Virus record (IMG/VR): IMGVR_UViG_3300026320_000001
Location: 1 to 64,000 of that record
From: a virus
DNA: 64,000 nt
Direction: 5' to 3' (one strand)
Shown here: positions 1 to 64,000 of the stretch, piece after piece
How positions within the stretch are numbered: position 1 is the first letter of the stretch
Layout: every line of letters begins with the position of its first letter
The notes under the pieces: model-generated
Database searches by the model: none
What the model saw: the letters and a program-made list of their open reading frames with translations, nothing else
What the model was told of the DNA's origin: nothing
Translations under genes and position numbers: made by a program

Positions 1-563
1 AGGCAGATGAATCCTTTTGTTATAATGGATACTGGTATACGGCTGAAAAAATTATGTCATTACAAGATGAATTTATTAATACTAGTATTGAAGTAGAATA
101 TATCACATATATTTATCAAGGTAAAGGCAAAGATGAAGGTGAACAATTATCAATCTATTATGATGGTCGTGGACTTGGTTGGCATTCGTGGCTTTTTGGT
201 AGAGGTGATATAACAGGCGGCATGAATGTCGACGATGTTAAGAATGAAACAGAAAAGAAACTCGGAATCAAAATAACTAACCTCGAATATTTTCAATATT
301 AACGAATGGGAGATTATACCATGATAGAATGGACTGAAGCTTATAATATTCATCGTGCCAAGATAGGCAGTACATTAACTCTTATTTGCGAATGGGAATC
401 TGGCGGTTATAAAGTTATGGCGGCTGGCGGAGTGCGAATAAATAAATTGATTAATCTCGTTCCAAATTTGGATGAAGCAAAAAGAAAGACAATAAAACTT
501 GGCAAGAAAACTCTTGAAGAATCATTAAAAATAATTGACTCTTAATCAATGGGAGATTTTAAA

Positions 564-986
564 ATGTCAAAAGTTACAGAATTTTGTATTGCAGAATGCG
601 AACGCCAAAATGATTTAACTACTGAAGCGGTTGCTGGAATGGTAGAAGCATGGTATTATGCAATGCCAATGAATGAGAACAATATTAACGAAGTTGTTAT
701 TGAAATAATCGCCCATATGATTAAGCCTGAAAATAATGCGAAGGGTTATAGAAATACACCCGTTATTTTTTCTAATGGCGAGTCTGGATTATCTTATTTA
801 ATCATTGGCCGCGCTATGGAAAATCTTATTGATAATATTCGCTATATGACGCCTCTTAATTTTTATAAAGAATTTGAATTGATACATCCATTTGAGGATG
901 GTAATGGAAGAATCGGAGCAATCCTTTATAATGTATTGACTGGTACAATGGGTGACCCTCAGATTCCACCAAATATATTTGATTAA
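564..986 (+). CDS. Fic/Doc family protein
   Basis: Fic motif HPFEDGNGRIG; ATG at 564 follows GGGAG RBS. Confidence 0.88.
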   Translation: MSKVTEFCIAECERQNDLTTEAVAGMVEAWYYAMPMNENNINEVVIEIIAHMIKPENNAKGYRNTPVIFSNGESGLSYLIIGRAMENLIDNIRYMTPLNFYKEFELIHPFEDGNGRIGAILYNVLTGTMGDPQIPPNIFD

Positions 987-1005
987 TCAATGGGCGTTTT
1001 GGCTA

Positions 1006-1034
1006 TTGACAAATAAAAGAATTTAGTTTATAAT
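1006..1034 (+). promoter_or_regulatory. sigma70-type promoter
   Basis: TTGACA-17bp-TATAAT. Confidence 0.8.
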
Positions 1035-2126
1035 TATATTACGCTCGAATAAATAAACAATGTCGGATGCTAAAAAGATATGGCTTAAAATTGGATTGTC
1101 ATAGTCCACCGAAGCGTAAAAAAATTTTTATCATGAGGTAAAAATGGCAAAATTCAAGAATAAAGAAAAGCAAAAGACAATTCAACGTAAACAGGAACGC
1201 AAGCAAAAAGAGATTAAGCTTAATCCTAAAATGCCAAAAGAATAATTATTTTTATTTTATTGAATAAAATTTATATAGGGGTTTGCAATTATTGAAAGTT
1301 TATTAAAGCAATGGTCGCTCATACTGATTTGAAAAGGATAAACAAAATGATTCAATCAATGCTTTTATCAAATAAAGAATTTAATAGTGATGGTTTTAAT
1401 CATGGTGATTTTCACAGATTTTTACGTCAATATAAGTCAGTTGTTGATTCTGAATTGTTGGATACAACTTCAACCGGTGGAGACTGGTCTGGATTTATTC
1501 AACAAAAATTAAATGGAACATATTATATTATTACATTTTTTCAATATCATGCAAATGGTGGCTGGAATGCTCCCCTAGTTTGTGAAACTGGAAGTATTTT
1601 AGCAAGTGGAAAAGAAAAATTTACTCGTGAAGATGTATACAGTATTTGGAATGAAACGCTAGAATAACATTGTAATTAATGGCGGCTCATGGTATAATAA
1701 AATTATGGAGATAAAATAAAATGACAAGAGAAGATGCATTGTATAAAGCTCGAAAAATTAAAAATCGTTTTGGTGGTTGGACAATTGACTGGTATTATAA
1801 ACTATTGACAAAATATAATTTATGGCCTCAAGAAAATACCGAAACAATTCGTAAAGAAAACATGTATCATCTTATCTAATAAAATGAACCTTTTATAAAG
1901 GAATGGTGAAAATGATTACTACTCAAAAAGAAATACGTGAAAATTTTTGGCAAGAATATCCTGAAGCAGATAGGCGTAAGATTAAGAATTATGCTGGAGA
2001 TGGTCTTATGTATAAAACTGATACTCGTGTTTTATTTGTTGACTATGTAGATTATTTACAAAAGTCCGGTGAAATTTCTGAAGCATTGGCGCAACGTGTA
2101 ACATTATAAAAAGGATAAAAATAATA

Positions 2127-2447
2127 ATGGATAATCTCACTCTCGGACAACAAAAAGATTTTAAGAAAAAATTGCGTGATGCATTTAGTGTATTAAGAAA
2201 ACATGGTTATTTTGCTAGACAAAATTTTTGGTGTTGTCAATCGTGTGCTTGTGCTGATATTCCTGAAGAAGCAGAAAACTATGTTTTTTATCATAATCAA
2301 GATAATCAAAATATTCCTTCAGGTAAAATTCATCTTGCATGGGATGGAGATGGTAATAAAATTACTGCGGCCTTAACATTGGCTGGTCTTGAATGGGAGT
2401 GGGATTATAGCAAAGGTCAAAGAATCAAAGCAATATATGTAAATTAA
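2127..2447 (+). CDS. Cys-rich hypothetical protein (DUF6891-like)
   Basis: ARQNFWCCQSCAC and YVFYHNQD motifs, recalled as typical of this family. Confidence 0.5.
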   Translation: MDNLTLGQQKDFKKKLRDAFSVLRKHGYFARQNFWCCQSCACADIPEEAENYVFYHNQDNQNIPSGKIHLAWDGDGNKITAALTLAGLEWEWDYSKGQRIKAIYVN

Positions 2448-2580
2448 TCTACATGCATTATATAGAATCGCTCACAGAATGATTGTGGACGATTTTATAT
2501 ATTAATGGTTGCTCATGTTGGTTTGAAATTATGTGTTGAAATTTAGTGGTAAATATTGGCGAAATTGCCCATTGTAGGAC

Positions 2581-2609
2581 TTGACTCTTTTGTTATCATG
2601 ATGTATAAT
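2581..2609 (+). promoter_or_regulatory. sigma70-type promoter
   Basis: TTGACT-17bp-TATAAT. Confidence 0.7.
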
Positions 2610-2891
2610 TATTATATCAATGGAGATAAAAATGAATTACTATTTGTTTGACCGTCTTTCTAATCGTCACAAGTGGCAAATTATAGGCTCATGGAATGAT
2701 GTTAAATTTTTAGAGCATTTCAAAAATGTTCAATTAAATATATTTGAAAGATGGGAAAAGAAAAATAAATTTCCCGATTATCAATTAGGAATAATTGAAT
2801 CAGATGAAATAATTAATCATGATAGCACTTTGCCAGTCAATTATAATATGACATATGTTTTATTATTCAAAAACAATTGAGGAAAAATAAA

Positions 2892-3032
2892 ATGTGGATA
2901 ACAAAAGTATTTAAAACAAAAGTGGCAATGGAAAAGTTTATTAATAAGAATGCTGGTAAAATTTAGTGGGTTGAAATTTTTATCAATAATGCTTATGGCA
3001 TTGAATATCGTAAATTAATTCGTGTTTATTAA
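2892..3032 (+). pseudogene. Small ORF with in-frame TAG at 2964-2966 (MWITKVFKTK...KI*WVEIFINNAYGIEYRKLIRVY)
   Basis: GAGG RBS and ATG at 2892; the frame continues 21 sense codons past the TAG to a TAA just before the next RBS. Confidence 0.5.
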
Positions 3033-3636
3033 TAAGGAAAATAATGATTAAAAATTATACGATTATCAATCGCATGGATTCTAATAATTACTTAAATTCA
3101 GTATTGATTAAGGAAAAGTTGTCAGATGGTTTTTATGCTTATTTTGAAATTACTTTGAATACAACTCATGAAGATGGTAAACTCAAAAAGGGTGATGGCT
3201 ATGGCAAGAATTATTTTTATCAAATAAGACGTTTTGAGAATGACCATATTGCAAATTATATCTCTGACCCATTCAAATACATTACAGAACAAATGTTCAA
3301 AGATGCGAAAAAAATCTTGAACAAGAATTTTACATTACAAAAGAAAATTCATAGTGTTGGCGAAAAATTTATTCATTATTATTCTATGTTCAAAATTGTG
3401 GAACATAGCCTAAAATCTTATCATGATGATTTTTACTGGCATGATGTTTTCAATATTGGAATGAAGTTATCCAACAATGAAAAGATTGATTTTATTTGGA
3501 TTGTTCGTGAACATGGCACAAATATTTGTCAATTGAATGACATTGTTTATAATGCCACTATTCAAGCATACCCTAATGCAAAAATATACCATGTTACAGA
3601 AAAGACAATTCGCCCATATAAAAAATAAATTTACTA

Positions 3637-3665
3637 TTGACTTTTATAAATGGTTATGATATAAT
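3637..3665 (+). promoter_or_regulatory. sigma70-type promoter
   Basis: TTGACT-17bp-TATAAT with extended TG. Confidence 0.75.
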
Positions 3666-5283
3666 TGTAATATGAATGGAGATAAAAATATGTCCGAACA
3701 TCATGTAGGTCAGATTGCAGAATATGGTACAGAAGAATATAATTCTAATAAGTCTGCTTATACCATTTTAGAAAAAGCGACTTATGTAAATCCTCATGGC
3801 ATTGAACATCCGGCGGTTTTATATCATCGTTCGGCTGGTTATAAGCCTGCTGGCAGTTGTGCAACATATTGTAAGGAAATTTGGGGTTATAGTATTTTTT
3901 GGGAATCAGATGGTACAAATCATGGCCGCTATAGTGGCAATGAAAATGATGCCCGTGAATGGTGGAATACTATGAGCAAAAAGAATTTGGAGATTATATA
4001 ATGAATAAACGAACATTCAATAAAATTCTTAAAGAAGTTTCAAATAAAAAAACTGGTTTGTTGGATAAAGATAAAATCAAACTATTAGATAATGAGACAA
4101 AAACTTCCTTAGTACATTTTATTGTTCGTAATCGTGCCGCAGTTATTGTAAATTTTATTCCTGAAAATTTTGATACTGCATGGTTACATTCAATGGGATA
4201 TTTATATACTGGCAGTAATAAGCATTTTGATTTTGTTGGAACATCTGAAAATATTCAGAAAATTGGAGTATAATCAATGGCCTCATACAGTGTTTTACTT
4301 ACAGATGGTTTTCGTGCAAATTGTCAAGGCAAAAAAATTTCAAACGCCATGAAAACATTGGCAGAAAAACGTCCCGATTTAATTCCTCTCATGATGCCAA
4401 GTTTTATAACATATATTAATGGTGTTTCTAGTTATGGTTTTCGTCAAAATGAGGAAAGTAGAAAAGCAATTAAGATTATTAGAAAACGTGCTGGCATTAA
4501 TTAATAAAATCGGAATTTTATGAATAGGAAAATAAATGAAAAAACAATATAATTTTATTGTACTTCCGTATTCAGAAAATCTTAATTTTGATTTACAAAA
4601 CAATCCATTTTCTTCTATTGATGGAACACTCGAATTGGCTTGGCAATGGGCAAAAAACCTTATAAAATTTAATCCTGTTTGCACAAGAGTTATATTTCAG
4701 TCTGTGAATGGTAGAAAAATATATTATTTAGAAAATAATGGAGAATAAATAATAACATGAAAATAAATTCTGCAATTGGAATATATACTTATAAGGCAGA
4801 CTATACCGAATCCATTAAAGCAATGGTGGCCGATGGTAAATTTGCAAACTTTGAAGAAATAGAAGATTATATTCGTGAACGTATAATTAAAGCTGTTTTA
4901 AATGATTATGATATTGCTGAAAATATTTTTACAGAAGTCTCATAACTATAAAATGGAGTATAATAACATGCGTGACATTAATCAATGGCCTTACAATGGT
5001 GAAGATGGCATGAGTGCAAATTTTCGTGCTGGTAATAATTTATGGATTGAAACTAATCTTGAATCATATTGGAATCAATTGGAATGTCTACCTCCCATTA
5101 GGCAGAATAATACTGTTTTTATGGTTGGAGAATGCTACACCCATAGAGAATCAGATGGTGCAAGTTGTTATGCCGCATTTATAGAATATGATGGTAGATA
5201 TTTTGGTAAAATTAACGCATTGAAAGATTTTGATTATAATAAGTATATTCAAGAGATAATCAAACAATTTGATTTATAAAAGC

Positions 5284-5312
5284 TTGACATTTATATTGTG
5301 TTGTGATATAAT
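5284..5312 (+). promoter_or_regulatory. sigma70-type promoter
   Basis: TTGACA-17bp-TATAAT with extended TG. Confidence 0.8.
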
Positions 5313-6871
5313 CACTATATCAATGGTCACCATAGGAGATTACATGAAAACAATTTTTTTACCTTATTCGGATGTGATTGAAATTCGTCAAGTAAATAGG
5401 CATGATGATAGGATTGCTGGAGCAAATGAAATTACTAAGATTATTTTTTATTTGTTTGGCATGATAAATATTGAAGAAGTATTTAGACCTATTCTTGCTG
5501 AATTGAACATTGATTCCAAAGTATTTTTTGAAGTATTCTGGAAGCACGTACAAAAAAATTCCATTTATAGTTAATTATTGGCCGCATTTCAATAAATAAA
5601 ATGTCAGTTTCATTAATGGAGTATTATGAAAAGATTTTATATAGAATATACTTTAATTGAACCTGTTCACGCAATGAATGGAGTAACTGTTCTATATAAC
5701 AGAACAAGAAATTATAAAAGGACATTAAAGGCAAAAGATTTTTGGAATGCTCTTTTTGTATTTGGAAAACAAGTTGATAAAAAATACATGAATGGCCGAT
5801 TTACAATAAACAAGGCATGGGAATATCTTGAAGATGGCACGTGGAAACAATTTTCAAATGACGAAATATTCTCTGCTCTTGCGCCATTTTGATATTAATA
5901 AAACTTGTATTTTATAAAGGATAAAATAAAATGCCATATAACATTGGAAAAGACGAATACGAATTCAATATTAAAAAATTAGAAAAACTTCACAGAGATA
6001 TAGTTATTGCTCGTGATGAATATTCATATGGTAATGAATGGAAATTGCTACATAATCTTCAGGGGTTTATTACAAAAGTGGATATTTATGAAAATAAAAA
6101 TCCCATAGATGTTGATATTTTAAATATTTCAATATCTGCTTTAAGTGCCAAAATTCAATATGCTATGACACTAGTAGAAAATGCTCAAAATTCTTTGTTG
6201 GGATTTTTAACAATTAATGGTCGCAGGAAAAAAGAAATAATCTTATTAGAATACAGAACATTTTTATTCAAGCCAGAGACACGCTATTAATCATTGGGCG
6301 AAAAGGATAAATAAAATGGATAATATTGTAAAAATAATTTATGAAGATAAAACAGTTTATAGTATTGGCGAAAGTTTAAAAATTACTTCAATGGATGGGG
6401 GTGTTATAATCTTTGGTGTTTCTCAAAATAGGGGTATTGTTATAGTTCCTGAAGAATTTGAAAATTTACTAAGCGTTCTACAAGAGATATTAATAAAATA
6501 GCCATTTCATAGGAGTCTAAAATTGATTAAAAATATTCATATAAATTTTTATATTGTAAAAGGTAAAGCACAAGAAATTATTTCCTGTGCTGAAGATAGC
6601 GAACAAAATAAAATTTTAGAATTGGCCGAATCGAATATTGCCAGTCTCATTATTCCTACATTGAAAATTGAAAAGAAGGCCGTATACTTTGTAATCTTTG
6701 AAGGTGATTATGTCGAATCTGGTCGCTTGAAGAATCAAACAGAATGCAAGTGTGTTAAGACAGATTATACTCCTGCTACCTTTCGTAAGGCTCATAGAGA
6801 CATGATTAAGGCTGATGCTAAAGCAATGAACAAAATAGATTTAGAAAAAAACTATTCTTAAGGGAGAATTA

Positions 6872-7846
6872 ATGGGAAATATTATTGATTTGACAGGGCA
6901 TAAATATGGAAGATTAACCGTTCTAGAATTAGATTATGTAAATAAAAAAGGAAAAACGTATTGGAGTTGTCTTTGCGAATGTGGAAATCATATTACTATT
7001 CAGTCAGGAAATTTGAGAAATGGAAATACTAAGTCTTGTGGTTGTTATAATAAAGAAAAAGTAAGTGAAAGAAGTAGAATAGATTTAACTGGAAAAATTT
7101 TCGGAAGATTAAAAGTTTTAAAAATAGAACATTTAAACAAAGAACTATATTGGTTGTGTGAATGTTTAAATGATGGAAATTTATTAATTGTTAGGGCGTC
7201 TCAATTAAAAAATGGTAAAACTAAATCCTGTGGATGTTTTCAAAAGGAAATAGTTAGCAAGAGAAGTTTTATAAATTTGATAGATAAAAAATTTGGATTT
7301 TTAACCATCATAGAACTTGCTTATATGGATAAAAATAGGGGAGCATTTTGGAAATGCCAATGTTCAAGAGATGGTAATTATATTATCACGAGTTCCAGTA
7401 GTTTAAAATCGGGAAATACGAAATCATGTGGATGTTTATCGGAAAGTTGGATTGCTTCTGAACTTAAAAAATATTTCAAGAAAAAATATGGAGCAGAAAT
7501 AGAATATAAGATTTTCAAAAATATAAAGACAAACAAATTTTTACCTTTTGATATATTTTTACCGAAAGAAAATATTTATATTGAAATTCATGGACAACAT
7601 CATTACAAAATTCATCGTTGGCATTATCTACAAGCTAAAAAAAATAATACATCCGTTAATCAAGAATTTTATTATCAAAAAATTAAAGATTATATGAAAA
7701 AAATGTTTGCAAAAATAAATGGGATTTACATTGAGATTGATTTAAGAAAAATTATTGTTCCCGAAGATGCAATTATGCAAATAAATAAAATTATTAAAAA
7801 TAAAATCAAAACTAGAATATTTCACCTATTGACTTTTTGGGTGTAA
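6872..7846 (+). CDS. Putative homing endonuclease: three DLTGxxFGRL/CxC...KSCGC repeats plus C-terminal PD-(D/E)XK-like domain
   Basis: Three tandem ~65-aa repeats ending TKSCGC; LPFDIFLP...YIEIHGQHH nuclease motif. Confidence 0.7.
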   Translation: MGNIIDLTGHKYGRLTVLELDYVNKKGKTYWSCLCECGNHITIQSGNLRNGNTKSCGCYNKEKVSERSRIDLTGKIFGRLKVLKIEHLNKELYWLCECLNDGNLLIVRASQLKNGKTKSCGCFQKEIVSKRSFINLIDKKFGFLTIIELAYMDKNRGAFWKCQCSRDGNYIITSSSSLKSGNTKSCGCLSESWIASELKKYFKKKYGAEIEYKIFKNIKTNKFLPFDIFLPKENIYIEIHGQHHYKIHRWHYLQAKKNNTSVNQEFYYQKIKDYMKKMFAKINGIYIEIDLRKIIVPEDAIMQINKIIKNKIKTRIFHLLTFWV

Positions 7847-7857
7847 TTTGGTATAAT
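7829..7857 (+). promoter_or_regulatory. sigma70-type promoter
   Basis: TTGACT-17bp-TATAAT with extended TG. Confidence 0.75.
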
Positions 7858-8586
7858 TAATAAAAACAGTGATTTTATAAAGAGGAGTTTATAATGGGCA
7901 GTAGATTTGGTATGTATTTTGCAAGCGTTTTTGAACAATCAGAAACCGAAGAAAATTTTATTCAAATTATAAAAAACAATGGTTCATTATATATGTATTC
8001 AGATGAACAATTGAAAGACGTTTGGGAAGCATTATGTGTTCTTAATCGTAGTATAATTAATAAAATAATTCGAGAGGTTAAAGATGTCAAATAAACCTCG
8101 TATTATTACAAAATGTGTTGCTGGTACTTATGAAGCACCTAATGAAAAAATAATTGAATTTGATGGTGGATTAATTTCTTTTCGTAAGATGGAAAATGGT
8201 TGTATATCTGTAGATTTATACAGGTTTGATAATAACGTTAAGGTAGATGTAAGTTATGAAAATGGTTTATTTGAACATCACACTGGTGTTTATGGAAGTG
8301 TTACAACTAATCCATTGAAAAAATATAAAATTTAACAACCGGGTGAAACCAGTCTTAGGAGTGTTGCGGTTAGGGACTGGCAGACAATTTGATTGGGTTT
8401 AGGATTGTCAATTAATGAGAGAAAAATTATGAAAAAGAAAAATGGACTAATACATAAATATAAATCATCTAATATTTGGGATATAACTTCTAAGTGTGGT
8501 ATTCCTGCATGGAAAAATGGAAATAGATATTGGAAAAATACAACCTGTAAGGAATGTTTAAAATATAAAAAATTAGGAAAATAAAT

Positions 8587-9270
8587 ATGATAAAAATTTA
8601 TCGTGTGGGTGGTGCAGTAAGAGATTCTATTATGGGACTAAAATCAAAGGATATTGATTATTCTGTTGAAGCAGAATCTTTTGATGCTATGCGTGATTAT
8701 ATTGTTAGTATTGGCGGTCAGATATTTCTTGAAACTCCAAATTTTCTAACAATTCGTGCAAGAGTTGGTAGAGAATCGGCAGATTATGTTCTTGCACGTA
8801 AGGATAATGATTATAGTGATGGGCGCAGACCTGATTCCGTTGAACCCGGTACTCTCTATGATGACCTTGCAAGGCGTGATTTCACAATGAATGCTATCGC
8901 CATTGATTCTCAAGGATATTATATTGACCCTTTTTATGGAATCATAGATATAGGACAAAGGATTATCCGCTGTGTTGGAAAAGCAGAAGACCGTATTTCA
9001 GAAGATTGGCTTAGATTGCTTCGTGCCGCTAGATTTTCAATCACCAAAGATATGAAAATTGATTCAACCATTACAAAATTTTTTGATGATAACTATGCAA
9101 CTTCTCATCTAGCAAAATCTGTTTCTGAAGAAAGAATTCGTGAAGAAACTAGTAAAATGTTTCAAGCAGATACAAGAGTCTCAATTAAATTTTTTGGTCA
9201 ATATCCTAAAATGTCATATGCTTGTTTTGGCGGTGGCATTTGGTTAAAGCCAACAACTGAAGAGAGATAA
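8587..9270 (+). CDS. cca: Class II tRNA nucleotidyltransferase (CCA-adding enzyme, compact)
   Basis: VGGAVRD...DID (motif A), RRDFTMNA (motif B), EDWLRLLRAARF (motif D), ERIREE. Confidence 0.88.
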   Translation: MIKIYRVGGAVRDSIMGLKSKDIDYSVEAESFDAMRDYIVSIGGQIFLETPNFLTIRARVGRESADYVLARKDNDYSDGRRPDSVEPGTLYDDLARRDFTMNAIAIDSQGYYIDPFYGIIDIGQRIIRCVGKAEDRISEDWLRLLRAARFSITKDMKIDSTITKFFDDNYATSHLAKSVSEERIREETSKMFQADTRVSIKFFGQYPKMSYACFGGGIWLKPTTEER

Positions 9271-10179
9271 ATATGATTAATTATTTTACAACCACAAATA
9301 TTTGACTATCTCTTGAATCATATTATAATAAGGGTTTGACATCAGAAAAAGCCAAAGAAATTATTCAATCAATGGCAGACCCTTATAGCGCAGGAAGCAA
9401 ATTGAGATGTGAAGCAATGGGCTTGAATGGAAATTGGATTGTTAGTACGTCTGCAAAACGCAAAGATGATATTGAATATGTTGTTCTTGCAATCCAATAT
9501 AATTTAAATATAGAATTAGAAAATAATAAAGGAAAAATGAAATGAAACTTTGGCAGGAAATAAAGAATATGTTGGAACAGTTTGTTATTCGTCTTGCGTT
9601 TTTAATTTTATGGTCTAGTTTTTTAATTGTTTTATTTTATATTTTTCTCTTTTTATATATGTATTGGAGATAAAAAATGATAACTATTATATTAATTATT
9701 GGCGGATTTTTAATTTTATGCTTGTTGATTCATTCTTGGTCTAAGATGCCAATAGAGAATGATACATTGGCTGATGATGATTTAAATAGTAGAAATAAAA
9801 TTCATAATGGAGAATGGTAAAACTATGCAATTATCAAATGATATTATAAAAAAAATACAAAATAACATATGGAAAACTGATTCTATTGATTATTGGGTTG
9901 GCAATATGAATGCTATTGATAATTTGGAAACCAATATTATTGAACAATCAACCGGAAAGAATCATAAAATCAATTCAGAAACAATTCAAAAGGGTTATGA
10001 TATTATCGCAATTCAAGCCACAAATGTTCCTGATTTTATTTTACAACTTTTAGAGACAGAACAATTTGATGAAGAACAATTGGTTGATGCTATTATTCAA
10101 GTTGGCTTATTTGGAGAATTGAAATATCAATAAATAAAATGCCTCTTTTATCAAGAGGCTTTTTAGTTTAAATTGGGGC

Positions 10180-10207
10180 TTGACAGGAATGTAATTTGTG
10201 GTATAAT
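10180..10207 (+). promoter_or_regulatory. sigma70-type promoter downstream of a hairpin terminator (10141-10165)
   Basis: TTGACA-16bp-TATAAT with extended TG; GCCTCTT/AAGAGGC stem followed by T-run upstream. Confidence 0.65.
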
Positions 10208-10731
10208 CATCTTATATGAAAAAACAATTCTATCTATATAATGACTTTACGGCGATGGAAACATATTGGTATTGTTTTCATGTAATAAAAAATAATTTTC
10301 ATAAATTTATTGATTGGGAATGGGATTACTATTCTGGTCTATATGAAAATAGCGAACCTCACGGAATTTCCAATTTCTTTTGGGTGAAAGCAATGAATAA
10401 TTTTAAAAAGGAAAATAAATGAAAATAAAAGAATTATTAAAACTCAAAAAATTTCAAGATAATGAAAATTTTTTAATAAGTCTTTGGTATGATTTAAGAT
10501 ATGGCATAAATATAGATAGCCAAAAATATCATAATATCGAAAATTTCTATAAAAAAGTAAATAATTCTAAAATTAATGTTCACGATTTAAAAAATAGAAT
10601 ATCTAGCAGATTGATTCAATGTGATTGGTTTATTGAAGACATGATTAAAAATAATGAAAACGTAGAACAAGAATTGAATAAAAAATTAAAATATATTTAT
10701 CTTTTAGAATTAATTAATAATGGAGAATTGA

Positions 10732-11505
10732 ATGGCTAAAATAAAATTTGATGGTGATGAAAAACCAATTAAGATATTGCCAGCGATTAAGGGTAATCAT
10801 AGCAAATATCCTATCACCCTATTTTTAGGTGAACAAACATGGGAAACTCATCGTGGAAAACGAATTGTATATGGTGGTAAACCTATTCAATATTATTCAG
10901 CCATTTCACGCCCTCGCAAGTATAAAAAATTTGAAGAATATAATGATAAAGAATGGCTATCACTTGGAGCATTAGAAACCGATGAACGTCCAGTATTGCA
11001 AATGGTTCATTCTAATTGGGCGGCAGATGGATTTAGAATGCATATTTTGAAAAAAGAAAAAGAATGCAAATGTGAATATTGCAAAAATCGTGATGATGGT
11101 ATTGGTTTGATGTCACCAGATTATACAAGCATTATTCCTATTAAAAAAGACGGTGATATTGTTGTAAAAATTTCTAAAAAATCATTAGAATCAATATTAA
11201 ATAGTATTCTTGCTTTTATTGGAAAAGAATATGGTACTTTGATATTTGAAATTTCTCCAGATGGATTTTCTTATGAAATAAATAATGATGATTTAGGTCG
11301 TTCTTATGGAACTGTTAGTTTAGATGATGATGAAAAATATTCATCCACTGGTTCAATTAGAATGGGATTGAATAAATATTTTGTGTGGGATGCAATTAGT
11401 GGTATGGATGATATTGTTACGATGACATTTCAAAATCCTGTTACTCCAATGACTATTGAGTCAAAAACTCATAAAGCAATTCTTATGCCAATGTATATAG
11501 GATAA
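10732..11505 (+). CDS. Protein with DNA polymerase III beta-clamp-like C-terminal region
   Basis: AADGFRMH resembles clamp ATDGHRL; YTSIIP; GLNKYFVWDAI; C-terminal ILMPM. Confidence 0.5.
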   Translation: MAKIKFDGDEKPIKILPAIKGNHSKYPITLFLGEQTWETHRGKRIVYGGKPIQYYSAISRPRKYKKFEEYNDKEWLSLGALETDERPVLQMVHSNWAADGFRMHILKKEKECKCEYCKNRDDGIGLMSPDYTSIIPIKKDGDIVVKISKKSLESILNSILAFIGKEYGTLIFEISPDGFSYEINNDDLGRSYGTVSLDDDEKYSSTGSIRMGLNKYFVWDAISGMDDIVTMTFQNPVTPMTIESKTHKAILMPMYIG

Positions 11506-12323
11506 AAATATGATAAAGAAAATAAAATTATCATTTAAACGTCATCCAAAAGAAACAGGATTAAGAGGAATTGGTCGCCCTTATTCTATTGTTGATATTA
11601 AAATCAATAAAAAAATTTGTGGTCATATTTTTCCTCCAACATGGCAAGATGAAAATCATGTTTGGAAAATTATGATTTCTGTTATTAAAAATGATATTAT
11701 GGAAGATGGAAATAAAAATTGTTCATGGAAATGGTTCACCTTATCTTTTAGAGGCAATGATGAAAATGAATGTCGTGAACATATAAAACAAGAAATTCAA
11801 AAAATAGAAAGTAAATATAATATATATTATATAGAAGAAGAGGAATAAATGAAAATAAATTTTAAATATGTTGTTGAAAAATTTATGTTATATTTATTGA
11901 TGGTGGTTGGAAGTTCATTAGAAATGTTCTTAATTAATTATTTCTTTTTAACAAGACCAGAATATCCTTTGTTTTTTAGTTTATGTTTAGGGGTATTAAA
12001 TTCAACCTTAATAAGTGCAATATCCCTTCCGGGAATAAGTCAAATGATTGATTCAATGAATAAATTTAAAAAATAAAAATTAATAAAATTGTTGTTTTAT
12101 GAATGGAGTTATTCATGTGTAAGCATAGAAATATATCAATAACAGAATTCGGGACAGCGTGGACAAATCATGCTTTACAAAATGGTACATGGTCGCATGT
12201 TAGTGATATTGGAGCATATATAGGTCAAATTGATATTCATTGTTATGATTGTGGTATTGAAAAAACATATTATTATAAAAATCGTCCGAAATGGTTGATT
12301 AAATTATTAGAAGAAATGAACAC

Positions 12324-12352
12324 TTGACAAATAGAATAAAATTTGTTATAAT
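12324..12352 (+). promoter_or_regulatory. sigma70-type promoter
   Basis: TTGACA-17bp-TATAAT with extended TG. Confidence 0.8.
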
Positions 12353-13806
12353 ATAAATATTCAGGAGAAAAATATGGTTCTTTCTACAATATAAAAAAGA
12401 AAGGGATTATCCTTCAAAACCTTTTGAGGTCAAACAATTTTTTGATTTTGAAAAAATGAAAGAATATTCTGCTAATCAAGCTCATCTTTATAAAAATTCA
12501 AAAGACCCTTATTATTCAGAATATATTTCCACTTATTGTAAATCTGAAATTTAAAAATAGGAGAAAAAAAATGAAAATTCAAATTGTAAATTCTACTAAT
12601 ACAAATTATATTGAAATTGGAACTACAGATGGATATTATGCAAAACCCGTTCCTCGTGTTGGAGAAAGAATAAATTTAGGTTATCTTCCTGTGCCACAAG
12701 TGGATTCTGTTGTATATGATTATGAAAATAAAATTGTTTATGTTCATATTGATTCCCCATTTTTAAAAGAATAATAAAATGACTGAAGAAAACCCACAAC
12801 CACAAATTATTAATAAAATTAACGTTTCATTATGGAAACCTTTATGGATTGCTGGATATATGTTTACGGTATCTTATCTTCCCATTGACCCATCATTTCA
12901 CATCCTTGTTTGGTGGAAACAAATAGTTTATATTTTTATAGAAATTATTTTATGGCCCGCGATTCTTGGTGGGCATTTGTCTGGAAAATGGTAATTGATA
13001 ATGGATAATAAAATGAAACATAGAAGGAATATTTTATGAATAAAAATTGGTCTAAAAAAATTCCACAAGAAATAGGATTATATTTTTTCATTGGCGACCC
13101 ATTTGTTTTTCATGAACATATTGAACGTGGAGATATATTAGAAAGTAATTTATATGTTTGTCGTGTTCGTAAAACCTCAAATGGTTTTTCATATATTTTC
13201 GATGGTAATTTTGGAGAAAATAAAATTGGGTTATGGAAAAAAATTGATTTAGAAAGCTTTGATATTCCTGATGGTGTAAATTGGAGAATTTAATGGATAA
13301 AACATATCGAATTGAATTTTCAACTAGGCAATTAATTGGCATTACATTATATGAATTGATTTGTCAAGGTTGGATGCCAGATAAAGATTATATTGTTTCA
13401 AAAGGAAATATGTTGCTCGGTGCTTATCCTGAAGTCGTTTCTGTAGTTGAACATCTATTCGGAGATATGCCAAAGCCTATTGGTCAATATATGAAATATT
13501 ATGAAGAGGCTTATTAATAAAATACTTCTTTTATAGAGGTTTTATGTTTGAAAAAAGTGAATTTAAACTTGGAGAATATAGATATTATGTTGATTGCAGA
13601 ATTGGTTGTTGTGCTATAATTGATACAAAATTACCAATGACCCAAAATGGAAGACTATTTCCAGAAAATAAAAATGTTGTAAAATATTGGGAAGGTTTAT
13701 GGGATGATAATAAAGAAATATGGTATCTTCCTGTTTCGATTGAAAATGAAGCTATGGAATTATGTAAAAAAATGAACACAGAATTCAAAAAAACAGGAGA
13801 ACAATA

Positions 13807-14070
13807 ATGTTTGATGACAATGATGAATTTGAAGATGGATATTTCGATGACGATAATGAAAACGATTTAGAAGGTTATGAAATTGAAGGTGATGATTTGG
13901 TAGATTATGAATTAATGGATGATAAAATCTCTTTAGAAACTGAAGAAATTGAAGAAGATGATGAATTATTTTCTATTCCCTGCTCAGTATGTGGTGAAAT
14001 AATTGATATGCGAGAAGCTAAATATGTAGATGGTGAAGCACAACATATGAATGGATGCAACAATGGATAA
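13807..14070 (+). CDS. Highly acidic small protein with C-terminal CxxC...HxxxC motif
   Basis: N-terminal two thirds dominated by D/E; CSVC and HMNGC. Confidence 0.6.
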   Translation: MFDDNDEFEDGYFDDDNENDLEGYEIEGDDLVDYELMDDKISLETEEIEEDDELFSIPCSVCGEIIDMREAKYVDGEAQHMNGCNNG

Positions 14071-14309
14071 AATTTATATTGCTGTTTTTGCTGGAAAATA
14101 TTTGGAACGTTATAATAAAATTTCTAATATTGGACTACAATCTTATATTAGAATTCAACCTGAAATTGAAAAAAGTATTGCTATTGAAGATATTGATGAG
14201 GTTTTGAATTTATTAGTTGATGCCGGATTTATTGAACAAGTTGATGCATTAGGGGATGGAATGGCAACCTATAAAAGATTTATTCCAAAACAAAGACATC
14301 ATTAAAACC

Positions 14310-14338
14310 TTGACATTTTTAGGATAATGTGGTATGCT
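14310..14338 (+). promoter_or_regulatory. sigma70-type promoter for the membrane-protein module
   Basis: TTGACA-17bp-TATGCT with extended TG. Confidence 0.65.
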
Positions 14339-14958
14339 ACAATTCTCTGGCAGAAATGTCAGAGATTATACCGTTAAAATGGGTGGAGAAAGGCAGTTTT
14401 ATGTCACCAGATGGTGTTACTCATGTAAAAATATGGAAAACATTTTTTCCTCTCACATTGATTGTAGCTCTAGGCATAGGATTGCTTTGGAGTTGGTATA
14501 TAGCAATGTTCGTTATAATAGGATGGGGATTTCATGGATTTGGAATAGACCCGGATTTAGACCTGAGTGGTTTTAATAGGTCTGAGGCTTTATGGAGTAA
14601 ATTAATTATAACTATTCCATTGATAGGTTGGTCAACATTTTATGCAAGAATATTTCAAAAATGGGGAGGACATCGAAGCATATGGACTCATGGTTTTATT
14701 ATTTCTACTTTTATAAGATTAATGTTTTTTGGACTTCCTTTTTTATGGTGGTTTCGTCAACATTGGATTGATGATTTAACTAGAGAATTTTTTGGTATGT
14801 ACATAGGAATGTCCATATCAGATAATTTACATATAATTGCAGATATGATTACTGGTGAAATGAATTTTTTTAGTAGAATTGGTGGAAAAAATATTTTTTT
14901 GAAAAGAATAATGAAGATTTGGTTCGATTACCCTCCAACAAAAAAGAATGATTATTAA
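14329..14958 (+). CDS. Membrane metal-binding protein (DUF2227/YdjM-like); true start probably ATG 14401
   Basis: GVTH, PDLDL, HRSIWTH and HIIAD motifs plus TM segments. Confidence 0.7.
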   Translation: MVCYNSLAEMSEIIPLKWVEKGSFMSPDGVTHVKIWKTFFPLTLIVALGIGLLWSWYIAMFVIIGWGFHGFGIDPDLDLSGFNRSEALWSKLIITIPLIGWSTFYARIFQKWGGHRSIWTHGFIISTFIRLMFFGLPFLWWFRQHWIDDLTREFFGMYIGMSISDNLHIIADMITGEMNFFSRIGGKNIFLKRIMKIWFDYPPTKKNDY

Positions 14959-14984
14959 AAATAAATTTATAAGGATAATAAATA

Positions 14985-15875
14985 ATGAATCAAAATTTTG
15001 GAAACAATAAACAAAACATGTCCGTAAGTGAAAAAATTGAACAAGATAAAGTTATAAAAAAAATAAAAGATGATAAGGGTTTGATTGGTGATTTTAAACG
15101 TTTTCCTTTATTATATCTTTCTTTAGGTGTAGCTGGAATTTTAACATTTTTTGATGCTGTATGGATTGCATGGACAGCAACAGCACCAGTATCAAACACA
15201 ATTGTAAGGCTTTTATTGGTTTCAGGATTAGGAAGTTTGATTGGCACAGGATTTGTTTCGTTTGGGGAATTCGCTACAGCAAATTGGGAGCGCAAATTTT
15301 TTCACAGAGAAAAAGATAATAAAACTCAATATTTTGTTTCAATTTCAATGTTAGTTCTTAGTGGAATTTTTTCTGCTGTAACAGCCTATGCTTCAACAAA
15401 TATTTTGGCAGTTATTTTTGGTGTTTTCTCAGAACATTTACAAATTCCTGATTGGGCGCAAAATTGGCTTATTGGATATGTGCCTCTCGCAATTTTTGCG
15501 AATGTAATTTCAACTTTTGTTTATAGAAATAAAAGTAGAAGTTCTGAAATTAGAAGACAATTAAGCATGATAGAAATGGAAAAAACAGCCGATGCCGATG
15601 AAAGAATTTTAAAAGCTGAAATGAATGCAAGAGCTAGCATAGCAGAACATCAAGCATTAGCATTTGAACAAGAAATGGAAGAAAGAGCTAAACATATTGG
15701 TAGAACTATGGGTGTTCATAGAGCAAAAGAAGCATCTAAAGGATTTGACTTTCCTCAACAAAATGAATCTTCTGAGCAAGAAAAAGTTTATCCAATAAAT
15801 ACAGAAGATTCTAAATTAAAATTAAACGAAATAAAAGAGGATTCAAAAAGAAGTCCAAATTTTCCGAACAGCTAA
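14985..15875 (+). CDS. Multi-pass membrane protein with C-terminal coiled coil
   Basis: About four hydrophobic segments followed by an A/E/R-rich helical tail. Confidence 0.65.
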   Translation: MNQNFGNNKQNMSVSEKIEQDKVIKKIKDDKGLIGDFKRFPLLYLSLGVAGILTFFDAVWIAWTATAPVSNTIVRLLLVSGLGSLIGTGFVSFGEFATANWERKFFHREKDNKTQYFVSISMLVLSGIFSAVTAYASTNILAVIFGVFSEHLQIPDWAQNWLIGYVPLAIFANVISTFVYRNKSRSSEIRRQLSMIEMEKTADADERILKAEMNARASIAEHQALAFEQEMEERAKHIGRTMGVHRAKEASKGFDFPQQNESSEQEKVYPINTEDSKLKLNEIKEDSKRSPNFPNS

Positions 15876-15907
15876 CACAAAAAGATATAACGTTTGACAA
15901 TGAAAAT

Positions 15908-16162
15908 GTGTTAGCGTTATTTATGGACGCTTTCAAAGAAAAACATTTAATTCCTGAAAAATCTAATTTTATAGAAATAAAATCAACAAAAAAGAAAATT
16001 GGTGATAGATTAGAATGGCGAAAAAACAAAAAAGGTGATTTAATAGGAGTTTGTTGGAGAAAAAGAAATTCAGAAAGAAAGGCTACTAGATACGTTGGAA
16101 AAAGAAAATCCCCAATTGATTTTCAACGTTTTCAAAAGGTGTATAATGAAAAAAATAGATGA
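15908..16162 (+). CDS. Small basic protein, possibly nucleic-acid binding
   Basis: K/R-rich, RLEWRK...WRKR...RYVGKR. Confidence 0.4.
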   Translation: MLALFMDAFKEKHLIPEKSNFIEIKSTKKKIGDRLEWRKNKKGDLIGVCWRKRNSERKATRYVGKRKSPIDFQRFQKVYNEKNR

Positions 16163-16244
16163 AGATAATATCGAATTGGAGGTTGAAGTGCCAGAAACAG
16201 ACCAGATGTTATTTACGGCACTATTTTCTCCTGCCGAAGAACTG

Positions 16245-16809
16245 TTGGCAAGAGGGAGAATGAAAATAGTAACCATTGGCGATAATATTGTTGGAATGGT
16301 TATTCTTAATGCCAAATATGATGAATCTGTTGGCTTTGTTGACCTTCTAAACAAAGATAAAAAAACTGTTGGCAATGAGTTGGTAGAAAAAAATCAAATA
16401 AATGCCAATGAAAGAAGTCAAATATGATGAATAAAAAAGTTATTTTATGTTTATTTTTAGTGTTGGCAATAGTGTTGGCATGTCAAGTACCAGATATTAG
16501 CCTAAATAATACTGCCAATGGTCAAAACAATGGTCAAAATATTGCCAAAACAACCCCTGAAATCATTGGCAACCCATTTAATCTAAGTGTTGGCAATGCC
16601 ACAGTCCGGGCTTTTCCCGTTGGCCTAAATATAAGAGATGATGCTAGTGCCAATGCTACAGTGTTGGCAACTGCACCAGATAATTCAACCGTAAAAATTA
16701 CTGGAATTTTAGCCAATGGTTGGGTTTCTCTTTGTTGGCAAAAAATTTGCGGATTTGCCAATGCTAGGTATCTTAGCCAATAGATTGAAAAAGAGATAAC
16801 TAAAGCCAA
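16245..16809. repeat. Dense cluster of 20 TTGGC/GCCAA motifs in both orientations
   Basis: 11 TTGGC and 9 GCCAA counted by hand in 565 bp. Confidence 0.85.
16424..16783 (+). CDS. Lipoprotein with bacterial SH3 domain
   Basis: Signal peptide with VLAC lipobox; GLNIR...GWV...GFANARYL SH3b pattern. Confidence 0.75.
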   Translation: MMNKKVILCLFLVLAIVLACQVPDISLNNTANGQNNGQNIAKTTPEIIGNPFNLSVGNATVRAFPVGLNIRDDASANATVLATAPDNSTVKITGILANGWVSLCWQKICGFANARYLSQ

Positions 16810-16824
16810 TAGTTATCTCTTTTT
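16788..16824 (+). terminator. Intrinsic terminator
   Basis: AAAAAGAGATAACTA / TAGTTATCTCTTTTT inverted repeat after the SH3 gene. Confidence 0.75.
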
Positions 16825-16833
16825 ATTTTAACC

Positions 16834-16862
16834 TTGACATTTAGGTTTTAATGTGGTAATAT
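16834..16862 (+). promoter_or_regulatory. sigma70-type promoter
   Basis: TTGACA-17bp-TAATAT with extended TG. Confidence 0.7.
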
Positions 16863-16886
16863 TGTTGAAAATTTGAAAAGAGGTAA

Positions 16887-17303
16887 TTGTCAATGACCAA
16901 TATTTCCACCATAAGAAGTTTAAAATCACAATCAAAAAATTGTTATTATTGTGGATATTATATTGTATTCAAAGAAGATTTGACCGTTGACCATAAACTT
17001 CCTATTTCTAAAGGTGGAAAAACAAATAGAAAAAATTTAGTAGTTTGCTGTAAAGGCTGTAATGAAGAAAAAGGTTCAATGACAGAAATTGAATTCTTCA
17101 ATTATATGAAATATAAAGAAAATTTAAAATATAAATATGATTACGATGAATTGACAAATCAAATGCTAAAAATTAAAGATATTTTTAAAATTATTGGACG
17201 CGGTTCATTCAAATTGATTGACAGTGAATCTGGAATTCATCTTCATAGAAAAATTAGAGCGATAAAGATTGTGAGAAAATTTTATGCACTTCAAATGTAT
17301 TAA
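16887..17303 (+). CDS. HNH endonuclease
   Basis: CYYCG...TVDHKLPISKGG...NLVVCCKGCNEEKG. Confidence 0.88.
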   Translation: MSMTNISTIRSLKSQSKNCYYCGYYIVFKEDLTVDHKLPISKGGKTNRKNLVVCCKGCNEEKGSMTEIEFFNYMKYKENLKYKYDYDELTNQMLKIKDIFKIIGRGSFKLIDSESGIHLHRKIRAIKIVRKFYALQMY

Positions 17304-17443
17304 TAATTCAGAACGTGAAGATATATTAACCTTGAATAAAATATATTTAGGATATTTTGATGACCAAAATATTGATTCAATTTATATTGATGAATGTGAT
17401 AATGGTATTCGTGGATACTTTAGTTTAAATAGATTTGAGGTGA

Positions 17444-17893
17444 TTGATGAAGAATAAAATACTTGTTTTATCAAGAAAAGTTGCTGAAGGTTATGATTGG
17501 TATGGTAGAGATATTGCAATCATATCTGTAACAGACCCAAATCAACCATCGGCTAAATTAAATTATTTTGAGGATAAGATTCTAAGACTTCAATTTCATG
17601 ATGTAGACAAAGATATGAAAATGTGGACTCCAAATGGAACTGTACGCATATTTACAATAAATGATAGTCAAGTAAAAGATATTGTTCAATTTGTTGATAA
17701 ATATTTTTATAATGTTGATGAATTTGTTATTCACTGTGAAGCTGGAATATCGAGGAGTGCAGGAATAGCCGCCGCCATTGCAAAATATATTTATCTTGAT
17801 GATACAGAATATTTCAAGAAGTATATTCCAAATAGAACTGTTCACCGTTTAGTATTGAATGAATTTTATAAGCTAAAAGAAACGATAATTTAG
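17444..17893 (+). CDS. Cys-based protein tyrosine/dual-specificity phosphatase
   Basis: HCEAGISRS (CX5R) P-loop; FHD general-acid loop. Confidence 0.85.
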   Translation: MMKNKILVLSRKVAEGYDWYGRDIAIISVTDPNQPSAKLNYFEDKILRLQFHDVDKDMKMWTPNGTVRIFTINDSQVKDIVQFVDKYFYNVDEFVIHCEAGISRSAGIAAAIAKYIYLDDTEYFKKYIPNRTVHRLVLNEFYKLKETII

Positions 17894-17897
17894 GAGA

Positions 17898-18995
17898 ATG
17901 AAAATGACCGATAGGCCAATGGCAACACTTAGAACTGTAAATAATAAATATCCTATTCCTGAAAAGGATAGGATTGAATTGATTCAGGTAGATGGATGGC
18001 AAGTAATTTCAAAAAAGGATGAATTTGAAATTGGTGATATGTGCATATATGCTGAACCAGATTCTATTTTTCCTGAAATACCAGATTTTGAATTTCTTCG
18101 TCCTAAAAAATTTCGTATTAAAACTATGAAGATGGCTGGAGTTATTAGTCAAGGCATTGTTTTTCCATTATCAATTCTCCCCCTCCGCAACAAGAAATAT
18201 GTTCTTGGCGAAGATGTTACGGAATTGATTGGTATCACAAAATATAAAAGTGAACCAGATAATTCAATTCCACAACCAACATGGATGAAAAATCCAATTG
18301 TTAAAAAACTTTTGAGATATAAAATTTTTAGAACAATTCTTTTGCCAAATAAAGAATATAAAGGATTTCCAAAATTCATTTCTAAAACAGATGAAGAAAA
18401 TGTTCAAAATTTACCATATTTATTTTCTGAAGAATTTAAAAACGTTCCATTTGCTGTTCGTGAAAAAATAGAAGGTCAATCAGGAACGTGGTTTCTTCAA
18501 AGAAAAAAGAATTGGTTTGGAAAAGAAATTTTTGAATTTGGAGTTTGTTCAAGAAATATTCGTAAATTCAAAAAAGATAATTCATCATTTTGGAAAGTTG
18601 CCATAAAATATAATATTGAAAATATTCTAAAAGAATTAATTGGTGATAAAAATGAATGGATTGCCATTCAGGGTGAATGTGTTGGCCCCGGCATTCAAGG
18701 CAATATCTATAAATTAAATGATGTTGATGTTTATATGTTTAATTATATAGAACCAAAAGGAAAAATGGATGATAAAATAGCTGAAGTTGTTATGAATTCA
18801 TATAGCATTAGATGGTGTCCTTTAATTGATAATGAATATTATCTTCCATCAACAGCAAATGATGTTCTTGAATATTCAAATGGTACATCGCTTTTATATA
18901 ATACTGACCGTGAAGGATTGGTATTTCGCAATTACGAAAAAAATATTAGCTTCAAAGCACGTTCACCTAAATATTTATTAAAATCTGATACATAG
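17898..18995 (+). CDS. ATP-dependent RNA ligase, Rnl2/DRB0094-like
   Basis: N-terminal OB-like domain (DRIEL, EPDS, ISQG), KTDEE, EKIEG adenylation motif, QGE, REGLVFR, SFKA. Confidence 0.85.
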   Translation: MKMTDRPMATLRTVNNKYPIPEKDRIELIQVDGWQVISKKDEFEIGDMCIYAEPDSIFPEIPDFEFLRPKKFRIKTMKMAGVISQGIVFPLSILPLRNKKYVLGEDVTELIGITKYKSEPDNSIPQPTWMKNPIVKKLLRYKIFRTILLPNKEYKGFPKFISKTDEENVQNLPYLFSEEFKNVPFAVREKIEGQSGTWFLQRKKNWFGKEIFEFGVCSRNIRKFKKDNSSFWKVAIKYNIENILKELIGDKNEWIAIQGECVGPGIQGNIYKLNDVDVYMFNYIEPKGKMDDKIAEVVMNSYSIRWCPLIDNEYYLPSTANDVLEYSNGTSLLYNTDREGLVFRNYEKNISFKARSPKYLLKSDT

Positions 18996-19830
18996 GATAA
19001 AAAAATGGAAACTTTTATAATTGATAGAAATACTTGGTTACGAGGACAATTCAATAGCATGTTGTTTCGTGCTAAAGATGGGAAAATGTGTTGTCTTGGG
19101 CAAATTGGATTACAATGTGGCTTAAATGAAAAAGATATGTCTAATAAAATAAGTCCTACTAATGCAATAGAACATTTAATAGAATTTCATAATGTCAATC
19201 CATTTTTTATATCATTGATGAATAAAAATTATTTTCTTAGCATGAAAGCAATGGGAATAAATGATAATATATATACCAATGATAAATATAAAGAAATACA
19301 ATTAAAATCATTATTTGCAAAATATGATGTTGAATTAAAATTTATAAATTAAAAAGGAAAAATAAAAAATGAATAAGAAAAATAATACAAATTTTGTACA
19401 AGTTGAAGGAAATGTAAATAAGGCAATTCAAGGAAATATTACGACTACAACTACTTGGCCTCCTGTTACTGGTCAAGTTTGGCCTATGGATATTTCAGGA
19501 ATTAGTAATCAACCAGAAGTTGCAGACCAAATTAAACAAGTTATTATAAATGATAGGACTGTAATTATCAACTGGAAAGATGGAACAAAAAGTCGTTCTA
19601 CCTGTGATGTTGAAGATATTTTTAATCCAGAATTAGGATTTGCAATTGCTGTAATTAAAAAATTAATTGGTAAAAAACGTTATACTGGTTTTGTTGAAAA
19701 AGCTTTGCGCCAACAAAAAAATCGTATTAGAAAAATTGGTCGTTCTGCATTAAAATCGCTTGCTAATGATACATCAGAAGAATTTAATATAACAATATCC
19801 CTTCTTCCATAGCAACTATCAGGAAAATAA

Positions 19831-20307
19831 ATGACAATCATTCATAAATCAGGAAATATTTTAGATGCAACAGAAAACATAATTATTCACCAAGTAAATT
19901 GTGAAGGTGTAATGGGTGCGGGTTTAGCAAAACAATTAAGAAATAAATGGCCTATAATATATACAGAATATAAAAAATTATGTGATGAAAATCGTATAAA
20001 ATTTATGTTGCTCGGAAAAGTTCAATATATTAAAGTTGATGAAAAAAAATATGTTGCAAATATGTTTTCACAATTAGGAATTGGAACTGACAAAATTCAA
20101 ACAATTTATTCTGATATGAAAAAAGGTCTTAAACGTATTGAACAAGGAGCAAGATTTGATGGTCTTTCAATAGCTCTCCCTTTTCAACTAGGATGTAATC
20201 GTGCTGGTGGAGATTGGGATGGCGTAGTATATCCAATGATTCAAGAAATTTTTAATATATCAGATGTGGATGTTGCAATTTATACATATGAATCAGAGGT
20301 CAAATGA
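19831..20307 (+). CDS. Macrodomain ADP-ribose hydrolase
   Basis: GNIL...HQVNCEGVMGAGLA...LGCNRAGGDW. Confidence 0.88.
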   Translation: MTIIHKSGNILDATENIIIHQVNCEGVMGAGLAKQLRNKWPIIYTEYKKLCDENRIKFMLLGKVQYIKVDEKKYVANMFSQLGIGTDKIQTIYSDMKKGLKRIEQGARFDGLSIALPFQLGCNRAGGDWDGVVYPMIQEIFNISDVDVAIYTYESEVK

Positions 20308-20732
20308 CAATTGCTATAACAAATAAACAACATACATATATAAAAATAGTTCAATTTATGCAAGCAGACTCTAACAAAGAAATGTATAATAAATTAAATC
20401 TATTAATTGATATAATAAAAGTAGACGCAGATTTATCTCCATCGTCTGCCAGCCTTGATGTTTTTGGATTTAATTTATTTATATTCTCTTATGAACAATA
20501 TATTAAATTGTGTGAGGAATTGGATAATGACCCAAGATATTATTCAAAAAGTCACATTAGAAATTGAAAATCTGAAATCTAAAAATAAAAAATATTGGTA
20601 TGATTTCAATGTAAATAAACAAGATTCTAAAAAATTAAAAGAATATTTTGAAAACATTGGATATAAAGTTGAATTGAAAGAATGTCGGGCTTGTAAATTA
20701 TTTGATATTATTATTGAATTTTAGGAGTAATT

Positions 20733-21257
20733 ATGTATGTCGTACTCGACCTAGAAACAGGTTCTTTAAATCCAAATACCGGAGCAATTTGTTCAATAGC
20801 TTGTCTTGCTCTTGATGAAGATTTGAATGAAACTCATCGTTATTACACACTGGTGAATGAACCCGGCAAACTCGTAGAAGATGCCGCTCTTGCTATAAAT
20901 AAATTGACAAGAGAAGAAATTTCAAAAGGAAAACCTATTGAAAAAGTATTATCTGACTTGAAAATAATTATGAGAAATAGAATACCGATTGCTCACAATG
21001 GAAGGTTTGATTTTGGATTTCTTGCCGCAAGAGGATTTGAATTTGATGTTGCAATTGATACTTTAATGATTGCTAAAAAACTTTTTCCAAAACAAAAAAA
21101 TAATTTAACAGAACTTTGCCAAAGATTAAATATACAAGTTGAAAATACTCATAACTCATTAGGTGACTGTTTATTAACTGCTGAAGCACTTAGAAAAATG
21201 TCAAAGACTCAATGGCTGAACGCATTAGAACCTAGACCGATAGGAAAGAAAATATAA
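20733..21257 (+). CDS. DEDDh 3'-5' exonuclease (DnaQ-like)
   Basis: LDLETG, AHNGRFD, HNSLGD motifs. Confidence 0.88.
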   Translation: MYVVLDLETGSLNPNTGAICSIACLALDEDLNETHRYYTLVNEPGKLVEDAALAINKLTREEISKGKPIEKVLSDLKIIMRNRIPIAHNGRFDFGFLAARGFEFDVAIDTLMIAKKLFPKQKNNLTELCQRLNIQVENTHNSLGDCLLTAEALRKMSKTQWLNALEPRPIGKKI

Positions 21258-22567
21258 TGGATTATCTTTTTCTGACTGGAATATTTGCCGCAATAGCAAC
21301 ATTATGGAATCAAATAAAAAATATATTAATTCAATTAAGAAGTATTTTTATTGTAACTATGCTTATACAATATGATGGTGCAAAAAGTGTTGGTTTATAT
21401 CTTTCTGAAAATGCAAAAATGTATGGTTTAGGTTTAAAACAATATACAACGCATAGTTTTATAATAAAATCAGTTGGAGAATTTAGAACAATACCATTTG
21501 AACTTGTTGGAAAAAATGGAACTATTTTTATTCTTGATAAAAAACCGTTGTTTGTTACTCGTGGCACAGACAACCAGCAGGGTACTGATAAATCCGATAC
21601 TGTTACTCAAGATTTAATATCATTAAAAATATCTTTTATTCGTGGACATTTTAATGCTGATGAAATTATGAAAAAATCAGCAGAATTTATGGATAAAAAA
21701 AATAGAAGTAATGGAAATAATAACAGAAGATTTGTCAGAAGAGTTTTTGGAATTAGTCAAAAACGTGCAATGATGTCAAAAGATTCTAATTCTGGTGAAT
21801 CTCCTGCAATTGCGTCAAGTAAAGGTTGGGATATTTCTGCAACATATGGAACTCGTATAATAGGATATAATTTTGAAGATATTGGTTCTGTGATGCCTTA
21901 TTTTGGAATCAAAGATATGTTTCTTTCTGATGATGCAGAAAATGCTATTCAAGAAATTAGACATTGGTTTAATAGTAAACAATGGTATAAAGAACATGGT
22001 ATTTCTTGGAAACGTGGATGGTTATTGCATGGTCAACCCGGAAATGGAAAAACAGTATTGGGAAGAGTTTTATCTGACGAATTAAATATGCCAATATTTT
22101 CATATGACCTTTCAAGTTTGAGTAATGATGAAATGGAATCTGGTTGGAGAGATATGATGTCTCATACACCATGCATTGCTATCATAGAAGATATTGATTC
22201 GGTATTTGATAAAAGGAAAAATTTAACTGGTGATTTAACTTTTGATTGTTTGCTTAATTGTATTGATGGAGTTGAACGTAGTGATGGAGTTTTTCTAATT
22301 ATTACAACAAATTATTTGGAAAAAATTGATTCTGCATTAGCTCAAATTGATAATGGAAAAGCTACTCGTCCATCAAGAATAGATAGAGTTATAGAAATGA
22401 CAAATCCAGATAAGAATGGGTTATATAAAATTGCAAATAGAATTTTAAAAGAATATCCTGATATGATTAATAATGTTGTTATAGATGGATATAATGATAC
22501 TGGCGCACAATTTCAAGAACGATGTGTAAAATTTGCATTAGATAGATTTTGGAAGGAAAAACAATAA
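21257..22567 (+). CDS. BCS1-like AAA+ ATPase with N-terminal membrane anchor
   Basis: WYKEHGISWKRGWLLHGQPGNGKT, IIEDID, LLNCIDGV, TTN, RPSRID. Confidence 0.82.
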   Translation: MDYLFLTGIFAAIATLWNQIKNILIQLRSIFIVTMLIQYDGAKSVGLYLSENAKMYGLGLKQYTTHSFIIKSVGEFRTIPFELVGKNGTIFILDKKPLFVTRGTDNQQGTDKSDTVTQDLISLKISFIRGHFNADEIMKKSAEFMDKKNRSNGNNNRRFVRRVFGISQKRAMMSKDSNSGESPAIASSKGWDISATYGTRIIGYNFEDIGSVMPYFGIKDMFLSDDAENAIQEIRHWFNSKQWYKEHGISWKRGWLLHGQPGNGKTVLGRVLSDELNMPIFSYDLSSLSNDEMESGWRDMMSHTPCIAIIEDIDSVFDKRKNLTGDLTFDCLLNCIDGVERSDGVFLIITTNYLEKIDSALAQIDNGKATRPSRIDRVIEMTNPDKNGLYKIANRILKEYPDMINNVVIDGYNDTGAQFQERCVKFALDRFWKEKQ

Positions 22568-24165
22568 TGAATTGGGAAGAAACATCAAAACTAAGAAGTG
22601 ATGCTGGACTTTATTCGGAAAATATTGATAAAGATAAATTATTGGTTCTTATAAAAAATGCTTGTAATAAAAATGATAATGATGAAGAATTAAAGGATTT
22701 AATTCATCATTGGACATCTGACCATTATATGTGGTTTAAGACAGATAAATATGTTTATGAAATTTTCGGAAAAATTGGTAGAGATATAAGCCTTGAATTA
22801 AGTGAAAGCGGTAGTCAAAGTTGGTGGACTTGGTTCACAGAATGCATGGAAAAAATAACAAAAGAATTAAATTCTGATATTTTGAAAGAAAAATCAGAAG
22901 AAAAATTAAAATCAATAACAAGAGATTATGCCTTTATTATTGAAGGTTGGTTGGGGAATTCTTGGAATGTTTCTTTGGAAAACATGAAACCTACCGAAGA
23001 AAAAAATATTCAATTTATTCAAAGTCAACTTGTATTTATTCTTAGACATTTGAATTCAGTAAATCAAGATTATCCATATGATTATGATTAATAAAATTTT
23101 AGAAAGATTGGAATTAAAAAATGAATAAAAAATTACAAGAAAAAATTATAGAAAATTATGAATTTGCATTCAATAATTTTAATTTTTATAAAGTAAAAAT
23201 TGCAATGAATGCTTTAGATTGGCATTGGTCAACTGGCAAAGCCCCAACAATTAATGAAATGGAAGAGAATGTATATAGATTATTTCTACATGCTTTAAAT
23301 GGAAATTCCGGGTATTGTTCTTCCGGGGGTTTTGTTGTAGAAATTGAAGATGAACAAGTTTCAATTTATTTCAATATTGAAGAATCAATAAGTGTAGATA
23401 GTTAATAAAATGACAATTTTATAAAGGAATATAAATGGAAAAATTTCCAAGATATGAGATAGTAAAAATTGTGATGCTGGAAAGAAGGGGAGAACAATAT
23501 TTTAATTCGTGGAAAAATAAAGAGGACTTTGGCAGTTTATGGATTAGTGGAAGTGGTCTATATGAATTGATGGAAAATTGTAAAACTGATAGAGAAGCAG
23601 AAATTTTATTACACTATATTTTTTCTTTATCTGATAGTAAAGATGAACATGCTCATCAAACTTTAAATAACTTGTTGCTTATGCATTATCATTTACAAAA
23701 CAATGAAGATTTAGGATATAAAATAACATAAAGGAAAAGAATAATGGATATTGAATACATAATCAAAGAACCATGTCCAGAATGTAGGGGCGAATTAAAA
23801 TATTGGAATTCCAACTCTAATTATAGAGTTTTTTCTGGAATACAATGTACAAATTGTAATTATGCAACTAATAAAATTTCTATAAAAATTGAAGAAAAAT
23901 ATTCTAAAAAGAAACCTGTTAAAAATAAATCATCTAAAAAAATTGAAAAGGATGTTGTTATTCAATTGGTTGAATTGAGAATGTTTTTATCTGGCTATTT
24001 TATGGGTTTTATTCGAGATAAAAATTTTGATGACTTATCATTTGAATCAAAATACTTAAAGTTTTTAAATAAATTACCAAAAAAATTAATATACACAGAA
24101 AAAGAACTTGGTGATTTTGTTAAAAAACTAGATAAAATTTTATCAAGTGAAAAATATTTTATAAA

Positions 24166-24549
24166 ATGACAAATAAAAAATTTCCTCAAAATTTTGTAGG
24201 TATGCCCGCCGCTATTATGTTAGAAGAATTCGGTTCACAAGTTTGGAGTGCGTTTGGTACACCCCCATATTTAACCGGGTCGAGTCTTTATACTAAAAAA
24301 TGGAGAGATGTTGATGTGCGCCTCATATTATCAGACGAAGAATATGAACAATGGGGATTTGGTAATCCAATTCAATGTCATCAGAATGGTAAATGGGTTT
24401 CTTTATGTTTGGCATTTTCTGCATTAGGAAAACAAATAACATCATTGCCCATTGATTTTCAGATTCAACAAAGAAGTAAAGCTAATAGAGATTTTAAAAA
24501 TGCTAGATTTTCATTAGGAAATATTGATTTGAGGATAATAAAAAAATGA
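24166..24549 (+). CDS. Minimal pol-beta-family nucleotidyltransferase
   Basis: YLTGSS...WRDVDVR...PIDFQ. Confidence 0.6.
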   Translation: MTNKKFPQNFVGMPAAIMLEEFGSQVWSAFGTPPYLTGSSLYTKKWRDVDVRLILSDEEYEQWGFGNPIQCHQNGKWVSLCLAFSALGKQITSLPIDFQIQQRSKANRDFKNARFSLGNIDLRIIKK

Positions 24550-24956
24550 AAAATAAAAAAATTGACCCAAAATATATTGGTGTTCCAAATATTCAATTTT
24601 CTTTAATTTCTAAAAATGATGATAGAGAAAAAGAGTTTTCCAAACAAAGAATAGAGCGTGGCTTTGATAGTAGTGAAATATGGAGTCTGAGAGATACAAT
24701 TGCAAATTTTATTATTCCCCGATTGTCTTTTTATATTGAAAACATAGAAAGACTTGGTTCATCTCATGGAAATGCAAGCAATAAAGAAGAAGTGATAGCC
24801 TTGAAAAAAATTCTTAGAATGTTTGAATTAACCGCTAGAAATAATGGTTCTTTTATTCTAACCAAAGATGAAGAAAAAGAATTTGAAGAAGGAATTCTTT
24901 TGTTTCCTGAATGGTATTTATCAATGTGGACATAGTTTTATAAAAGGAAAATATAA

Positions 24957-25709
24957 ATGCTAATTAAAGATGATGTTTTACATATTTTAAAAAATTCAAT
25001 AGTTGATGAAGTTGAAAATATTTTATATCTCCCCAAAATTCAATTAGATAGAAAACTCTATGTAGATGTAAATAAAGTTCTTGAATCTATTGGTGGGGCA
25101 TGGAATAAAAAAATAAAAGGCCATGTTTTTGATAGTAATCCATCGGATATATTGGATGAAATAATTAATACGGGAAATTGGACTGATAAGAAAAAAGAAT
25201 ATCAATTTTTCAGAACACCAAAACATATTGTAAAACAAATGATTAAACTTTCTAATATTAATAAAACTGATGTTTTATTAGAACCATCTGCTGGTGATGG
25301 TGCAATTTTAGAAGAATTTCCAAAAGAAAATTCTTATTGGGCTTTTGAGTTGATGCCAGAAAATTGTGAAATTTTAAAATCAAAAGGATTTGTTGTTCAT
25401 GGAAATGATTTTATTGAAGCAGAAGAATTAAATGCAAAAAGTTTTGATAAAATTATTATGAATCCTCCTTTTACCAGACAACAAGATGTTCAACATATTT
25501 TTCATGCTTGGAAATATTATTTAAAAACTGGTGGTCGTTTAGTTTCGATTGTTTCTGAATCTCCATTTTTTAGAGAAAATAAACTAAGTCAAGAATTTAG
25601 AAAATGGCTTGATGATAACAATTCTAAGGTAATTGATTTAAATCCCGGAGATTTTAAAGAATCTGGAACAATGGTTAAAACAAGAATTATTATTGTGGAT
25701 AAATTATAA
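24957..25709 (+). CDS. Orphan N6-adenine DNA methyltransferase
   Basis: LEPSAGDG SAM-binding motif and IMNPPF catalytic motif. Confidence 0.82.
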   Translation: MLIKDDVLHILKNSIVDEVENILYLPKIQLDRKLYVDVNKVLESIGGAWNKKIKGHVFDSNPSDILDEIINTGNWTDKKKEYQFFRTPKHIVKQMIKLSNINKTDVLLEPSAGDGAILEEFPKENSYWAFELMPENCEILKSKGFVVHGNDFIEAEELNAKSFDKIIMNPPFTRQQDVQHIFHAWKYYLKTGGRLVSIVSESPFFRENKLSQEFRKWLDDNNSKVIDLNPGDFKESGTMVKTRIIIVDKL

Positions 25710-26202
25710 TATGTTAATTATAACAGTTTTATTTATTTTATTTTGGGGTTTATTTGGAATAGGAGTTGGTTGGGCTTTATGGGAGAATTTCAAAAGAGAT
25801 ACAGCCATATTTGCCGGTATTTTGATGTGGCCTTTTTATTTAGCATACTATTTGATGAAGCATTTATTTTATGGGAAACATTATTAATATGAAACTTGAA
25901 ATCCCACAAGATACAATTGTAATTCGTAAAATCAATTTACGTGATAAAACAAAGGGTCAATGGCATATATTTACAAAATCAAATAGTAATGGATTTACTG
26001 AAAAAAATGTTCCAGATTATCCGAATTGGTGGAATTCCAAGAGTCATCATACTTTATGCGGAAAATATTTTGATGACCGTAAATCAGAATATGGATTTTT
26101 ATTTGATTATAGTATTGAATTTGCTACTGTTACAGAAATTAAGAAAATTTGTCCCTCTTGCTGGCCTTATCAAAAGACCCAAAAATAAGTATAAAATAAC
26201 CC

Positions 26203-26231
26203 TTGACAAAATGCTCCTCTTATGATAAAAT
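26203..26231 (+). promoter_or_regulatory. sigma70-type promoter
   Basis: TTGACA-17bp-TAAAAT with extended TG. Confidence 0.7.
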
Positions 26232-26298
26232 ACCTATTAAATAAGGTATTCATAAAAGGAGTGTTTTATTTACTCCACCATATAAAAAGGAGAAAATT

Positions 26299-27336
26299 AT
26301 GCCCGCTAATATAATGGATAATGATAAGGTTGTTCTTTCAGGTGATGAACCAGCTTGGCATGGATTGGGTGAATATTTTGAAATTCCAATTTCTGCCGAA
26401 AAGGCTCATGATGAAATGGGTGGAAGTTTTACTCTCTATCAAAAGCCAGTTGGTGTACAATTTGATGATGGAGAATTTATTGAAGTTCCAAAGTCATTTG
26501 CAATTGTGCGTGGTGAAACAAATAAGGATAACCGTAAGTTGGTTTTTGGATATACAACTGACCATTATACAGTCATTCAACCAATTGATATTATAAAAAA
26601 GTTTGATGAACGTGTTGGGGTTTCAATTTCAAGTTTAGGTTTTATTCAAGATGGTCGTAAAATGTTTTTGTCTTGGAAACTTCCTTCTTTTGAAGTTGTA
26701 AAGGGTGATGAAATAAAATTGTACGGTTGTTTGTTAGTTGGATATGATAAGATATTTTCAAGTCGTATCAATATTGGAACAATTCGTATTGTCTGTGAAA
26801 ATACTTTTATGGCTAATATGAATGAAGCTGAACAAGAAAATAAAAGTAATCGTGGTCGTGGAACAATCTATTCCGGCAAGCATTCTAATTCAAAATTACT
26901 TTTTGAATTGGGAGAATGGATGAATCATATTCAAGGAAATGCTGAAAAAGAACAAGCTTTACTACAATCATTTTTTAAGAATTTGGTCAATAAACCAATT
27001 AAACATGAAAAGCAAGCGCAAGATTTAATTTATACTGCATGGCCTGACCCTGCTCCATTTAATCCAGATTCAATTCCTTTGGCTTTACATGATAAGGAAC
27101 AAGGTAAAATTGATTTAAAGGCCGCAAGAGTTGAAAAAATTCGTAATGGTGTATATGATTTATACACTGGTAGCGAAGGAATTGCTATTGATGAAAATTA
27201 TTATGGACTCTTCAATGCTTGCACACAATATTTCAACCATAAAATGATTTCAAAAAAGGATGATGCATTTTCAATTTCATGGGGTGGTCGTTCGGCTGAA
27301 ATGAATATGTTTGCTGAAGTATTAAAGAATAATTAA
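26299..27336 (+). CDS. DUF932 family phage/plasmid protein
   Basis: PAWHGLG, YTVIQP, IRIVCENT, YGLFNACTQYFNH. Confidence 0.8.
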   Translation: MPANIMDNDKVVLSGDEPAWHGLGEYFEIPISAEKAHDEMGGSFTLYQKPVGVQFDDGEFIEVPKSFAIVRGETNKDNRKLVFGYTTDHYTVIQPIDIIKKFDERVGVSISSLGFIQDGRKMFLSWKLPSFEVVKGDEIKLYGCLLVGYDKIFSSRINIGTIRIVCENTFMANMNEAEQENKSNRGRGTIYSGKHSNSKLLFELGEWMNHIQGNAEKEQALLQSFFKNLVNKPIKHEKQAQDLIYTAWPDPAPFNPDSIPLALHDKEQGKIDLKAARVEKIRNGVYDLYTGSEGIAIDENYYGLFNACTQYFNHKMISKKDDAFSISWGGRSAEMNMFAEVLKNN

Positions 27337-27341
27337 TTATA

Positions 27342-27376
27342 GATTTAGAGCCTGTTGAGACATACAGGCTCTAAAT
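27342..27376 (+). terminator. Hairpin terminator between DUF932 and recombinase
   Basis: ATTTAGAGCCTGT / ACAGGCTCTAAAT inverted repeat. Confidence 0.7.
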
Positions 27377-27382
27377 TGCCTC

Positions 27383-27411
27383 TTGACAAAATAATCATAA
27401 TCTGCTATAAT
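27383..27411 (+). promoter_or_regulatory. sigma70-type promoter of the recombinase
   Basis: TTGACA-17bp-TATAAT with extended TG. Confidence 0.82.
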
Positions 27412-27433
27412 GTATATATCAATCTAAGAAAGG

Positions 27434-28282
27434 ATGATAAACATGTTTCCAGAATATCAAGAATTTTTTAATTCAAAATCAGATAAAAGTATTCACACTC
27501 TACGCTCATATCATCAAAACATTGATTCTTTTATTAGTGCTTTGAAAATTAAGAAAGTAAAAGATTTGGAAAAAGTATCTGCTGGTACATTGCGTACTTA
27601 TCGTGATTCTTTGAAAATTTCAAATGCTTCAAAAAATACTTGGACTCGTGTTTTATCATCTTTCTTTAGTTTTATGAATGAACAAGAATATATTGATTTC
27701 AATGTTTTTGATAAGGTAAAATATCTTTCTCTTACTGAAAAAGAAAAAACAATCAATATGCCAACACAAGATGAAATTAAAATGATTATTGAATCTTGTG
27801 AAAACAAAACTACAAAATTGATGTTGAATATTATGTCACGTATTGCTTTACGTCGTGATGAATTATCAAAAATCCAAATTAAAGATATTGACGCTGATGG
27901 TCGTATTATTATTCATGGAAAAGGAAGCAAAATTAGAATGGTGAAACTTCCTTTGGATATTTTTGAAACAATTAAGGCTCATATTAAAAATAAACGTGTA
28001 AAGTCAGAATATCTATTTAGCTATGATGGTCATAAAATTACGGGCGATGCAATTTATATCCGTATTAATGGATTTATTGAAACCTTGAATATTTCTGATG
28101 AACGTAAAAAGGCAATTGCACATCCTCATGCTCTACGTCATCGTGCATTGACCACCACTTACAACGTAACTAAAGACCCATATGCTGTAAAGAATTTGGC
28201 TGGTCATTCCAATTTAGCTATTGGCGAAAGATATATTCATGCTGAATCAAATATTTATGATGATGTTACGGAGAATTTGTAG
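27434..28282 (+). CDS. Tyrosine recombinase, XerC/D-like
   Basis: Core-binding N-domain (KSIHTLRSY); catalytic LRRDEL, HGKGSK, HPHALRH, LAGH, RYIH; no arm-binding domain. Confidence 0.92.
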   Translation: MINMFPEYQEFFNSKSDKSIHTLRSYHQNIDSFISALKIKKVKDLEKVSAGTLRTYRDSLKISNASKNTWTRVLSSFFSFMNEQEYIDFNVFDKVKYLSLTEKEKTINMPTQDEIKMIIESCENKTTKLMLNIMSRIALRRDELSKIQIKDIDADGRIIIHGKGSKIRMVKLPLDIFETIKAHIKNKRVKSEYLFSYDGHKITGDAIYIRINGFIETLNISDERKKAIAHPHALRHRALTTTYNVTKDPYAVKNLAGHSNLAIGERYIHAESNIYDDVTENL

Positions 28283-28288
28283 AAACAA

Positions 28289-28603
28289 ATGAAATATAAT
28301 ATTGAAATAAATCACTATACAGTAGCTTTTACTTTGATAACAATTTATGATTTTGTTTCTACATATTTATTTGTTCATTATCATACCAGTGTTGAATCAA
28401 ATCTTCTCGTTAATGCTTTTGGTTGGATACCAGCAATTACAATAAAAGTAATTTTAAGTATTGTTGTTTTGGCTTTATTGTCCAATAATAAAATAATGAG
28501 ATATGAAAAATTAGGTTTTGTATATGGCTTAGGATTTTTAATTGTCTTTTTTAATTCAGTTCCAGCCATGCAAGCAATAAAAATTATTCTTGGTTATGGA
28601 TAA
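28289..28603 (+). CDS. Small membrane protein (DUF5658-like)
   Basis: DFVSTY...ESNLL pattern and three hydrophobic segments. Confidence 0.55.
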   Translation: MKYNIEINHYTVAFTLITIYDFVSTYLFVHYHTSVESNLLVNAFGWIPAITIKVILSIVVLALLSNNKIMRYEKLGFVYGLGFLIVFFNSVPAMQAIKIILGYG

Positions 28604-29525
28604 AATAGTAATTTTATAAAGAGGAACAAAATGGATATAAATATTTATTCTTGGCATCCAGAACCAACAAATATATTAACTAAAAATGGTTATATAAAAA
28701 TAGATAATTCTTCAGTAGGTTGTATCTTTGTGTCGCCTTTTGAAAATAAAAATCTTCAAATACTCATTGAAGATTTGACAGAAATTGGATTATATGTTAT
28801 GATATTTCCTGAATATAAAAAAACAAATACTATTCATGTTGATACAAGAATGTTTAAACAGAGATAAAAATTATAAACAAGAGGAGTCTAAAATGGGACG
28901 AAAAGCAGGAAGTAAAAATAAGGTCAAAGAACCAATTTCTGTTGAAAAATCTTATGAAGAACTTACTGAAAAAAAGACAAAAGAAAAAGAAGTTTACACT
29001 TTCAAGTTAGATATTCCAAAGGTAAGAAATATCTCTGCTCTATCTGGTTACATTGAAAACTTCAATGGAAAAACCTATTCTAGTGCTATGCAAAATGCTT
29101 TTGATTGGGCAAAGCAATATGATATTACATTGATTAATTATTTTGAACAAGAATATCCCGGTGGTTCTATTCTTGTAGGATATGAAAGATAAAAGAGGAA
29201 AAATTGAAAGACCCAAAAGAAAATAAAATCGAAATTGATATAAATTGTTATTGTGGATGTGGAGTATTGGAAATCGGACAATGGATTGATGAAGATGGTG
29301 ATTTTGGGGATGTGACAATTTCACATAAAACTCGTTCTTGGGAAGCATATTCTTGGAGTCCATTAAATATTATTAAAAGACGTTTCAATATGATTTGGAA
29401 TATTTTAATTGGAAAAGAATATTATTTTTATGAAGTTTTAATTCAAAACAAATCAGAACTTAGAAAATTAAAAGAATTTGTAAATAGTCTTCATGAAGAT
29501 AAACTACCATATGATTAGGTGAAAA

Positions 29526-29966
29526 ATGAATGAAAAAGAATTACTTGAACAAGCTTGGTCAATTGCAGAACAATGTCACAATGGACAGCTATATGGAACT
29601 GAACCATATTTGTATCATATTCAGAGGGTTTATAATCGTGTTGATAAATTGAAGTGGTCTATGTTTGGAGACAGAATTGTTTCTGTGTTGCATGACGTTG
29701 TTGAGGATTCAAATTATTCATTCAAAGAAATTGAAAGAATATTTGGAAATCAAATTTATGTTGCTGTTTTTGCAATCACGAGAAGCCCTGAATTAGAAAC
29801 CTATGAAGAATATATTTATAGAGTTTCAAGAAATATGATTGCAAGAAATGTAAAGGCTTGTGATTTATTGGATAACTTATCTAATTGTTATCGTCAACCT
29901 AATCAATATGGTCATTTAATAAATAGATATGAAAATGCATTGATTGAATTAGCATCAGGAGGTTGA
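29526..29966 (+). CDS. Stand-alone HD-domain hydrolase, RelA/SpoT-hydrolase (Mesh1/SAH)-like
   Basis: HNGQ..PYLYH, LHDVVED, VKACDLLDN. Confidence 0.8.
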   Translation: MNEKELLEQAWSIAEQCHNGQLYGTEPYLYHIQRVYNRVDKLKWSMFGDRIVSVLHDVVEDSNYSFKEIERIFGNQIYVAVFAITRSPELETYEEYIYRVSRNMIARNVKACDLLDNLSNCYRQPNQYGHLINRYENALIELASGG

Positions 29967-31524
29967 TATGATACCAGTTGGTCATATATCAACATTACAG
30001 TTGATGGAAAATGATTGGATGATATATCAATATTTCTTGAAAAATAAAAAGAAAATTCGTATTGTAGGATTTGGAAGAAATAAAAAAGAAGCACTTGATG
30101 ATTTCAATTATGAATTACAATTAGAAAAGGAAAATATAACATGACAAAAATGACTAAGAAAGAATTTCTAAAATTTTTTGAAATTGATATTCCAGTTATT
30201 GAAGGCAATCCAAATGAACATACTCATGCAACCAGAAAGAATCATGTTCATAAAATTGGAAAAAGTCCTCGTCCTCGTTTTCCAAAATTGATTGCTCATC
30301 CACAACCAAAAGTTCTTGGAAAAAATATTAATAAATCAATTGAATAAAATATGATTTTAGCTAAATGTATGGGATGTGGAAATATTCATCAATATTATAG
30401 ATTTTCATGTAAACAAATGAAGTTAATGCAAGCACCCATGTATGTTTTATGGTGTGAAAATTGTGGAACACGAATGCATGAACCATTTCAAACAGGATTA
30501 ATAGAAAGTATTAAAATTTGGTTTAAAAATTTAAGGATAATATGAAAAGTTATTTTCAAGAAATTATTGATGGTGAAATAGTTTGGCAAGAGGAATATAA
30601 AGGATATACTTTATATGTTATAAAAACAGATAGTTATGATTATGTTTCTAGCTATTATACAGAAATTTATGGTGGTGGTTGGGGAAAAAATCAGGATGGT
30701 ATTAAAAGCATTGAAAAGGCAAAAAGGATATGTTTTAATATGGCTGATTGGGATATTAAATTTCAATACAAATTAAAATTTGCTCGTGCGGCACATGATG
30801 CAATTATGGATGTCGAATAATATGGGAAAAAGAATTTTTGATTTTAGTTTCAATGTATATGGTAAAATTGAAGTAGATGATGATGTAATTAATGTTGTAG
30901 ATGATGCATGGCGTAAAGAATTATATGACCTAGAAACTCCAGAAGAAATAATTGAAATGATTGCACGTTGTATGTTACAAGGCGCGGATTTATCAAGTCT
31001 TGATGGATGGGCTAATCAACCAGATAAAAACGCAAGAATTATTGATAAAAATTGGGAGTTGGATGAGATTAATGAATTAAATCCAGAAGATTAATAAAAT
31101 AAAAGAAAAATTTGAAAGGAATAAATATGAATCACTTGGATATTTTTGGAATTTTTATAGCTGGTATTGGTTTTGGAATTGGAGTTTTTAATATAATTAA
31201 TTCCTATATTTTAAATATAAAAAAGAATTTTTTACATGAATTTTCATTGATTATTGTATGTGGTTTTGTTTTTGCTGTTGTTTTTATGTCAAATTAATAA
31301 AACAATAGTTTTATAAAGGAAAAAAATATGGCAACAACTTTTGATAATAAAAATACAGAATCCCTAATATTAATGCTACAATATCTTGTTGAACTTTTGG
31401 ATAATCAATTGCATGGCGGTAGTTTTAATATGGAAGAAAAAGAAGTTAAAATTTTAAGAAACAAAGTAATTGCAAGCATAGAAAATTTACAAGAATAATA
31501 ACAAAAACCGTCAAAATTTACCCC

Positions 31525-31553
31525 TTGACGGTTTATTATTTTAATGGTATAAT
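31525..31553 (+). promoter_or_regulatory. sigma70-type promoter of the rnl1-pnk operon
   Basis: TTGACG-17bp-TATAAT with extended TG; -35 lies in an AAACCGTCAA/TTGACGGTTT inverted repeat. Confidence 0.7.
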
Positions 31554-31574
31554 CAATGAAAATAAGGAGAGAAT

Positions 31575-32669
31575 ATGGAACTAGAATTACTTGCTTTTAT
31601 CAAACATAATCCTGATTGGAAAACAATTCTTCAGGAAAAACCATATGGAATAACTATCAAAGAAAAAAATGGTTATATTCTCTTTATGTACAGTCAAATT
31701 GAAAGTGATTTCAAATTATCTTTAGTACGTGAATGTCGTGGTTTGATTTTACGTGAAAAAGATTTAAAACCTGTTTGTATGGCTTTCAAAAAATTCGGAA
31801 ATTATGGTGAAAGTTATGTTCCCGATATTGACTGGTCAAATGTTAAAGTACAAGAAAAAGCTGACGGTTCGATAATTAAATTGTGGTTTGATAATAATGA
31901 ATGGCATGTTTCTACAAATGGAACAATTGATGCATCTGATGCTTCACTATCAGAAAATTCAATGTTAATAGATGGATGTATTTATAAAAATTATTCTGAA
32001 TTATTTCATAGTGTTTTTCCACAAAATTTATATTATGATGTTTTGAATATTGATTTATGCTATATCTTTGAATTAGTTTCAAATTTTAATAGAGTTGTGA
32101 TTCCTTATAATGAAACAGCATTGTACCATATTGGCACTAGAAATATGAAAACCCTAGAAGAATTAGACATTGACATTGGAATTAAAAAACCAAAATTATA
32201 TAATTTAACTTCATTAGAAGAAATTTTAGAAATAGTAAAAAAATTACCATTCAATGATGAAGGATATGTTATTTTAGACAAATTTTGGAATAGATTAAAA
32301 ATAAAATCATTAGCATATATTTCTGCTCATCATTTAAAAAATAATGGTGTTGTTACAAAGAATCGTGTTCTTGATATGATTAGAACCGGCGAACAATCTG
32401 AGTTTCTTAATTATTATCCAGAATATCAAGAAATTTTTAATGAAGTCCAAAATAAAATTAATAAACTTTTGGTATCCATTGAACATGATTATATTCTTTT
32501 CAAAAACAGAAAATTTGAAGATAGAAAAGAAATGGCATTATGGGTAAATCAAACTGTTTGTCCGTCTGCTATATATAGTTTATATGATAAAAAAGTATCA
32601 GATGTAAATAGTTTTGTTTTCGGATTAACTAATGAGCGTTTATTGAAAATGATTGGAGAAAAAGAATGA
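31575..32669 (+). CDS. T4 Rnl1-like RNA ligase
   Basis: RECRGLI, FKKFGNYGE, QEKADGS, FEL, EGYV, KIKS motifs. Confidence 0.88.
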   Translation: MELELLAFIKHNPDWKTILQEKPYGITIKEKNGYILFMYSQIESDFKLSLVRECRGLILREKDLKPVCMAFKKFGNYGESYVPDIDWSNVKVQEKADGSIIKLWFDNNEWHVSTNGTIDASDASLSENSMLIDGCIYKNYSELFHSVFPQNLYYDVLNIDLCYIFELVSNFNRVVIPYNETALYHIGTRNMKTLEELDIDIGIKKPKLYNLTSLEEILEIVKKLPFNDEGYVILDKFWNRLKIKSLAYISAHHLKNNGVVTKNRVLDMIRTGEQSEFLNYYPEYQEIFNEVQNKINKLLVSIEHDYILFKNRKFEDRKEMALWVNQTVCPSAIYSLYDKKVSDVNSFVFGLTNERLLKMIGEKE

Positions 32670-33580
32670 CTGAACTAAGATTTCTTGTTGGAATTCCTGC
32701 AAGTGGAAAATCTACTTTTGCAAAAGAGATTTTAAAAGATAATAATTATGTTCTTGTTTCATCGGATTCATATCGTGAAAAAATTTATGGTTCGGAAGAA
32801 ATTCAAGGAAATAAAAATGAACTTTTTGAAATTATCAATAAAGATATTATTCAATATCTTATGGATGGTAAATCTGTAATTTTTGATGCGACAAATATAG
32901 ATTTAAAAAAGAGAATGGAATTAATAAAAAAAATAAATTCAAAAGTTTCAGATATTTATATAACAGCACAAGTTGTTGCAACCCAATATAAAATCTGCTT
33001 GGAAAACAACAGGAAACGGACACGTTTCGTCCCCGAATTCGTTATTAAGCGCATGTATGAAAATTTTACTTTTCCTCAAAATTTTGAAGGTATTCACAAT
33101 GTCTTTATTCGGTATGATTATGATAAATATGATTATCGTCAAGAATGGCTTGAAGAACTAATGGATGATTTCAACCAAGATAATCCCCATCATAGTTCTA
33201 CGCTTGGTCAGCACACACTTAAGGTTTTTGAAAATATTTTGACTGTTGCTCCCGATAATCATAGATTGCAATTGGCCGCTAAATTTCACGATATAGGAAA
33301 ATTATATACAAAGACTTATAAAGATTCAAAAGGAAATCAGAAAGATTTTGCCAGTTATTATAATCATGAGCAAGTTTCGACATATGAATCTATGTTTTAT
33401 CTTAAAGAAAAAAATATTCAAAATTTTGATATGTTCTATATTCTTGGATTGATTCAATTTCATATGAGGTTATATGGAATCAATTCTGATAAAAGCAGAG
33501 ATAAACTTATAAATCTCATTGGTAGACAAATGTATGAAGATTTAATTTTATTAAATGATGCAGATAAAAATGGAAAATAA
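32666..33580 (+). CDS. Polynucleotide kinase fused to HD domain (RNA end healing)
   Basis: GIPASGKST P-loop, SSD, DATN, RxR; C-terminal HH...H...FHDIGK...H...HM...D. Confidence 0.85.
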   Translation: MTELRFLVGIPASGKSTFAKEILKDNNYVLVSSDSYREKIYGSEEIQGNKNELFEIINKDIIQYLMDGKSVIFDATNIDLKKRMELIKKINSKVSDIYITAQVVATQYKICLENNRKRTRFVPEFVIKRMYENFTFPQNFEGIHNVFIRYDYDKYDYRQEWLEELMDDFNQDNPHHSSTLGQHTLKVFENILTVAPDNHRLQLAAKFHDIGKLYTKTYKDSKGNQKDFASYYNHEQVSTYESMFYLKEKNIQNFDMFYILGLIQFHMRLYGINSDKSRDKLINLIGRQMYEDLILLNDADKNGK

Positions 33581-34700
33581 TATAGAAAAAATAATAAAAT
33601 TTTTAAATATAAAAAATTATATTTTCATTGATAATTACCATAAAAATAATCAAATAAGAGTTATTATCCAAGACAAACTTGGCTATAAATATGATGTTCA
33701 ATTTGGAAATTTAAGTGTTCAAAAGCCAAAAATTGTCCATAAATTCAATCCCTTTAGTTTAGAAAATATAGGAATATGGATAAAGATAAATAAAAAGAAT
33801 TTTTTATTATTGAAAAATAATATTTATCTAAATGCCAATGAAAAGTTAAGATTTAAATGTTTGGATAATAAATGTAAAGAAATTTTTTTCGCAAGTTGGC
33901 ATTCAATTTTTAGTGGTAGAGGATGCACATTTTGTTCTGGTTTTGAAGTTGGCAGACATAATAATTTAGAATATTTATTTCCTGAAATTGCAAAAGAATG
34001 GGATAAATCAAATTTTATAAAAGCATTTGAAATTACCTGTGGTTCAACAGAAAATATTTTATGGAAATGTAAAAAATGTGGTTATAAGTGGAATGCTTCT
34101 CCGAATCAAAGAACTTATTATAAAACGGGTTGTCCTTCTTGTTCTGGATTAATTGTTTCGGATAGTAATAGATTGTCTATTTTATTTCCAGAAATATCAA
34201 AGGAATGGCATCCAATAAAAAATGGGAATTTGACTCCAAATGATATTAGTTATGGAAGCAATAAGAAATTTTGGTGGCTATGCCCAAAAGGACATGAATA
34301 TTATTCTGCTGTTAATAATAGAATAAATGGAAGGAATTGTAAAAAATGCAAAATTAAAAAAGGTGAAAAAGAAATTATTAAAATTCTTGATATTTATAAT
34401 GTAAAATATAAATTTCAATGTAATGATTTTAAAGATTGCAGAGACAAAATTGTTTTATATTTTGATTTTTATTTACCTGACTATAATATTTGTATTGAAT
34501 ATCAGGGAATTCAACATTATGAACCAATTGATTTTGCTGGTCGCGGTAAGAAATGGGCAAAAGAAGAATTTAAGAAAAATAAAAGAAGAGATAAAATCAA
34601 GATAAAATATTGTCAGAAAAATAATATTAAATTGATTATTATACCTTATTGGAATTTTGATGAAATTGAAAATATTTTAAAAAGGAATTTGAAAATATGA
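33570..34700 (+). CDS. Zinc-ribbon repeat protein with C-terminal PD-(D/E)XK-like endonuclease (probable homing endonuclease)
   Basis: Repeated FPEIxKEW...WxC...GCPxC; FDFYLP...IEYQGIQHY. Confidence 0.75.
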   Translation: MENNIEKIIKFLNIKNYIFIDNYHKNNQIRVIIQDKLGYKYDVQFGNLSVQKPKIVHKFNPFSLENIGIWIKINKKNFLLLKNNIYLNANEKLRFKCLDNKCKEIFFASWHSIFSGRGCTFCSGFEVGRHNNLEYLFPEIAKEWDKSNFIKAFEITCGSTENILWKCKKCGYKWNASPNQRTYYKTGCPSCSGLIVSDSNRLSILFPEISKEWHPIKNGNLTPNDISYGSNKKFWWLCPKGHEYYSAVNNRINGRNCKKCKIKKGEKEIIKILDIYNVKYKFQCNDFKDCRDKIVLYFDFYLPDYNICIEYQGIQHYEPIDFAGRGKKWAKEEFKKNKRRDKIKIKYCQKNNIKLIIIPYWNFDEIENILKRNLKI

Positions 34701-35082
34701 ATGTTTATCATGTCAAAATAAATATAATCATATTAATAATGTGTACAATTCTAGTCTTTTTTGTTGACAATCTATATCATAAACATTATTTAGATTGTGC
34801 ATATAACTTAATGGGTGTTTTGGGATTACTTATAATGTATAATCTAACAAAAGGAAAATAAATGGAGGTAGCAATGAATAGAGAAACTGTTAAATTTCAC
34901 TTGGAAAATATTAGAAATAATAAAAGTAAAGATGGTCACATTCAAGATTTAAAATTAGAGATTAGTTCATTGCGAATTATGGCCTTTAAATATAAAGGAA
35001 GTGGTTTGGCTAAGGTTGCAGAAAAAAGAGCAAACGATATTGAAAAGGAATTAACATTAGCTATTTTGGACGCAAAAAGAAA

Positions 35083-35604
35083 ATGAATTATAATCCAAAA
35101 AATCAAGGTGGTCTTGATAGTTTATGTTCAGTATATAGTATTATCAATGCTTATGGAATAACGATGAATGCCACCGATAATGAACAACAAAAATTATTTA
35201 ATGATATTATTGCATATCTTTCTAAAAAAAGAATTTTGAAAGACGTAATTATTGGTGGTGTTTATCATAAGCATATGGTAATGATGTTGGAAGATGTTGT
35301 TGGAGATAGAATACCAGTAAAAAATCTAATATGGAAAAGTTTTCCAACACCAACAAAAAGAATTTTCTGGAATTCAATTGTAGAACATTTATCAAATGAA
35401 AATAATGCTGTAATTTTAAGTATGGGTGGTAGGCGTGACCATCTATCATCAGCATATCAAGCAACAGATAAATCAATAAAATTATTGGATTCTAATGGAA
35501 TGAAATCAATTAGATATAAAGATTCAACTACTGATACAAGTGTTCACACAATAAAAAAATTCATGCTTTATCCAAGTCAATGTTGGTTTTTATCTAAGGA
35601 ATAA
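35083..35604 (+). CDS. Putative papain-like cysteine peptidase
   Basis: QGGLDSLC...NA, H, LLDS arrangement consistent with a Cys-His-Asp triad. Confidence 0.45.
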   Translation: MNYNPKNQGGLDSLCSVYSIINAYGITMNATDNEQQKLFNDIIAYLSKKRILKDVIIGGVYHKHMVMMLEDVVGDRIPVKNLIWKSFPTPTKRIFWNSIVEHLSNENNAVILSMGGRRDHLSSAYQATDKSIKLLDSNGMKSIRYKDSTTDTSVHTIKKFMLYPSQCWFLSKE

Positions 35605-35605
35605 A

Positions 35606-36496
35606 ATGAAAAATTTAAAAATAATTTTTGAAACTAAAGCAGGTTCACATCTTTATGGAACAAACACTATATCTAGCGATATGGATTATCGTGGTGTTGG
35701 CGTTGTTCCAATTAAAGATATGCTTGACCCCTTCCAAGAATTCAATCAATTTGAAGATAATGAATCTGATGATAGAATTATTTATGGATTGAAAAAATTT
35801 ATGAAATTGGCAAGCGATATGAACCCCAATGTTTGTGAATTGTTATATGCAAACGAAAATTCTATTATTAAATTAACAAAACAAGGTAAAATTCTTTTAG
35901 ATAATAGAAACTTATTTCTATCACAACTTGCACGAAAAACATTTTTTGGATATGCAGTTGCACAATTGAAAAGAATTGAATTACATAAGAATTATCTTTT
36001 AAATCCTCCAAAAAATAAACCTAATCGTGAAGATTATGGTTTGCCAGCTATGCCAAATTTTGGATTGGAAAAAATTGTCAACATGATTCATTCTCCACAA
36101 GAAACTATTGCACCTGAATGGCGTGAATATGCATTAAAAGAAAAATCATATCGTGATGCTTCAGACAATTATCAAAAATATGAACAGTGGAAAAATAATA
36201 GAAATCCAAAACGTGCATTACTAGAAGAAAAATGGGGGTATGATTTAAAGCATTCTAATCATTTATATAGACTTTTGACTGAAGGAAGAGAATTATTAGA
36301 AACAGGAAATATTGTATTTCCTTTAAGAAATGTTGATAAATTAAAATTTATTTTAAATGGTGGTATGACTTACAATGATTTGATGGAAGAAGTAAATGAA
36401 TTAAATAAACTTTTTGAAAATTGTAAATCTAATTTACCAAATAAACCAAATATCAATAAATTAAAAGAATTATATTATAAAATTCTAGGAATATAA
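35606..36496 (+). CDS. Pol-beta-superfamily nucleotidyltransferase (RlaP/YcgL-like)
   Basis: GSHLYGTNTISSDMDYRG, NPN, YDLKH..HLYRLL. Confidence 0.82.
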   Translation: MKNLKIIFETKAGSHLYGTNTISSDMDYRGVGVVPIKDMLDPFQEFNQFEDNESDDRIIYGLKKFMKLASDMNPNVCELLYANENSIIKLTKQGKILLDNRNLFLSQLARKTFFGYAVAQLKRIELHKNYLLNPPKNKPNREDYGLPAMPNFGLEKIVNMIHSPQETIAPEWREYALKEKSYRDASDNYQKYEQWKNNRNPKRALLEEKWGYDLKHSNHLYRLLTEGRELLETGNIVFPLRNVDKLKFILNGGMTYNDLMEEVNELNKLFENCKSNLPNKPNINKLKELYYKILGI

Positions 36497-37470
36497 AATG
36501 GAAAGAGAAAAAACAAAATTTGTTATACAGGTTAATGGTTATGGCACATTTGAATTTATTGGCAATCTTGAACAAGCAAAATCTTTGCGTGAAAATAAAG
36601 CAAGATGGGAAAAGGCAGTTGCTCATTTGTGGGATGCTCTTCAAGAATGCCAAAAATGTAATCACTTAAACTGGTGGCAATCATCAAAATGTGATTTTTG
36701 TGATGCAGAAATGGGCGACCCAATTTTAATTTGGTAATTCATAAAACATAATTTTATTTAGGAATATAAAATGGAAAAATCTACAAAAACTATTGATGTT
36801 TATAAAACAAAAACCGTGAAAAAGAAAACGGGAGAAAAACAAGTTGAAATTTTTACAGCCAGAGATGGTCGTGAATTTACAACAGAATCAGGTTGTCTAA
36901 AACATGAAACAGAATTAAATAGAATTGATAAATTTAATTCTATTAAAAAGATACAGGACGGTAGCACTTATAGATTTCCTGAAACATGGTATTTTATATC
37001 AGATGAAGAAGAACTTGAAATGATTAAAAATATGGTTGGTTTTTATGATAATTATAATTATGTTCATATTAATGATGAAGATAAAAATAAAGATAGTGAT
37101 ATATTAAAAATTGGTGATTGGATTGGTTCATATAATTTTGATGGTGGAGATTATAGAGGAGATGTATATATTTATACTTTAGAATATCTTTCAAAAAAAT
37201 TTATGAAAATATTAAAAGAAGCAAAATTGATGAAAGTATAATTTTATCAACTAGGAGAAAAAATGAAGGAAATATTTATAATAGATAGTTCAAATAATAC
37301 TGAAGTTGTTGGTATCAATGTCAATGATATTAAAGAAGTTTCATTAATGATTGATATGTTTATTGGTCATGGTTTTGAATATAATAATTTATCTTATGAA
37401 TATAGCCATACTATTATGAAAAATTATGGTTGTGATATTTATGTTACAAAAAAAAGAAAAAGAGAATAGA

Positions 37471-37950
37471 ATGAATTTAGAATTACGAATGTATTTTTTC
37501 GTCCCTTACAATATTTCAGAAATTCAAAAAGGAATACAGGCTGGTCATGCGGCTTTAGAATATGCTTATAAATATGGTCAAACAGAATTATATCAGGATT
37601 TCATTAAAAATCATAAAACTTTTATTATCTTGAATGGTGGAACAACAAGAGATATAATTAATGATGAAGATGATGGTGGAACACTTCAATCCATTCAAAG
37701 ATTGCTTGGCATCAATAAAATTGAACATTCATCTTTTAAAGAACCTGATTTAAATTATGCTACTACAGCACTTTGTTTTATCGCAGATGAAAGAGTTTTT
37801 AATAAAGAAAAATATCCTGATTGGATTCCCGGAGAAAAATGGATTAATATAGATATGCATATTTGGAATTATGATGAATGGATTAATTTTATTGGTGGAG
37901 AAAAAAATCTTTTTCTTAGAGAATTGTTGAAAGATAAAAGGTTGGCCTAA
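37471..37950 (+). CDS. Peptidyl-tRNA hydrolase type 2-like protein
   Basis: RMYFFV..ISEIQKGIQAGHA, KTFIIL, FKEPDL...TA. Confidence 0.7.
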   Translation: MNLELRMYFFVPYNISEIQKGIQAGHAALEYAYKYGQTELYQDFIKNHKTFIILNGGTTRDIINDEDDGGTLQSIQRLLGINKIEHSSFKEPDLNYATTALCFIADERVFNKEKYPDWIPGEKWINIDMHIWNYDEWINFIGGEKNLFLRELLKDKRLA

Positions 37951-40308
37951 TGAAAATATTTGATGGATTATTTTTAACAAATATGATTGGTTTTCAAGGT
38001 GAAAATATTTTTGAAATAAAAACAAAAGATAAACATTATCTTATTGTTTATACAAATAATTGGGACAAACTTATAAAAGATGGTCATATTGAATTCGATG
38101 ATTATCCCACATCTTTACTTGGTTTTCCGGTAAATACTTTCCAATTATACACTGGAATTCCAGTTATTGAAAATGATGAATTGTTATTGGAAATATTAAA
38201 AGAAATATTCCCAATTAAACCAGTGGAATTCAGATATGCTTAGAATAAAAATTGAATTAATTCCTTTTGGTATTTTGCCTGTAAAAAATAGTTGGAATGC
38301 TGAAATATGGAATGATGCAACAGGTGATAGGTCTATTGGAAATTATCAATTTAAAATATTTAGAAAAAATTCAAATTCAACCATTTGGAAAGGCGGAGAA
38401 ATAAAGAATTTTCAAAGACTCCGATGGAATGTCTGGTATTTATTATATCTCTGTTTAAAAAATGTTTACGATGATTAGGAGTAATTTAAATGAAAATTAA
38501 ATTCAATATAGAATGTGAAATGGAAACAAGATGGATTCCATATTTTTTAGCAATGCTTGCTCATATGGAATTTTTAGGAAAAATTGGTTCAAGTAAACTT
38601 GTTACATTATATTCAGATGGTGATGGTGATTTTAGACCATCATTTATTTGGGATACTAATTTGCCAGAACCAACTCTCAATTACGAAGTTGATGAACATG
38701 GTAATACAATTTTTGATGCAGGTTAAAAATTTATAAAGGATAATCATGTGGCAAATAAAACAAAAAATATTTGAAAAAGGTCGTGGCGATTGTGTTAAAT
38801 GTTGTATCTGTTCTTTATTTGAACTAGATTATGATATTGTTCCAAATTTTATAGAAGAAGAAAATAATGATTGGTTATTGGGATTATATAAATTTCTCGA
38901 ACCTTATAACCTAGAACCAATTTATATAAAATATCCACATCCTCTTTATCAAGGAATTGATTATATTGCAACAGGTAAAAGTCCTCGTTCTAATAATAAT
39001 TATAAAACAAATCATGCAGTTATTTATCATGCAAGAAATATGATTTTTGACCCACATCCTGATAATTTAGGAATTGGAATTTTTGAAAATATTATATTGT
39101 TTCATCCAATTTCATTAAATAAATCTTTGAGGAATATAAATGAAAAATAAAAAGAAAGAAATATATTTAATAGTAATATTATCACCATTTGGACTTAGAC
39201 AGGTCACATTTAAATTGGTGGATGAAAAGCCAGAACCATTTCATTATACAAAAGGAGAGGGCAGTTGTATGATTTTTAAATTAGTTGATGGAGATTTTTC
39301 AACAAATTTTAATAAAGCCATCGAAAATGGAACAATTATGAATGAGTTTGGTAATTTTTCAATTGATACCGATTTGTCAAATATTCCTGAAAAGAAAAAG
39401 AAATTTGATAAAGAAGTTGAAAAAATGAAAAAAGAAAATAAATGGAGTTAATAATGCAAATATCATTAAGAAATTTATATTTTATTATCAAAGAACAATA
39501 TATTCATGATGGATTAACGGGATTTCCAGATATGGCATTTACATCCATAACCGAAGCGATGAGAGCATGTCCTAGAGATTGTAAAGTTATGAATTATGAA
39601 CAAATTTTATTAGAAATATCTCGAAATATAAAGGAAATTGAAAAATGAATAAATATTTTAATAGAATTAAATGTTTAACTTTTCACAGAAAGTATCATCT
39701 TAGTAGTTTTCCAATGGAGTTCTCTCTTTTACAAGAAAAAGATTGTTTAAAATGTGGCTTACATTGGGATGACCAAATGGGAAAATTGACCTATTATGAA
39801 ACAGATGACTATGATGGTATTCCTGTTCAGTATTCAATAATATTGAAACAAATTAGAGGAAAAATATAAATGAATAAAATAGAAGAAGAATTTTTATCAA
39901 GCTTGAAAGCATTATGTGTTAGATATAATGTTGAAGTTAAGTATATTGATTATGATAAAGTTTATTATTTTCATGGAATTAATCTTCAAGATTCAGAAGA
40001 TGATTTCTTTGTGAGTATAGATGATATTATAGAATTTATGGATAAATAAACCATATGAAACAAAAAAAAACTTGTAAACATAATGGCAAAATATTAATTA
40101 CAAAATATTTTAAAACATCAACTCAAATTTCCATTGAAAATAATGAACACGAAGAATTTTATGATGAAGATTATCATGAAGGAAAATATTATAAGGTTGA
40201 AGGATATTGTTGTCAATGTAAAAAAAATTGGTCTGCAAAAAGTATTTCAAAACTTCCAAAATTTTTTGAAAATAGATTGGAAGAATCATCTTACTAGAGG
40301 TTTATAAT

Positions 40309-40758
40309 ATGGACATTGGAAGTGGTAAAGGATTTCCAGCATCAAATTTATCTAATTTTTCACCACACCCTTTTGAAATTGATGGTGTTATGTGTAATAG
40401 CATGGAGGGATTTCTTCAATCTTTAAAATTTAAAGATGTTGCCATGCAAGAATATGTTTGCACATTAGTTGGATTAAAGGCAAAATTTAAAGGCAAAGAT
40501 AAAAAATGGTGGAAGACTCAAACTCTCTGGTGGAGAGGTGTTGAAATTGATAGGCATTCAAATGAATATCAATTACTTTTAGATAGAGCATATAATGAAT
40601 TGTCCAAAAATGAATCTTTCAAAAGAGCATTGTTGGCAACAGGAAATTCATCTTTGAAACATTCCATTGGAAAAAATGATGCTCATAAAACCATTTTGAC
40701 TGTGAATGAATTTTGCGGTAGATTATTAAAAATCAGAGAAGGATTGAAAAATGAATGA
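40309..40758 (+). CDS. Phage NADAR-family protein (T4 gp30.3-like)
   Basis: LSNFSPHPFEIDG..MEGFLQSLK...TLWW.G...ALLATG...HSIG...TILT..EF. Confidence 0.8.
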   Translation: MDIGSGKGFPASNLSNFSPHPFEIDGVMCNSMEGFLQSLKFKDVAMQEYVCTLVGLKAKFKGKDKKWWKTQTLWWRGVEIDRHSNEYQLLLDRAYNELSKNESFKRALLATGNSSLKHSIGKNDAHKTILTVNEFCGRLLKIREGLKNE

Positions 40759-41909
40759 AAATATAGTTAAAATTTTTTGTGATTTATCGGATTATAAACT
40801 TCCAAGAAATGAAAAAAATCTTGATAAGATTAATTTTGAACTTAAAATTGGACAAAAAATTTATTGGTATTATAAAGAAGATTTAGAATTTTTTGAAAAT
40901 GAAGGTGAAGATATAAAAGAAAATCTTGATTATATTTTTAGTGGAATAATTATTCCTATTCCCGGAACGGATAGTAATGCAGAACTTTATATCGAAAACT
41001 GTATTTTAGTTATTACCGATTATCCTACAGAAAAACAATCTCCAGAGATTGATTGGGTATCATTAAACAGATTATTGGACAACGATAGTTTGATTGAAGT
41101 ATTTACTAATGAATAAAAGGATGCTTTTATGAATAAATATAAAAATTTTATAAAAACAATGCCTAATAATACTAAATTATTAGATGTTGTAAAATATTTA
41201 GATGAAGTTGGATTGAAAGGATGGATTCTTTCTGTTGTTATAGTTGGTGATACTGAATCTATTTATTTTTTTCATAGAAAGATTGAAAATGAATAAATAT
41301 AAATGTTCTTGTGGTTGTATTTGGTATGCTAATGAATTCAATTCGGAATGTGAAGATAGTACAGATGATTATACAGGTGCAAGAAATCATATTGTAAAAA
41401 AAACTAAAGCTTTGTTCTCAGAAGATTATATAATATTTTGGGAATCTAATTTAGAAAATGCAAATCGTTATTCTATGTCAAATATGCCAAAAGAAATTTT
41501 AAAAATATTAAATAAAAATATAGAAGACCATAACATTATTAAAAACATTATGAAAGATTGTTATCACAAAGGAATTGGTGTATGAATAATAATTATTGTC
41601 CAATGCATGAAGGTAAAATAGTTCTTCTAAAACTTATGCCAGAATATTCTTCAAGCGGTATTTGGTGTGAATGTGGCCTTAGTTTCGGAAATCCTGAAAT
41701 ATTAGATTTATCAAAAGGATTGATTGATTTAGTTGAGGGCTGGAATTTAATGTGGGAAATGGCGCAAGATGATAAAAATTTAAATAAAGAATATTTTGAA
41801 AGAATATTTGTTGATATGGGCAATGAACTTTGTTCACAAGTTAGTAAAATTATTCCATGTTATTTTGACTCAAATATTATAAATGAAAAATGGTTTTGGG
41901 ATGAAAAAA

Positions 41910-42500
41910 ATGAATATTAATCAACAAAAAGAAATCACTAATGAAGTAATGGAACAAATATTTCCAATAGATTTATATAGTATTGTTGCTGGTGGCGCAC
42001 CTAGAGACTGGTATTTCCATCGTGAAGCTTCAGATATTGATATATTTCTTCATCGTCCAGATTTACAAACATCTTGGAGTTTCGTTGAAACATTTAAATC
42101 TATTGGATTATCAGTATCACAACTTGGAAGCAATTTAACAAATCATCCAATATATGCTAAAAATATGTTGATTGATAAAGTGTTTGAATGTGAATATAAA
42201 AAATTAAAATTTCAATTTATTAATATGAAAGAAAAAACATTCACATCGGTTGTTCCACAATTTCCATTAACTATTTGTAAAGCTTGGTATAAAAATGGAG
42301 AAATAAATACTTATCCTGATTTTGATGCCACCGTAAAAAATAATGTCATAGTAAAAGTAAATGATTTATATGCAGATGGAGATAAGTATATAGAAAAAAT
42401 AAGAAATAAATTTCCTTATTTTCAATATTTTGATAGTTATGAATCTTATGGAAAATATGCTTTGAATCATATTGATTATCATAATAATATACCATTTTAA
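41910..42500 (+). CDS. Nucleotidyltransferase with poly(A) polymerase/CCA head-like motif
   Basis: VAGGAPRDW...SDIDIF; lacks RRD and EDxxR motifs. Confidence 0.65.
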   Translation: MNINQQKEITNEVMEQIFPIDLYSIVAGGAPRDWYFHREASDIDIFLHRPDLQTSWSFVETFKSIGLSVSQLGSNLTNHPIYAKNMLIDKVFECEYKKLKFQFINMKEKTFTSVVPQFPLTICKAWYKNGEINTYPDFDATVKNNVIVKVNDLYADGDKYIEKIRNKFPYFQYFDSYESYGKYALNHIDYHNNIPF

Positions 42501-42511
42501 AGGAAATAGAT

Positions 42512-42853
42512 ATGGCTATTTATGTAAAAAATGAAAAGAAAGATGGAGACAAATCTTTTCCGGGTAGAATGGTATATATCGGAAGACCATCAATACTTGG
42601 AAATCCATATTCTCATTTGTCAAATACTTTGGCTGAATTCAAGGTAAAAAATAGAAAAGAAGCCATTGACAAATATAAGGAAATGTTTTATAATAGGATA
42701 TTGTACGATGTTGAATTTAGAACGGCAATTGATTCTATTGTAAAAGATGCTTTTATTGGTCATAATATTTATTTGTTCTGCTGGTGTAAACCATTTGCTT
42801 GTCATGGTGATATTATAAAAGAATATATTGAAAGTAAATTGAGGAATAAATGA
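42512..42853 (+). CDS. DUF4326 family protein
   Basis: VYIGRPSILGNPY...LFCWCKPFACHGD. Confidence 0.82.
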   Translation: MAIYVKNEKKDGDKSFPGRMVYIGRPSILGNPYSHLSNTLAEFKVKNRKEAIDKYKEMFYNRILYDVEFRTAIDSIVKDAFIGHNIYLFCWCKPFACHGDIIKEYIESKLRNK

Positions 42854-43422
42854 CCATATTTTTTACGGCTGATACACATTTTGGACATAAGAATATCATA
42901 AAACTTTGTAATCGTCCATTCAATGATGTTGACGAGATGAATAGAGAAATGATTTCAAGATGGAATTCCAAAGTTACAAAAAATGATATTATCTATCATT
43001 TGGGAGATTTTTCTTTTGGTGGATGGAATTTTGCATCATCTATATTTCAACAGCTTCATGGCTCAACTATGGTATTGCAAGGTAATCATGATGATTGGTA
43101 TAGAAATGCTACCAATATCAATGTTCACACAATACCAAATTTGAGTGAAATCAACATTCCTGAATTAAAAATTGATGGTCATGAACAAAAAATAATTTTA
43201 TGTCATTATCCAATGCGTTCATGGAATAAATCTTTTCATGGTTCATGGCATTTATTTGGTCATGTTCATGGAACTTTAGAACCATATGGACTTTCATTTG
43301 ATTGTGGTGTAGATACCAATAATTTTTATCCTTATTCTTTGAATGATGTAAAAGATAAAATGATTATTTTACAATCTGAGATAGATAACAATAAAAAGGA
43401 TTATCATGTGCCTATTGTGTAA
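42850..43422 (+). CDS. Calcineurin-like metallophosphoesterase
   Basis: DTH, GD, GNHD, H, GHVH motifs. Confidence 0.9.
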   Translation: MTIFFTADTHFGHKNIIKLCNRPFNDVDEMNREMISRWNSKVTKNDIIYHLGDFSFGGWNFASSIFQQLHGSTMVLQGNHDDWYRNATNINVHTIPNLSEINIPELKIDGHEQKIILCHYPMRSWNKSFHGSWHLFGHVHGTLEPYGLSFDCGVDTNNFYPYSLNDVKDKMIILQSEIDNNKKDYHVPIV

Positions 43423-44776
43423 CACCGATGAACCAACCAGATATTTTGATTTATATATAGTTGGAAGTGAAGGTCTAAATGTTTGCCATGATTGTGAAAT
43501 GAAAATTGTTGAATTTTGCAGAGATTTGAAAAGTGAAAATTCTTCTAAATTATTGAAGAAGGCAAAAAATGATAAATATTGGAAAGAAATTGGGTGGAAA
43601 AAATTTGGAATTGATTTGGATTGGAATGATTTAATTGGTGAACGAATTTTGGTACAAATGAGTCCATATGCCACCGAAGCATTGGATAGAATTGTTGAAA
43701 GAGTTCATCTTGATTTTGTATATTTTAAATATGATAATAACGGTTATGCAAAATTATCATTGAAACTTATACGAATTCATCGAAGTGATAAATTTTTTTA
43801 TGGATATAATTGGTAATAAATGGAGAATAAAAATTGAAAATAGTTGAAAAAGAAAATATAGAAATAGAAAAGTTGATTGCTATTCAATGCGATAAATGTA
43901 AGGTTAGATATAATGATGTAATGGAAACTCAAGAATTTTTATTTATAAATTTTGTTGGTGGGTATAATTCTATTTTTGGAGATGGAGATAAAATTGAAGG
44001 TGATATTTGTCAACATTGTTTCAAAGAAGTTCTAGGAGAATATCTTACAGTAACTTCAGATGATTGAAATCATAAATAAAAAAATTGTTTTATTAATAGG
44101 AGAAAAAACATATGATTATAAATATTCCAGAAAAAATAGAGTATGATATTAACAATAGAGAAGCATATCTTCAATGGAAATCTGATTGCTGGAGAAATGT
44201 GGCAATTTCCCTAAAAGAATCTATTGAAAATAAAAATTCAGATAGTATTCAGAACTCTCTTGATATGTTTGAAACTGTAAAAACTATGTTTCCTTATGTT
44301 GAAATTTAGTTTATAAAATGGAGGTTTCATGAATGACTTGCAAATTGCCTTAACTCATTATAATAAGAAACATGAAAAAGAATTTGAAGATTATGGAAAT
44401 TGCCATATTGAAATATATGAGAATTGTTCTATGATTAGACATGAATATATATATTTAGATAAGATTTTTAGAAAAGAATTTTCAATGATTAATGGTGTCA
44501 ATGGACTATTAAATTATTTATTAAACAATTAATAAAGGAAAACATATGACAACTAAAAGACGTTTTTTCTATCATTATAATAAGCCATATTCACAAAAAA
44601 TGGGTGAGACTTATTGGAGTGTTCATTTTAAAGATGTTTGTTATTTTGTCAAGGGAATTGATTGTCGTGTTCCAACACAAAGCAAAAATCAAAAAATACA
44701 ACCTCGTGCTATTATGATTGGGTTTGCCAATAAGGTTGAACTTCAAAATAATATAGCAATTATTAGTTGAAAAACC

Positions 44777-44805
44777 TTGACAAAATTGAAAAAGTGTGGT
44801 AATAT
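44777..44805 (+). promoter_or_regulatory. sigma70-type promoter at start of ncRNA/tRNA cluster
   Basis: TTGACA-17bp-TAATAT with extended TG. Confidence 0.72.
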
Positions 44806-44810
44806 TATTT

Positions 44811-44987
44811 ATATATTGGTTGTGAAATTGGCACAATAAATTCGTGGGTGTATGGTCTACGATAATTGAATGTTGACTACATTCTCTGAAAAGGTTGTCA
44901 TCCAGTCAACAAATTTGTTTTCGTTGGATGGTGCAGAAATGCAGTTATCGCACAACATGACAAATAGGAAAAGGTTAGCCAATATAT
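44811..44987 (+). ncRNA. Candidate structured ncRNA (~175 nt)
   Basis: Starts just after promoter; ATATATTGGTT pairs with AGCCAATATAT; several internal helices; no ORF. Confidence 0.55.
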
Positions 44988-45063
44988 AATAAATTATCGT
45001 CTTACATATTATTTATTTCTCAATAATGAAATCAATAACACAAGCCGATAATTTATATAAAAT

Positions 45064-45145
45064 GAGAATATGATGGAATGCAGACATGCCAACCTTAGAA
45101 GTTGGTGCTAGAAATAGCATACTGGTTCAAATCCAGTTATTCTCA
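45064..45145 (+). tRNA. tRNA-Leu(TAG)
   Basis: GAGAATA/TATTCTC acceptor, CCAAC-CTTAGAA-GTTGG, long V arm, TTCAAAT T loop. Confidence 0.9.
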
Positions 45146-45149
45146 CTAT

Positions 45150-45224
45150 GCTGATATGAAGGGAATTGGCATACCTATTTCGCTTAAAACGAAATGTTTA
45201 CAGGTTCGACTCCTGTTATCAGCA
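45150..45224 (+). tRNA. tRNA-Leu(TAA), short variable loop
   Basis: GCTGATA/TATCAGC, TTTCG-CTTAAAA-CGAAA, TTCGACT. Confidence 0.88.
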
Positions 45225-45238
45225 CAAACAATCACTAT

Positions 45239-45324
45239 GTTCATGTGGCTGGAATTTGGTAGACGCGGCAGTTTCAAAAACTGTTATCTGAAAAGATGTG
45301 TGAGTTCGATTCTCTCCATGAACA
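45239..45324 (+). tRNA. tRNA-Leu(CAA)
   Basis: GTTCATG/CATGAAC, GCAGT-TTCAAAA-ACTGT, long V arm. Confidence 0.88.
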
Positions 45325-45328
45325 CTAT

Positions 45329-45400
45329 GTCCCATTATTTCAATGGATAGAATAAAACGCTACGAACGTTTTGGTGCGAGTTCGACTCTTGCATGGGACT
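45329..45400 (+). tRNA. tRNA-Arg(ACG)
   Basis: GTCCCAT/ATGGGAC, AAACG-CTACGAA-CGTTT. Confidence 0.9.
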
Positions 45401-46094
45401 CAAAAATTAAATGAAAAGGATGTTTTATGAATAAATTTTGGTGTATATTTAGAATATTTTTTAAGAATACACTAGGAGAACTTTATGCTATTATGATAGG
45501 TGTGCCATTAGTTATAATAGTTTTTTTATTGATTTCTCATTGGATAAGTAATTATGGAATTTATATAAAATCTTTTCTTTATAATATTCTTTATCAAATT
45601 TGTTTATTTTTATATTTATATAAAGATTTTATTATTTATTTTCTATTTTCAATTTTCAATTTATTTTATATTTATGGATTTTATTCTGCATTGAAATATC
45701 AATGGAATAAAGCCAAAAAAGAATACAGTGGTATATTATGAGATTTCAAATTGCACAAAAAGGTGAAAAAAGAGATGTGGAAGGATTTCTTTGGCTTCCA
45801 AGAGGCTTTGATGGCAATGAAATAAGATGGTTAGAACATGCTAAATGGAGAGAATATTATGATGGTATTAATTGGATATTTTACTATTGGAATGATTAAA
45901 CGCAGTTAATAAAGGAAATATTTTATTAATAAAAAAATAGAGTTGGGCATATTCGTATGGATTGTAGTAAGTTTATTGTATTTTATAATTCTAGGATTTA
46001 CTTTACGTCATATAATGTTACTATCATTTGGCTTTATTTATGGGATTTTAAAAATAATTTCATCAATTGATGAAACGTGAATTTTATCAATAAT

Positions 46095-46175
46095 GAGTTT
46101 GTAGCCTATTGGGATGGCATCTGCCTCTTAAGCAGACAGAGTAATCTAGAACAGGTTCGATTCCTGTCAGACTCA
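46095..46175 (+). tRNA. tRNA-Lys(CTT) with long variable arm
   Basis: GAGTTTG/CAGACTC, TCTGC-CTCTTAA-GCAGA, 14-nt V region. Confidence 0.85.
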
Positions 46176-46188
46176 CAGAAATAAAAAT

Positions 46189-46274
46189 GGAAGAATGCAT
46201 TCATGGGAATAACTAGTCTTGAAAACTAGGCTACCGAGTAGCCCTCGATAACGGTTCGATTCCGTATCCTTCCT
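46189..46274 (+). tRNA. tRNA-Ser(TGA), short D region
   Basis: GGAAGAA/TCCTTCC, CTAGT-CTTGAAA-ACTAG, long V arm, TTCGATT. Confidence 0.78.
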
Positions 46275-46449
46275 CTAGTAAGAAAAATTCATTTTCAAAA
46301 GGATATTAAAAATGTCGCCAAAGAATGAAGTTACTAAAAAATATTTGATTACAAGAGATGAAGAAGTTTTCACTGATTGGCTTTTCAAAAGTCAGGTGAG
46401 CGATTATATTCGCAGAGGATATATCGTTGAAGAAATAAAGTAATGAATT

Positions 46450-46539
46450 GGAATCATGACAGAGTAGCAATGTGTATGTTTGCTAAACATAAGCCACCAG
46501 TAACATGATGCGTAGGTGCAAATCCTACTGATTCCGCCA
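46450..46539 (+). tRNA. tRNA-Ser(GCT), CCA encoded
   Basis: GGAATCA/TGATTCC-G-CCA, TATGT-TTGCTAA-ACATA, long V arm. Confidence 0.85.
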
Positions 46540-46542
46540 AAT

Positions 46543-46613
46543 GACACCTATTCCTACCGGGTGGGGAATTGTCTGCAAAACAATTAATAGAGATTCGACT
46601 TCTCTAGGTGTCT
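46543..46613 (+). tRNA. tRNA-Cys(GCA)
   Basis: GACACCT/AGGTGTC, U73, ATTGT-CTGCAAA-ACAAT. Confidence 0.8.
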
Positions 46614-46786
46614 CTTTCAGCATTTGTTGAAACAGGAGCAAATAATGAAAATTGAAAAAGCAAACAAAAGAGATAAAAAACGCTTCAAAAAGAAGAATGG
46701 AATGATTGTTGGAAATAAAAGTATTTTTATAATACAAGAAATACAAATAAAGAAATCGAATAAATTAAAGAAAAATAAATAATTAT

Positions 46787-46859
46787 GTGTTTGTAGTGTA
46801 GTTAGTCTGCACGTTTGCCTGAAGAGCAGAAAGTGCTAGTGCAATTCTAGCCGGACACA
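46787..46859 (+). tRNA. tRNA-Phe(GAA)
   Basis: GTGTTTG/CGGACAC, TTTGC-CTGAAGA-GCAGA. Confidence 0.82.
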
Positions 46860-46863
46860 CTAT

Positions 46864-46940
46864 CCTCCAATATACCCTCGTTCTTATAAAGCGCAGAAAG
46901 GTTAATTGGTGACATGATGGTTCGAGTCCATCTTGGAGGA
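46864..46940 (+). tRNA. Atypical tRNA-Ile(TAT)-like RNA lacking a normal D arm
   Basis: CCTCCAA/TTGGAGG acceptor, GATGG-TTCGAGT-CCATC T arm, CGTT-CTTATAA-AGCG anticodon hairpin. Confidence 0.6.
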
Positions 46941-46944
46941 CTCT

Positions 46945-47016
46945 ATTCCTATAACTCAATAGTAGAGTGTCCGTTTTACATGCGGAATGTTGGGGGTGCA
47001 AGTCCCTCTAGGAATA
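46945..47016 (+). tRNA. tRNA-Val(TAC)
   Basis: ATTCCTA/TAGGAAT, TCCGT-TTTACAT-GCGGA. Confidence 0.85.
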
Positions 47017-48067
47017 CTAAAATTTAAGGAGAATAAAAATGAATGAAAATGATATAGAACACATTATTAATCAAATGAAATATATTCCTATTAGAAATTT
47101 TTATCATGCAGATAGATATGATACAGATAATGAATATGTTATTCATCTTTGGACTGAAATAGGTCAAAAAAATTTTGACATTAGAATTAAAAAAGAAAAA
47201 ATTAAATGTCCATATTGTGACGATTTTTATTATGAGGGTGGTTGGGCAAATCATTTATTAATGAAACATCATCAACATGCTGGATAAATTATAAAATGAG
47301 ACAAGTTAAACTTTTATATTTCAAATCATATGGTAAATATTATTCTGAAGGTTCGTATGCTACTCAAAAAGAATATGATTTTGATGTTTATACCGAAGTA
47401 GAAAATATGTTTTTAATTGGTAGTTATCCGGGACTATATAACACTGGAAAACCTCATGAATTTGATTGTGTTATTTTCCCTGAAAATGGTGTTCCCGGAA
47501 TTCTTTATGCAAAAGAAATACAAAATTTATTTAAGATGATTAATGGCTAAATTTGATTTAAGACCGATAATGGAATTTCAAGTAAAAGTTGTTTTGACCG
47601 AAGAAGAAGCTAGGGCGTTGCAATATATTTGTAAATATGGTGCAGATACTTTAATCAAAGGCTTGGATACTGTCATGACCACAAAAGAAATTAGCAAGGG
47701 AATCAGAAGTCTTGTTCGTGATACACAAGATTCTATAAATAAACAAATTAGTAAAATTGATGAAGCTAGAAAAGTAGTTGAAGAATAATTGATGAAATTT
47801 ATGTTTTATGGAAATAATATAATTATGTTCAAACAAAAATGTCCAATATGTGATTCAAAATTAGAATATGATATTGATAATTTAGATTTTTATCTAATGG
47901 AAGAGCATTATAATTGCCCCAATAAAGATTATTCTTATTCATATGAATATGGAATGACAAACATAACAATAGGAAATAAAGAATTTAATTATACTTATTT
48001 GGATAGCAATGTAAAAAAAGCTTTAATTTTAAAAGAAATCAAATTAGAGACTGAAAGATTGAAGTCC

Positions 48068-48096
48068 TTGACAAGATTAGAATAATATGGTATAAT
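48068..48096 (+). promoter_or_regulatory. sigma70-type promoter
   Basis: TTGACA-17bp-TATAAT with extended TG. Confidence 0.82.
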
Positions 48097-48458
48097 TATA
48101 TTAAATTAGAAAGGAATTATTTATGAAATCATATCATATTGTTTTATTGTCTGCTTTGGCAACTTTGTGTGCTTTATTTTCTTTTGTTAATTCTGTTCGA
48201 GATATGGAAATTGATAATAATGCTTTCATTCTCGAAACAAATAACTATGACTTAATTATTGCTCATAATGATAATCATGTTGAATTTAATTTGAATTATT
48301 TTTATGGTAATAAAGCATATCAAATAGAAAAAATTTTTATTTTTTAGTTATTTATTGACTGTTTTTGGTGCATAGTCAAATTTATATCGTAATGATATAA
48401 GGGACGCTTGGCGACCTACATAGAAAAGCATAGTAACCATATTTATTAAAAATTAAAT

Positions 48459-48530
48459 GCTGTTTTGGTCTATTGGCTAAGACAATTCTTTCTCAAAGAA
48501 TTATGATGGGTTCGATTCCCATAAACAGCA
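48459..48530 (+). tRNA. tRNA-Glu(CTC)
   Basis: GCTGTTT/AAACAGC, ATTCT-TTCTCAA-AGAAT, TTCGATT. Confidence 0.87.
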
Positions 48531-48539
48531 CAAATATAA

Positions 48540-48752
48540 AAGACACGCACAGTAATCAAACCCAATTCAACCGTTAATTGAAAAATAAGTGTCTTGAAAA
48601 ATAATTTATATATGTACAGATAGACTCTCACAGCAAATAAAATCTTTGTCCAAAAGAAAAAATGGAGTCTTGGCTAATCGTCTAACAATCATAAGACGCT
48701 ATACAGCAATTAAAATAATCAACTTTCAAACAGATGAAATAAATTGCGTCTT
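48540..48752 (+). repeat. Three tandem AGAC..ACAG(C/T)AA..GTCTTG hairpin units in the leader of the DUF2828 gene
   Basis: Units 48540-48595, 48622-48670 and 48693-48752 with covarying closing stems. Confidence 0.75.
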
Positions 48753-48776
48753 GAGAATTTTCAGAGGAGAAATAAA

Positions 48777-50249
48777 ATGAATTTAAAAAATGCTTTATCA
48801 AATGAATCAAATTGGACTCAAACAGAAAATGATGCTGATGCATTAAAATCAACTCAAAATAGTTTAGTTGATTTATTTGGTGTAATTGGTGCATTGCGTA
48901 CTCGTACTGGAGATGTAGAAAATCTTTTTATTAAGGCTTTTTATGAAAATAAATTGCTTGCAACAAAGATGTCTTTTTATGCTCGTAATGTTCGTGGTGG
49001 ACTTGGTGAACGTAGTGTTTCAAAAATTATTTGGAAATATTTAGCAAATAATTATTCGGATATTATGATTAAAAATATTAATATCATTCCTCTATTTGGG
49101 CGTTGGGATGATTTATATGAGTTTGTTGGTACTCCTGTGGAAAAATATATGTGGGAGTTGATTAGAAATCAATTGAAAGAAGACTTGGAAAATTTTACTT
49201 CGGGAAATTCAATTTCTTTGTTGGCAAAATGGATGAAAAGTATTAATGCTTCTTCAACTGAAACAAATCGTCTTGGAAAATTGACAGCAAAAAATTTAGG
49301 ATATTCAGAACAAGAATATCGTAAAATGTTAAAAACTTTGCGTGACCATATTAATATTGTTGAAAGTAAGATGTCAAATAATCAATGGTCAGAAATTGAC
49401 TATCGTTCTGTTCCTTCTAAGGCTATGATGAATTATCGTAAATCTTTTTCAAAACATGATTTGGAACGTTTTGGAAAATTTATTGAAAAAGTTGAAACAG
49501 GTGAAGAAAAAATTAATTCTTCAACTTTATATCCTTATGACATTTTTGAAAAAATGGGATTAGCAGAAAAATATGGTGGAAGAAGTCAAAGCTTTTATTT
49601 CACAAGTCCAGATAAAGTTTTAGAAGCACAATGGAAAGCATTGCCAAATTATTTTGTTGATGGTGATGTTTTGGTTATGGCTGATACATCTGGTTCAATG
49701 CAAGGTAGACCAATTGCAATTTCTCTTGGATTGGCTGTTTATTGTGCAGAACATAATAGTGGACAATTTAAAGATTCATTCATTACATTTTCAAGTCGTC
49801 CAAGTTTTGTCAAACTTGTTGGAAATACTTTGGCAGAAAAAATTCGTAATGTTCCAGCTATTGTAGAAAATACAAATATTGAATCTGCTTTTAATTTAGT
49901 TCTTAATGCGGCAAAAGAAAATAAGGTTTCATCTGAAGATATGCCAAAAGCGATTATCATTATATCAGATATGGAATTTGATAGATGTTCTGGTTATCGT
50001 ATGACATTTTATGATGCTATGAAATTGAAATTTGAAAATGCCGGACATAAAATTCCTGATATTTTATTTTGGAATGTAAATAGTCGCCAAAATGTATTTC
50101 ATGCATTTTCAGAATATAAGGGTGTTCAATTGGCAAGTGGTTCAAGTCCATCGGTTTTTTCAAGCATTATTAAAAATTTGGGCATGAATCCATATGAAGC
50201 AATGTTGAATGTTTTGAACGATGAAGTCTATAATGTGGTTGTAATTTGA
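48777..50249 (+). CDS. DUF2828 family TROVE-like/vWA protein (Ro60-related fold)
   Basis: TENDA, RNVRGGLGER, GRWDDL, LAKW, VPSKAM; vWA MIDAS DTSGS...T...SDMEFD; GAGGAG RBS before ATG 48777. Confidence 0.85.
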   Translation: MNLKNALSNESNWTQTENDADALKSTQNSLVDLFGVIGALRTRTGDVENLFIKAFYENKLLATKMSFYARNVRGGLGERSVSKIIWKYLANNYSDIMIKNINIIPLFGRWDDLYEFVGTPVEKYMWELIRNQLKEDLENFTSGNSISLLAKWMKSINASSTETNRLGKLTAKNLGYSEQEYRKMLKTLRDHINIVESKMSNNQWSEIDYRSVPSKAMMNYRKSFSKHDLERFGKFIEKVETGEEKINSSTLYPYDIFEKMGLAEKYGGRSQSFYFTSPDKVLEAQWKALPNYFVDGDVLVMADTSGSMQGRPIAISLGLAVYCAEHNSGQFKDSFITFSSRPSFVKLVGNTLAEKIRNVPAIVENTNIESAFNLVLNAAKENKVSSEDMPKAIIIISDMEFDRCSGYRMTFYDAMKLKFENAGHKIPDILFWNVNSRQNVFHAFSEYKGVQLASGSSPSVFSSIIKNLGMNPYEAMLNVLNDEVYNVVVI

Positions 50250-50252
50250 CCC

Positions 50253-50281
50253 TTGACAAACTCAAAATATTGTGGTAAAAT
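50253..50281 (+). promoter_or_regulatory. sigma70-type promoter
   Basis: TTGACA-17bp-TAAAAT with extended TG. Confidence 0.72.
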
Positions 50282-50467
50282 TGTTTTATAAGCTAGAGAC
50301 AGAAACAAGGTTAAATAACTGGCAATCAAAAAATCTCTCGCGGTTGGATGTCTCAAAAACATCCTACAGACTGTTTTCAAAATTCATAGCTACAGACCCC
50401 ATTGGGTAGGCTCAATGGCTAAACCAGAAAAGCGTAGAATGGCGACATAAAATTATAAGGATAAGAC

Positions 50468-50878
50468 ATGAGTTCTAATGAATATATGAATACCTATATG
50501 AAAAATAGGTATCAAAAAAGAAAATTATTTGCTCTTGAATATCTAGGCGGCAAATGTTCTAAATGTAATTCGGTAGAAAATTTACAATTTGACCACATTA
50601 ATAGAGATGAAAAGAATTTTACTTTGGCAGATGGAATGTTGTGGTCTGAAAAAAAATTTTTAGAAGAATTAAATAAATGTCAATTATTATGCGTGATTTG
50701 TCATCAAAAGAAAACTTTAATTGATTTAAATCAAAGTGATGGTAAAAATACTCATGGAACATTGACATCTTATAAATATTGTAAATGTGAATTATGTAAA
50801 AAAGCTAAATCTGATTATATGAAAGAATATAGAAAAACATATAAAAGAAAAAGCCGAAGAAAAAATATGGAATTGTAG
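50468..50878 (+). CDS. Small HNH endonuclease
   Basis: LGGKCSKC...LQFDHI...KCQLLCVICH; HGT...CKCELC tail. Confidence 0.82.
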   Translation: MSSNEYMNTYMKNRYQKRKLFALEYLGGKCSKCNSVENLQFDHINRDEKNFTLADGMLWSEKKFLEELNKCQLLCVICHQKKTLIDLNQSDGKNTHGTLTSYKYCKCELCKKAKSDYMKEYRKTYKRKSRRKNMEL

Positions 50879-50951
50879 TCAAGAGGTTAACGACACCAGA
50901 CTTTTAATCTGGCGCAGGAATGCTTCGTGAGTTCGAATCTCACCGATTCCA
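50869..50951 (+). tRNA. tRNA-Lys(TTT) with long variable arm
   Basis: GGAATTG/CGATTCC, CCAGA-CTTTTAA-TCTGG, 14-nt V region, TTCGAAT. Confidence 0.88.
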
Positions 50952-50992
50952 CTTGTAAGAGAAATTATAAAAATAAAAAGGAGAATTATAAT

Positions 50993-51499
50993 TTGAAGAT
51001 TTTGAAGAACTTTGTTTTAGGTGTTGTGTTGTTATTTTCTGTGATTGGCTATAATGTATATGCCGCTCCATTATTTCAACCTTCATTAGTTTTAGCTCAT
51101 CATGATATTGGAAATGGTTCTTGTCAAGAACAATATGTGAATGAAAATGCTGTTGGAAATGGTGAATGGTTTATTGGTGCTTGTCCCGATGTAACTCCAG
51201 TACCAACCGATACATCAACCGTTGTGCCAACCGATACAGATACTCCAGTCGTGACAGATACTCCAGTCGTGACAGATACTCCAGTCGTGACAGATACTCC
51301 AGTCGTGACAGATACTCCAGTCGTGACAGATACTCCAGTCGTGACAGAAATTGCAACTTTTATTGCAGACCATTCACCTCGTAAATATAAGTGTTGGGCG
51401 GCAAAATGGTTTGGATGGGGAAATGGCCCTCTTCCTGTTGATTGCAGATGGCCTGATAATATGCCACAAAGTCCAATTCATGATGGATGGAATGATTAA
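50993..51499 (+). CDS. Secreted protein with (TDTPVV)6 linker
   Basis: AGGAG RBS, TTG start, signal peptide ending VYA, Pro/Thr repeats between two small Cys-pair domains. Confidence 0.7.
   Translation: MKILKNFVLGVVLLFSVIGYNVYAAPLFQPSLVLAHHDIGNGSCQEQYVNENAVGNGEWFIGACPDVTPVPTDTSTVVPTDTDTPVVTDTPVVTDTPVVTDTPVVTDTPVVTDTPVVTEIATFIADHSPRKYKCWAAKWFGWGNGPLPVDCRWPDNMPQSPIHDGWND
51236..51348 (+). repeat. Perfect 18-bp tandem repeat x6 (ACAGATACTCCAGTCGTG)
   Basis: Directly visible; encodes TDTPVV. Confidence 0.95.
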
Positions 51500-51538
51500 A
51501 TAAAAAAAATACCTCTCGATGTACAGGTTAATCGAAAT

Positions 51539-51611
51539 GGGCGTGTAGTTTAACTGGGAAAACAGTTGGTTTGCAACCATCAGAGCGAGGATTCGACTTC
51601 CTCCATGTCCA
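51539..51611 (+). tRNA. tRNA-Ala(TGC)
   Basis: GGGCGTG/CATGTCC with G3:U70; TTTGCAA loop. Confidence 0.88.
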
Positions 51612-51742
51612 CTAATAGTCATAACTGGTTGTTTTCCAGATAAAACATTATGACGAAGCATATGTTTTTGGTTGAGATAGAGATATTTCAATACCATATG
51701 TAGGATAATAACAAAAAGACTGATAGGAGAGACTATCATTAT

Positions 51743-51810
51743 AGTGGCGTACTGTGGATGAAATGAAATCTCCAAAATTTCTAGAGAGGGTTCGACTCCT
51801 TCCGCTACTG
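51743..51810 (+). tRNA. tRNA-Trp(CCA) with reduced D arm
   Basis: AGTGGCG/CGCTACT, GAAAT-CTCCAAA-ATTTC, GAGGG-TTCGACT-CCTTC. Confidence 0.7.
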
Positions 51811-51910
51811 CTAATATACAAAAATAACATAGTTGAATTTTTAGGTATCACTTCATTTCGACAAAGATTTATGTATATAATAAAAGATATTCTTGATATG
51901 AATATCTTAT

Positions 51911-51996
51911 GTGTTGGCGGCAAAGATGGTGGGTTGCGGCGGACTGTAAATCCGTTTACCGTAAGGTACTTGATGGTTCGAGTCCATCTCAACACA
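51911..51996 (+). tRNA. tRNA-Tyr(GTA)
   Basis: GTGTTGG/TCAACAC, GCGGA-CTGTAAA-TCCGT, long V arm. Confidence 0.9.
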
Positions 51997-52003
51997 CAAA
52001 ATT

Positions 52004-52120
52004 TACTATTGACCGAGTGAATAGGTGCAATAAGTCTGGTATCATTCAATGGATTTATATTCTAAATGCGAATGATGATATTGTTGAATCGTGGACATGG
52101 GTTAAATTCCCATATAGTAT
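52004..52120 (+). ncRNA. tRNA-like element with ~45-nt insertion in place of the anticodon loop
   Basis: TACTAT/ATAGTA stem, ACC..GGT D-like arm, CAATA/TATTG stem, ATGGG-TTAAATT-CCCAT T-like arm. Confidence 0.45.
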
Positions 52121-52129
52121 TTTTTATAT

Positions 52130-52201
52130 AGGCAAGTAGCTCAGTGGTAGAGCGTCCGTCTGATACGCGGAGGGTCAAAAGTTCAATTCTTTTTTTGCCT
52201 A
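52130..52201 (+). tRNA. tRNA-Ile(GAT)
   Basis: AGGCAAG/TTTGCCT, TAGCTCAGTGGTAGAGC D arm, CTGATAC loop. Confidence 0.9.
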
Positions 52202-52239
52202 CAAATTATAAATAAAATATTTGTTTTATTTATTTTTAT

Positions 52240-52316
52240 GGTTTATTAGCTCAATCGGATAGAGCAATACATTGTCAATGTATAGGTTGCGGATTCGAGT
52301 TCCGCATAGACCGCCA
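52240..52316 (+). tRNA. tRNA-Asp(GTC), CCA encoded
   Basis: GGTTTAT/ATAGACC-G-CCA, ATACA-TTGTCAA-TGTAT. Confidence 0.9.
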
Positions 52317-52468
52317 ATATATCTGTTCAGACTCTAGAGTAGTAGAAATCTTTTGAAGGTGATGGGCGTGTGGTTAGGGATTGCTGGACACGGATTGATT
52401 TTGAACTTAGCTACTGGACATGATTCATGGAACATAGAGACTAACATGAATCAAAATAATTTTCATAT

Positions 52469-52551
52469 GTTGAATGTGGCAGACTGGTAATGCGCCTGAC
52501 TGTGAATCAGGGTGTGAAAACACGATGAGGATTCGATTTCCTCCATTCAAC
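52469..52551 (+). tRNA. tRNA-His(GTG) with encoded G-1 and long variable arm
   Basis: G-TTGAATG/CATTCAA-C, CCTGA-CTGTGAA-TCAGG, GTGT-GAAA-ACAC V arm. Confidence 0.87.
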
Positions 52552-52570
52552 CAAATAGGAGTAAAATATT

Positions 52571-53065
52571 TTGGAAAGATTTTGGTCAAAAGTAGATATT
52601 AAAAATAAAAATGATTGTTGGAATTGGATTGGTGCAATTGATACAAATGGTTATGGTGCTTTCAAATATATGGGAAAGAAAATTAATTCTCATAGATTTG
52701 CATGGTTTTTAGAAAATGATTATTTTTCAGAAATAAATATTTGTCATATTTGTGATAATAGATTATGTTGCAATCCAAATCATTTATTTGAAGGAACTGG
52801 AAAAGATAATATGCAAGATGCAAAAAATAAAAATAGATTAGCAACAAGTAAAAATAAAAAACATGGATTTTTTATTCATCCTGAAAAAGTTGCAAGAGGA
52901 GAAAATTCTGGAAAACATATCCTAACTAATGAAAATGTTATAAAAATAAAATTTTTATTAAAAAATACAAACTATAAACACAAAGAAATTGGTAAAATAT
53001 TTGGTGTTGCAAGAAGTACAATAAGTTGTATTGCAATCAATAGGAATTGGAAATCCATTAAATAA
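52571..53065 (+). CDS. HNH homing endonuclease with C-terminal HTH
   Basis: RFWSKV..CWNWIG..GYG..HR..CHICDNRLCCNPNHL..GT..DNMQD; KEIGKIFGVARSTI. Confidence 0.88.
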   Translation: MERFWSKVDIKNKNDCWNWIGAIDTNGYGAFKYMGKKINSHRFAWFLENDYFSEINICHICDNRLCCNPNHLFEGTGKDNMQDAKNKNRLATSKNKKHGFFIHPEKVARGENSGKHILTNENVIKIKFLLKNTNYKHKEIGKIFGVARSTISCIAINRNWKSIK

Positions 53066-53074
53066 TTTAATTAT

Positions 53075-53148
53075 GCGTTGGTAGCTCAATTGGATGGAGC
53101 AAAGAGTTTCTACCTCTTAGGTTGCGGGTTCAAATCCTGCCCAACGCA
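53075..53148 (+). tRNA. tRNA-Arg(TCT)
   Basis: GCGTTGG/CCAACGC, AAGAG-TTTCTAC-CTCTT. Confidence 0.9.
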
Positions 53149-53225
53149 CATTCGGACGGATTAAGAGCTAGACTTACAATTCTAGTAAAATTCCAGATGT
53201 ATATCCGAGTCTGGTAAAATAAAAT

Positions 53226-53297
53226 CAGGAATTGGTGTAGCGGTTGCATGGCTATTTTGGAAATAGGCGGTGGAAGGTTCAACTCCTTCATTCTTGA
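53226..53297 (+). tRNA. tRNA-Pro(TGG)
   Basis: CAGGAAT/ATTCTTG, CTAT-TTTGGAA-ATAG. Confidence 0.85.
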
Positions 53298-53310
53298 CTG
53301 TAATAAATAT

Positions 53311-53383
53311 AACCTCTTCGTATAATGGTTTATTATGTGTGGCTTTGAACCACAAGATAGTTGTTCGATTCAATTAGAGGTTG
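53311..53383 (+). tRNA. tRNA-Gln(TTG)
   Basis: AACCTCT/AGAGGTT, TGTGG-CTTTGAA-CCACA. Confidence 0.87.
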
Positions 53384-53417
53384 CTATTAATAAAAATTCA
53401 CATGGAGATTAAATAAA

Positions 53418-54113
53418 TTGCAAATAGATATATTGGATAAGGGATTTGTAAAACTGATTGATAATATGGGGAATGATTTAAGTGTGGTAAATGCCGCACG
53501 AGTTAGTTTAAATAGAAATTCAGAAACATTTCAAGACCAAGATGAAAAATTAATTAAATATTTATTAACCAAGAAACACACGAGTCCATTTGAGCATGTT
53601 GTTTTCACTTTTTTAGTTAAGACCCCTCTTTTTATTCGCTCTCAATGGATGCGTCATCGGATGTGGTCTTATAATGAAATTTCAAGACGTTATACATCTG
53701 AAAATATAGATTTTTATATTCCAGAATCTTTTAGAAAACAGGCTGATAACAATAGACAAGCAAGTATAGATGAAGAAATAGATAATATAAATATTCGTGA
53801 TGGATTTATTTCACATTCAAAATCAGTAAAAAATCACATATCAGATACATCAATATATTTATTTGAAAGTTATAAAAACCTTATTGAACAAGGTGTTTCT
53901 CGTGAACAAGCCAGAATGATATTGCCACAAAATATGTATACAAGTTTTTATGGTACTGTTGATTTATGGAATCTTTTACACTTTTTAGAATTAAGAAATG
54001 ATTCTCATGCACAATATGAAATGAGATTGTATGCACAGGCAATAGAAAAAATTGTTGAATCAATTGTTCCTTCAACCATAAAAATATGGAAAAAATTAAA
54101 ATTAACTCAGTAA
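53418..54113 (+). CDS. thyX: FAD-dependent thymidylate synthase
   Basis: AARVS, HTSPFEH, RHRxxSYNEISRRY, EQARMILP, LRNDSHAQYE. Confidence 0.95.
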   Translation: MQIDILDKGFVKLIDNMGNDLSVVNAARVSLNRNSETFQDQDEKLIKYLLTKKHTSPFEHVVFTFLVKTPLFIRSQWMRHRMWSYNEISRRYTSENIDFYIPESFRKQADNNRQASIDEEIDNINIRDGFISHSKSVKNHISDTSIYLFESYKNLIEQGVSREQARMILPQNMYTSFYGTVDLWNLLHFLELRNDSHAQYEMRLYAQAIEKIVESIVPSTIKIWKKLKLTQ

Positions 54114-54708
54114 TTTTAAGCTGATTAATGAATTTATTAACCCTAATTTATTTAAAAAAATAGAATGGAGAGAGGACTATAGAGATAGGTTAAAATGAAA
54201 AATAAATGTATTGTGATACTCCGGGGGAACTCAGAAGGAAAAAACAAATTTCAAGAAATTGTTAAAAAAAGATATTGGATTTGGAATATATCTCCATCAA
54301 ATTTAGGTGGGGAAGTTGCAAGACTTTTAGGTTGGGATGGAAATCGTGATACTCAATTCAATATATTTATAGATAAATTATTAGATTTAGGTGATAATTA
54401 TTTTGATTTTAGATATTGGTATATATCTAATTATAAAAATAAATTATTGGAATCTGATAAGGCTGAAAAGAATAATATGACTGGTGATTTGATGGTTATT
54501 CATGGGGCTGATGACTTTTTATCAAAAAGACTTCAGGATGATTATAATATATTTGAATTCACTCTCAACAAAACAAAGCAAAATGATTCTGGAATTAATG
54601 GATTTATGTTTTGTTATAATGATGAAGATTTTGAAGAACAAATTTTTAAGAGAATAGAAGAATTAAGTTTTATAGAAAATAAAATAGAAACACAAGGAGA
54701 AAATATAG

Positions 54709-55632
54709 ATGTCACAGTTTAATATCGCACAAGCTAAACGAGAACTAATTTGGACTAAACTTGCTCTTATGGGAGCATCTGGAAGTGGTAAAACTTTTTC
54801 ATCACTTAGACTTGCAAGCGGTATGTTAGAATCACTGGTTGCATTAGGTCAAGGTAAAAATGGAAAAATTCTTTTGGCTAATACAGAAGCATCTCGTGGA
54901 CGTTATTATGCCAATGAATTTCAATATGATATTATTGATATTGGTTCACCTCATAATCCAGAAAAATATGTTGAACTTGTAGATTATGTTGTTGAAAATG
55001 ATTATCCTATTTTAATTATTGATAGTACAAGTCATGAATGGGAAGGAAAGGGTGGTTGTTTAGAATTACATCAACAAGCTGGTGGAACATTTCAATCATG
55101 GGCAAAAGTTACTCCTCGCCATGATAAATTTATTCAAGCAATTGCAGATAGTCCAATTCATTTAATTGCTACTATGCGCGGTAAAGACCAATATGAAATT
55201 GAAAAGAATGAAACCGGCAAAAATAATGTAAAGAAATTAGGTGTTGGAGCGCAACAAAGAAACGGTTTTGAATATGAATTTACTGCAACATTTAGTATTG
55301 ATAAGTCTGTTGCAACAGTTCAAAAAGATAATACACATATTTTTCAAGATTCAAGTGGAGAAATTCTTTCTGAAAAATTTGGCAAAGATATTATCAAGTG
55401 GGCAAATAGTGGAGAGGGTTATACTCCTCCAGTAAGAGTTTCTGAAAAAAGTATTGATAGTTCTGATAAAACAGAAGTAATGAAAATGATTAAAGAAAAA
55501 GGTGGAGCAAAAAATAAGCCACTTGTAGAATTAATTAAGAAATATGAACCATCTGGAAATCCAAATAAAATTACAGATACATCAGCATTTACACAATTAA
55601 AAATCGAATTAGAATCAATTCAATCAATTTAA
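54709..55632 (+). CDS. Sak4-like P-loop ATPase (ssDNA annealing/recombination)
   Basis: GASGSGKT, IIDSTSHEW, ATMRGK, FEYEF; followed by SSB-like gene. Confidence 0.78.
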   Translation: MSQFNIAQAKRELIWTKLALMGASGSGKTFSSLRLASGMLESLVALGQGKNGKILLANTEASRGRYYANEFQYDIIDIGSPHNPEKYVELVDYVVENDYPILIIDSTSHEWEGKGGCLELHQQAGGTFQSWAKVTPRHDKFIQAIADSPIHLIATMRGKDQYEIEKNETGKNNVKKLGVGAQQRNGFEYEFTATFSIDKSVATVQKDNTHIFQDSSGEILSEKFGKDIIKWANSGEGYTPPVRVSEKSIDSSDKTEVMKMIKEKGGAKNKPLVELIKKYEPSGNPNKITDTSAFTQLKIELESIQSI

Positions 55633-55655
55633 TTTATAACTAGGAGAAAATAAAA

Positions 55656-56087
55656 ATGTGGATTAAAGACCAAACTATTAGGGTAATTGTAACAAGTGCA
55701 GTTGATAAAGGCAAATATGGAGAATTGCGTTTTGTAGATTCTCGAAAAGTAAAAGCAACCGGACTTTATGTAAAATCATATTTTTCTTTTTGGACAGTTG
55801 CAGGAACAGCTTATCAAACTTTTCCAACTTTAGTAAGAGCAATTGAAAATTCTGGAACATTTGAAGGTTCAGATAGAAAAAAGGGTGTTCAAATTATTAT
55901 TAAGGCATTTTCAATCGGTCAAGAAAAATATACTGACAAAGAAGGAAATGAAATATTTTCAAAACAACCTCGTTTCACTGTTTGGGATTGGGATTTTGTA
56001 GAATCTTCTAATAAAGATATGGATACTCCTTCAACTGTTGAAACACCTTTCGACAAAGAACCAGAAATTGAATGGCCTGAAGAATAA
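55656..56087 (+). CDS. Single-stranded DNA-binding protein-like
   Basis: Beta-rich body, acidic C-terminal tail, position between Sak4-like gene and primase. Confidence 0.55.
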   Translation: MWIKDQTIRVIVTSAVDKGKYGELRFVDSRKVKATGLYVKSYFSFWTVAGTAYQTFPTLVRAIENSGTFEGSDRKKGVQIIIKAFSIGQEKYTDKEGNEIFSKQPRFTVWDWDFVESSNKDMDTPSTVETPFDKEPEIEWPEE

Positions 56088-56108
56088 AATATACATTTTA
56101 TTAATAAA

Positions 56109-56143
56109 TATGGGTTGGATAATTATATATTATCCAACCCATA
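56109..56143. terminator. Perfect 15-bp inverted repeat (terminator or replication hairpin)
   Basis: TATGGGTTGGATAAT-TATAT-ATTATCCAACCCATA. Confidence 0.6.
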
Positions 56144-56176
56144 AAAAATTCTTACTTTTATAGACTTGGAGAAAAT

Positions 56177-58114
56177 ATGCTAATACCTAAAGATTTAGTT
56201 ATAGAAGCAAGACAAAAATTTGGTGCTAATGCGGCAGGAATTATAGCCAAAGATTTAAACATCAAAGATTATGATAATGAAAATTTAAAGGGGTGCTGTC
56301 CTTTTCATAATGAGGATACACCATCTTTTGTTTGGTATGAAAAAGGTGATTATTTTAAATGTTTTGGTTGTCAAAAAACATATAATATTATTGACCATTA
56401 TATGAATTTTGATAAACTTTCTTATGTTGATTCTGTTGAAAAATTATTTAAAGAATCACAAACATCTTTTAGATTTTCTGAAAAGAATATAAAAAAGAAG
56501 GATTATCAATATCCAAAATATGAAATAGATGAAAATGAAAAATCATATGATAGAACCAGTGTTGAAAAATATCTTGCAACAAGAGGAATATCAAAAAATA
56601 CATTAGATAAGTTTGATATATTGTCGGATAAAAAAGGTAATATCACATATAATTATAGAAATACAAATGGTGTTCTTACAATGGTGAGATACCGTCTTGG
56701 AAGAATTGCTGAAAAAACAGATTCATCAAAATTTTGGTCACAACCAAATGCAGATACGACTCCATTACTTTTTGGAATGAATAACACTAGTCCGCTTTCA
56801 ACACTTGTTTTGACTGAAGGTGAATTGGATGCGTTATCTGTTTATGAAGCCGGGCATCAAAATTCTGTTTCAGTTCCTTTTGGTGCAAATAATTATTCTT
56901 GGATTGAAGAAAATTTTGATTATTTACAACAATTTGAAACCATAATTGTTTGGTCAGATAATGATGAACCCGGAATAAAAATGCGTAAGGAAGTTTGTTC
57001 TCGGCTAGGTTCTGATAAACAAAAAGTTTTATTTGTCAATCTTCCTCTTGAAATTGAAAATGAAAAAATAAAAGATATTAATCAAGTTCTAGTAAAATTT
57101 GGAAAAGAAAAAGTTTTAGAATTTATTAATAATGCCGAAGAACAAAAGATAGAAGGAATATTAGACCTTTCAGAAGCAGAAGATTTTGACCTTGAAAAAA
57201 GAGAAGGTCTTTATTCTGGAATAAAAGAAATTGATGATATGATTTATAAATTTTTCTTTGGCAATGTTGTTTCTGTTACTGGTTTTGCCGGAGGAGGAAA
57301 ATCAAGTCTTGTTAATCAATTGTTTATCAATGAAGCATTACATCAAGGATATGATGTAACTGTATTTTCTGGTGAACTTCCTTCTGATATGTTACGTCAA
57401 TGGGTTGAAATCAATATGGCTGGAAGAGAACATATTGAAGAACACAAAAATAAATTTAAAAGAATTATTAAAATTGATACCATTAAAAAAATGAAAGACT
57501 GGTATAAGGGCAGAATAAATTATTATGAAGCAGAAGATAATCATATTGATGCTGTTTTAGGCAAGGCCGAAGAAACCATTAGAAAAAAGGGCGTTAAAGT
57601 TTTAGTGCTTGATAATTTAGCCACATTGGGACTAGGTGAAGACGATAACAATACTTATGCAAAACAAAAACAAGCAATTGTAAAAATAAAGAATTTTGCA
57701 AATAAATTTAATATTCTAGTTGTTCTTGTTGTTCATCCTCGTAAACCAGCAAGTGGAATTACAAGTGTTCAATCCGGTTATGAAATGTCAGGAAGCGGTG
57801 ATTTATTCAACTTAGTTCAATATAATTTTTCTGTCAAAAGAATAACAAAAAAAGAAAAAGAAGGTAAGAAAAAAAGAGGTGGGGGATGGGAAATAGAACC
57901 CTGTTTATATGATGTAAGAATAGAATTTTTCAAAAATCGTATAACAGGACAACTTGGTGATTGCTTTTTATATTTTGATTATCCAAGTTATCGCTTTTAT
58001 ATTACACCAGAACAACTTTGGAAAAGATTTTCTTGGGACAAAAATACTTTGCCATTGCGAACAGATGACCCAAATGAGAAATATAGAGAAATGCCAGAAG
58101 AGTTTAAAACATAA
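56177..58114 (+). CDS. Bifunctional DNA primase-helicase (CHC2 zinc finger, TOPRIM, SF4 helicase)
   Basis: CPFH...CFGC, TEGELDALS, DNDEPG, GFAGGGKS, LDNL, HPRK, KNR. Confidence 0.92.
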   Translation: MLIPKDLVIEARQKFGANAAGIIAKDLNIKDYDNENLKGCCPFHNEDTPSFVWYEKGDYFKCFGCQKTYNIIDHYMNFDKLSYVDSVEKLFKESQTSFRFSEKNIKKKDYQYPKYEIDENEKSYDRTSVEKYLATRGISKNTLDKFDILSDKKGNITYNYRNTNGVLTMVRYRLGRIAEKTDSSKFWSQPNADTTPLLFGMNNTSPLSTLVLTEGELDALSVYEAGHQNSVSVPFGANNYSWIEENFDYLQQFETIIVWSDNDEPGIKMRKEVCSRLGSDKQKVLFVNLPLEIENEKIKDINQVLVKFGKEKVLEFINNAEEQKIEGILDLSEAEDFDLEKREGLYSGIKEIDDMIYKFFFGNVVSVTGFAGGGKSSLVNQLFINEALHQGYDVTVFSGELPSDMLRQWVEINMAGREHIEEHKNKFKRIIKIDTIKKMKDWYKGRINYYEAEDNHIDAVLGKAEETIRKKGVKVLVLDNLATLGLGEDDNNTYAKQKQAIVKIKNFANKFNILVVLVVHPRKPASGITSVQSGYEMSGSGDLFNLVQYNFSVKRITKKEKEGKKKRGGGWEIEPCLYDVRIEFFKNRITGQLGDCFLYFDYPSYRFYITPEQLWKRFSWDKNTLPLRTDDPNEKYREMPEEFKT

Positions 58115-58920
58115 TGTCTGATTATGATTTTATTATTGATAATATGAAATTTAGTTACTCCAACATAAGCACATTTGAAACATGTGCTTATGCTTGGAAA
58201 TTAACGTATATTGATACGTTAAAAAGAGAGCCAAATTTTTTTGCTGAATTTGGAACTTTATGTCATGATATTCTGGAAAAATATTTTAAGGGTGAATTAG
58301 ATTTATTTAATTTGCCGAATTATTATGAAAAACATTTTTATGAAGTTGTTCAATCAATTTCTCTTTCCGGAACAATGACTCAAAATTATTATGATGCTGG
58401 CTATGATTTTTTTACTAATATTGATATAAATCCTGATGATTTTGAAATATTGGAATCAGAATTAAAAACAAGTTCGATTTGGAATGGAATAGAACTTGTT
58501 GTTAAACCAGATATTGTTTTGAAAGAAAAATCAACCGGCAAAATAATTCTTATGGATTATAAAACATCCATTATCAAGAAAAATAAAAATGGGTCAATAG
58601 CAAAATCTGATATTGATAAACTAAATGGATATAAAAAACAATTATTTTTATATGCTTTCTTTTTATCTCAAAATCAAAAAACTAAAATAGAAGAAATTCG
58701 ACTATGGTTTATTCGCAATAATACATTTGAGATATTTCAATATACAGAAAAAGAAGCAATTGAAACTTTAAATTGGTTTATGAAAATTGTGGCTAAAATA
58801 AAAGAAGAAGAAAAATTTATTGCCAATATAAGCAATCCATTTTTTTGCAATAATTTATGTGGAGTTCGTATGTCCTGTGAATTCAGGATACAAAATCCAG
58901 AAAAAGCATCAGAATCTTAG
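58114..58920 (+). CDS. PD-(D/E)XK exonuclease, Cas4/RecB-like
   Basis: SYS..C, GTLCH, PD, MDYKT, QLFLYA, C-terminal C..C...C. Confidence 0.82.
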   Translation: MSDYDFIIDNMKFSYSNISTFETCAYAWKLTYIDTLKREPNFFAEFGTLCHDILEKYFKGELDLFNLPNYYEKHFYEVVQSISLSGTMTQNYYDAGYDFFTNIDINPDDFEILESELKTSSIWNGIELVVKPDIVLKEKSTGKIILMDYKTSIIKKNKNGSIAKSDIDKLNGYKKQLFLYAFFLSQNQKTKIEEIRLWFIRNNTFEIFQYTEKEAIETLNWFMKIVAKIKEEEKFIANISNPFFCNNLCGVRMSCEFRIQNPEKASES

Positions 58921-58937
58921 GATTTTGGTGCTTTTTT
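58896..58937 (+). terminator. Intrinsic terminator
   Basis: AAAAAGCATCAGAATC / GATTTTGGTGCTTTTTT. Confidence 0.65.
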
Positions 58938-58941
58938 GTTA

Positions 58942-58970
58942 TTGACAAATTGAGTTAAATGTGGTATTAT
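58942..58970 (+). promoter_or_regulatory. sigma70-type promoter
   Basis: TTGACA-17bp-TATTAT with extended TG. Confidence 0.72.
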
Positions 58971-58980
58971 TATCTTATAT

Positions 58981-59150
58981 GAGCGTCATGGAGTTTGAGA
59001 TACTCCATATGCAAAGATTTTCGTGATGACATAGAGTCTCCCGGTAGGGCATCAAGTCTTGATGAATCGGCGGGTAAGACTATGCACTCATCAATGCAAA
59101 TAACCTCTCAAAATGACAATGAGAGCATAGATGGAATTCCTGTGACGCTT
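58981..59150 (+). ncRNA. Candidate multi-branched ncRNA or 5' leader (~170 nt)
   Basis: GAGCGTCA pairs with TGACGCTT; GC-richer than background; internal helices. Confidence 0.6.
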
Positions 59151-60150
59151 GTTTACCATATTTATATTTGGAGAATAAAATGAATAAAACTGTTCAAAAA
59201 ATTCTTGCCCTTTCTCATGTTGAAGCCGTTGATAAAGAAGAAGAAGGATATTTTGTTTATTTTAAAAATGGCTATTGTTGGCAAGGCGACCCTCATGGTA
59301 GTATTCATTTCGTTATGGAAGAAACAGCGACAATAGCATTAAGAGAAGCCAAACGTTTTCGTATTTGTACTAAAGATTGTTGTCCACCAGAAACAGCAGA
59401 GGAGAAATGAAAATGAATCTCAACGTTGGAGATAAGGTTGAACTATTGAAAACAATGCTTGGTAATGATTCTGGCACAGTTGGAATTGTTTTTTATAAAT
59501 ATGATGGTGGGGGTGTTCAAATTATTTTTCCCAATGGACAATATGATGGATTTAGTAAAAATGAACAATATAATTATTTAGAATTTATAGAACATGTTTA
59601 TAAATATGAAAATTATCTATTTGAAAATGTAGTTCAAGTATCAATAGATTTTGAAAAAGGATATTGGAGATTTGATAAGCCATGAAAACAATTAAAGAAA
59701 TTATAGAATTAACAAAACAATATAAAAAAATATTTCAAGATAAATTTGAAAAAGAAAATTTTGATTTATTTAAAGAAATTGAAGAACAAATTATCAACGA
59801 AGCAAAACAAGGTAGCGGTCATTTATTGATTTATAAAAGATATTTTGATTCGTATGATAATTTGAGTATTTATGATTTAGAAACATATTATAAAAATCAA
59901 GGATATTCAACACGTATTACTGATGATACTTTTCAGATATATTGGTTTGAATAAAACAATGATTTCATAAAGGAAAATAAATGACATATTTAATTGATGA
60001 CCTTGTAAAAACTAACAAACAAATAGATGGAAAGTGGGTGATTGCACGCCCATTGCTATCATATGATTTATTAAATCGAATAGTTGATTGCTGGCTTGTA
60101 TTAATTGGAAAAGCCGATGCAGTAATTTATATTAGTGGAAAGAAAAATAA

Positions 60151-60873
60151 ATGAATGATGAACTTGGAACACGTATGAAAGAATTTTATGAAAATAGAAG
60201 TCAATCATATCTTGCACGTAGAATACCAGCCATTATAAGAATTGACGGAAAAGCGTTCCATACTTTTACAAATAAATTTACAAAACCATTTGATAATGTT
60301 ATGATTAAATCCATGCAATTAACAGCTAAAAAATTATGCGCTCAAATTCAAGGTGCTAAAATTGCATATACTCAAAGTGATGAAATTAGTCTTTTATTAA
60401 CTGATTGGGATAATTTAAAAACCGATGCATGGTTTGATTATAATATTCAAAAAATTACAAGTGTTTCTGCAAGTATGACAACACTATATTTTAATAATAT
60501 TTTTGCAGAAATTTGTACGGTTGAACAAAGCGATAAGATTGATACAGCCTTATTTGACGCAAGAGTCTTTTCAATTCCAAAAGAAGATGTGAATAATTAT
60601 TTCTGGTGGAGACAAATTGATTGTATTAGAAACTCAATTCAAATGCTGGCACAATCTAATTTTAGTCATAAAGAATTGCAAGGAAAAAATCAAGACGAAT
60701 TGAAATCAATGTTATCAGAAAAGAATATTGAATTTGATAATATGAAAATTCATTTGCAACGAGGTTCTTCTGTTGTCAAACAATTGACAGAATTTGGTGA
60801 AAATAGATGGACAATTGATGAAGAAATTCCTTTGTTCAAAGATGAAAAATATTATATTGAAAGGTACTTATAA
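60151..60873 (+). CDS. thg1: Thg1-like protein (tRNA-His guanylyltransferase/3'-5' polymerase)
   Basis: RMKEFYE, IRIDGKAFHTFT, YTQSDEIS, FDAR, WRQ.D..RNS. Confidence 0.93.
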   Translation: MNDELGTRMKEFYENRSQSYLARRIPAIIRIDGKAFHTFTNKFTKPFDNVMIKSMQLTAKKLCAQIQGAKIAYTQSDEISLLLTDWDNLKTDAWFDYNIQKITSVSASMTTLYFNNIFAEICTVEQSDKIDTALFDARVFSIPKEDVNNYFWWRQIDCIRNSIQMLAQSNFSHKELQGKNQDELKSMLSEKNIEFDNMKIHLQRGSSVVKQLTEFGENRWTIDEEIPLFKDEKYYIERYL

Positions 60874-62101
60874 ATGAAAGATATTGGGCAATATAGAATT
60901 AATTTAATTTGGTGGCCGTTTTTTTATAATGAAGAATATGATGATAAATTAGATTTTATTATTCCAAAAATTCAATTTCATAATTATAAAAATAAGCCAT
61001 GTGATACATGCTGGAATTATGATTGGGATTTTACATTTATTTATTTAACTGTTATGAAAAAACAAAAACGTGGTTCTGTTTATAAGCTTATTGAATCTGT
61101 TTGGAAATCAAATAATGATAAAGGTGATTATACTCATAACAGAATTATTATTCCTCATGATATGTTTGCCAAATGGATTTGGGAACAAAGAAATATTAAT
61201 AAATATTATACTTCAAATTATTGGGGAATAAGAGTTGTTTCAGGTGATGTTCGGGAAATTATTTTTGAATAGGAGAAATATATGAAAAGTTATAATGGTT
61301 TCTATAATGTAAATAAAATAAAATTCAATATATTTTGTATTTTTGGATTTCATCAATGGTGGTGGACTAGAGGAATGGATGATAAGCAAGAAACAAGATG
61401 TGCCGTTAAATGTGATAAATGTAATGAAATAAGAATGCTTTCTCCGAAAAATTCGGATATGCACGATATGAAAGAAATTAGAAAAACAATTAATTTATCA
61501 TCTTGGGAACCAGTATATTTTAATTGGAAACCATTTTCTTTTCATATTAGCGGAAATAAAATTAGTTCACTTGATTGATAGAACAGGAGTTTTATAAATG
61601 GAAGAAAAAAGAACACGAATTATTGAGAAATTAAAAAATGATGATATTAAACAAGGAATAAAAACTTGGATTGTTGTTCATACTAATTACGGTGGATATA
61701 CAGAAGAAGAATTAGAAATACAATTAGGCAATGATGATGTTCTTATTATTCGAGATGGAAATAACTGGATATATTTGAGCGAAGAACAAAAAAATATTTT
61801 AATAGATTTTTTGATTGGGCCAAATAAATCTATGACTATTGATTGATGGAGATATTTTATGTCTTATGAAAAATATGATATAGATGATACAGATTATAAT
61901 GGTCTTAAAATAGCAGAAATTTTTGCTTTGGCTTTTGAATTGGGAATGATTTTTACTTGCATTAATTTTAAATTAAGAGATGAAATAATCTTTAGTTCTA
62001 CAAATAAAAGAAACATAATTGGTTATTGTAATTTTAAAAAAATTCAATATGAAATTCGTGACCATGATGATTTTCCTACTCTTGTCCTGAAATAATGGGT
62101 A

Positions 62102-62130
62102 TTGACAAAACAACTGGTTTATAGTATAAT
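62102..62130 (+). promoter_or_regulatory. sigma70-type promoter
   Basis: TTGACA-17bp-TATAAT. Confidence 0.8.
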
Positions 62131-62360
62131 GAACAGATTAGGAGAAAACATATGGAAATATTTAGTCTATTTATTGGTGGTTTCATAGGTTTGGTAATTG
62201 CATGTTTGATTGTTGCCATTCTATCAACTATTGATTACATTCTTTGGAAAGAATATTATAATTTATATAAATCTATTTATGGATTATATTCTATTTTAAC
62301 TGTTTTTCCATTTGGATTTTATATGTATATCAGATTGAAAATTAATAAGGATATATAAAT

Positions 62361-63557
62361 ATGCAACCATTATATCTGTTGAAAATTGAAGTAGATGGAA
62401 ATGCAAATAAATATTATCGTATGATTCCCAATGGAGATTTATTTACTGCCGAATGGGGCAGAGTGGGTTCTAATTCTCAAACTATGGATTATTCAATTAA
62501 TGATTGGGATAAAAAGTTACACGAGAAATTAAGAAAAGGATATGTTGACCAAACTCATCTAGTATCTGAAATCACATCTAATTCTAAATCAAGAGAATAT
62601 TCTGATATAAAAAACAAATCAATTGCAACTATTGTTCAAAGATTACAATCTATGGCAAAAATAGCCATTGAAGAAAATTATACAATTTCATCCAGTAATG
62701 TTACTCAAAAAATGATTGATGAAGCACAAGCATTAATTAATAATCGTTTTTCTTTGGATTCCAATGTTGATTATTTTAATGAACAATTGATTCAATTATT
62801 TAGAATTATCCCAAGAAAAATGAAAAAAGTTTCTGATAATATTTCTCAATCTAAAAAAGATTTTGGAATTATTATTCAAAGAGAACAAGATTTGCTTGAC
62901 ACAATGAAGGGTCAGGTAATTCAACAATCTGTTTTGAATGCCGATGATAATATTGATAATGACAAGCAAACAATTCTTGATGTATTAGATTTACAATTTT
63001 CCGAAATAAATAAGACAGAAGAAAAACAAATTAAATCACATCTTGGTTCTATTGATAATAAATTTTATCAAGCTTGGAAGGTTGTCAATAATAAAACTCA
63101 AAATATATTTGACAAATTTATAAAACAAAATAATATCAATGAAAAAAAATTACTTTTTCATGGTTCAAAAAATGAGAATTATTGGAGTATCATAAATAGC
63201 GGATTGATTTTACGACCAAATGCAGTTATTACCGGAAAGATGTGGGGTTTGGGAATATATTTTGCGTCTGCGGCAGTAAAAAGTTTAAATTATAGTTCTT
63301 TGAAAGGAAGTTATTGGACTGGTGGAACATCTAATTCTGGATTTTTATCTATATTTGATGTTGCATATGGAAATCCATATAATGTTTATAATTTTGATAG
63401 TAAATATTATGAATTAGATTATAATAAATTACAAAAATTTTCACCAAATGCAAATTGTATACATGCAAGAGCAGATAGGGGAATGTTGAAAGCCGATGAA
63501 ATTGTGATATATAAAGAAGAACAATGTACTATAAAATATTTAGTGGAATTGAGATGA
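62361..63557 (+). CDS. WGR-domain PARP-like ADP-ribosyltransferase
   Basis: KYY..WGRVG..KLRKGY WGR domain; LFHGS, GIYFA..KS..Y, DEIVIY (H-Y-E triad). Confidence 0.9.
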   Translation: MQPLYLLKIEVDGNANKYYRMIPNGDLFTAEWGRVGSNSQTMDYSINDWDKKLHEKLRKGYVDQTHLVSEITSNSKSREYSDIKNKSIATIVQRLQSMAKIAIEENYTISSSNVTQKMIDEAQALINNRFSLDSNVDYFNEQLIQLFRIIPRKMKKVSDNISQSKKDFGIIIQREQDLLDTMKGQVIQQSVLNADDNIDNDKQTILDVLDLQFSEINKTEEKQIKSHLGSIDNKFYQAWKVVNNKTQNIFDKFIKQNNINEKKLLFHGSKNENYWSIINSGLILRPNAVITGKMWGLGIYFASAAVKSLNYSSLKGSYWTGGTSNSGFLSIFDVAYGNPYNVYNFDSKYYELDYNKLQKFSPNANCIHARADRGMLKADEIVIYKEEQCTIKYLVELR

Positions 63558-63562
63558 TATAA

Positions 63563-64000
63563 ATGCCAGTTAAAGAAAATGAAAAATATACAAAATTGAC
63601 TGTGATTGAACTAGTTGGAAAAAATAAACATGGTCATAGAATGTGGAAATGTTTATGTGATTGTGGAAATATAGTGAATGTTTCTACCGGAAGTTTAACG
63701 AGTAAGAATACTCAATCTTGTGGATGTTTATTAAAAGAATCAAAAAGAAAATCTGGTGAAAAGTTAAGAATTTTAAATAAATATGAATTCTTTGATAATT
63801 ATGGAATTGGATATACAAAGAAAAAAGAGCCATTTTATTTTGATTTAGAAGATTATGAAAAAATTAAAATATACACTTGGAGATATAATCCAGATGGATA
63901 TATAATTTCAATATCATTTGGAAAGATTATTAGAATGCATATGTTGATTATGAATTCTGATGGTTCAAAAGATGCTGACCATATAAATCATATGATTCAT
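63563..64000 (+). CDS. Putative homing endonuclease (truncated by window end)
   Basis: KLTVIE..WKCLCDCG..TQSCGC repeat like 6872; downstream RMH..DHINH HNH-like motif. Confidence 0.7.
   Translation, partial: MPVKENEKYTKLTVIELVGKNKHGHRMWKCLCDCGNIVNVSTGSLTSKNTQSCGCLLKESKRKSGEKLRILNKYEFFDNYGIGYTKKKEPFYFDLEDYEKIKIYTWRYNPDGYIISISFGKIIRMHMLIMNSDGSKDADHINHMIH

Follow-up and report, generated by a model that had tools for sequence, protein, structure and literature searches.

Palindromic sites with variable 6-bp centers as candidate addressed crossover points for gene-block exchange in SPbeta-like phages

The window analyzed here, a 64-kb stretch of DNA, is part of the 147.6-kb circular genome of an SPbeta-like phage. 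It harbors 29 exact matches to the palindromic motif ATRAAA-N6-TTTYAT, where about 1 would be expected, and the whole genome harbors 43. With any other spacer length (k), the genome contains 5 matches or fewer, and lengths from 0 to 15 other than 6 give 0 to 3 matches each in the window. An initial annotation of this DNA had listed 22 exact sites; all 22 were confirmed, along with seven that it had missed. The scan of spacer lengths against a Markov background that it proposed was carried out for k of 0 to 15 and peaks at 6, and its estimate of about one chance match per 64 kb agrees with simulations of order 1, 3, and 5, which gave 1.0 to 1.6 matches (maximum of 5 in 300 runs). Among its near-matches, those at 13020 to 13037, 45909 to 45926, and 61578 to 61595 are 6-bp-spacer sites with one mismatch at gene junctions, and the one placed at about 7861 proved to be an exact copy of the arms around a 7-bp spacer (7860 to 7878), a putative variant following an HNH endonuclease gene.

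Gene junctions carry the 18-bp site cores at 1879 to 1896, 4504 to 4521, 6493 to 6510, 12083 to 12100, 13517 to 13534, 23405 to 23422, 31297 to 31314, 37230 to 37247, and 59951 to 59968, as well as the newly found core at 47792 to 47809. Some cores flank short gene blocks. Those at 5596 to 5613 and 5898 to 5915, both at junctions, enclose a single 88-aa gene, and those at 44076 to 44093 and 44313 to 44330 enclose a single 65-aa gene; the latter spans the distance from a stop codon to the next ATG, as does the core at 41113 to 41130. The core at 26252 to 26269, 5' of a DUF932 gene, and the junction core at 28600 to 28617 flank a block consisting of the DUF932 gene, a recombinase gene, and an open reading frame. 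The core at 10134 to 10151 follows a stop codon and is the only one to overlap a terminator-like hairpin. Other cores lie on a stop codon and the 5' end of the following gene (17454 to 17471), on an overlapping stop and start (16431 to 16448, new), over an ATG after a tRNA cluster (45411 to 45428), directly 5' of tRNA-Lys(CTT) (46070 to 46087), between tRNA-Ile and tRNA-Asp (52212 to 52229), and 5' of a primase-helicase gene (56084 to 56101). The remaining new matches are found at 10285 to 10302, in a short open reading frame (10216 to 10422) or intergenic, and within the genes for a 71-aa protein (12813 to 12830), a DNA methyltransferase (25261 to 25278), a DUF4379 protein (33790 to 33807), and a tRNA-His guanylyltransferase (60380 to 60397).

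Most sites are located within operons, between co-oriented genes and just upstream of ribosome-binding sites (RBSs), and copies also occur before tRNA genes and inside genes. In 124 plus-strand junction intervals, 26 matches were found at k of 6 and 0 or 1 at each other length; the base composition of stop codons and RBSs therefore does not explain the excess. Each site consists of inverted arms of about 10 bp around a fixed 6-bp spacer (10-6-10), as in Xer/dif cores, and thus has the inverted arms and fixed 6- to 8-bp spacer of tyrosine-recombinase core sites. Aligned sites hold no information outside 26 bp, and neither a -35 element nor any promoter signal was found upstream. The left arm and first spacer base frequently read TAAAAT. 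At variable positions, the two arms oppose each other with 11 A-C mismatches, 7 G-T pairs, and no G-C pair, i.e., without covariation. The annotation had also stated that the symmetry extends outward, that sites lie at junctions, and that all spacers differ. Each statement holds: the dyad reaches about 26 bp (ATTR-ATRAAA-N6-TTTYAT-N-AAT), 36 of the 43 genome sites fall outside gene interiors, in DNA that makes up 16% of the genome, and the spacers of all sites in the genome are distinct.

The genome encodes two tyrosine recombinases, both with an intact R-K-H-R-H-Y set, and a PF00589 scan of the genome found no third protein with this fold. The Xer-like P0001 (282 aa; 27434 to 28282, plus strand) is encoded in the site-bounded DUF932 block and has only a handful of close homologs among 5.8 billion proteins. 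P0157 is encoded outside the window, at genome positions 99382 to 100386 on the minus strand, far from the site array. Its similarity to YomM extends over the full length (31.5% over 99% of length; E value, 2e-38) and its gene adjoins the tape-measure gene, which identifies it as a member of the YomM family. This intact YomM-type protein has a tyrosine-recombinase fold and 646 close homologs; the nearest solved relatives of YomM are XerA and XerH. In SPbeta-type YomM, Lys replaces the second catalytic Arg. In the literature searched, we found no function for the core gene yomM and no relevant main-text mention.

The spacers differ by more than chance would provide. Pairs with at most one mismatch, in either orientation, number 4 in this genome versus 21 expected, a value reached in 0 of 5,000 shuffles, and 43 versus 89 expected when seven unrelated genomes are pooled. 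Taken singly, the genomes G000 and G003 are significant and those of Tsamsa, G002, and LIBA6276 are not. Self-complementary spacers are absent (0 versus 5.7 expected; P = 0.003), and neither two-mismatch spacer pairs nor flanking hexamers are depleted. The informative test is that of one-mismatch pairs; exact duplicates alone show no significant depletion in single genomes (P of 0.08 to 0.9). These sequence patterns indicate that spacers inside one genome are selected for mutual incompatibility.

Alignment of relatives, suggested by the initial annotation as a check, was performed with seven Spbetavirus genomes (21 pairs), and breakpoints were found to concentrate at the arm edges of sites. 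These genomes hold 252 site copies with 61 spacers, 48 of which are shared; SPbeta itself has about 35 copies. Site order is perfectly colinear in all 21 pairs, and each site retains its own spacer while unrelated DNA replaces either flank. At 21 slots, at least two unrelated alleles are found on both sides; reciprocal flank combinations are present, with all four at 2 slots and three at many. Identity between unrelated alleles drops to the background level no more than about 10 bp beyond the arms. Of the alignment breakpoints, 18% are no farther than 40 bp from a site versus 2.3% expected, although sites account for only about one-fifth of all breakpoints, and 79% of site-bearing junctions have a breakpoint versus 40% of other junctions. 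The exchanged modules comprise 1 to 13 genes, core replication genes among them, and single-gene slots include the mtbP methyltransferase and the yoqD antirepressor. The comparison supports the view that the sites act as joints at which gene modules begin, end, and are recombined.

Published SPbeta x phi3Ts recombinants (Supplementary Table 1 of 10.1101/2020.05.06.055103) were mapped onto the sites, with coordinate offsets calibrated on six other junctions. Only two of the published junctions lack long homology, and both fall on matched-spacer sites. Junction 7, with 30 bp of homology, coincides with a site whose spacer is TGCATA in each parent and whose flanks are unrelated. Junction N1, classed as "non-homologous" in that study (10.1101/2020.05.06.055103), ends on the first base of an SPbeta site with spacer TATTCC, 14 bp off the phi3Ts copy. 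Five sequenced SPbeta/phi3T laboratory hybrids have their crossovers in identical blocks of 1.4 to 18 kb and are thus uninformative about the sites, and the ends of the "s" module swapped between phi3T and phi3Ts are not at sites. Overall, there is strong indirect support, from sequence comparison and the published junctions, for a putative dependence of crossover on spacer identity.

Swaps were seen in Spbetavirus and not in the present phage, as no close relative of it was found: scans of viral contigs with P0001 and P0157 alone gave none, and the relatives recovered from metagenomes with the RNA ligase as query reached only about 50%. The members of its cluster are reassemblies of the same strain (99.9 to 100% identical), with few indels, none at sites. 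The spacers that it has in common with G001, G002, and G003 lie next to genes that are not orthologous; conservation of addresses therefore does not extend to relatives this distant. That genes are exchanged at the sites of this particular phage is inferred from the relatives.

We propose that the palindromes are addressed crossover sites for gene-block exchange between co-infecting phages, which we consider the probable reading. In each site, protein would bind to two inverted arms, and the 6 bp between the arms would serve as the address of a slot. All addresses would be kept different inside one genome, preventing self-deletion and self-inversion, and related phages would share both the addresses and their order. 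One crossover at a matched site would yield a genome whose left part comes from one phage and whose right part comes from the other; two would replace the 1 to 13 genes between them, even unrelated ones, as in recombinase-mediated cassette exchange. Colinear order together with incompatible spacers points to slot-for-slot exchange between genomes and not to integron-like shuffling. Catalysis by a tyrosine recombinase is likely, and, given such an enzyme, there is good reason to expect the YomM-type protein (99382 to 100386) rather than the one at 27434.

The principal alternative, which we regard as possible but doubtful, is that the arms bind a noncatalytic phage or host protein (an operator-binding protein, nucleoid protein, or replication factor, possibly an MrpR/SroF-like repressor) and that swaps arise by annealing-type (microhomology) recombination at the last shared 18 to 30 bp. 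Such identity would favor matched spacers as well, and the position of sites just upstream of RBSs, the Arg-to-Lys change in SPbeta-type YomM, and the existence of YomM phages without sites are consistent with this explanation. Against annealing, however, stretches of 18 bp are short substrates for recombination driven by homology. An operator, in turn, does not explain why spacers are strictly conserved even when the DNA on either side is unrelated, why one-mismatch pairs are depleted in both orientations and the depletion ends abruptly at two mismatches, or why palindromic spacers are absent; moreover, no promoter signal lies 5' of the sites, most of which are inside operons. T4-type phages offer a precedent in shuffling at PeSL elements (PMC2839356), and a second comes from the same phage group as here, in which a dead tyrosine recombinase, MrpR/SroF, binds a repeated element (PMC10516654). 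The latter element, SPBRE, resembles the present sites in being repeated in an SPbeta-like genome and bound by a protein of tyrosine-recombinase fold. Compared by copy number and length, it is nevertheless probably a different element, with about ten promoter sites (binding peaks) and a 15-bp motif bound by a monomeric, catalytically dead repressor, MrpR (YopR, SroF) (PMC10516654; 10.1101/2025.11.27.690993), whereas the motif described here, a dyad whose 6-bp center is free to vary, occurs about 35 times in SPbeta.

The initial annotation tentatively read the sites as recombination joints at gene modules, which is supported, and tentatively assigned to P0001, taken to be the lone recombinase, the insertion, excision, or shuffling of cassettes within the genome, which we now consider very unlikely. 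P0001 is intact, and contigs with its closest orthologs bear the motif. However, orthologs are absent from motif-rich SPbeta, Goe14, MT835469, G019, G022, and G023; the motif thus does not follow P0001 in the co-occurrence comparison that the annotation had suggested. Its gene is itself inside a site-bounded block, and colinear order and orthogonal spacers would oppose within-genome shuffling and block excision. Integrons likewise have small genes of unknown function between recombination sites and a tyrosine recombinase, but here there is no attC structure (the arms do not covary), and no single attI with an adjacent integrase, the enzyme is far from the array, the order is fixed instead of shuffled, and modules hold 1 to 13 genes, including core replication genes. 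The motif instead tracks YomM, in that 13 terminase relatives without YomM also lack the motif, a co-occurrence confounded by ancestry. G022, a 59% fragment, has the motif and no YomM was found in it. YomM is present without a clear motif peak in phage 949, G017, G018, and LC76P1, and a search for alternative dyads in these (half of the LC76P1 genome), TR-TP2, and PMBT24 (in part) gave no peak at k of 6; YomM presence is thus not sufficient for the motif. Because motif-rich phages lack P0001 and the far more conserved YomM-type enzyme tracks the motif, P0001 is improbable as the enzyme for the sites and P0157 is probably the better candidate.

Action of a host single-subunit Xer (XerS/XerH type, which uses sites with a GAAAA-N6-TTTTC core) or of host XerC/D is similarly improbable. 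The 6-bp core layout is the same, YomM is close to XerA/XerH, and Acinetobacter plasmids offer a precedent in pdif/dif modules, where sites with variable 6-bp centers bound accessory genes (PMC6449649). The motif, however, does not vary among phages whose hosts are Bacillus, Geobacillus, Staphylococcus, and Clostridioides, and it is missing from related phages without YomM. Both systems have many inverted-arm sites with tyrosine-recombinase geometry, but pdif has asymmetric 11-bp XerC/XerD arms in a 28-bp site served by host enzymes, whereas the present arms are symmetric (ATTRATRAAA) with a phage enzyme as candidate, and pdif modules move to new contexts, whereas the present addresses are colinear. 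Finally, a weak A/U mRNA hairpin, a terminator, or an extended -10 promoter at RBSs, suggested by the stop codon-to-RBS position and the frequent TAAAAT, is the least credible reading and, for hairpin and promoter, largely refuted by the lack of arm covariation and of -35 information; the loop is fixed at 6 nt, copies precede tRNA genes or lie inside genes, and spacer conservation and orthogonality would be left unexplained.

The addressed-site reading has parallels elsewhere. In heterospecific lox/FRT cassette exchange, only matching spacers recombine; spacers with one mismatch can cross-react, and those with two mostly do not. The sites described here likewise combine common arms with different spacers, and the depletion pattern parallels this tolerance, but lox/FRT exchange is engineered with two sites, whereas 35 to 50 natural addresses occur per genome here. 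In lambdoid phages, relatives exchange genes at boundary sequences, which are repeated and intergenic. PeSLs are long repeats, each with a promoter and a terminator; their copies recombine with one another within a genome and form mini-circles (PMC2839356). Like both, the present sites are repeated intergenic elements where related phages exchange nonessential genes; unlike PeSLs, they are 18 to 26 bp long, lack the Sigma70 promoter and stem-loop terminator of each PeSL repeat, and are apparently selected against matching each other.

In the literature searched, no description of the motif was found; new here are the orthogonality of spacers within a genome and the mapping of two published junctions to matched-spacer sites. 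Breakpoints of phage mosaicism at gene boundaries are a long-standing question, usually answered by random illegitimate recombination followed by selection. Our results suggest that a large phage lineage, including SPbeta of B. subtilis, appears to own dedicated addressed joints, which would account for two odd published recombinants and gives yomM a testable role. Whether SPbeta-like phages as a group possess a dedicated allele-swap system, with one conserved YomM and 20 to 50 orthogonal, ordered addresses and no need for gene homology, we judge to be evenly balanced. If so, a natural multiplexed cassette exchange would build mosaicism at gene boundaries, and dozens of natural orthogonal sites, together with their recombinase, would become available.

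The 22 palindromic ATRAAA-N6-TTTYAT sites listed in the initial annotation are all exact matches, and the window holds 29 in total, against 0 to 3 matches at each other spacer length and 1.0 to 1.6 in Markov controls. The window covers the opening 64 kb of a circular phage genome, complete at 147,566 bp (28.5% GC). Of the 43 exact sites in this genome, 40 fall in the arm of plus-strand genes (small genes, replication genes and tRNA genes) and the other 3 in the structural arm. Oriented by transcription, their consensus is ATTR-ATRAAA-TN5-TTTYAT-N-AAT, a 26-bp dyad that bears out the proposed outward symmetry; the flanks of the aligned sites contain no sequence information beyond it. Their placement at gene junctions holds as well, with 36 of the 43 outside gene interiors, in DNA that makes up only 16% of the genome, and with 26 copies at the 6-bp spacing in junction windows versus 0 or 1 at other spacings. 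Neighboring junction sites in the window enclose at most 13 genes, often 1 to 7. The first spacer base, read in the direction of transcription, is T in 28 of the 43 genome sites, and the last is rarely T, so that the sites have a polarity. A variant with a 7-bp spacer directly follows an HNH homing-endonuclease gene (gene and variant together, window 6872-7878).

Among other genes in the window are 21 tRNA genes (45064-53384), two RNA ligase genes (17898-18995 and 31575-32669) with an adjacent AAA_33/kinase gene, and a tRNA-His guanylyltransferase gene (60151-60873), which together form an extensive set for supplying and repairing tRNAs. A DUF2828/DUF7788/VWA gene (48744-50249) lies within the tRNA region, and a protein with WGR and PARP catalytic domains (62361-63557) is unusual for a phage.

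The sites are most likely tyrosine-recombinase cores, as suggested from their layout, whose 6-bp overlaps must match for exchange. Distinct spacers would then shield a genome from itself, and shared ones would allow co-resident phages to cross over, or to swap out whatever genes lie between a pair of sites. The spacers of this genome were compared with column-shuffled spacers (neutral filler), counting, over 46 sites, the pairs that differ at no more than one position in direct or inverted orientation. Only 4 such pairs were present versus 21 predicted, and none of 5,000 shuffles was as low; three of these four include sites that lie in or overlap coding sequence. Seven unrelated genomes pooled gave 43 pairs versus 89 expected, a depletion driven by two of the compared genomes (G000 and G003), the others not all being significant, and no self-complementary spacers versus 5.7 expected (P=0.003). 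There was no depletion for pairs with two mismatches or for flanking hexamers. Recombination between similar spacers, with harm to the genome that carries them, would produce such depletion, which is the sole functional evidence from this phage itself.

Searches of viral and metagenome contigs found no close relatives of this phage, and flanks and breakpoints were compared in seven Spbetavirus genomes. Their 252 site copies use just 61 spacers, of which 48 are shared, in identical circular order in all 21 genome pairs. The flanks of shared spacers are often unrelated on the left, right or both sides (21 slots vary on both), unrelated alleles fall to background identity within about 10 bp of the arms, and alleles occur in reassorted combinations. 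Because spacers are conserved and colinear while flanks differ, the spacer behaves like a slot address. Breakpoints are enriched at the sites: across these seven genomes, which are not independent, 18% of alignment breakpoints are no more than 40 bp from a site center versus 2.3% expected, the arm edges being where they peak, and 79% of site-bearing junctions carry a breakpoint versus 40% of others. SPbeta mtbP and yoqD are each a single gene between two sites. In compared sequence L012, consecutive sites at 14918 and 15735 have different spacers and an identical 30-bp right flank, which suggests that a leader was duplicated or that a slot arose recently. Three same-strain contigs of another assembly differ from the window away from sites, by the in-frame loss of 102 bp in DUF932 (L304, 26538-26639), a 129-bp deletion (L307, 9684-9812) and a small replacement in an AAA gene (L305, 22084-22101); these differences may be assembly artifacts.

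Published passages of Dragos et al. (10.1101/2020.05.06.055103) number 17 SPbeta x phi3Ts junctions, all except two within 0.4 to 20 kb of homology, and do not mention the motif. With a B. subtilis-to-SPbeta coordinate offset of 2,286,447-9, calibrated on six junctions in those passages, junction 7 (30 bp of homology) is a TGCATA site in both parents (SPbeta 69423, phi3Ts 62422) with unrelated flanks. Junction N1, termed non-homologous there, has its SPbeta end (116414) at the first base of a TATTCC site and its phi3Ts end (107382) 14 bp from the TATTCC copy. This shows that laboratory crossovers occur at matched sites, with no bearing on which enzyme acts. For crossover at sites, five sequenced SPbeta/phi3T hybrids and the phi3T/phi3Ts swap gave uninformative or negative results.

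The Xer-like recombinase P0001 (27434-28282; 282 aa, catalytic set intact, very few close homologues) had been taken as the lone recombinase and proposed as the enzyme of the sites. The first view fails, and the second is not supported. A Pfam search of the genome gave a second recombinase, P0157 (genome 99382-100386, minus strand, outside the window), which adjoins the tape-measure gene and is a full-length orthologue of SPbeta YomM (31.5%), with catalytic residues R167-K212-H284-R287-H311-Y320, at least 646 close homologues and a predicted structure matching XerA, XerH and Cre. The terminase of this phage is nearest to SPbeta-like phages (35 to 40%). The motif is enriched in contigs carrying P0001 orthologues and equally so in SPbeta, phi3T, SPR, Goe12-14 and BUCT083 (34 to 38 copies versus 1 to 3 for the reversed pattern), Tsamsa, Geobacillus E3, a Staphylococcus SPbeta-like phage and C. 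difficile LIBA6276. A P0001 orthologue is absent from the motif-rich SPbeta, Goe14, MT835469 and several metagenomic phages, and P0001 is therefore not required; it more probably travels as a passenger and serves some other purpose, for example dimer resolution. Most YomM carriers have the motif, some in looser form, and it is absent from 13 terminase relatives without YomM (G024-G034, TR-TP2 and PMBT24; several complete). Carriers 949, G017, G018 and LC76P1 showed no clear motif peak, and no YomM was found in a 59% genome fragment (G022) that has 48 copies. The link is good but imperfect and confounded by ancestry, and YomM is the best candidate enzyme. In SPbeta (39885) and Spbetavirus orthologues, a site with spacer GAGGGA near yomM separates alternative neighbors.

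The main rival is a protein-binding site passively used as microhomology, for which MrpR/SroF, the dead tyrosine recombinase repressor of SPbeta, and the PeSL cassettes of T4-type phages are precedents. YomM of SPbeta (L165), Goe14, E3 (L573) and the Staphylococcus phage (L574) has H-x-x-K in place of the catalytic H-x-x-R, and that of E3 also has Gln in place of the last His; the Arg-to-Lys change of SPbeta-type YomM keeps this rival alive, but it accounts poorly for the spacer orthogonality. An RNA hairpin is disfavored because covariation is lacking at the two variable arm positions (11 A-C, 7 G-T, no G-C). Within 10134-10165 and 26252-26282, the spacer has a second pairing partner immediately 3' of the right arm; at 10134 this gives a hairpin that, with its T run, resembles a terminator, and some sites may thus also act as terminators.

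Recombination between matched cores would resemble Acinetobacter pdif modules and engineered cassette exchange in its working, although the sites belong to neither pdif modules, integrons nor PeSL. Literature searches found no description of the motif; new in this analysis are the test of spacer orthogonality and the assignment of two published recombinants to sites. There is an even chance that these phages possess a dedicated multiplexed exchange system, which, if true, would be new in kind.

Follow-up and report, generated by a model that had tools for sequence, protein, structure and literature searches.

Organization of the locus

The DNA analysed here (the window) comprises 64,000 nucleotides, that is, the first 64 kb of the 147,693-bp viral record IMGVR_UViG_3300026320_000001 (G000; 28.5% GC), whose ends overlap by 128 bp and which was therefore assembled as a circle. 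The + strand genes up to about 85 kb encode early and replication functions, with 21 tRNAs, RNA-repair enzymes, a primase-helicase, and a DNA polymerase, and the − strand genes beyond 85 kb encode tape measure, tail, and terminase proteins. The large terminase has 35-40% identity to its counterparts in SPbeta-like and Thomasclavelia phages. The sequence was also present in soil metagenomes of four studies. All the sequencing runs that contain it were soil-metagenome assembled contigs, identical to the window wherever they overlap it and without variants, and no RNA run was listed among them. For positions 15000-18000 there was no DNA match in the phage collection.

The locus under study falls in the early/replication half of the genome and forms a single operon on the + strand, flanked by a promoter-like site at 14310 and a terminator at 16793-16819. 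The operon starts with this promoter-like site (TTGACA-17-TATGCT with a TG), followed by a DUF2227 membrane-protein gene; site and gene together span 14310-14958. The next gene (14985-15875) encodes, as its 0-frame product, a protein of 296 aa which belongs to no Pfam family and which by hydropathy scan has about four predicted TM segments (residues about 40-180), followed by a charged, coiled-coil-like tail of low complexity. Then come a basic ORF that ends at 16162; ORF A (16146-16427), for an acidic protein of 93 aa that has the peptide Y-[DE]-E-[SV]-G in common with its homologues in the related loci L022 and L029; and ORF B (16424-16783), for a predicted lipoprotein of 119 aa whose signal peptide ends in LAC. 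ORF B matched SH3_3 weakly (E 7.6e-5, below the cut-off), and SH3 homologues come after the ORF A homologue in L022 and L029. No homologue of ORF B except itself was found in 5.8 billion proteins, nor did ORF B or the membrane protein as queries retrieve any locus from IMG/VR. The operon is closed by a terminator hairpin (16793-16819) with a 9-bp stem, a 9-nt loop, and a T run. The next promoter-like site is at 16834, and the genes downstream encode an HNH endonuclease, a phosphatase, and an RNA ligase.

The TTGGC/GCCAA array

A preliminary description of this DNA, made from its letters alone, had noted 20 copies of the motif TTGGC/GCCAA between 16245 and 16809. Every position and orientation was found to be exact: there are 11 forward (TTGGC) and 9 reverse (GCCAA) copies with a spacing of 12-59 bp, of which 6 lie in ORF A, 13 in ORF B, and the last one in the loop of the terminator hairpin. 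The density is, as had been proposed, far above that predicted by composition. The genome contains 250 copies in its 147,693 bp, an average of about 0.96-1 per 565 bp against the 20 observed (Poisson p about 4e-20, uncorrected), and the window contains 140, against 91 ± 10 in dinucleotide shuffles. Similar densities throughout the genome had been named as an observation that would speak against a special site, and the next densest stretch of 565 bp has 6 copies. In a motif-blind k-mer scan of the full genome (5- to 7-mers) the cluster was the second strongest, after a glycine-rich coding repeat at 87.2 kb. A further repeat, at 51.2 kb, has nothing to do with the array; it consists of 18-bp coding units in tandem and in frame.

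The copies are read in three phases and in two orientations, TTGGC being translated as LA, V/I-G, or CW, and GCCAA as A-N or A-K, plus one S-Q. In order to calculate how many copies the two proteins would entail, both protein sequences were kept fixed and their codons were redrawn from the genome usage. ORFs A and B contain 19 copies, and the resampling gave 3.3 ± 1.5 with a maximum of 10 in 5000 draws. The excess is carried by codons that are rare in this genome, as GCC accounts for 9 of the 19 Ala codons in the two ORFs (11% in the genome) and GGC for 6 of the 13 Gly codons (7% in the genome), which indicates that selection acts on the DNA. The array is thus under DNA-level selection against codon preference, and it constitutes a clear natural case in which strong selection of this kind prevails over codon preference within genes.

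It could be argued that the array has no function at the DNA level and arose incidentally from protein repeats, local composition, or a recent duplication, considering that some copies match a conserved peptide of ORF A (S-V-G in G000 and L029, E-V-G in L022). However, L022 encodes the same peptide as GAA GTG GGA, free of the motif, and the array is equally present at 28% and at 57% GC. Protein repeats, which had already been dismissed as a cause in the preliminary description, are excluded by the resampling, by the phases and orientations, and by the copies in non-coding DNA, which are found in the terminator loop of G000 and in the intergenic stretch 669-929 of the related locus L028. Such an incidental origin is hardly credible.

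The extended site in G000 is about A-S-Y-R-TTGGC-A-A-T, the informative flanks being A at −4, not A at −3, a pyrimidine at −2, a purine at −1, and A at +5. Outside the array 63 sites score at least 11 bits, all of them single, and there is no second cluster. The helical phasing of the sites was calculated for four arrays (R about 0.53-0.58 near 10.3-10.7 bp), and in three of them other periods were equal (combined p 0.017); this signal is weak and inconsistent and we do not rely on it. A sigma-54 promoter, whose −24 element contains TGGCA, was considered and rejected: the pair at 16463/16475 is one base off the 10-nt spacing between GG and GC, the other sites have no TTGC partner, and half of the sites are inverted and inside ORFs. 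A literature search for the motif gave primer-type matches only.

The basic domain

The array starts 83 bp past the stop codon of the basic ORF, and not on that gene. Its product is encoded in the −1 frame relative to the membrane-protein gene, as an extension at 15863-16162 (+ strand) in a frame that is open from 15815. The basic protein of the preliminary description (15908-16162) is the portion of this extension that follows a GTG codon. A search by phmmer with 115 residues (positions 15815-16159 of the window) against 1.84 billion representative proteins detected 13 small homologues (alignment A4). The conserved core comprises about residues 65-115 of the query, and the residues R, E, W, R, G, L, G, R, Y, V, G, and R are, in this order, invariant or nearly so.

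With that alignment AlphaFold modelled three strands and a C-terminal helix, with a pLDDT of about 90 in the core. The three-strand-plus-helix layout was compared with the AP2 and integrase arm-binding folds, and the structure searches of the PDB gave no confident match. Profile searches of Pfam and of PDB sequences with the domain were empty, Foldseek of the model against the PDB returned nothing at E ≤ 0.001, and the best hits of an exhaustive VIA-align search (Z 3.4) were unrelated proteins. Weak leads were DUF6788 in a language-model search (score 0.86) and IS1634 transposases in a structure search of the Atlas. We consider the domain an uncharacterised small family which, judging by its charge, its conservation, and its co-occurrence with the array, probably binds DNA.

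There is no convincing start codon belonging to the domain itself. The GTG at 15908 could start an independent protein of 84 aa in G000, and in L027 an ATG with a plausible ribosome-binding site could give the free domain. Taking into account these two codons, the fusion described below may be partial or absent in some lineages.

Recurrence of the array beside domain homologues

Eight further loci with a clear homologue of the domain were obtained (GC 46-57%), and all of them carry a TTGGC array of 9-23 sites on or around the gene; with G000 included, array and domain co-occur in nine out of nine loci. The contigs of L027, L028, and L029 were retrieved by exact-protein look-up. In L027 (GC 46.5%) all 11 sites read GTTGGCA and lie within 540 bp, and in L028 (GC 52.6%) the same is true of all nine sites. 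L029 (GC 53%) preserves the order domain, ORF A homologue, SH3 protein, and its nine sites fall within 590 bp, the remaining 1.2 kb being free of them.

The loci L030-L034 were obtained by protein similarity alone, with a narrower alignment (A5), as a test of the prediction that the array accompanies the domain. All five have an array centred on the domain. The motif reads GTTGGCA at 17 of 19 sites in L030 and at 14 of 15 in L031, GCCAACA at 17 of 19 in L032, and TGCCAA at 13 of 13 in L034; the array of L033 is weaker. The loci have no DNA in common except 249 bp between L030 and L031. The 153 pooled sites (82 forward, 71 reverse) gave W-S-Y-G-TTGGC-A-n-T, a site of about 10-12 bp, and the spacing was irregular, from 6 to 167 bp. 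The base at −2 is C in L027 and L034 and T in most of the loci, and the residues in strands 2-3 of the domain vary as well (GVCW, GVAF, or GVVF).

This recurrence, together with the codon resampling, supports the proposal of the preliminary description that a protein-binding array is overprinted on coding sequence at the DNA level. The co-occurrence strongly supports binding of the domain to the array sites, and the basic protein now looks like the cognate binder of the array. The opposite observation, proteins kept and motif lost, had been named as evidence against such an array, and it was made in L022 only, which has homologues of ORFs A and B and no TTGGC cluster; the eight other loci keep the motif. 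L022 also has the most divergent copy of the domain (22% identity). The observation does not overturn this interpretation of the array and shows only that ORFs A and B, as proteins, do not need the motif. Since L022 keeps both homologues without TTGGC, the two ORFs are normal genes, overlaid with the array in the lineage of G000.

Regarding the kind of site, several classes had been proposed for the array. One of them is a replication origin, with iteron-like sites and with the domain, possibly membrane-bound, as initiator or origin-organising factor. In lambdoid phages the origin iterons lie inside the initiator gene, and their specificity co-varies with the initiator. Likewise, our array is on or next to the gene of its putative binder, the motif is swapped together with the domain, as described below, and the locus belongs to the early/replication half of the genome. 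Phage phi29, which replicates at the membrane via p1 and p16.7, offers a precedent (PMC4974454). Against an origin, the sites are short, occur about equally in both orientations, and are irregularly spaced. Classical iterons are direct repeats of 17-22 bp with regular spacing, next to an AT-rich unwinding element. Moreover, the domain is very small, without a part for helicase loading, and the GC skew, a check suggested at the outset for an origin or terminus, is flat, with no change at 16 kb. An origin is possible and, on balance, unlikely.

Two other classes were a packaging (pac) site and a loading site for a DNA translocase. The pac site of P1 is a hexamer cluster within a coding region, and can be taken as a precedent; in L027 the array and a small-terminase gene are about 1.8 kb apart. 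The 8-bp direct repeats of clt, associated with TraB in Streptomyces, would be a precedent for the translocase (PMC4447253). Nevertheless, the terminase genes of G000, located at about 119-124 kb, are separated from the array by some 40 kb of the circle, and the membrane protein lacks any ATPase or translocase domain, neither FtsK nor SpoIIIE having been found in it by Pfam. These two classes are very unlikely. A centromere-like or anchor site, the remaining class, fits best.

The proposed −1 frameshift and the membrane protein

A key aspect of the locus is the relation between the basic domain and the membrane-protein gene that precedes it. A slippery heptamer, A_AAT_TTT, lies in frame at 15857-15863, with the membrane-protein gene ending 19 nt further on, and is a putative −1 frameshift site. 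From it the −1 frame runs for 101 codons, to 16159. A 9-bp stem with a 27-nt loop (15871-15915) starts 7 nt past the heptamer and is a candidate stimulator, though a weak one by itself (z −0.7).

In-frame heptamers of the type X_XXY_YYZ were found in eight loci: G000; G001, a related genome described in the next section, with AAATTTT at the same distance as in G000; L022, with A_AAT_TTC; L024, L027, L030, and L032, with A_AAC_CCT; and L028, with C_CCA_AAA. In L031, L033, and L034 there was no canonical heptamer in the last 90 nt of the upstream gene. Where the whole length could be measured, the −1 frames are open for 97-170 codons (97 in L022, 159 in G001). In ten of the ten loci with a visible upstream gene the extension occupies the −1 frame, overlapping a membrane-protein gene at its 3′ end; these ten include G001 and L024, whose extensions are not clear homologues of the G000 domain. 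The upstream gene is a full multi-TM ORF in nine of them, the contig of L028 containing only its last 58 residues. Hairpins located 2-7 nt past the heptamer had z values of −5.1 in G001, −4.5 in L022, and −2.2 in L027, and were not significant in G000 or in L028 (z +0.8).

As background, 37 of the 174 ORFs of this AT-rich genome have a heptamer near their end, and six of the 174 also have a long open −1 frame. Across the heptamer the sequence is the same in contigs assembled from other soil runs, which rules out a homopolymer error confined to a single assembly. The predicted TM segments are in the N-terminal half of all the membrane proteins scanned. The G000 membrane protein has no detectable sequence similarity to its counterparts in L027 or L032, only the architecture being common, and the 296-aa protein and nine positional counterparts gave no Pfam match at E ≤ 1 beyond the chance level and no ATPase or translocase domain. 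Considering these results, the domain is probably made in part as the C-terminus of a coiled-coil protein with four TM segments, by means of a −1 frameshift.

Such a link with a membrane protein is relevant to the possibility of transcriptional control, where the domain would be a regulator and the array an oversized operator, a roadblock, a region of silencing nucleation, or a titrating sink. The sites are inside the operon that encodes the domain, between its promoter and its terminator, and isolated sites with high scores are found in other parts of the genome; autoregulation through sites near the regulator's own gene is common. But 9-23 sites over 500-900 bp, in a number conserved in nine loci, go far beyond the needs of an operator; they are mostly within or downstream of coding sequence and not at promoters; the 63 outside sites occur singly; and the conserved −1 link to a multi-TM protein would have no obvious role. 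Control of this kind seems to us fairly unlikely.

Related loci with other motifs

G001 is the only related genome in IMG/VR (terminase 56% identical), and locus L017 belongs to the same phage. A TTGGC cluster is absent from G001. Past the DUF2227 gene and the gene of a 353-aa membrane protein, in syntenic position, it has about eight copies of AAWCTACTGG in three reading phases. Compared by BLASTP, the products of ORF A and of the basic ORF, the lipoprotein, and the membrane protein of G000 showed no significant similarity to those at the corresponding positions in G001.

More syntenic loci were reached through DUF2227 homologues, with the DUF2227 gene as anchor; a DUF2227 profile against genome_contigs and metagenome_contigs returned nothing. 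Directly after the membrane-protein gene, L020 has about 16 copies of AGAAC/GTTCT, mostly non-coding, and L019 has eight of GTACA, and the intergenic gap after that gene in L021 has about eight of AAAGTTTT/AAAACTTT. L023, L024, and L025 showed no clear array at the syntenic position. An enrichment of GGTTCAA in L022 was examined as an array and rejected, as it consists of the two arms of the hairpin that follows the slippery site.

There is no −1 overlap in L019, L020, L021, L023, or L025, whose membrane proteins continue in frame into C-terminal parts. To the eye these parts resemble HTH domains, a weak indication, with only L019 giving a weak match to HTH_Tnp_1 (E 0.16). The extension of G001 and L020's C-terminal portion, the two that were compared with the A4 domain family, are not homologous to it. 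A different C-terminal domain thus goes with a different motif, and the divergent domain of L022 with no array at all, which is the pattern expected if domain and site co-evolve.

Proposed role as a membrane anchor

We propose that the array is a cis-acting anchor bound by a membrane-tethered DNA-binding domain that is appended by frameshifting, and we assign to this interpretation a probability of roughly 60%. The array would provide about 20 binding sites of 10-12 bp, with the core GTTGGCA, for the basic domain encoded just upstream. Some ribosomes would shift to the −1 frame and make a membrane protein of about 392 aa, with a sequence-specific DNA-binding domain at its cytoplasmic C-terminus. 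Once attached to the array next to the gene that encodes it, this product would hold that region of the genome at the cytoplasmic membrane. As the membrane part would be inserted during transcription and translation, with the domain emerging next to its own sites, the protein might act preferentially in cis, and we speculate that it acts mainly so. The purpose of the tethering can only be guessed at: it may serve the segregation or retention of the genome, the organisation of replication, or something else.

No match to the ParA family PF13614 (AAA_31) was found in the complete G000 genome, the same profile matching in 14 of 14 control genomes, nor was there a match to the ParB/Spo0J family PF02195 in G000. 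It is tempting to generalise to a widespread one-gene, NTPase-free centromere or genome anchor of phages, in which 10-20 cognate sites on coding DNA would mark the surroundings of the gene, domain and site would evolve as an exchangeable pair, and the frequency of frameshifting would determine how much anchor is made relative to scaffold. We hold this wider idea as tentative, plausible enough to be pursued and more doubtful than the anchor in G000 itself.

If the interpretation is correct, there would be a new family of DNA-binding domains, with a site of 10-12 bp and core GTTGGCA, conserved across phages of 28-57% GC. Programmed frameshifting would have a new use, the addition of an optional DNA-binding end to a membrane protein. 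It would also be a compact route from a virus genome to the cell envelope, with a bearing on the organisation of replication, on carrier states, and on partition without ParA. The domain and a short array could, in addition, be used as a transferable module to tether DNA to membranes.

Comparison with known systems

The systems that are closest in their way of working are RacA-ram of Bacillus subtilis, RocS of Streptococcus pneumoniae, and Par of pSK1, in which DNA is positioned, with no dedicated NTPase, by a single protein that combines a DNA-binding domain, a coiled coil for oligomerisation, and an anchor to membrane or pole and that recognises centromere-like repeats (PMC11500499). They are alike in function only. 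In those proteins the winged helix is N-terminal, the coiled coil is central, and the C-terminus has DUF536, an amphipathic helix, or a disordered anchor, or makes a DivIVA contact; none of these domains was detected by Pfam in the membrane protein of G000 or in its extension. In the G000 system the order is reversed, the predicted anchor has four TM segments, the putative DNA-binding part is unrelated and rich in strands, and the two are apparently joined by a −1 frameshift; furthermore, the array is compressed to about 600 bp and overlies coding sequence.

In phage phi29 the membrane proteins p1 and p16.7 organise replication at the membrane, p16.7 being early and integral (PMC4974454). As in our proposal, an early phage protein with a membrane anchor ties viral DNA to the membrane. 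The protein p16.7 has a coiled coil and a C-terminal DNA-binding domain. It differs, however, in that its DNA binding is not sequence-specific and in that it contacts the terminal protein; we know of no cognate site array or frameshift for it, and no sequence relation to the G000 protein was found.

TraB of Streptomyces is membrane-associated, and its C-terminus recognises direct 8-bp repeats in clt, in plasmid-specific pairs (PMC4447253). The likeness lies in short repeats that are recognised by a membrane-associated protein of the same plasmid. TraB is, however, an FtsK-like hexameric ATPase that pumps DNA, whereas the G000 protein has 296 aa (about 392 if extended) and no ATPase domain.

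The lambdoid origin, in gene O, and the P1 pac site, in pacA, are similar in that binding repeats are overprinted on coding sequence in or beside the gene of the binder. The former has four regular iterons of 19 bp and the latter seven hexamers tied to methylation; the G000-type arrays differ from both in their 9-23 sites in both orientations, in their irregular spacing, and in a binder that appears to be membrane-linked. To our knowledge there is no precedent for an array of this kind overprinted on genes.

With regard to the frameshift, the G/GT tail chaperones and dnaX are comparable: X_XXY_YYZ is located close to where the upstream frame ends, some lineages have a hairpin downstream, and the N-terminus is common to both products. 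We know of no frameshift that adds a DNA-binding domain to a membrane protein. By its domains, their order, and its anchor, the G000 system belongs to none of the families of RacA/RocS/Par, p16.7, or TraB, and it is best described as resembling a centromere or DNA anchor, with a newly defined pair of domain and site.

Motif arrays in the related genomes

The place 3' of the membrane-protein gene is also occupied in relatives by short-motif arrays, built on motifs other than TTGGC. The motif is AAWCTACTGG in G001, the only related IMG/VR genome (L011:12455-13005, minus strand), and in loci reached through DUF2227 homologues it is AGAACG/CGTTCT (L020:9554-9900), AAAGTTTT (L021:7911-8010) or GTACA (L019:9285-9688). 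The relatives carrying these other motifs have C-terminal parts unlike the small basic domain of the phage genome (G000). Over the whole G001 record RTTGGCA was about 2.8 times commoner than its reversed control (51 versus 18), and despite this raised frequency no RTTGGCA cluster was found in that genome.

Among the GTTGGCA loci, found through domain homologues, base -2 of the site was T where the domain contains GVCW and mostly C in L027 and L034, where strand 2 of the domain reads GVAF and GVVF; L033 was ambiguous for this pairing. Site base -2 and domain strand 2 may covary, protein with site.

In both G000 and G001 a homing-type endonuclease gene lies 3' of the array: an HNH gene in the former (window 16887-17303) and, judged by eye, a GIY-YIG/T5orf172-like gene in the latter (L011:11980-12441, minus strand). 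This may be a coincidence within a variable region.

Other repeats

The top k-mer cluster of the whole G000 genome was CCACC/GGTGG, with 27 copies within 600 bp at 87.1-87.9 kb (L002); it falls in a minus-strand ORF (87024-87845) whose product is probably a structural protein, either rich in glycine or collagen-like. The in-frame 18-bp tandem repeat CCAGTCGTGACAGATACT (about seven to nine copies, window 51209-51370) is an ordinary coding repeat. Dense AT-rich arrays were seen in G001, of TAAATAA (22 copies, L013, about 51.8-52.0 kb), adjoining the terminase region, and of ACATATA (10 copies, L012, about 38.3 kb). On the related contig L020, GTTGCTAACA occurs in five copies within 90 bp of an intergenic gap (5375-5466).

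Frame overlap

The multi-TM protein gene overlaps the small basic domain, which is joined to it in the -1 frame. This overlap is conserved, and slippery heptamers lie in frame within it, in G000 (window 15857-16162), G001 (L011:12583-13059, minus strand), L022:7055-7348, L024 (about 5847), L027:4041-4508, L028:157-669, L030 and L032. We know of no programmed frameshift of the kind that joins a multi-TM protein to a small basic domain, and the overlap is a candidate for one.
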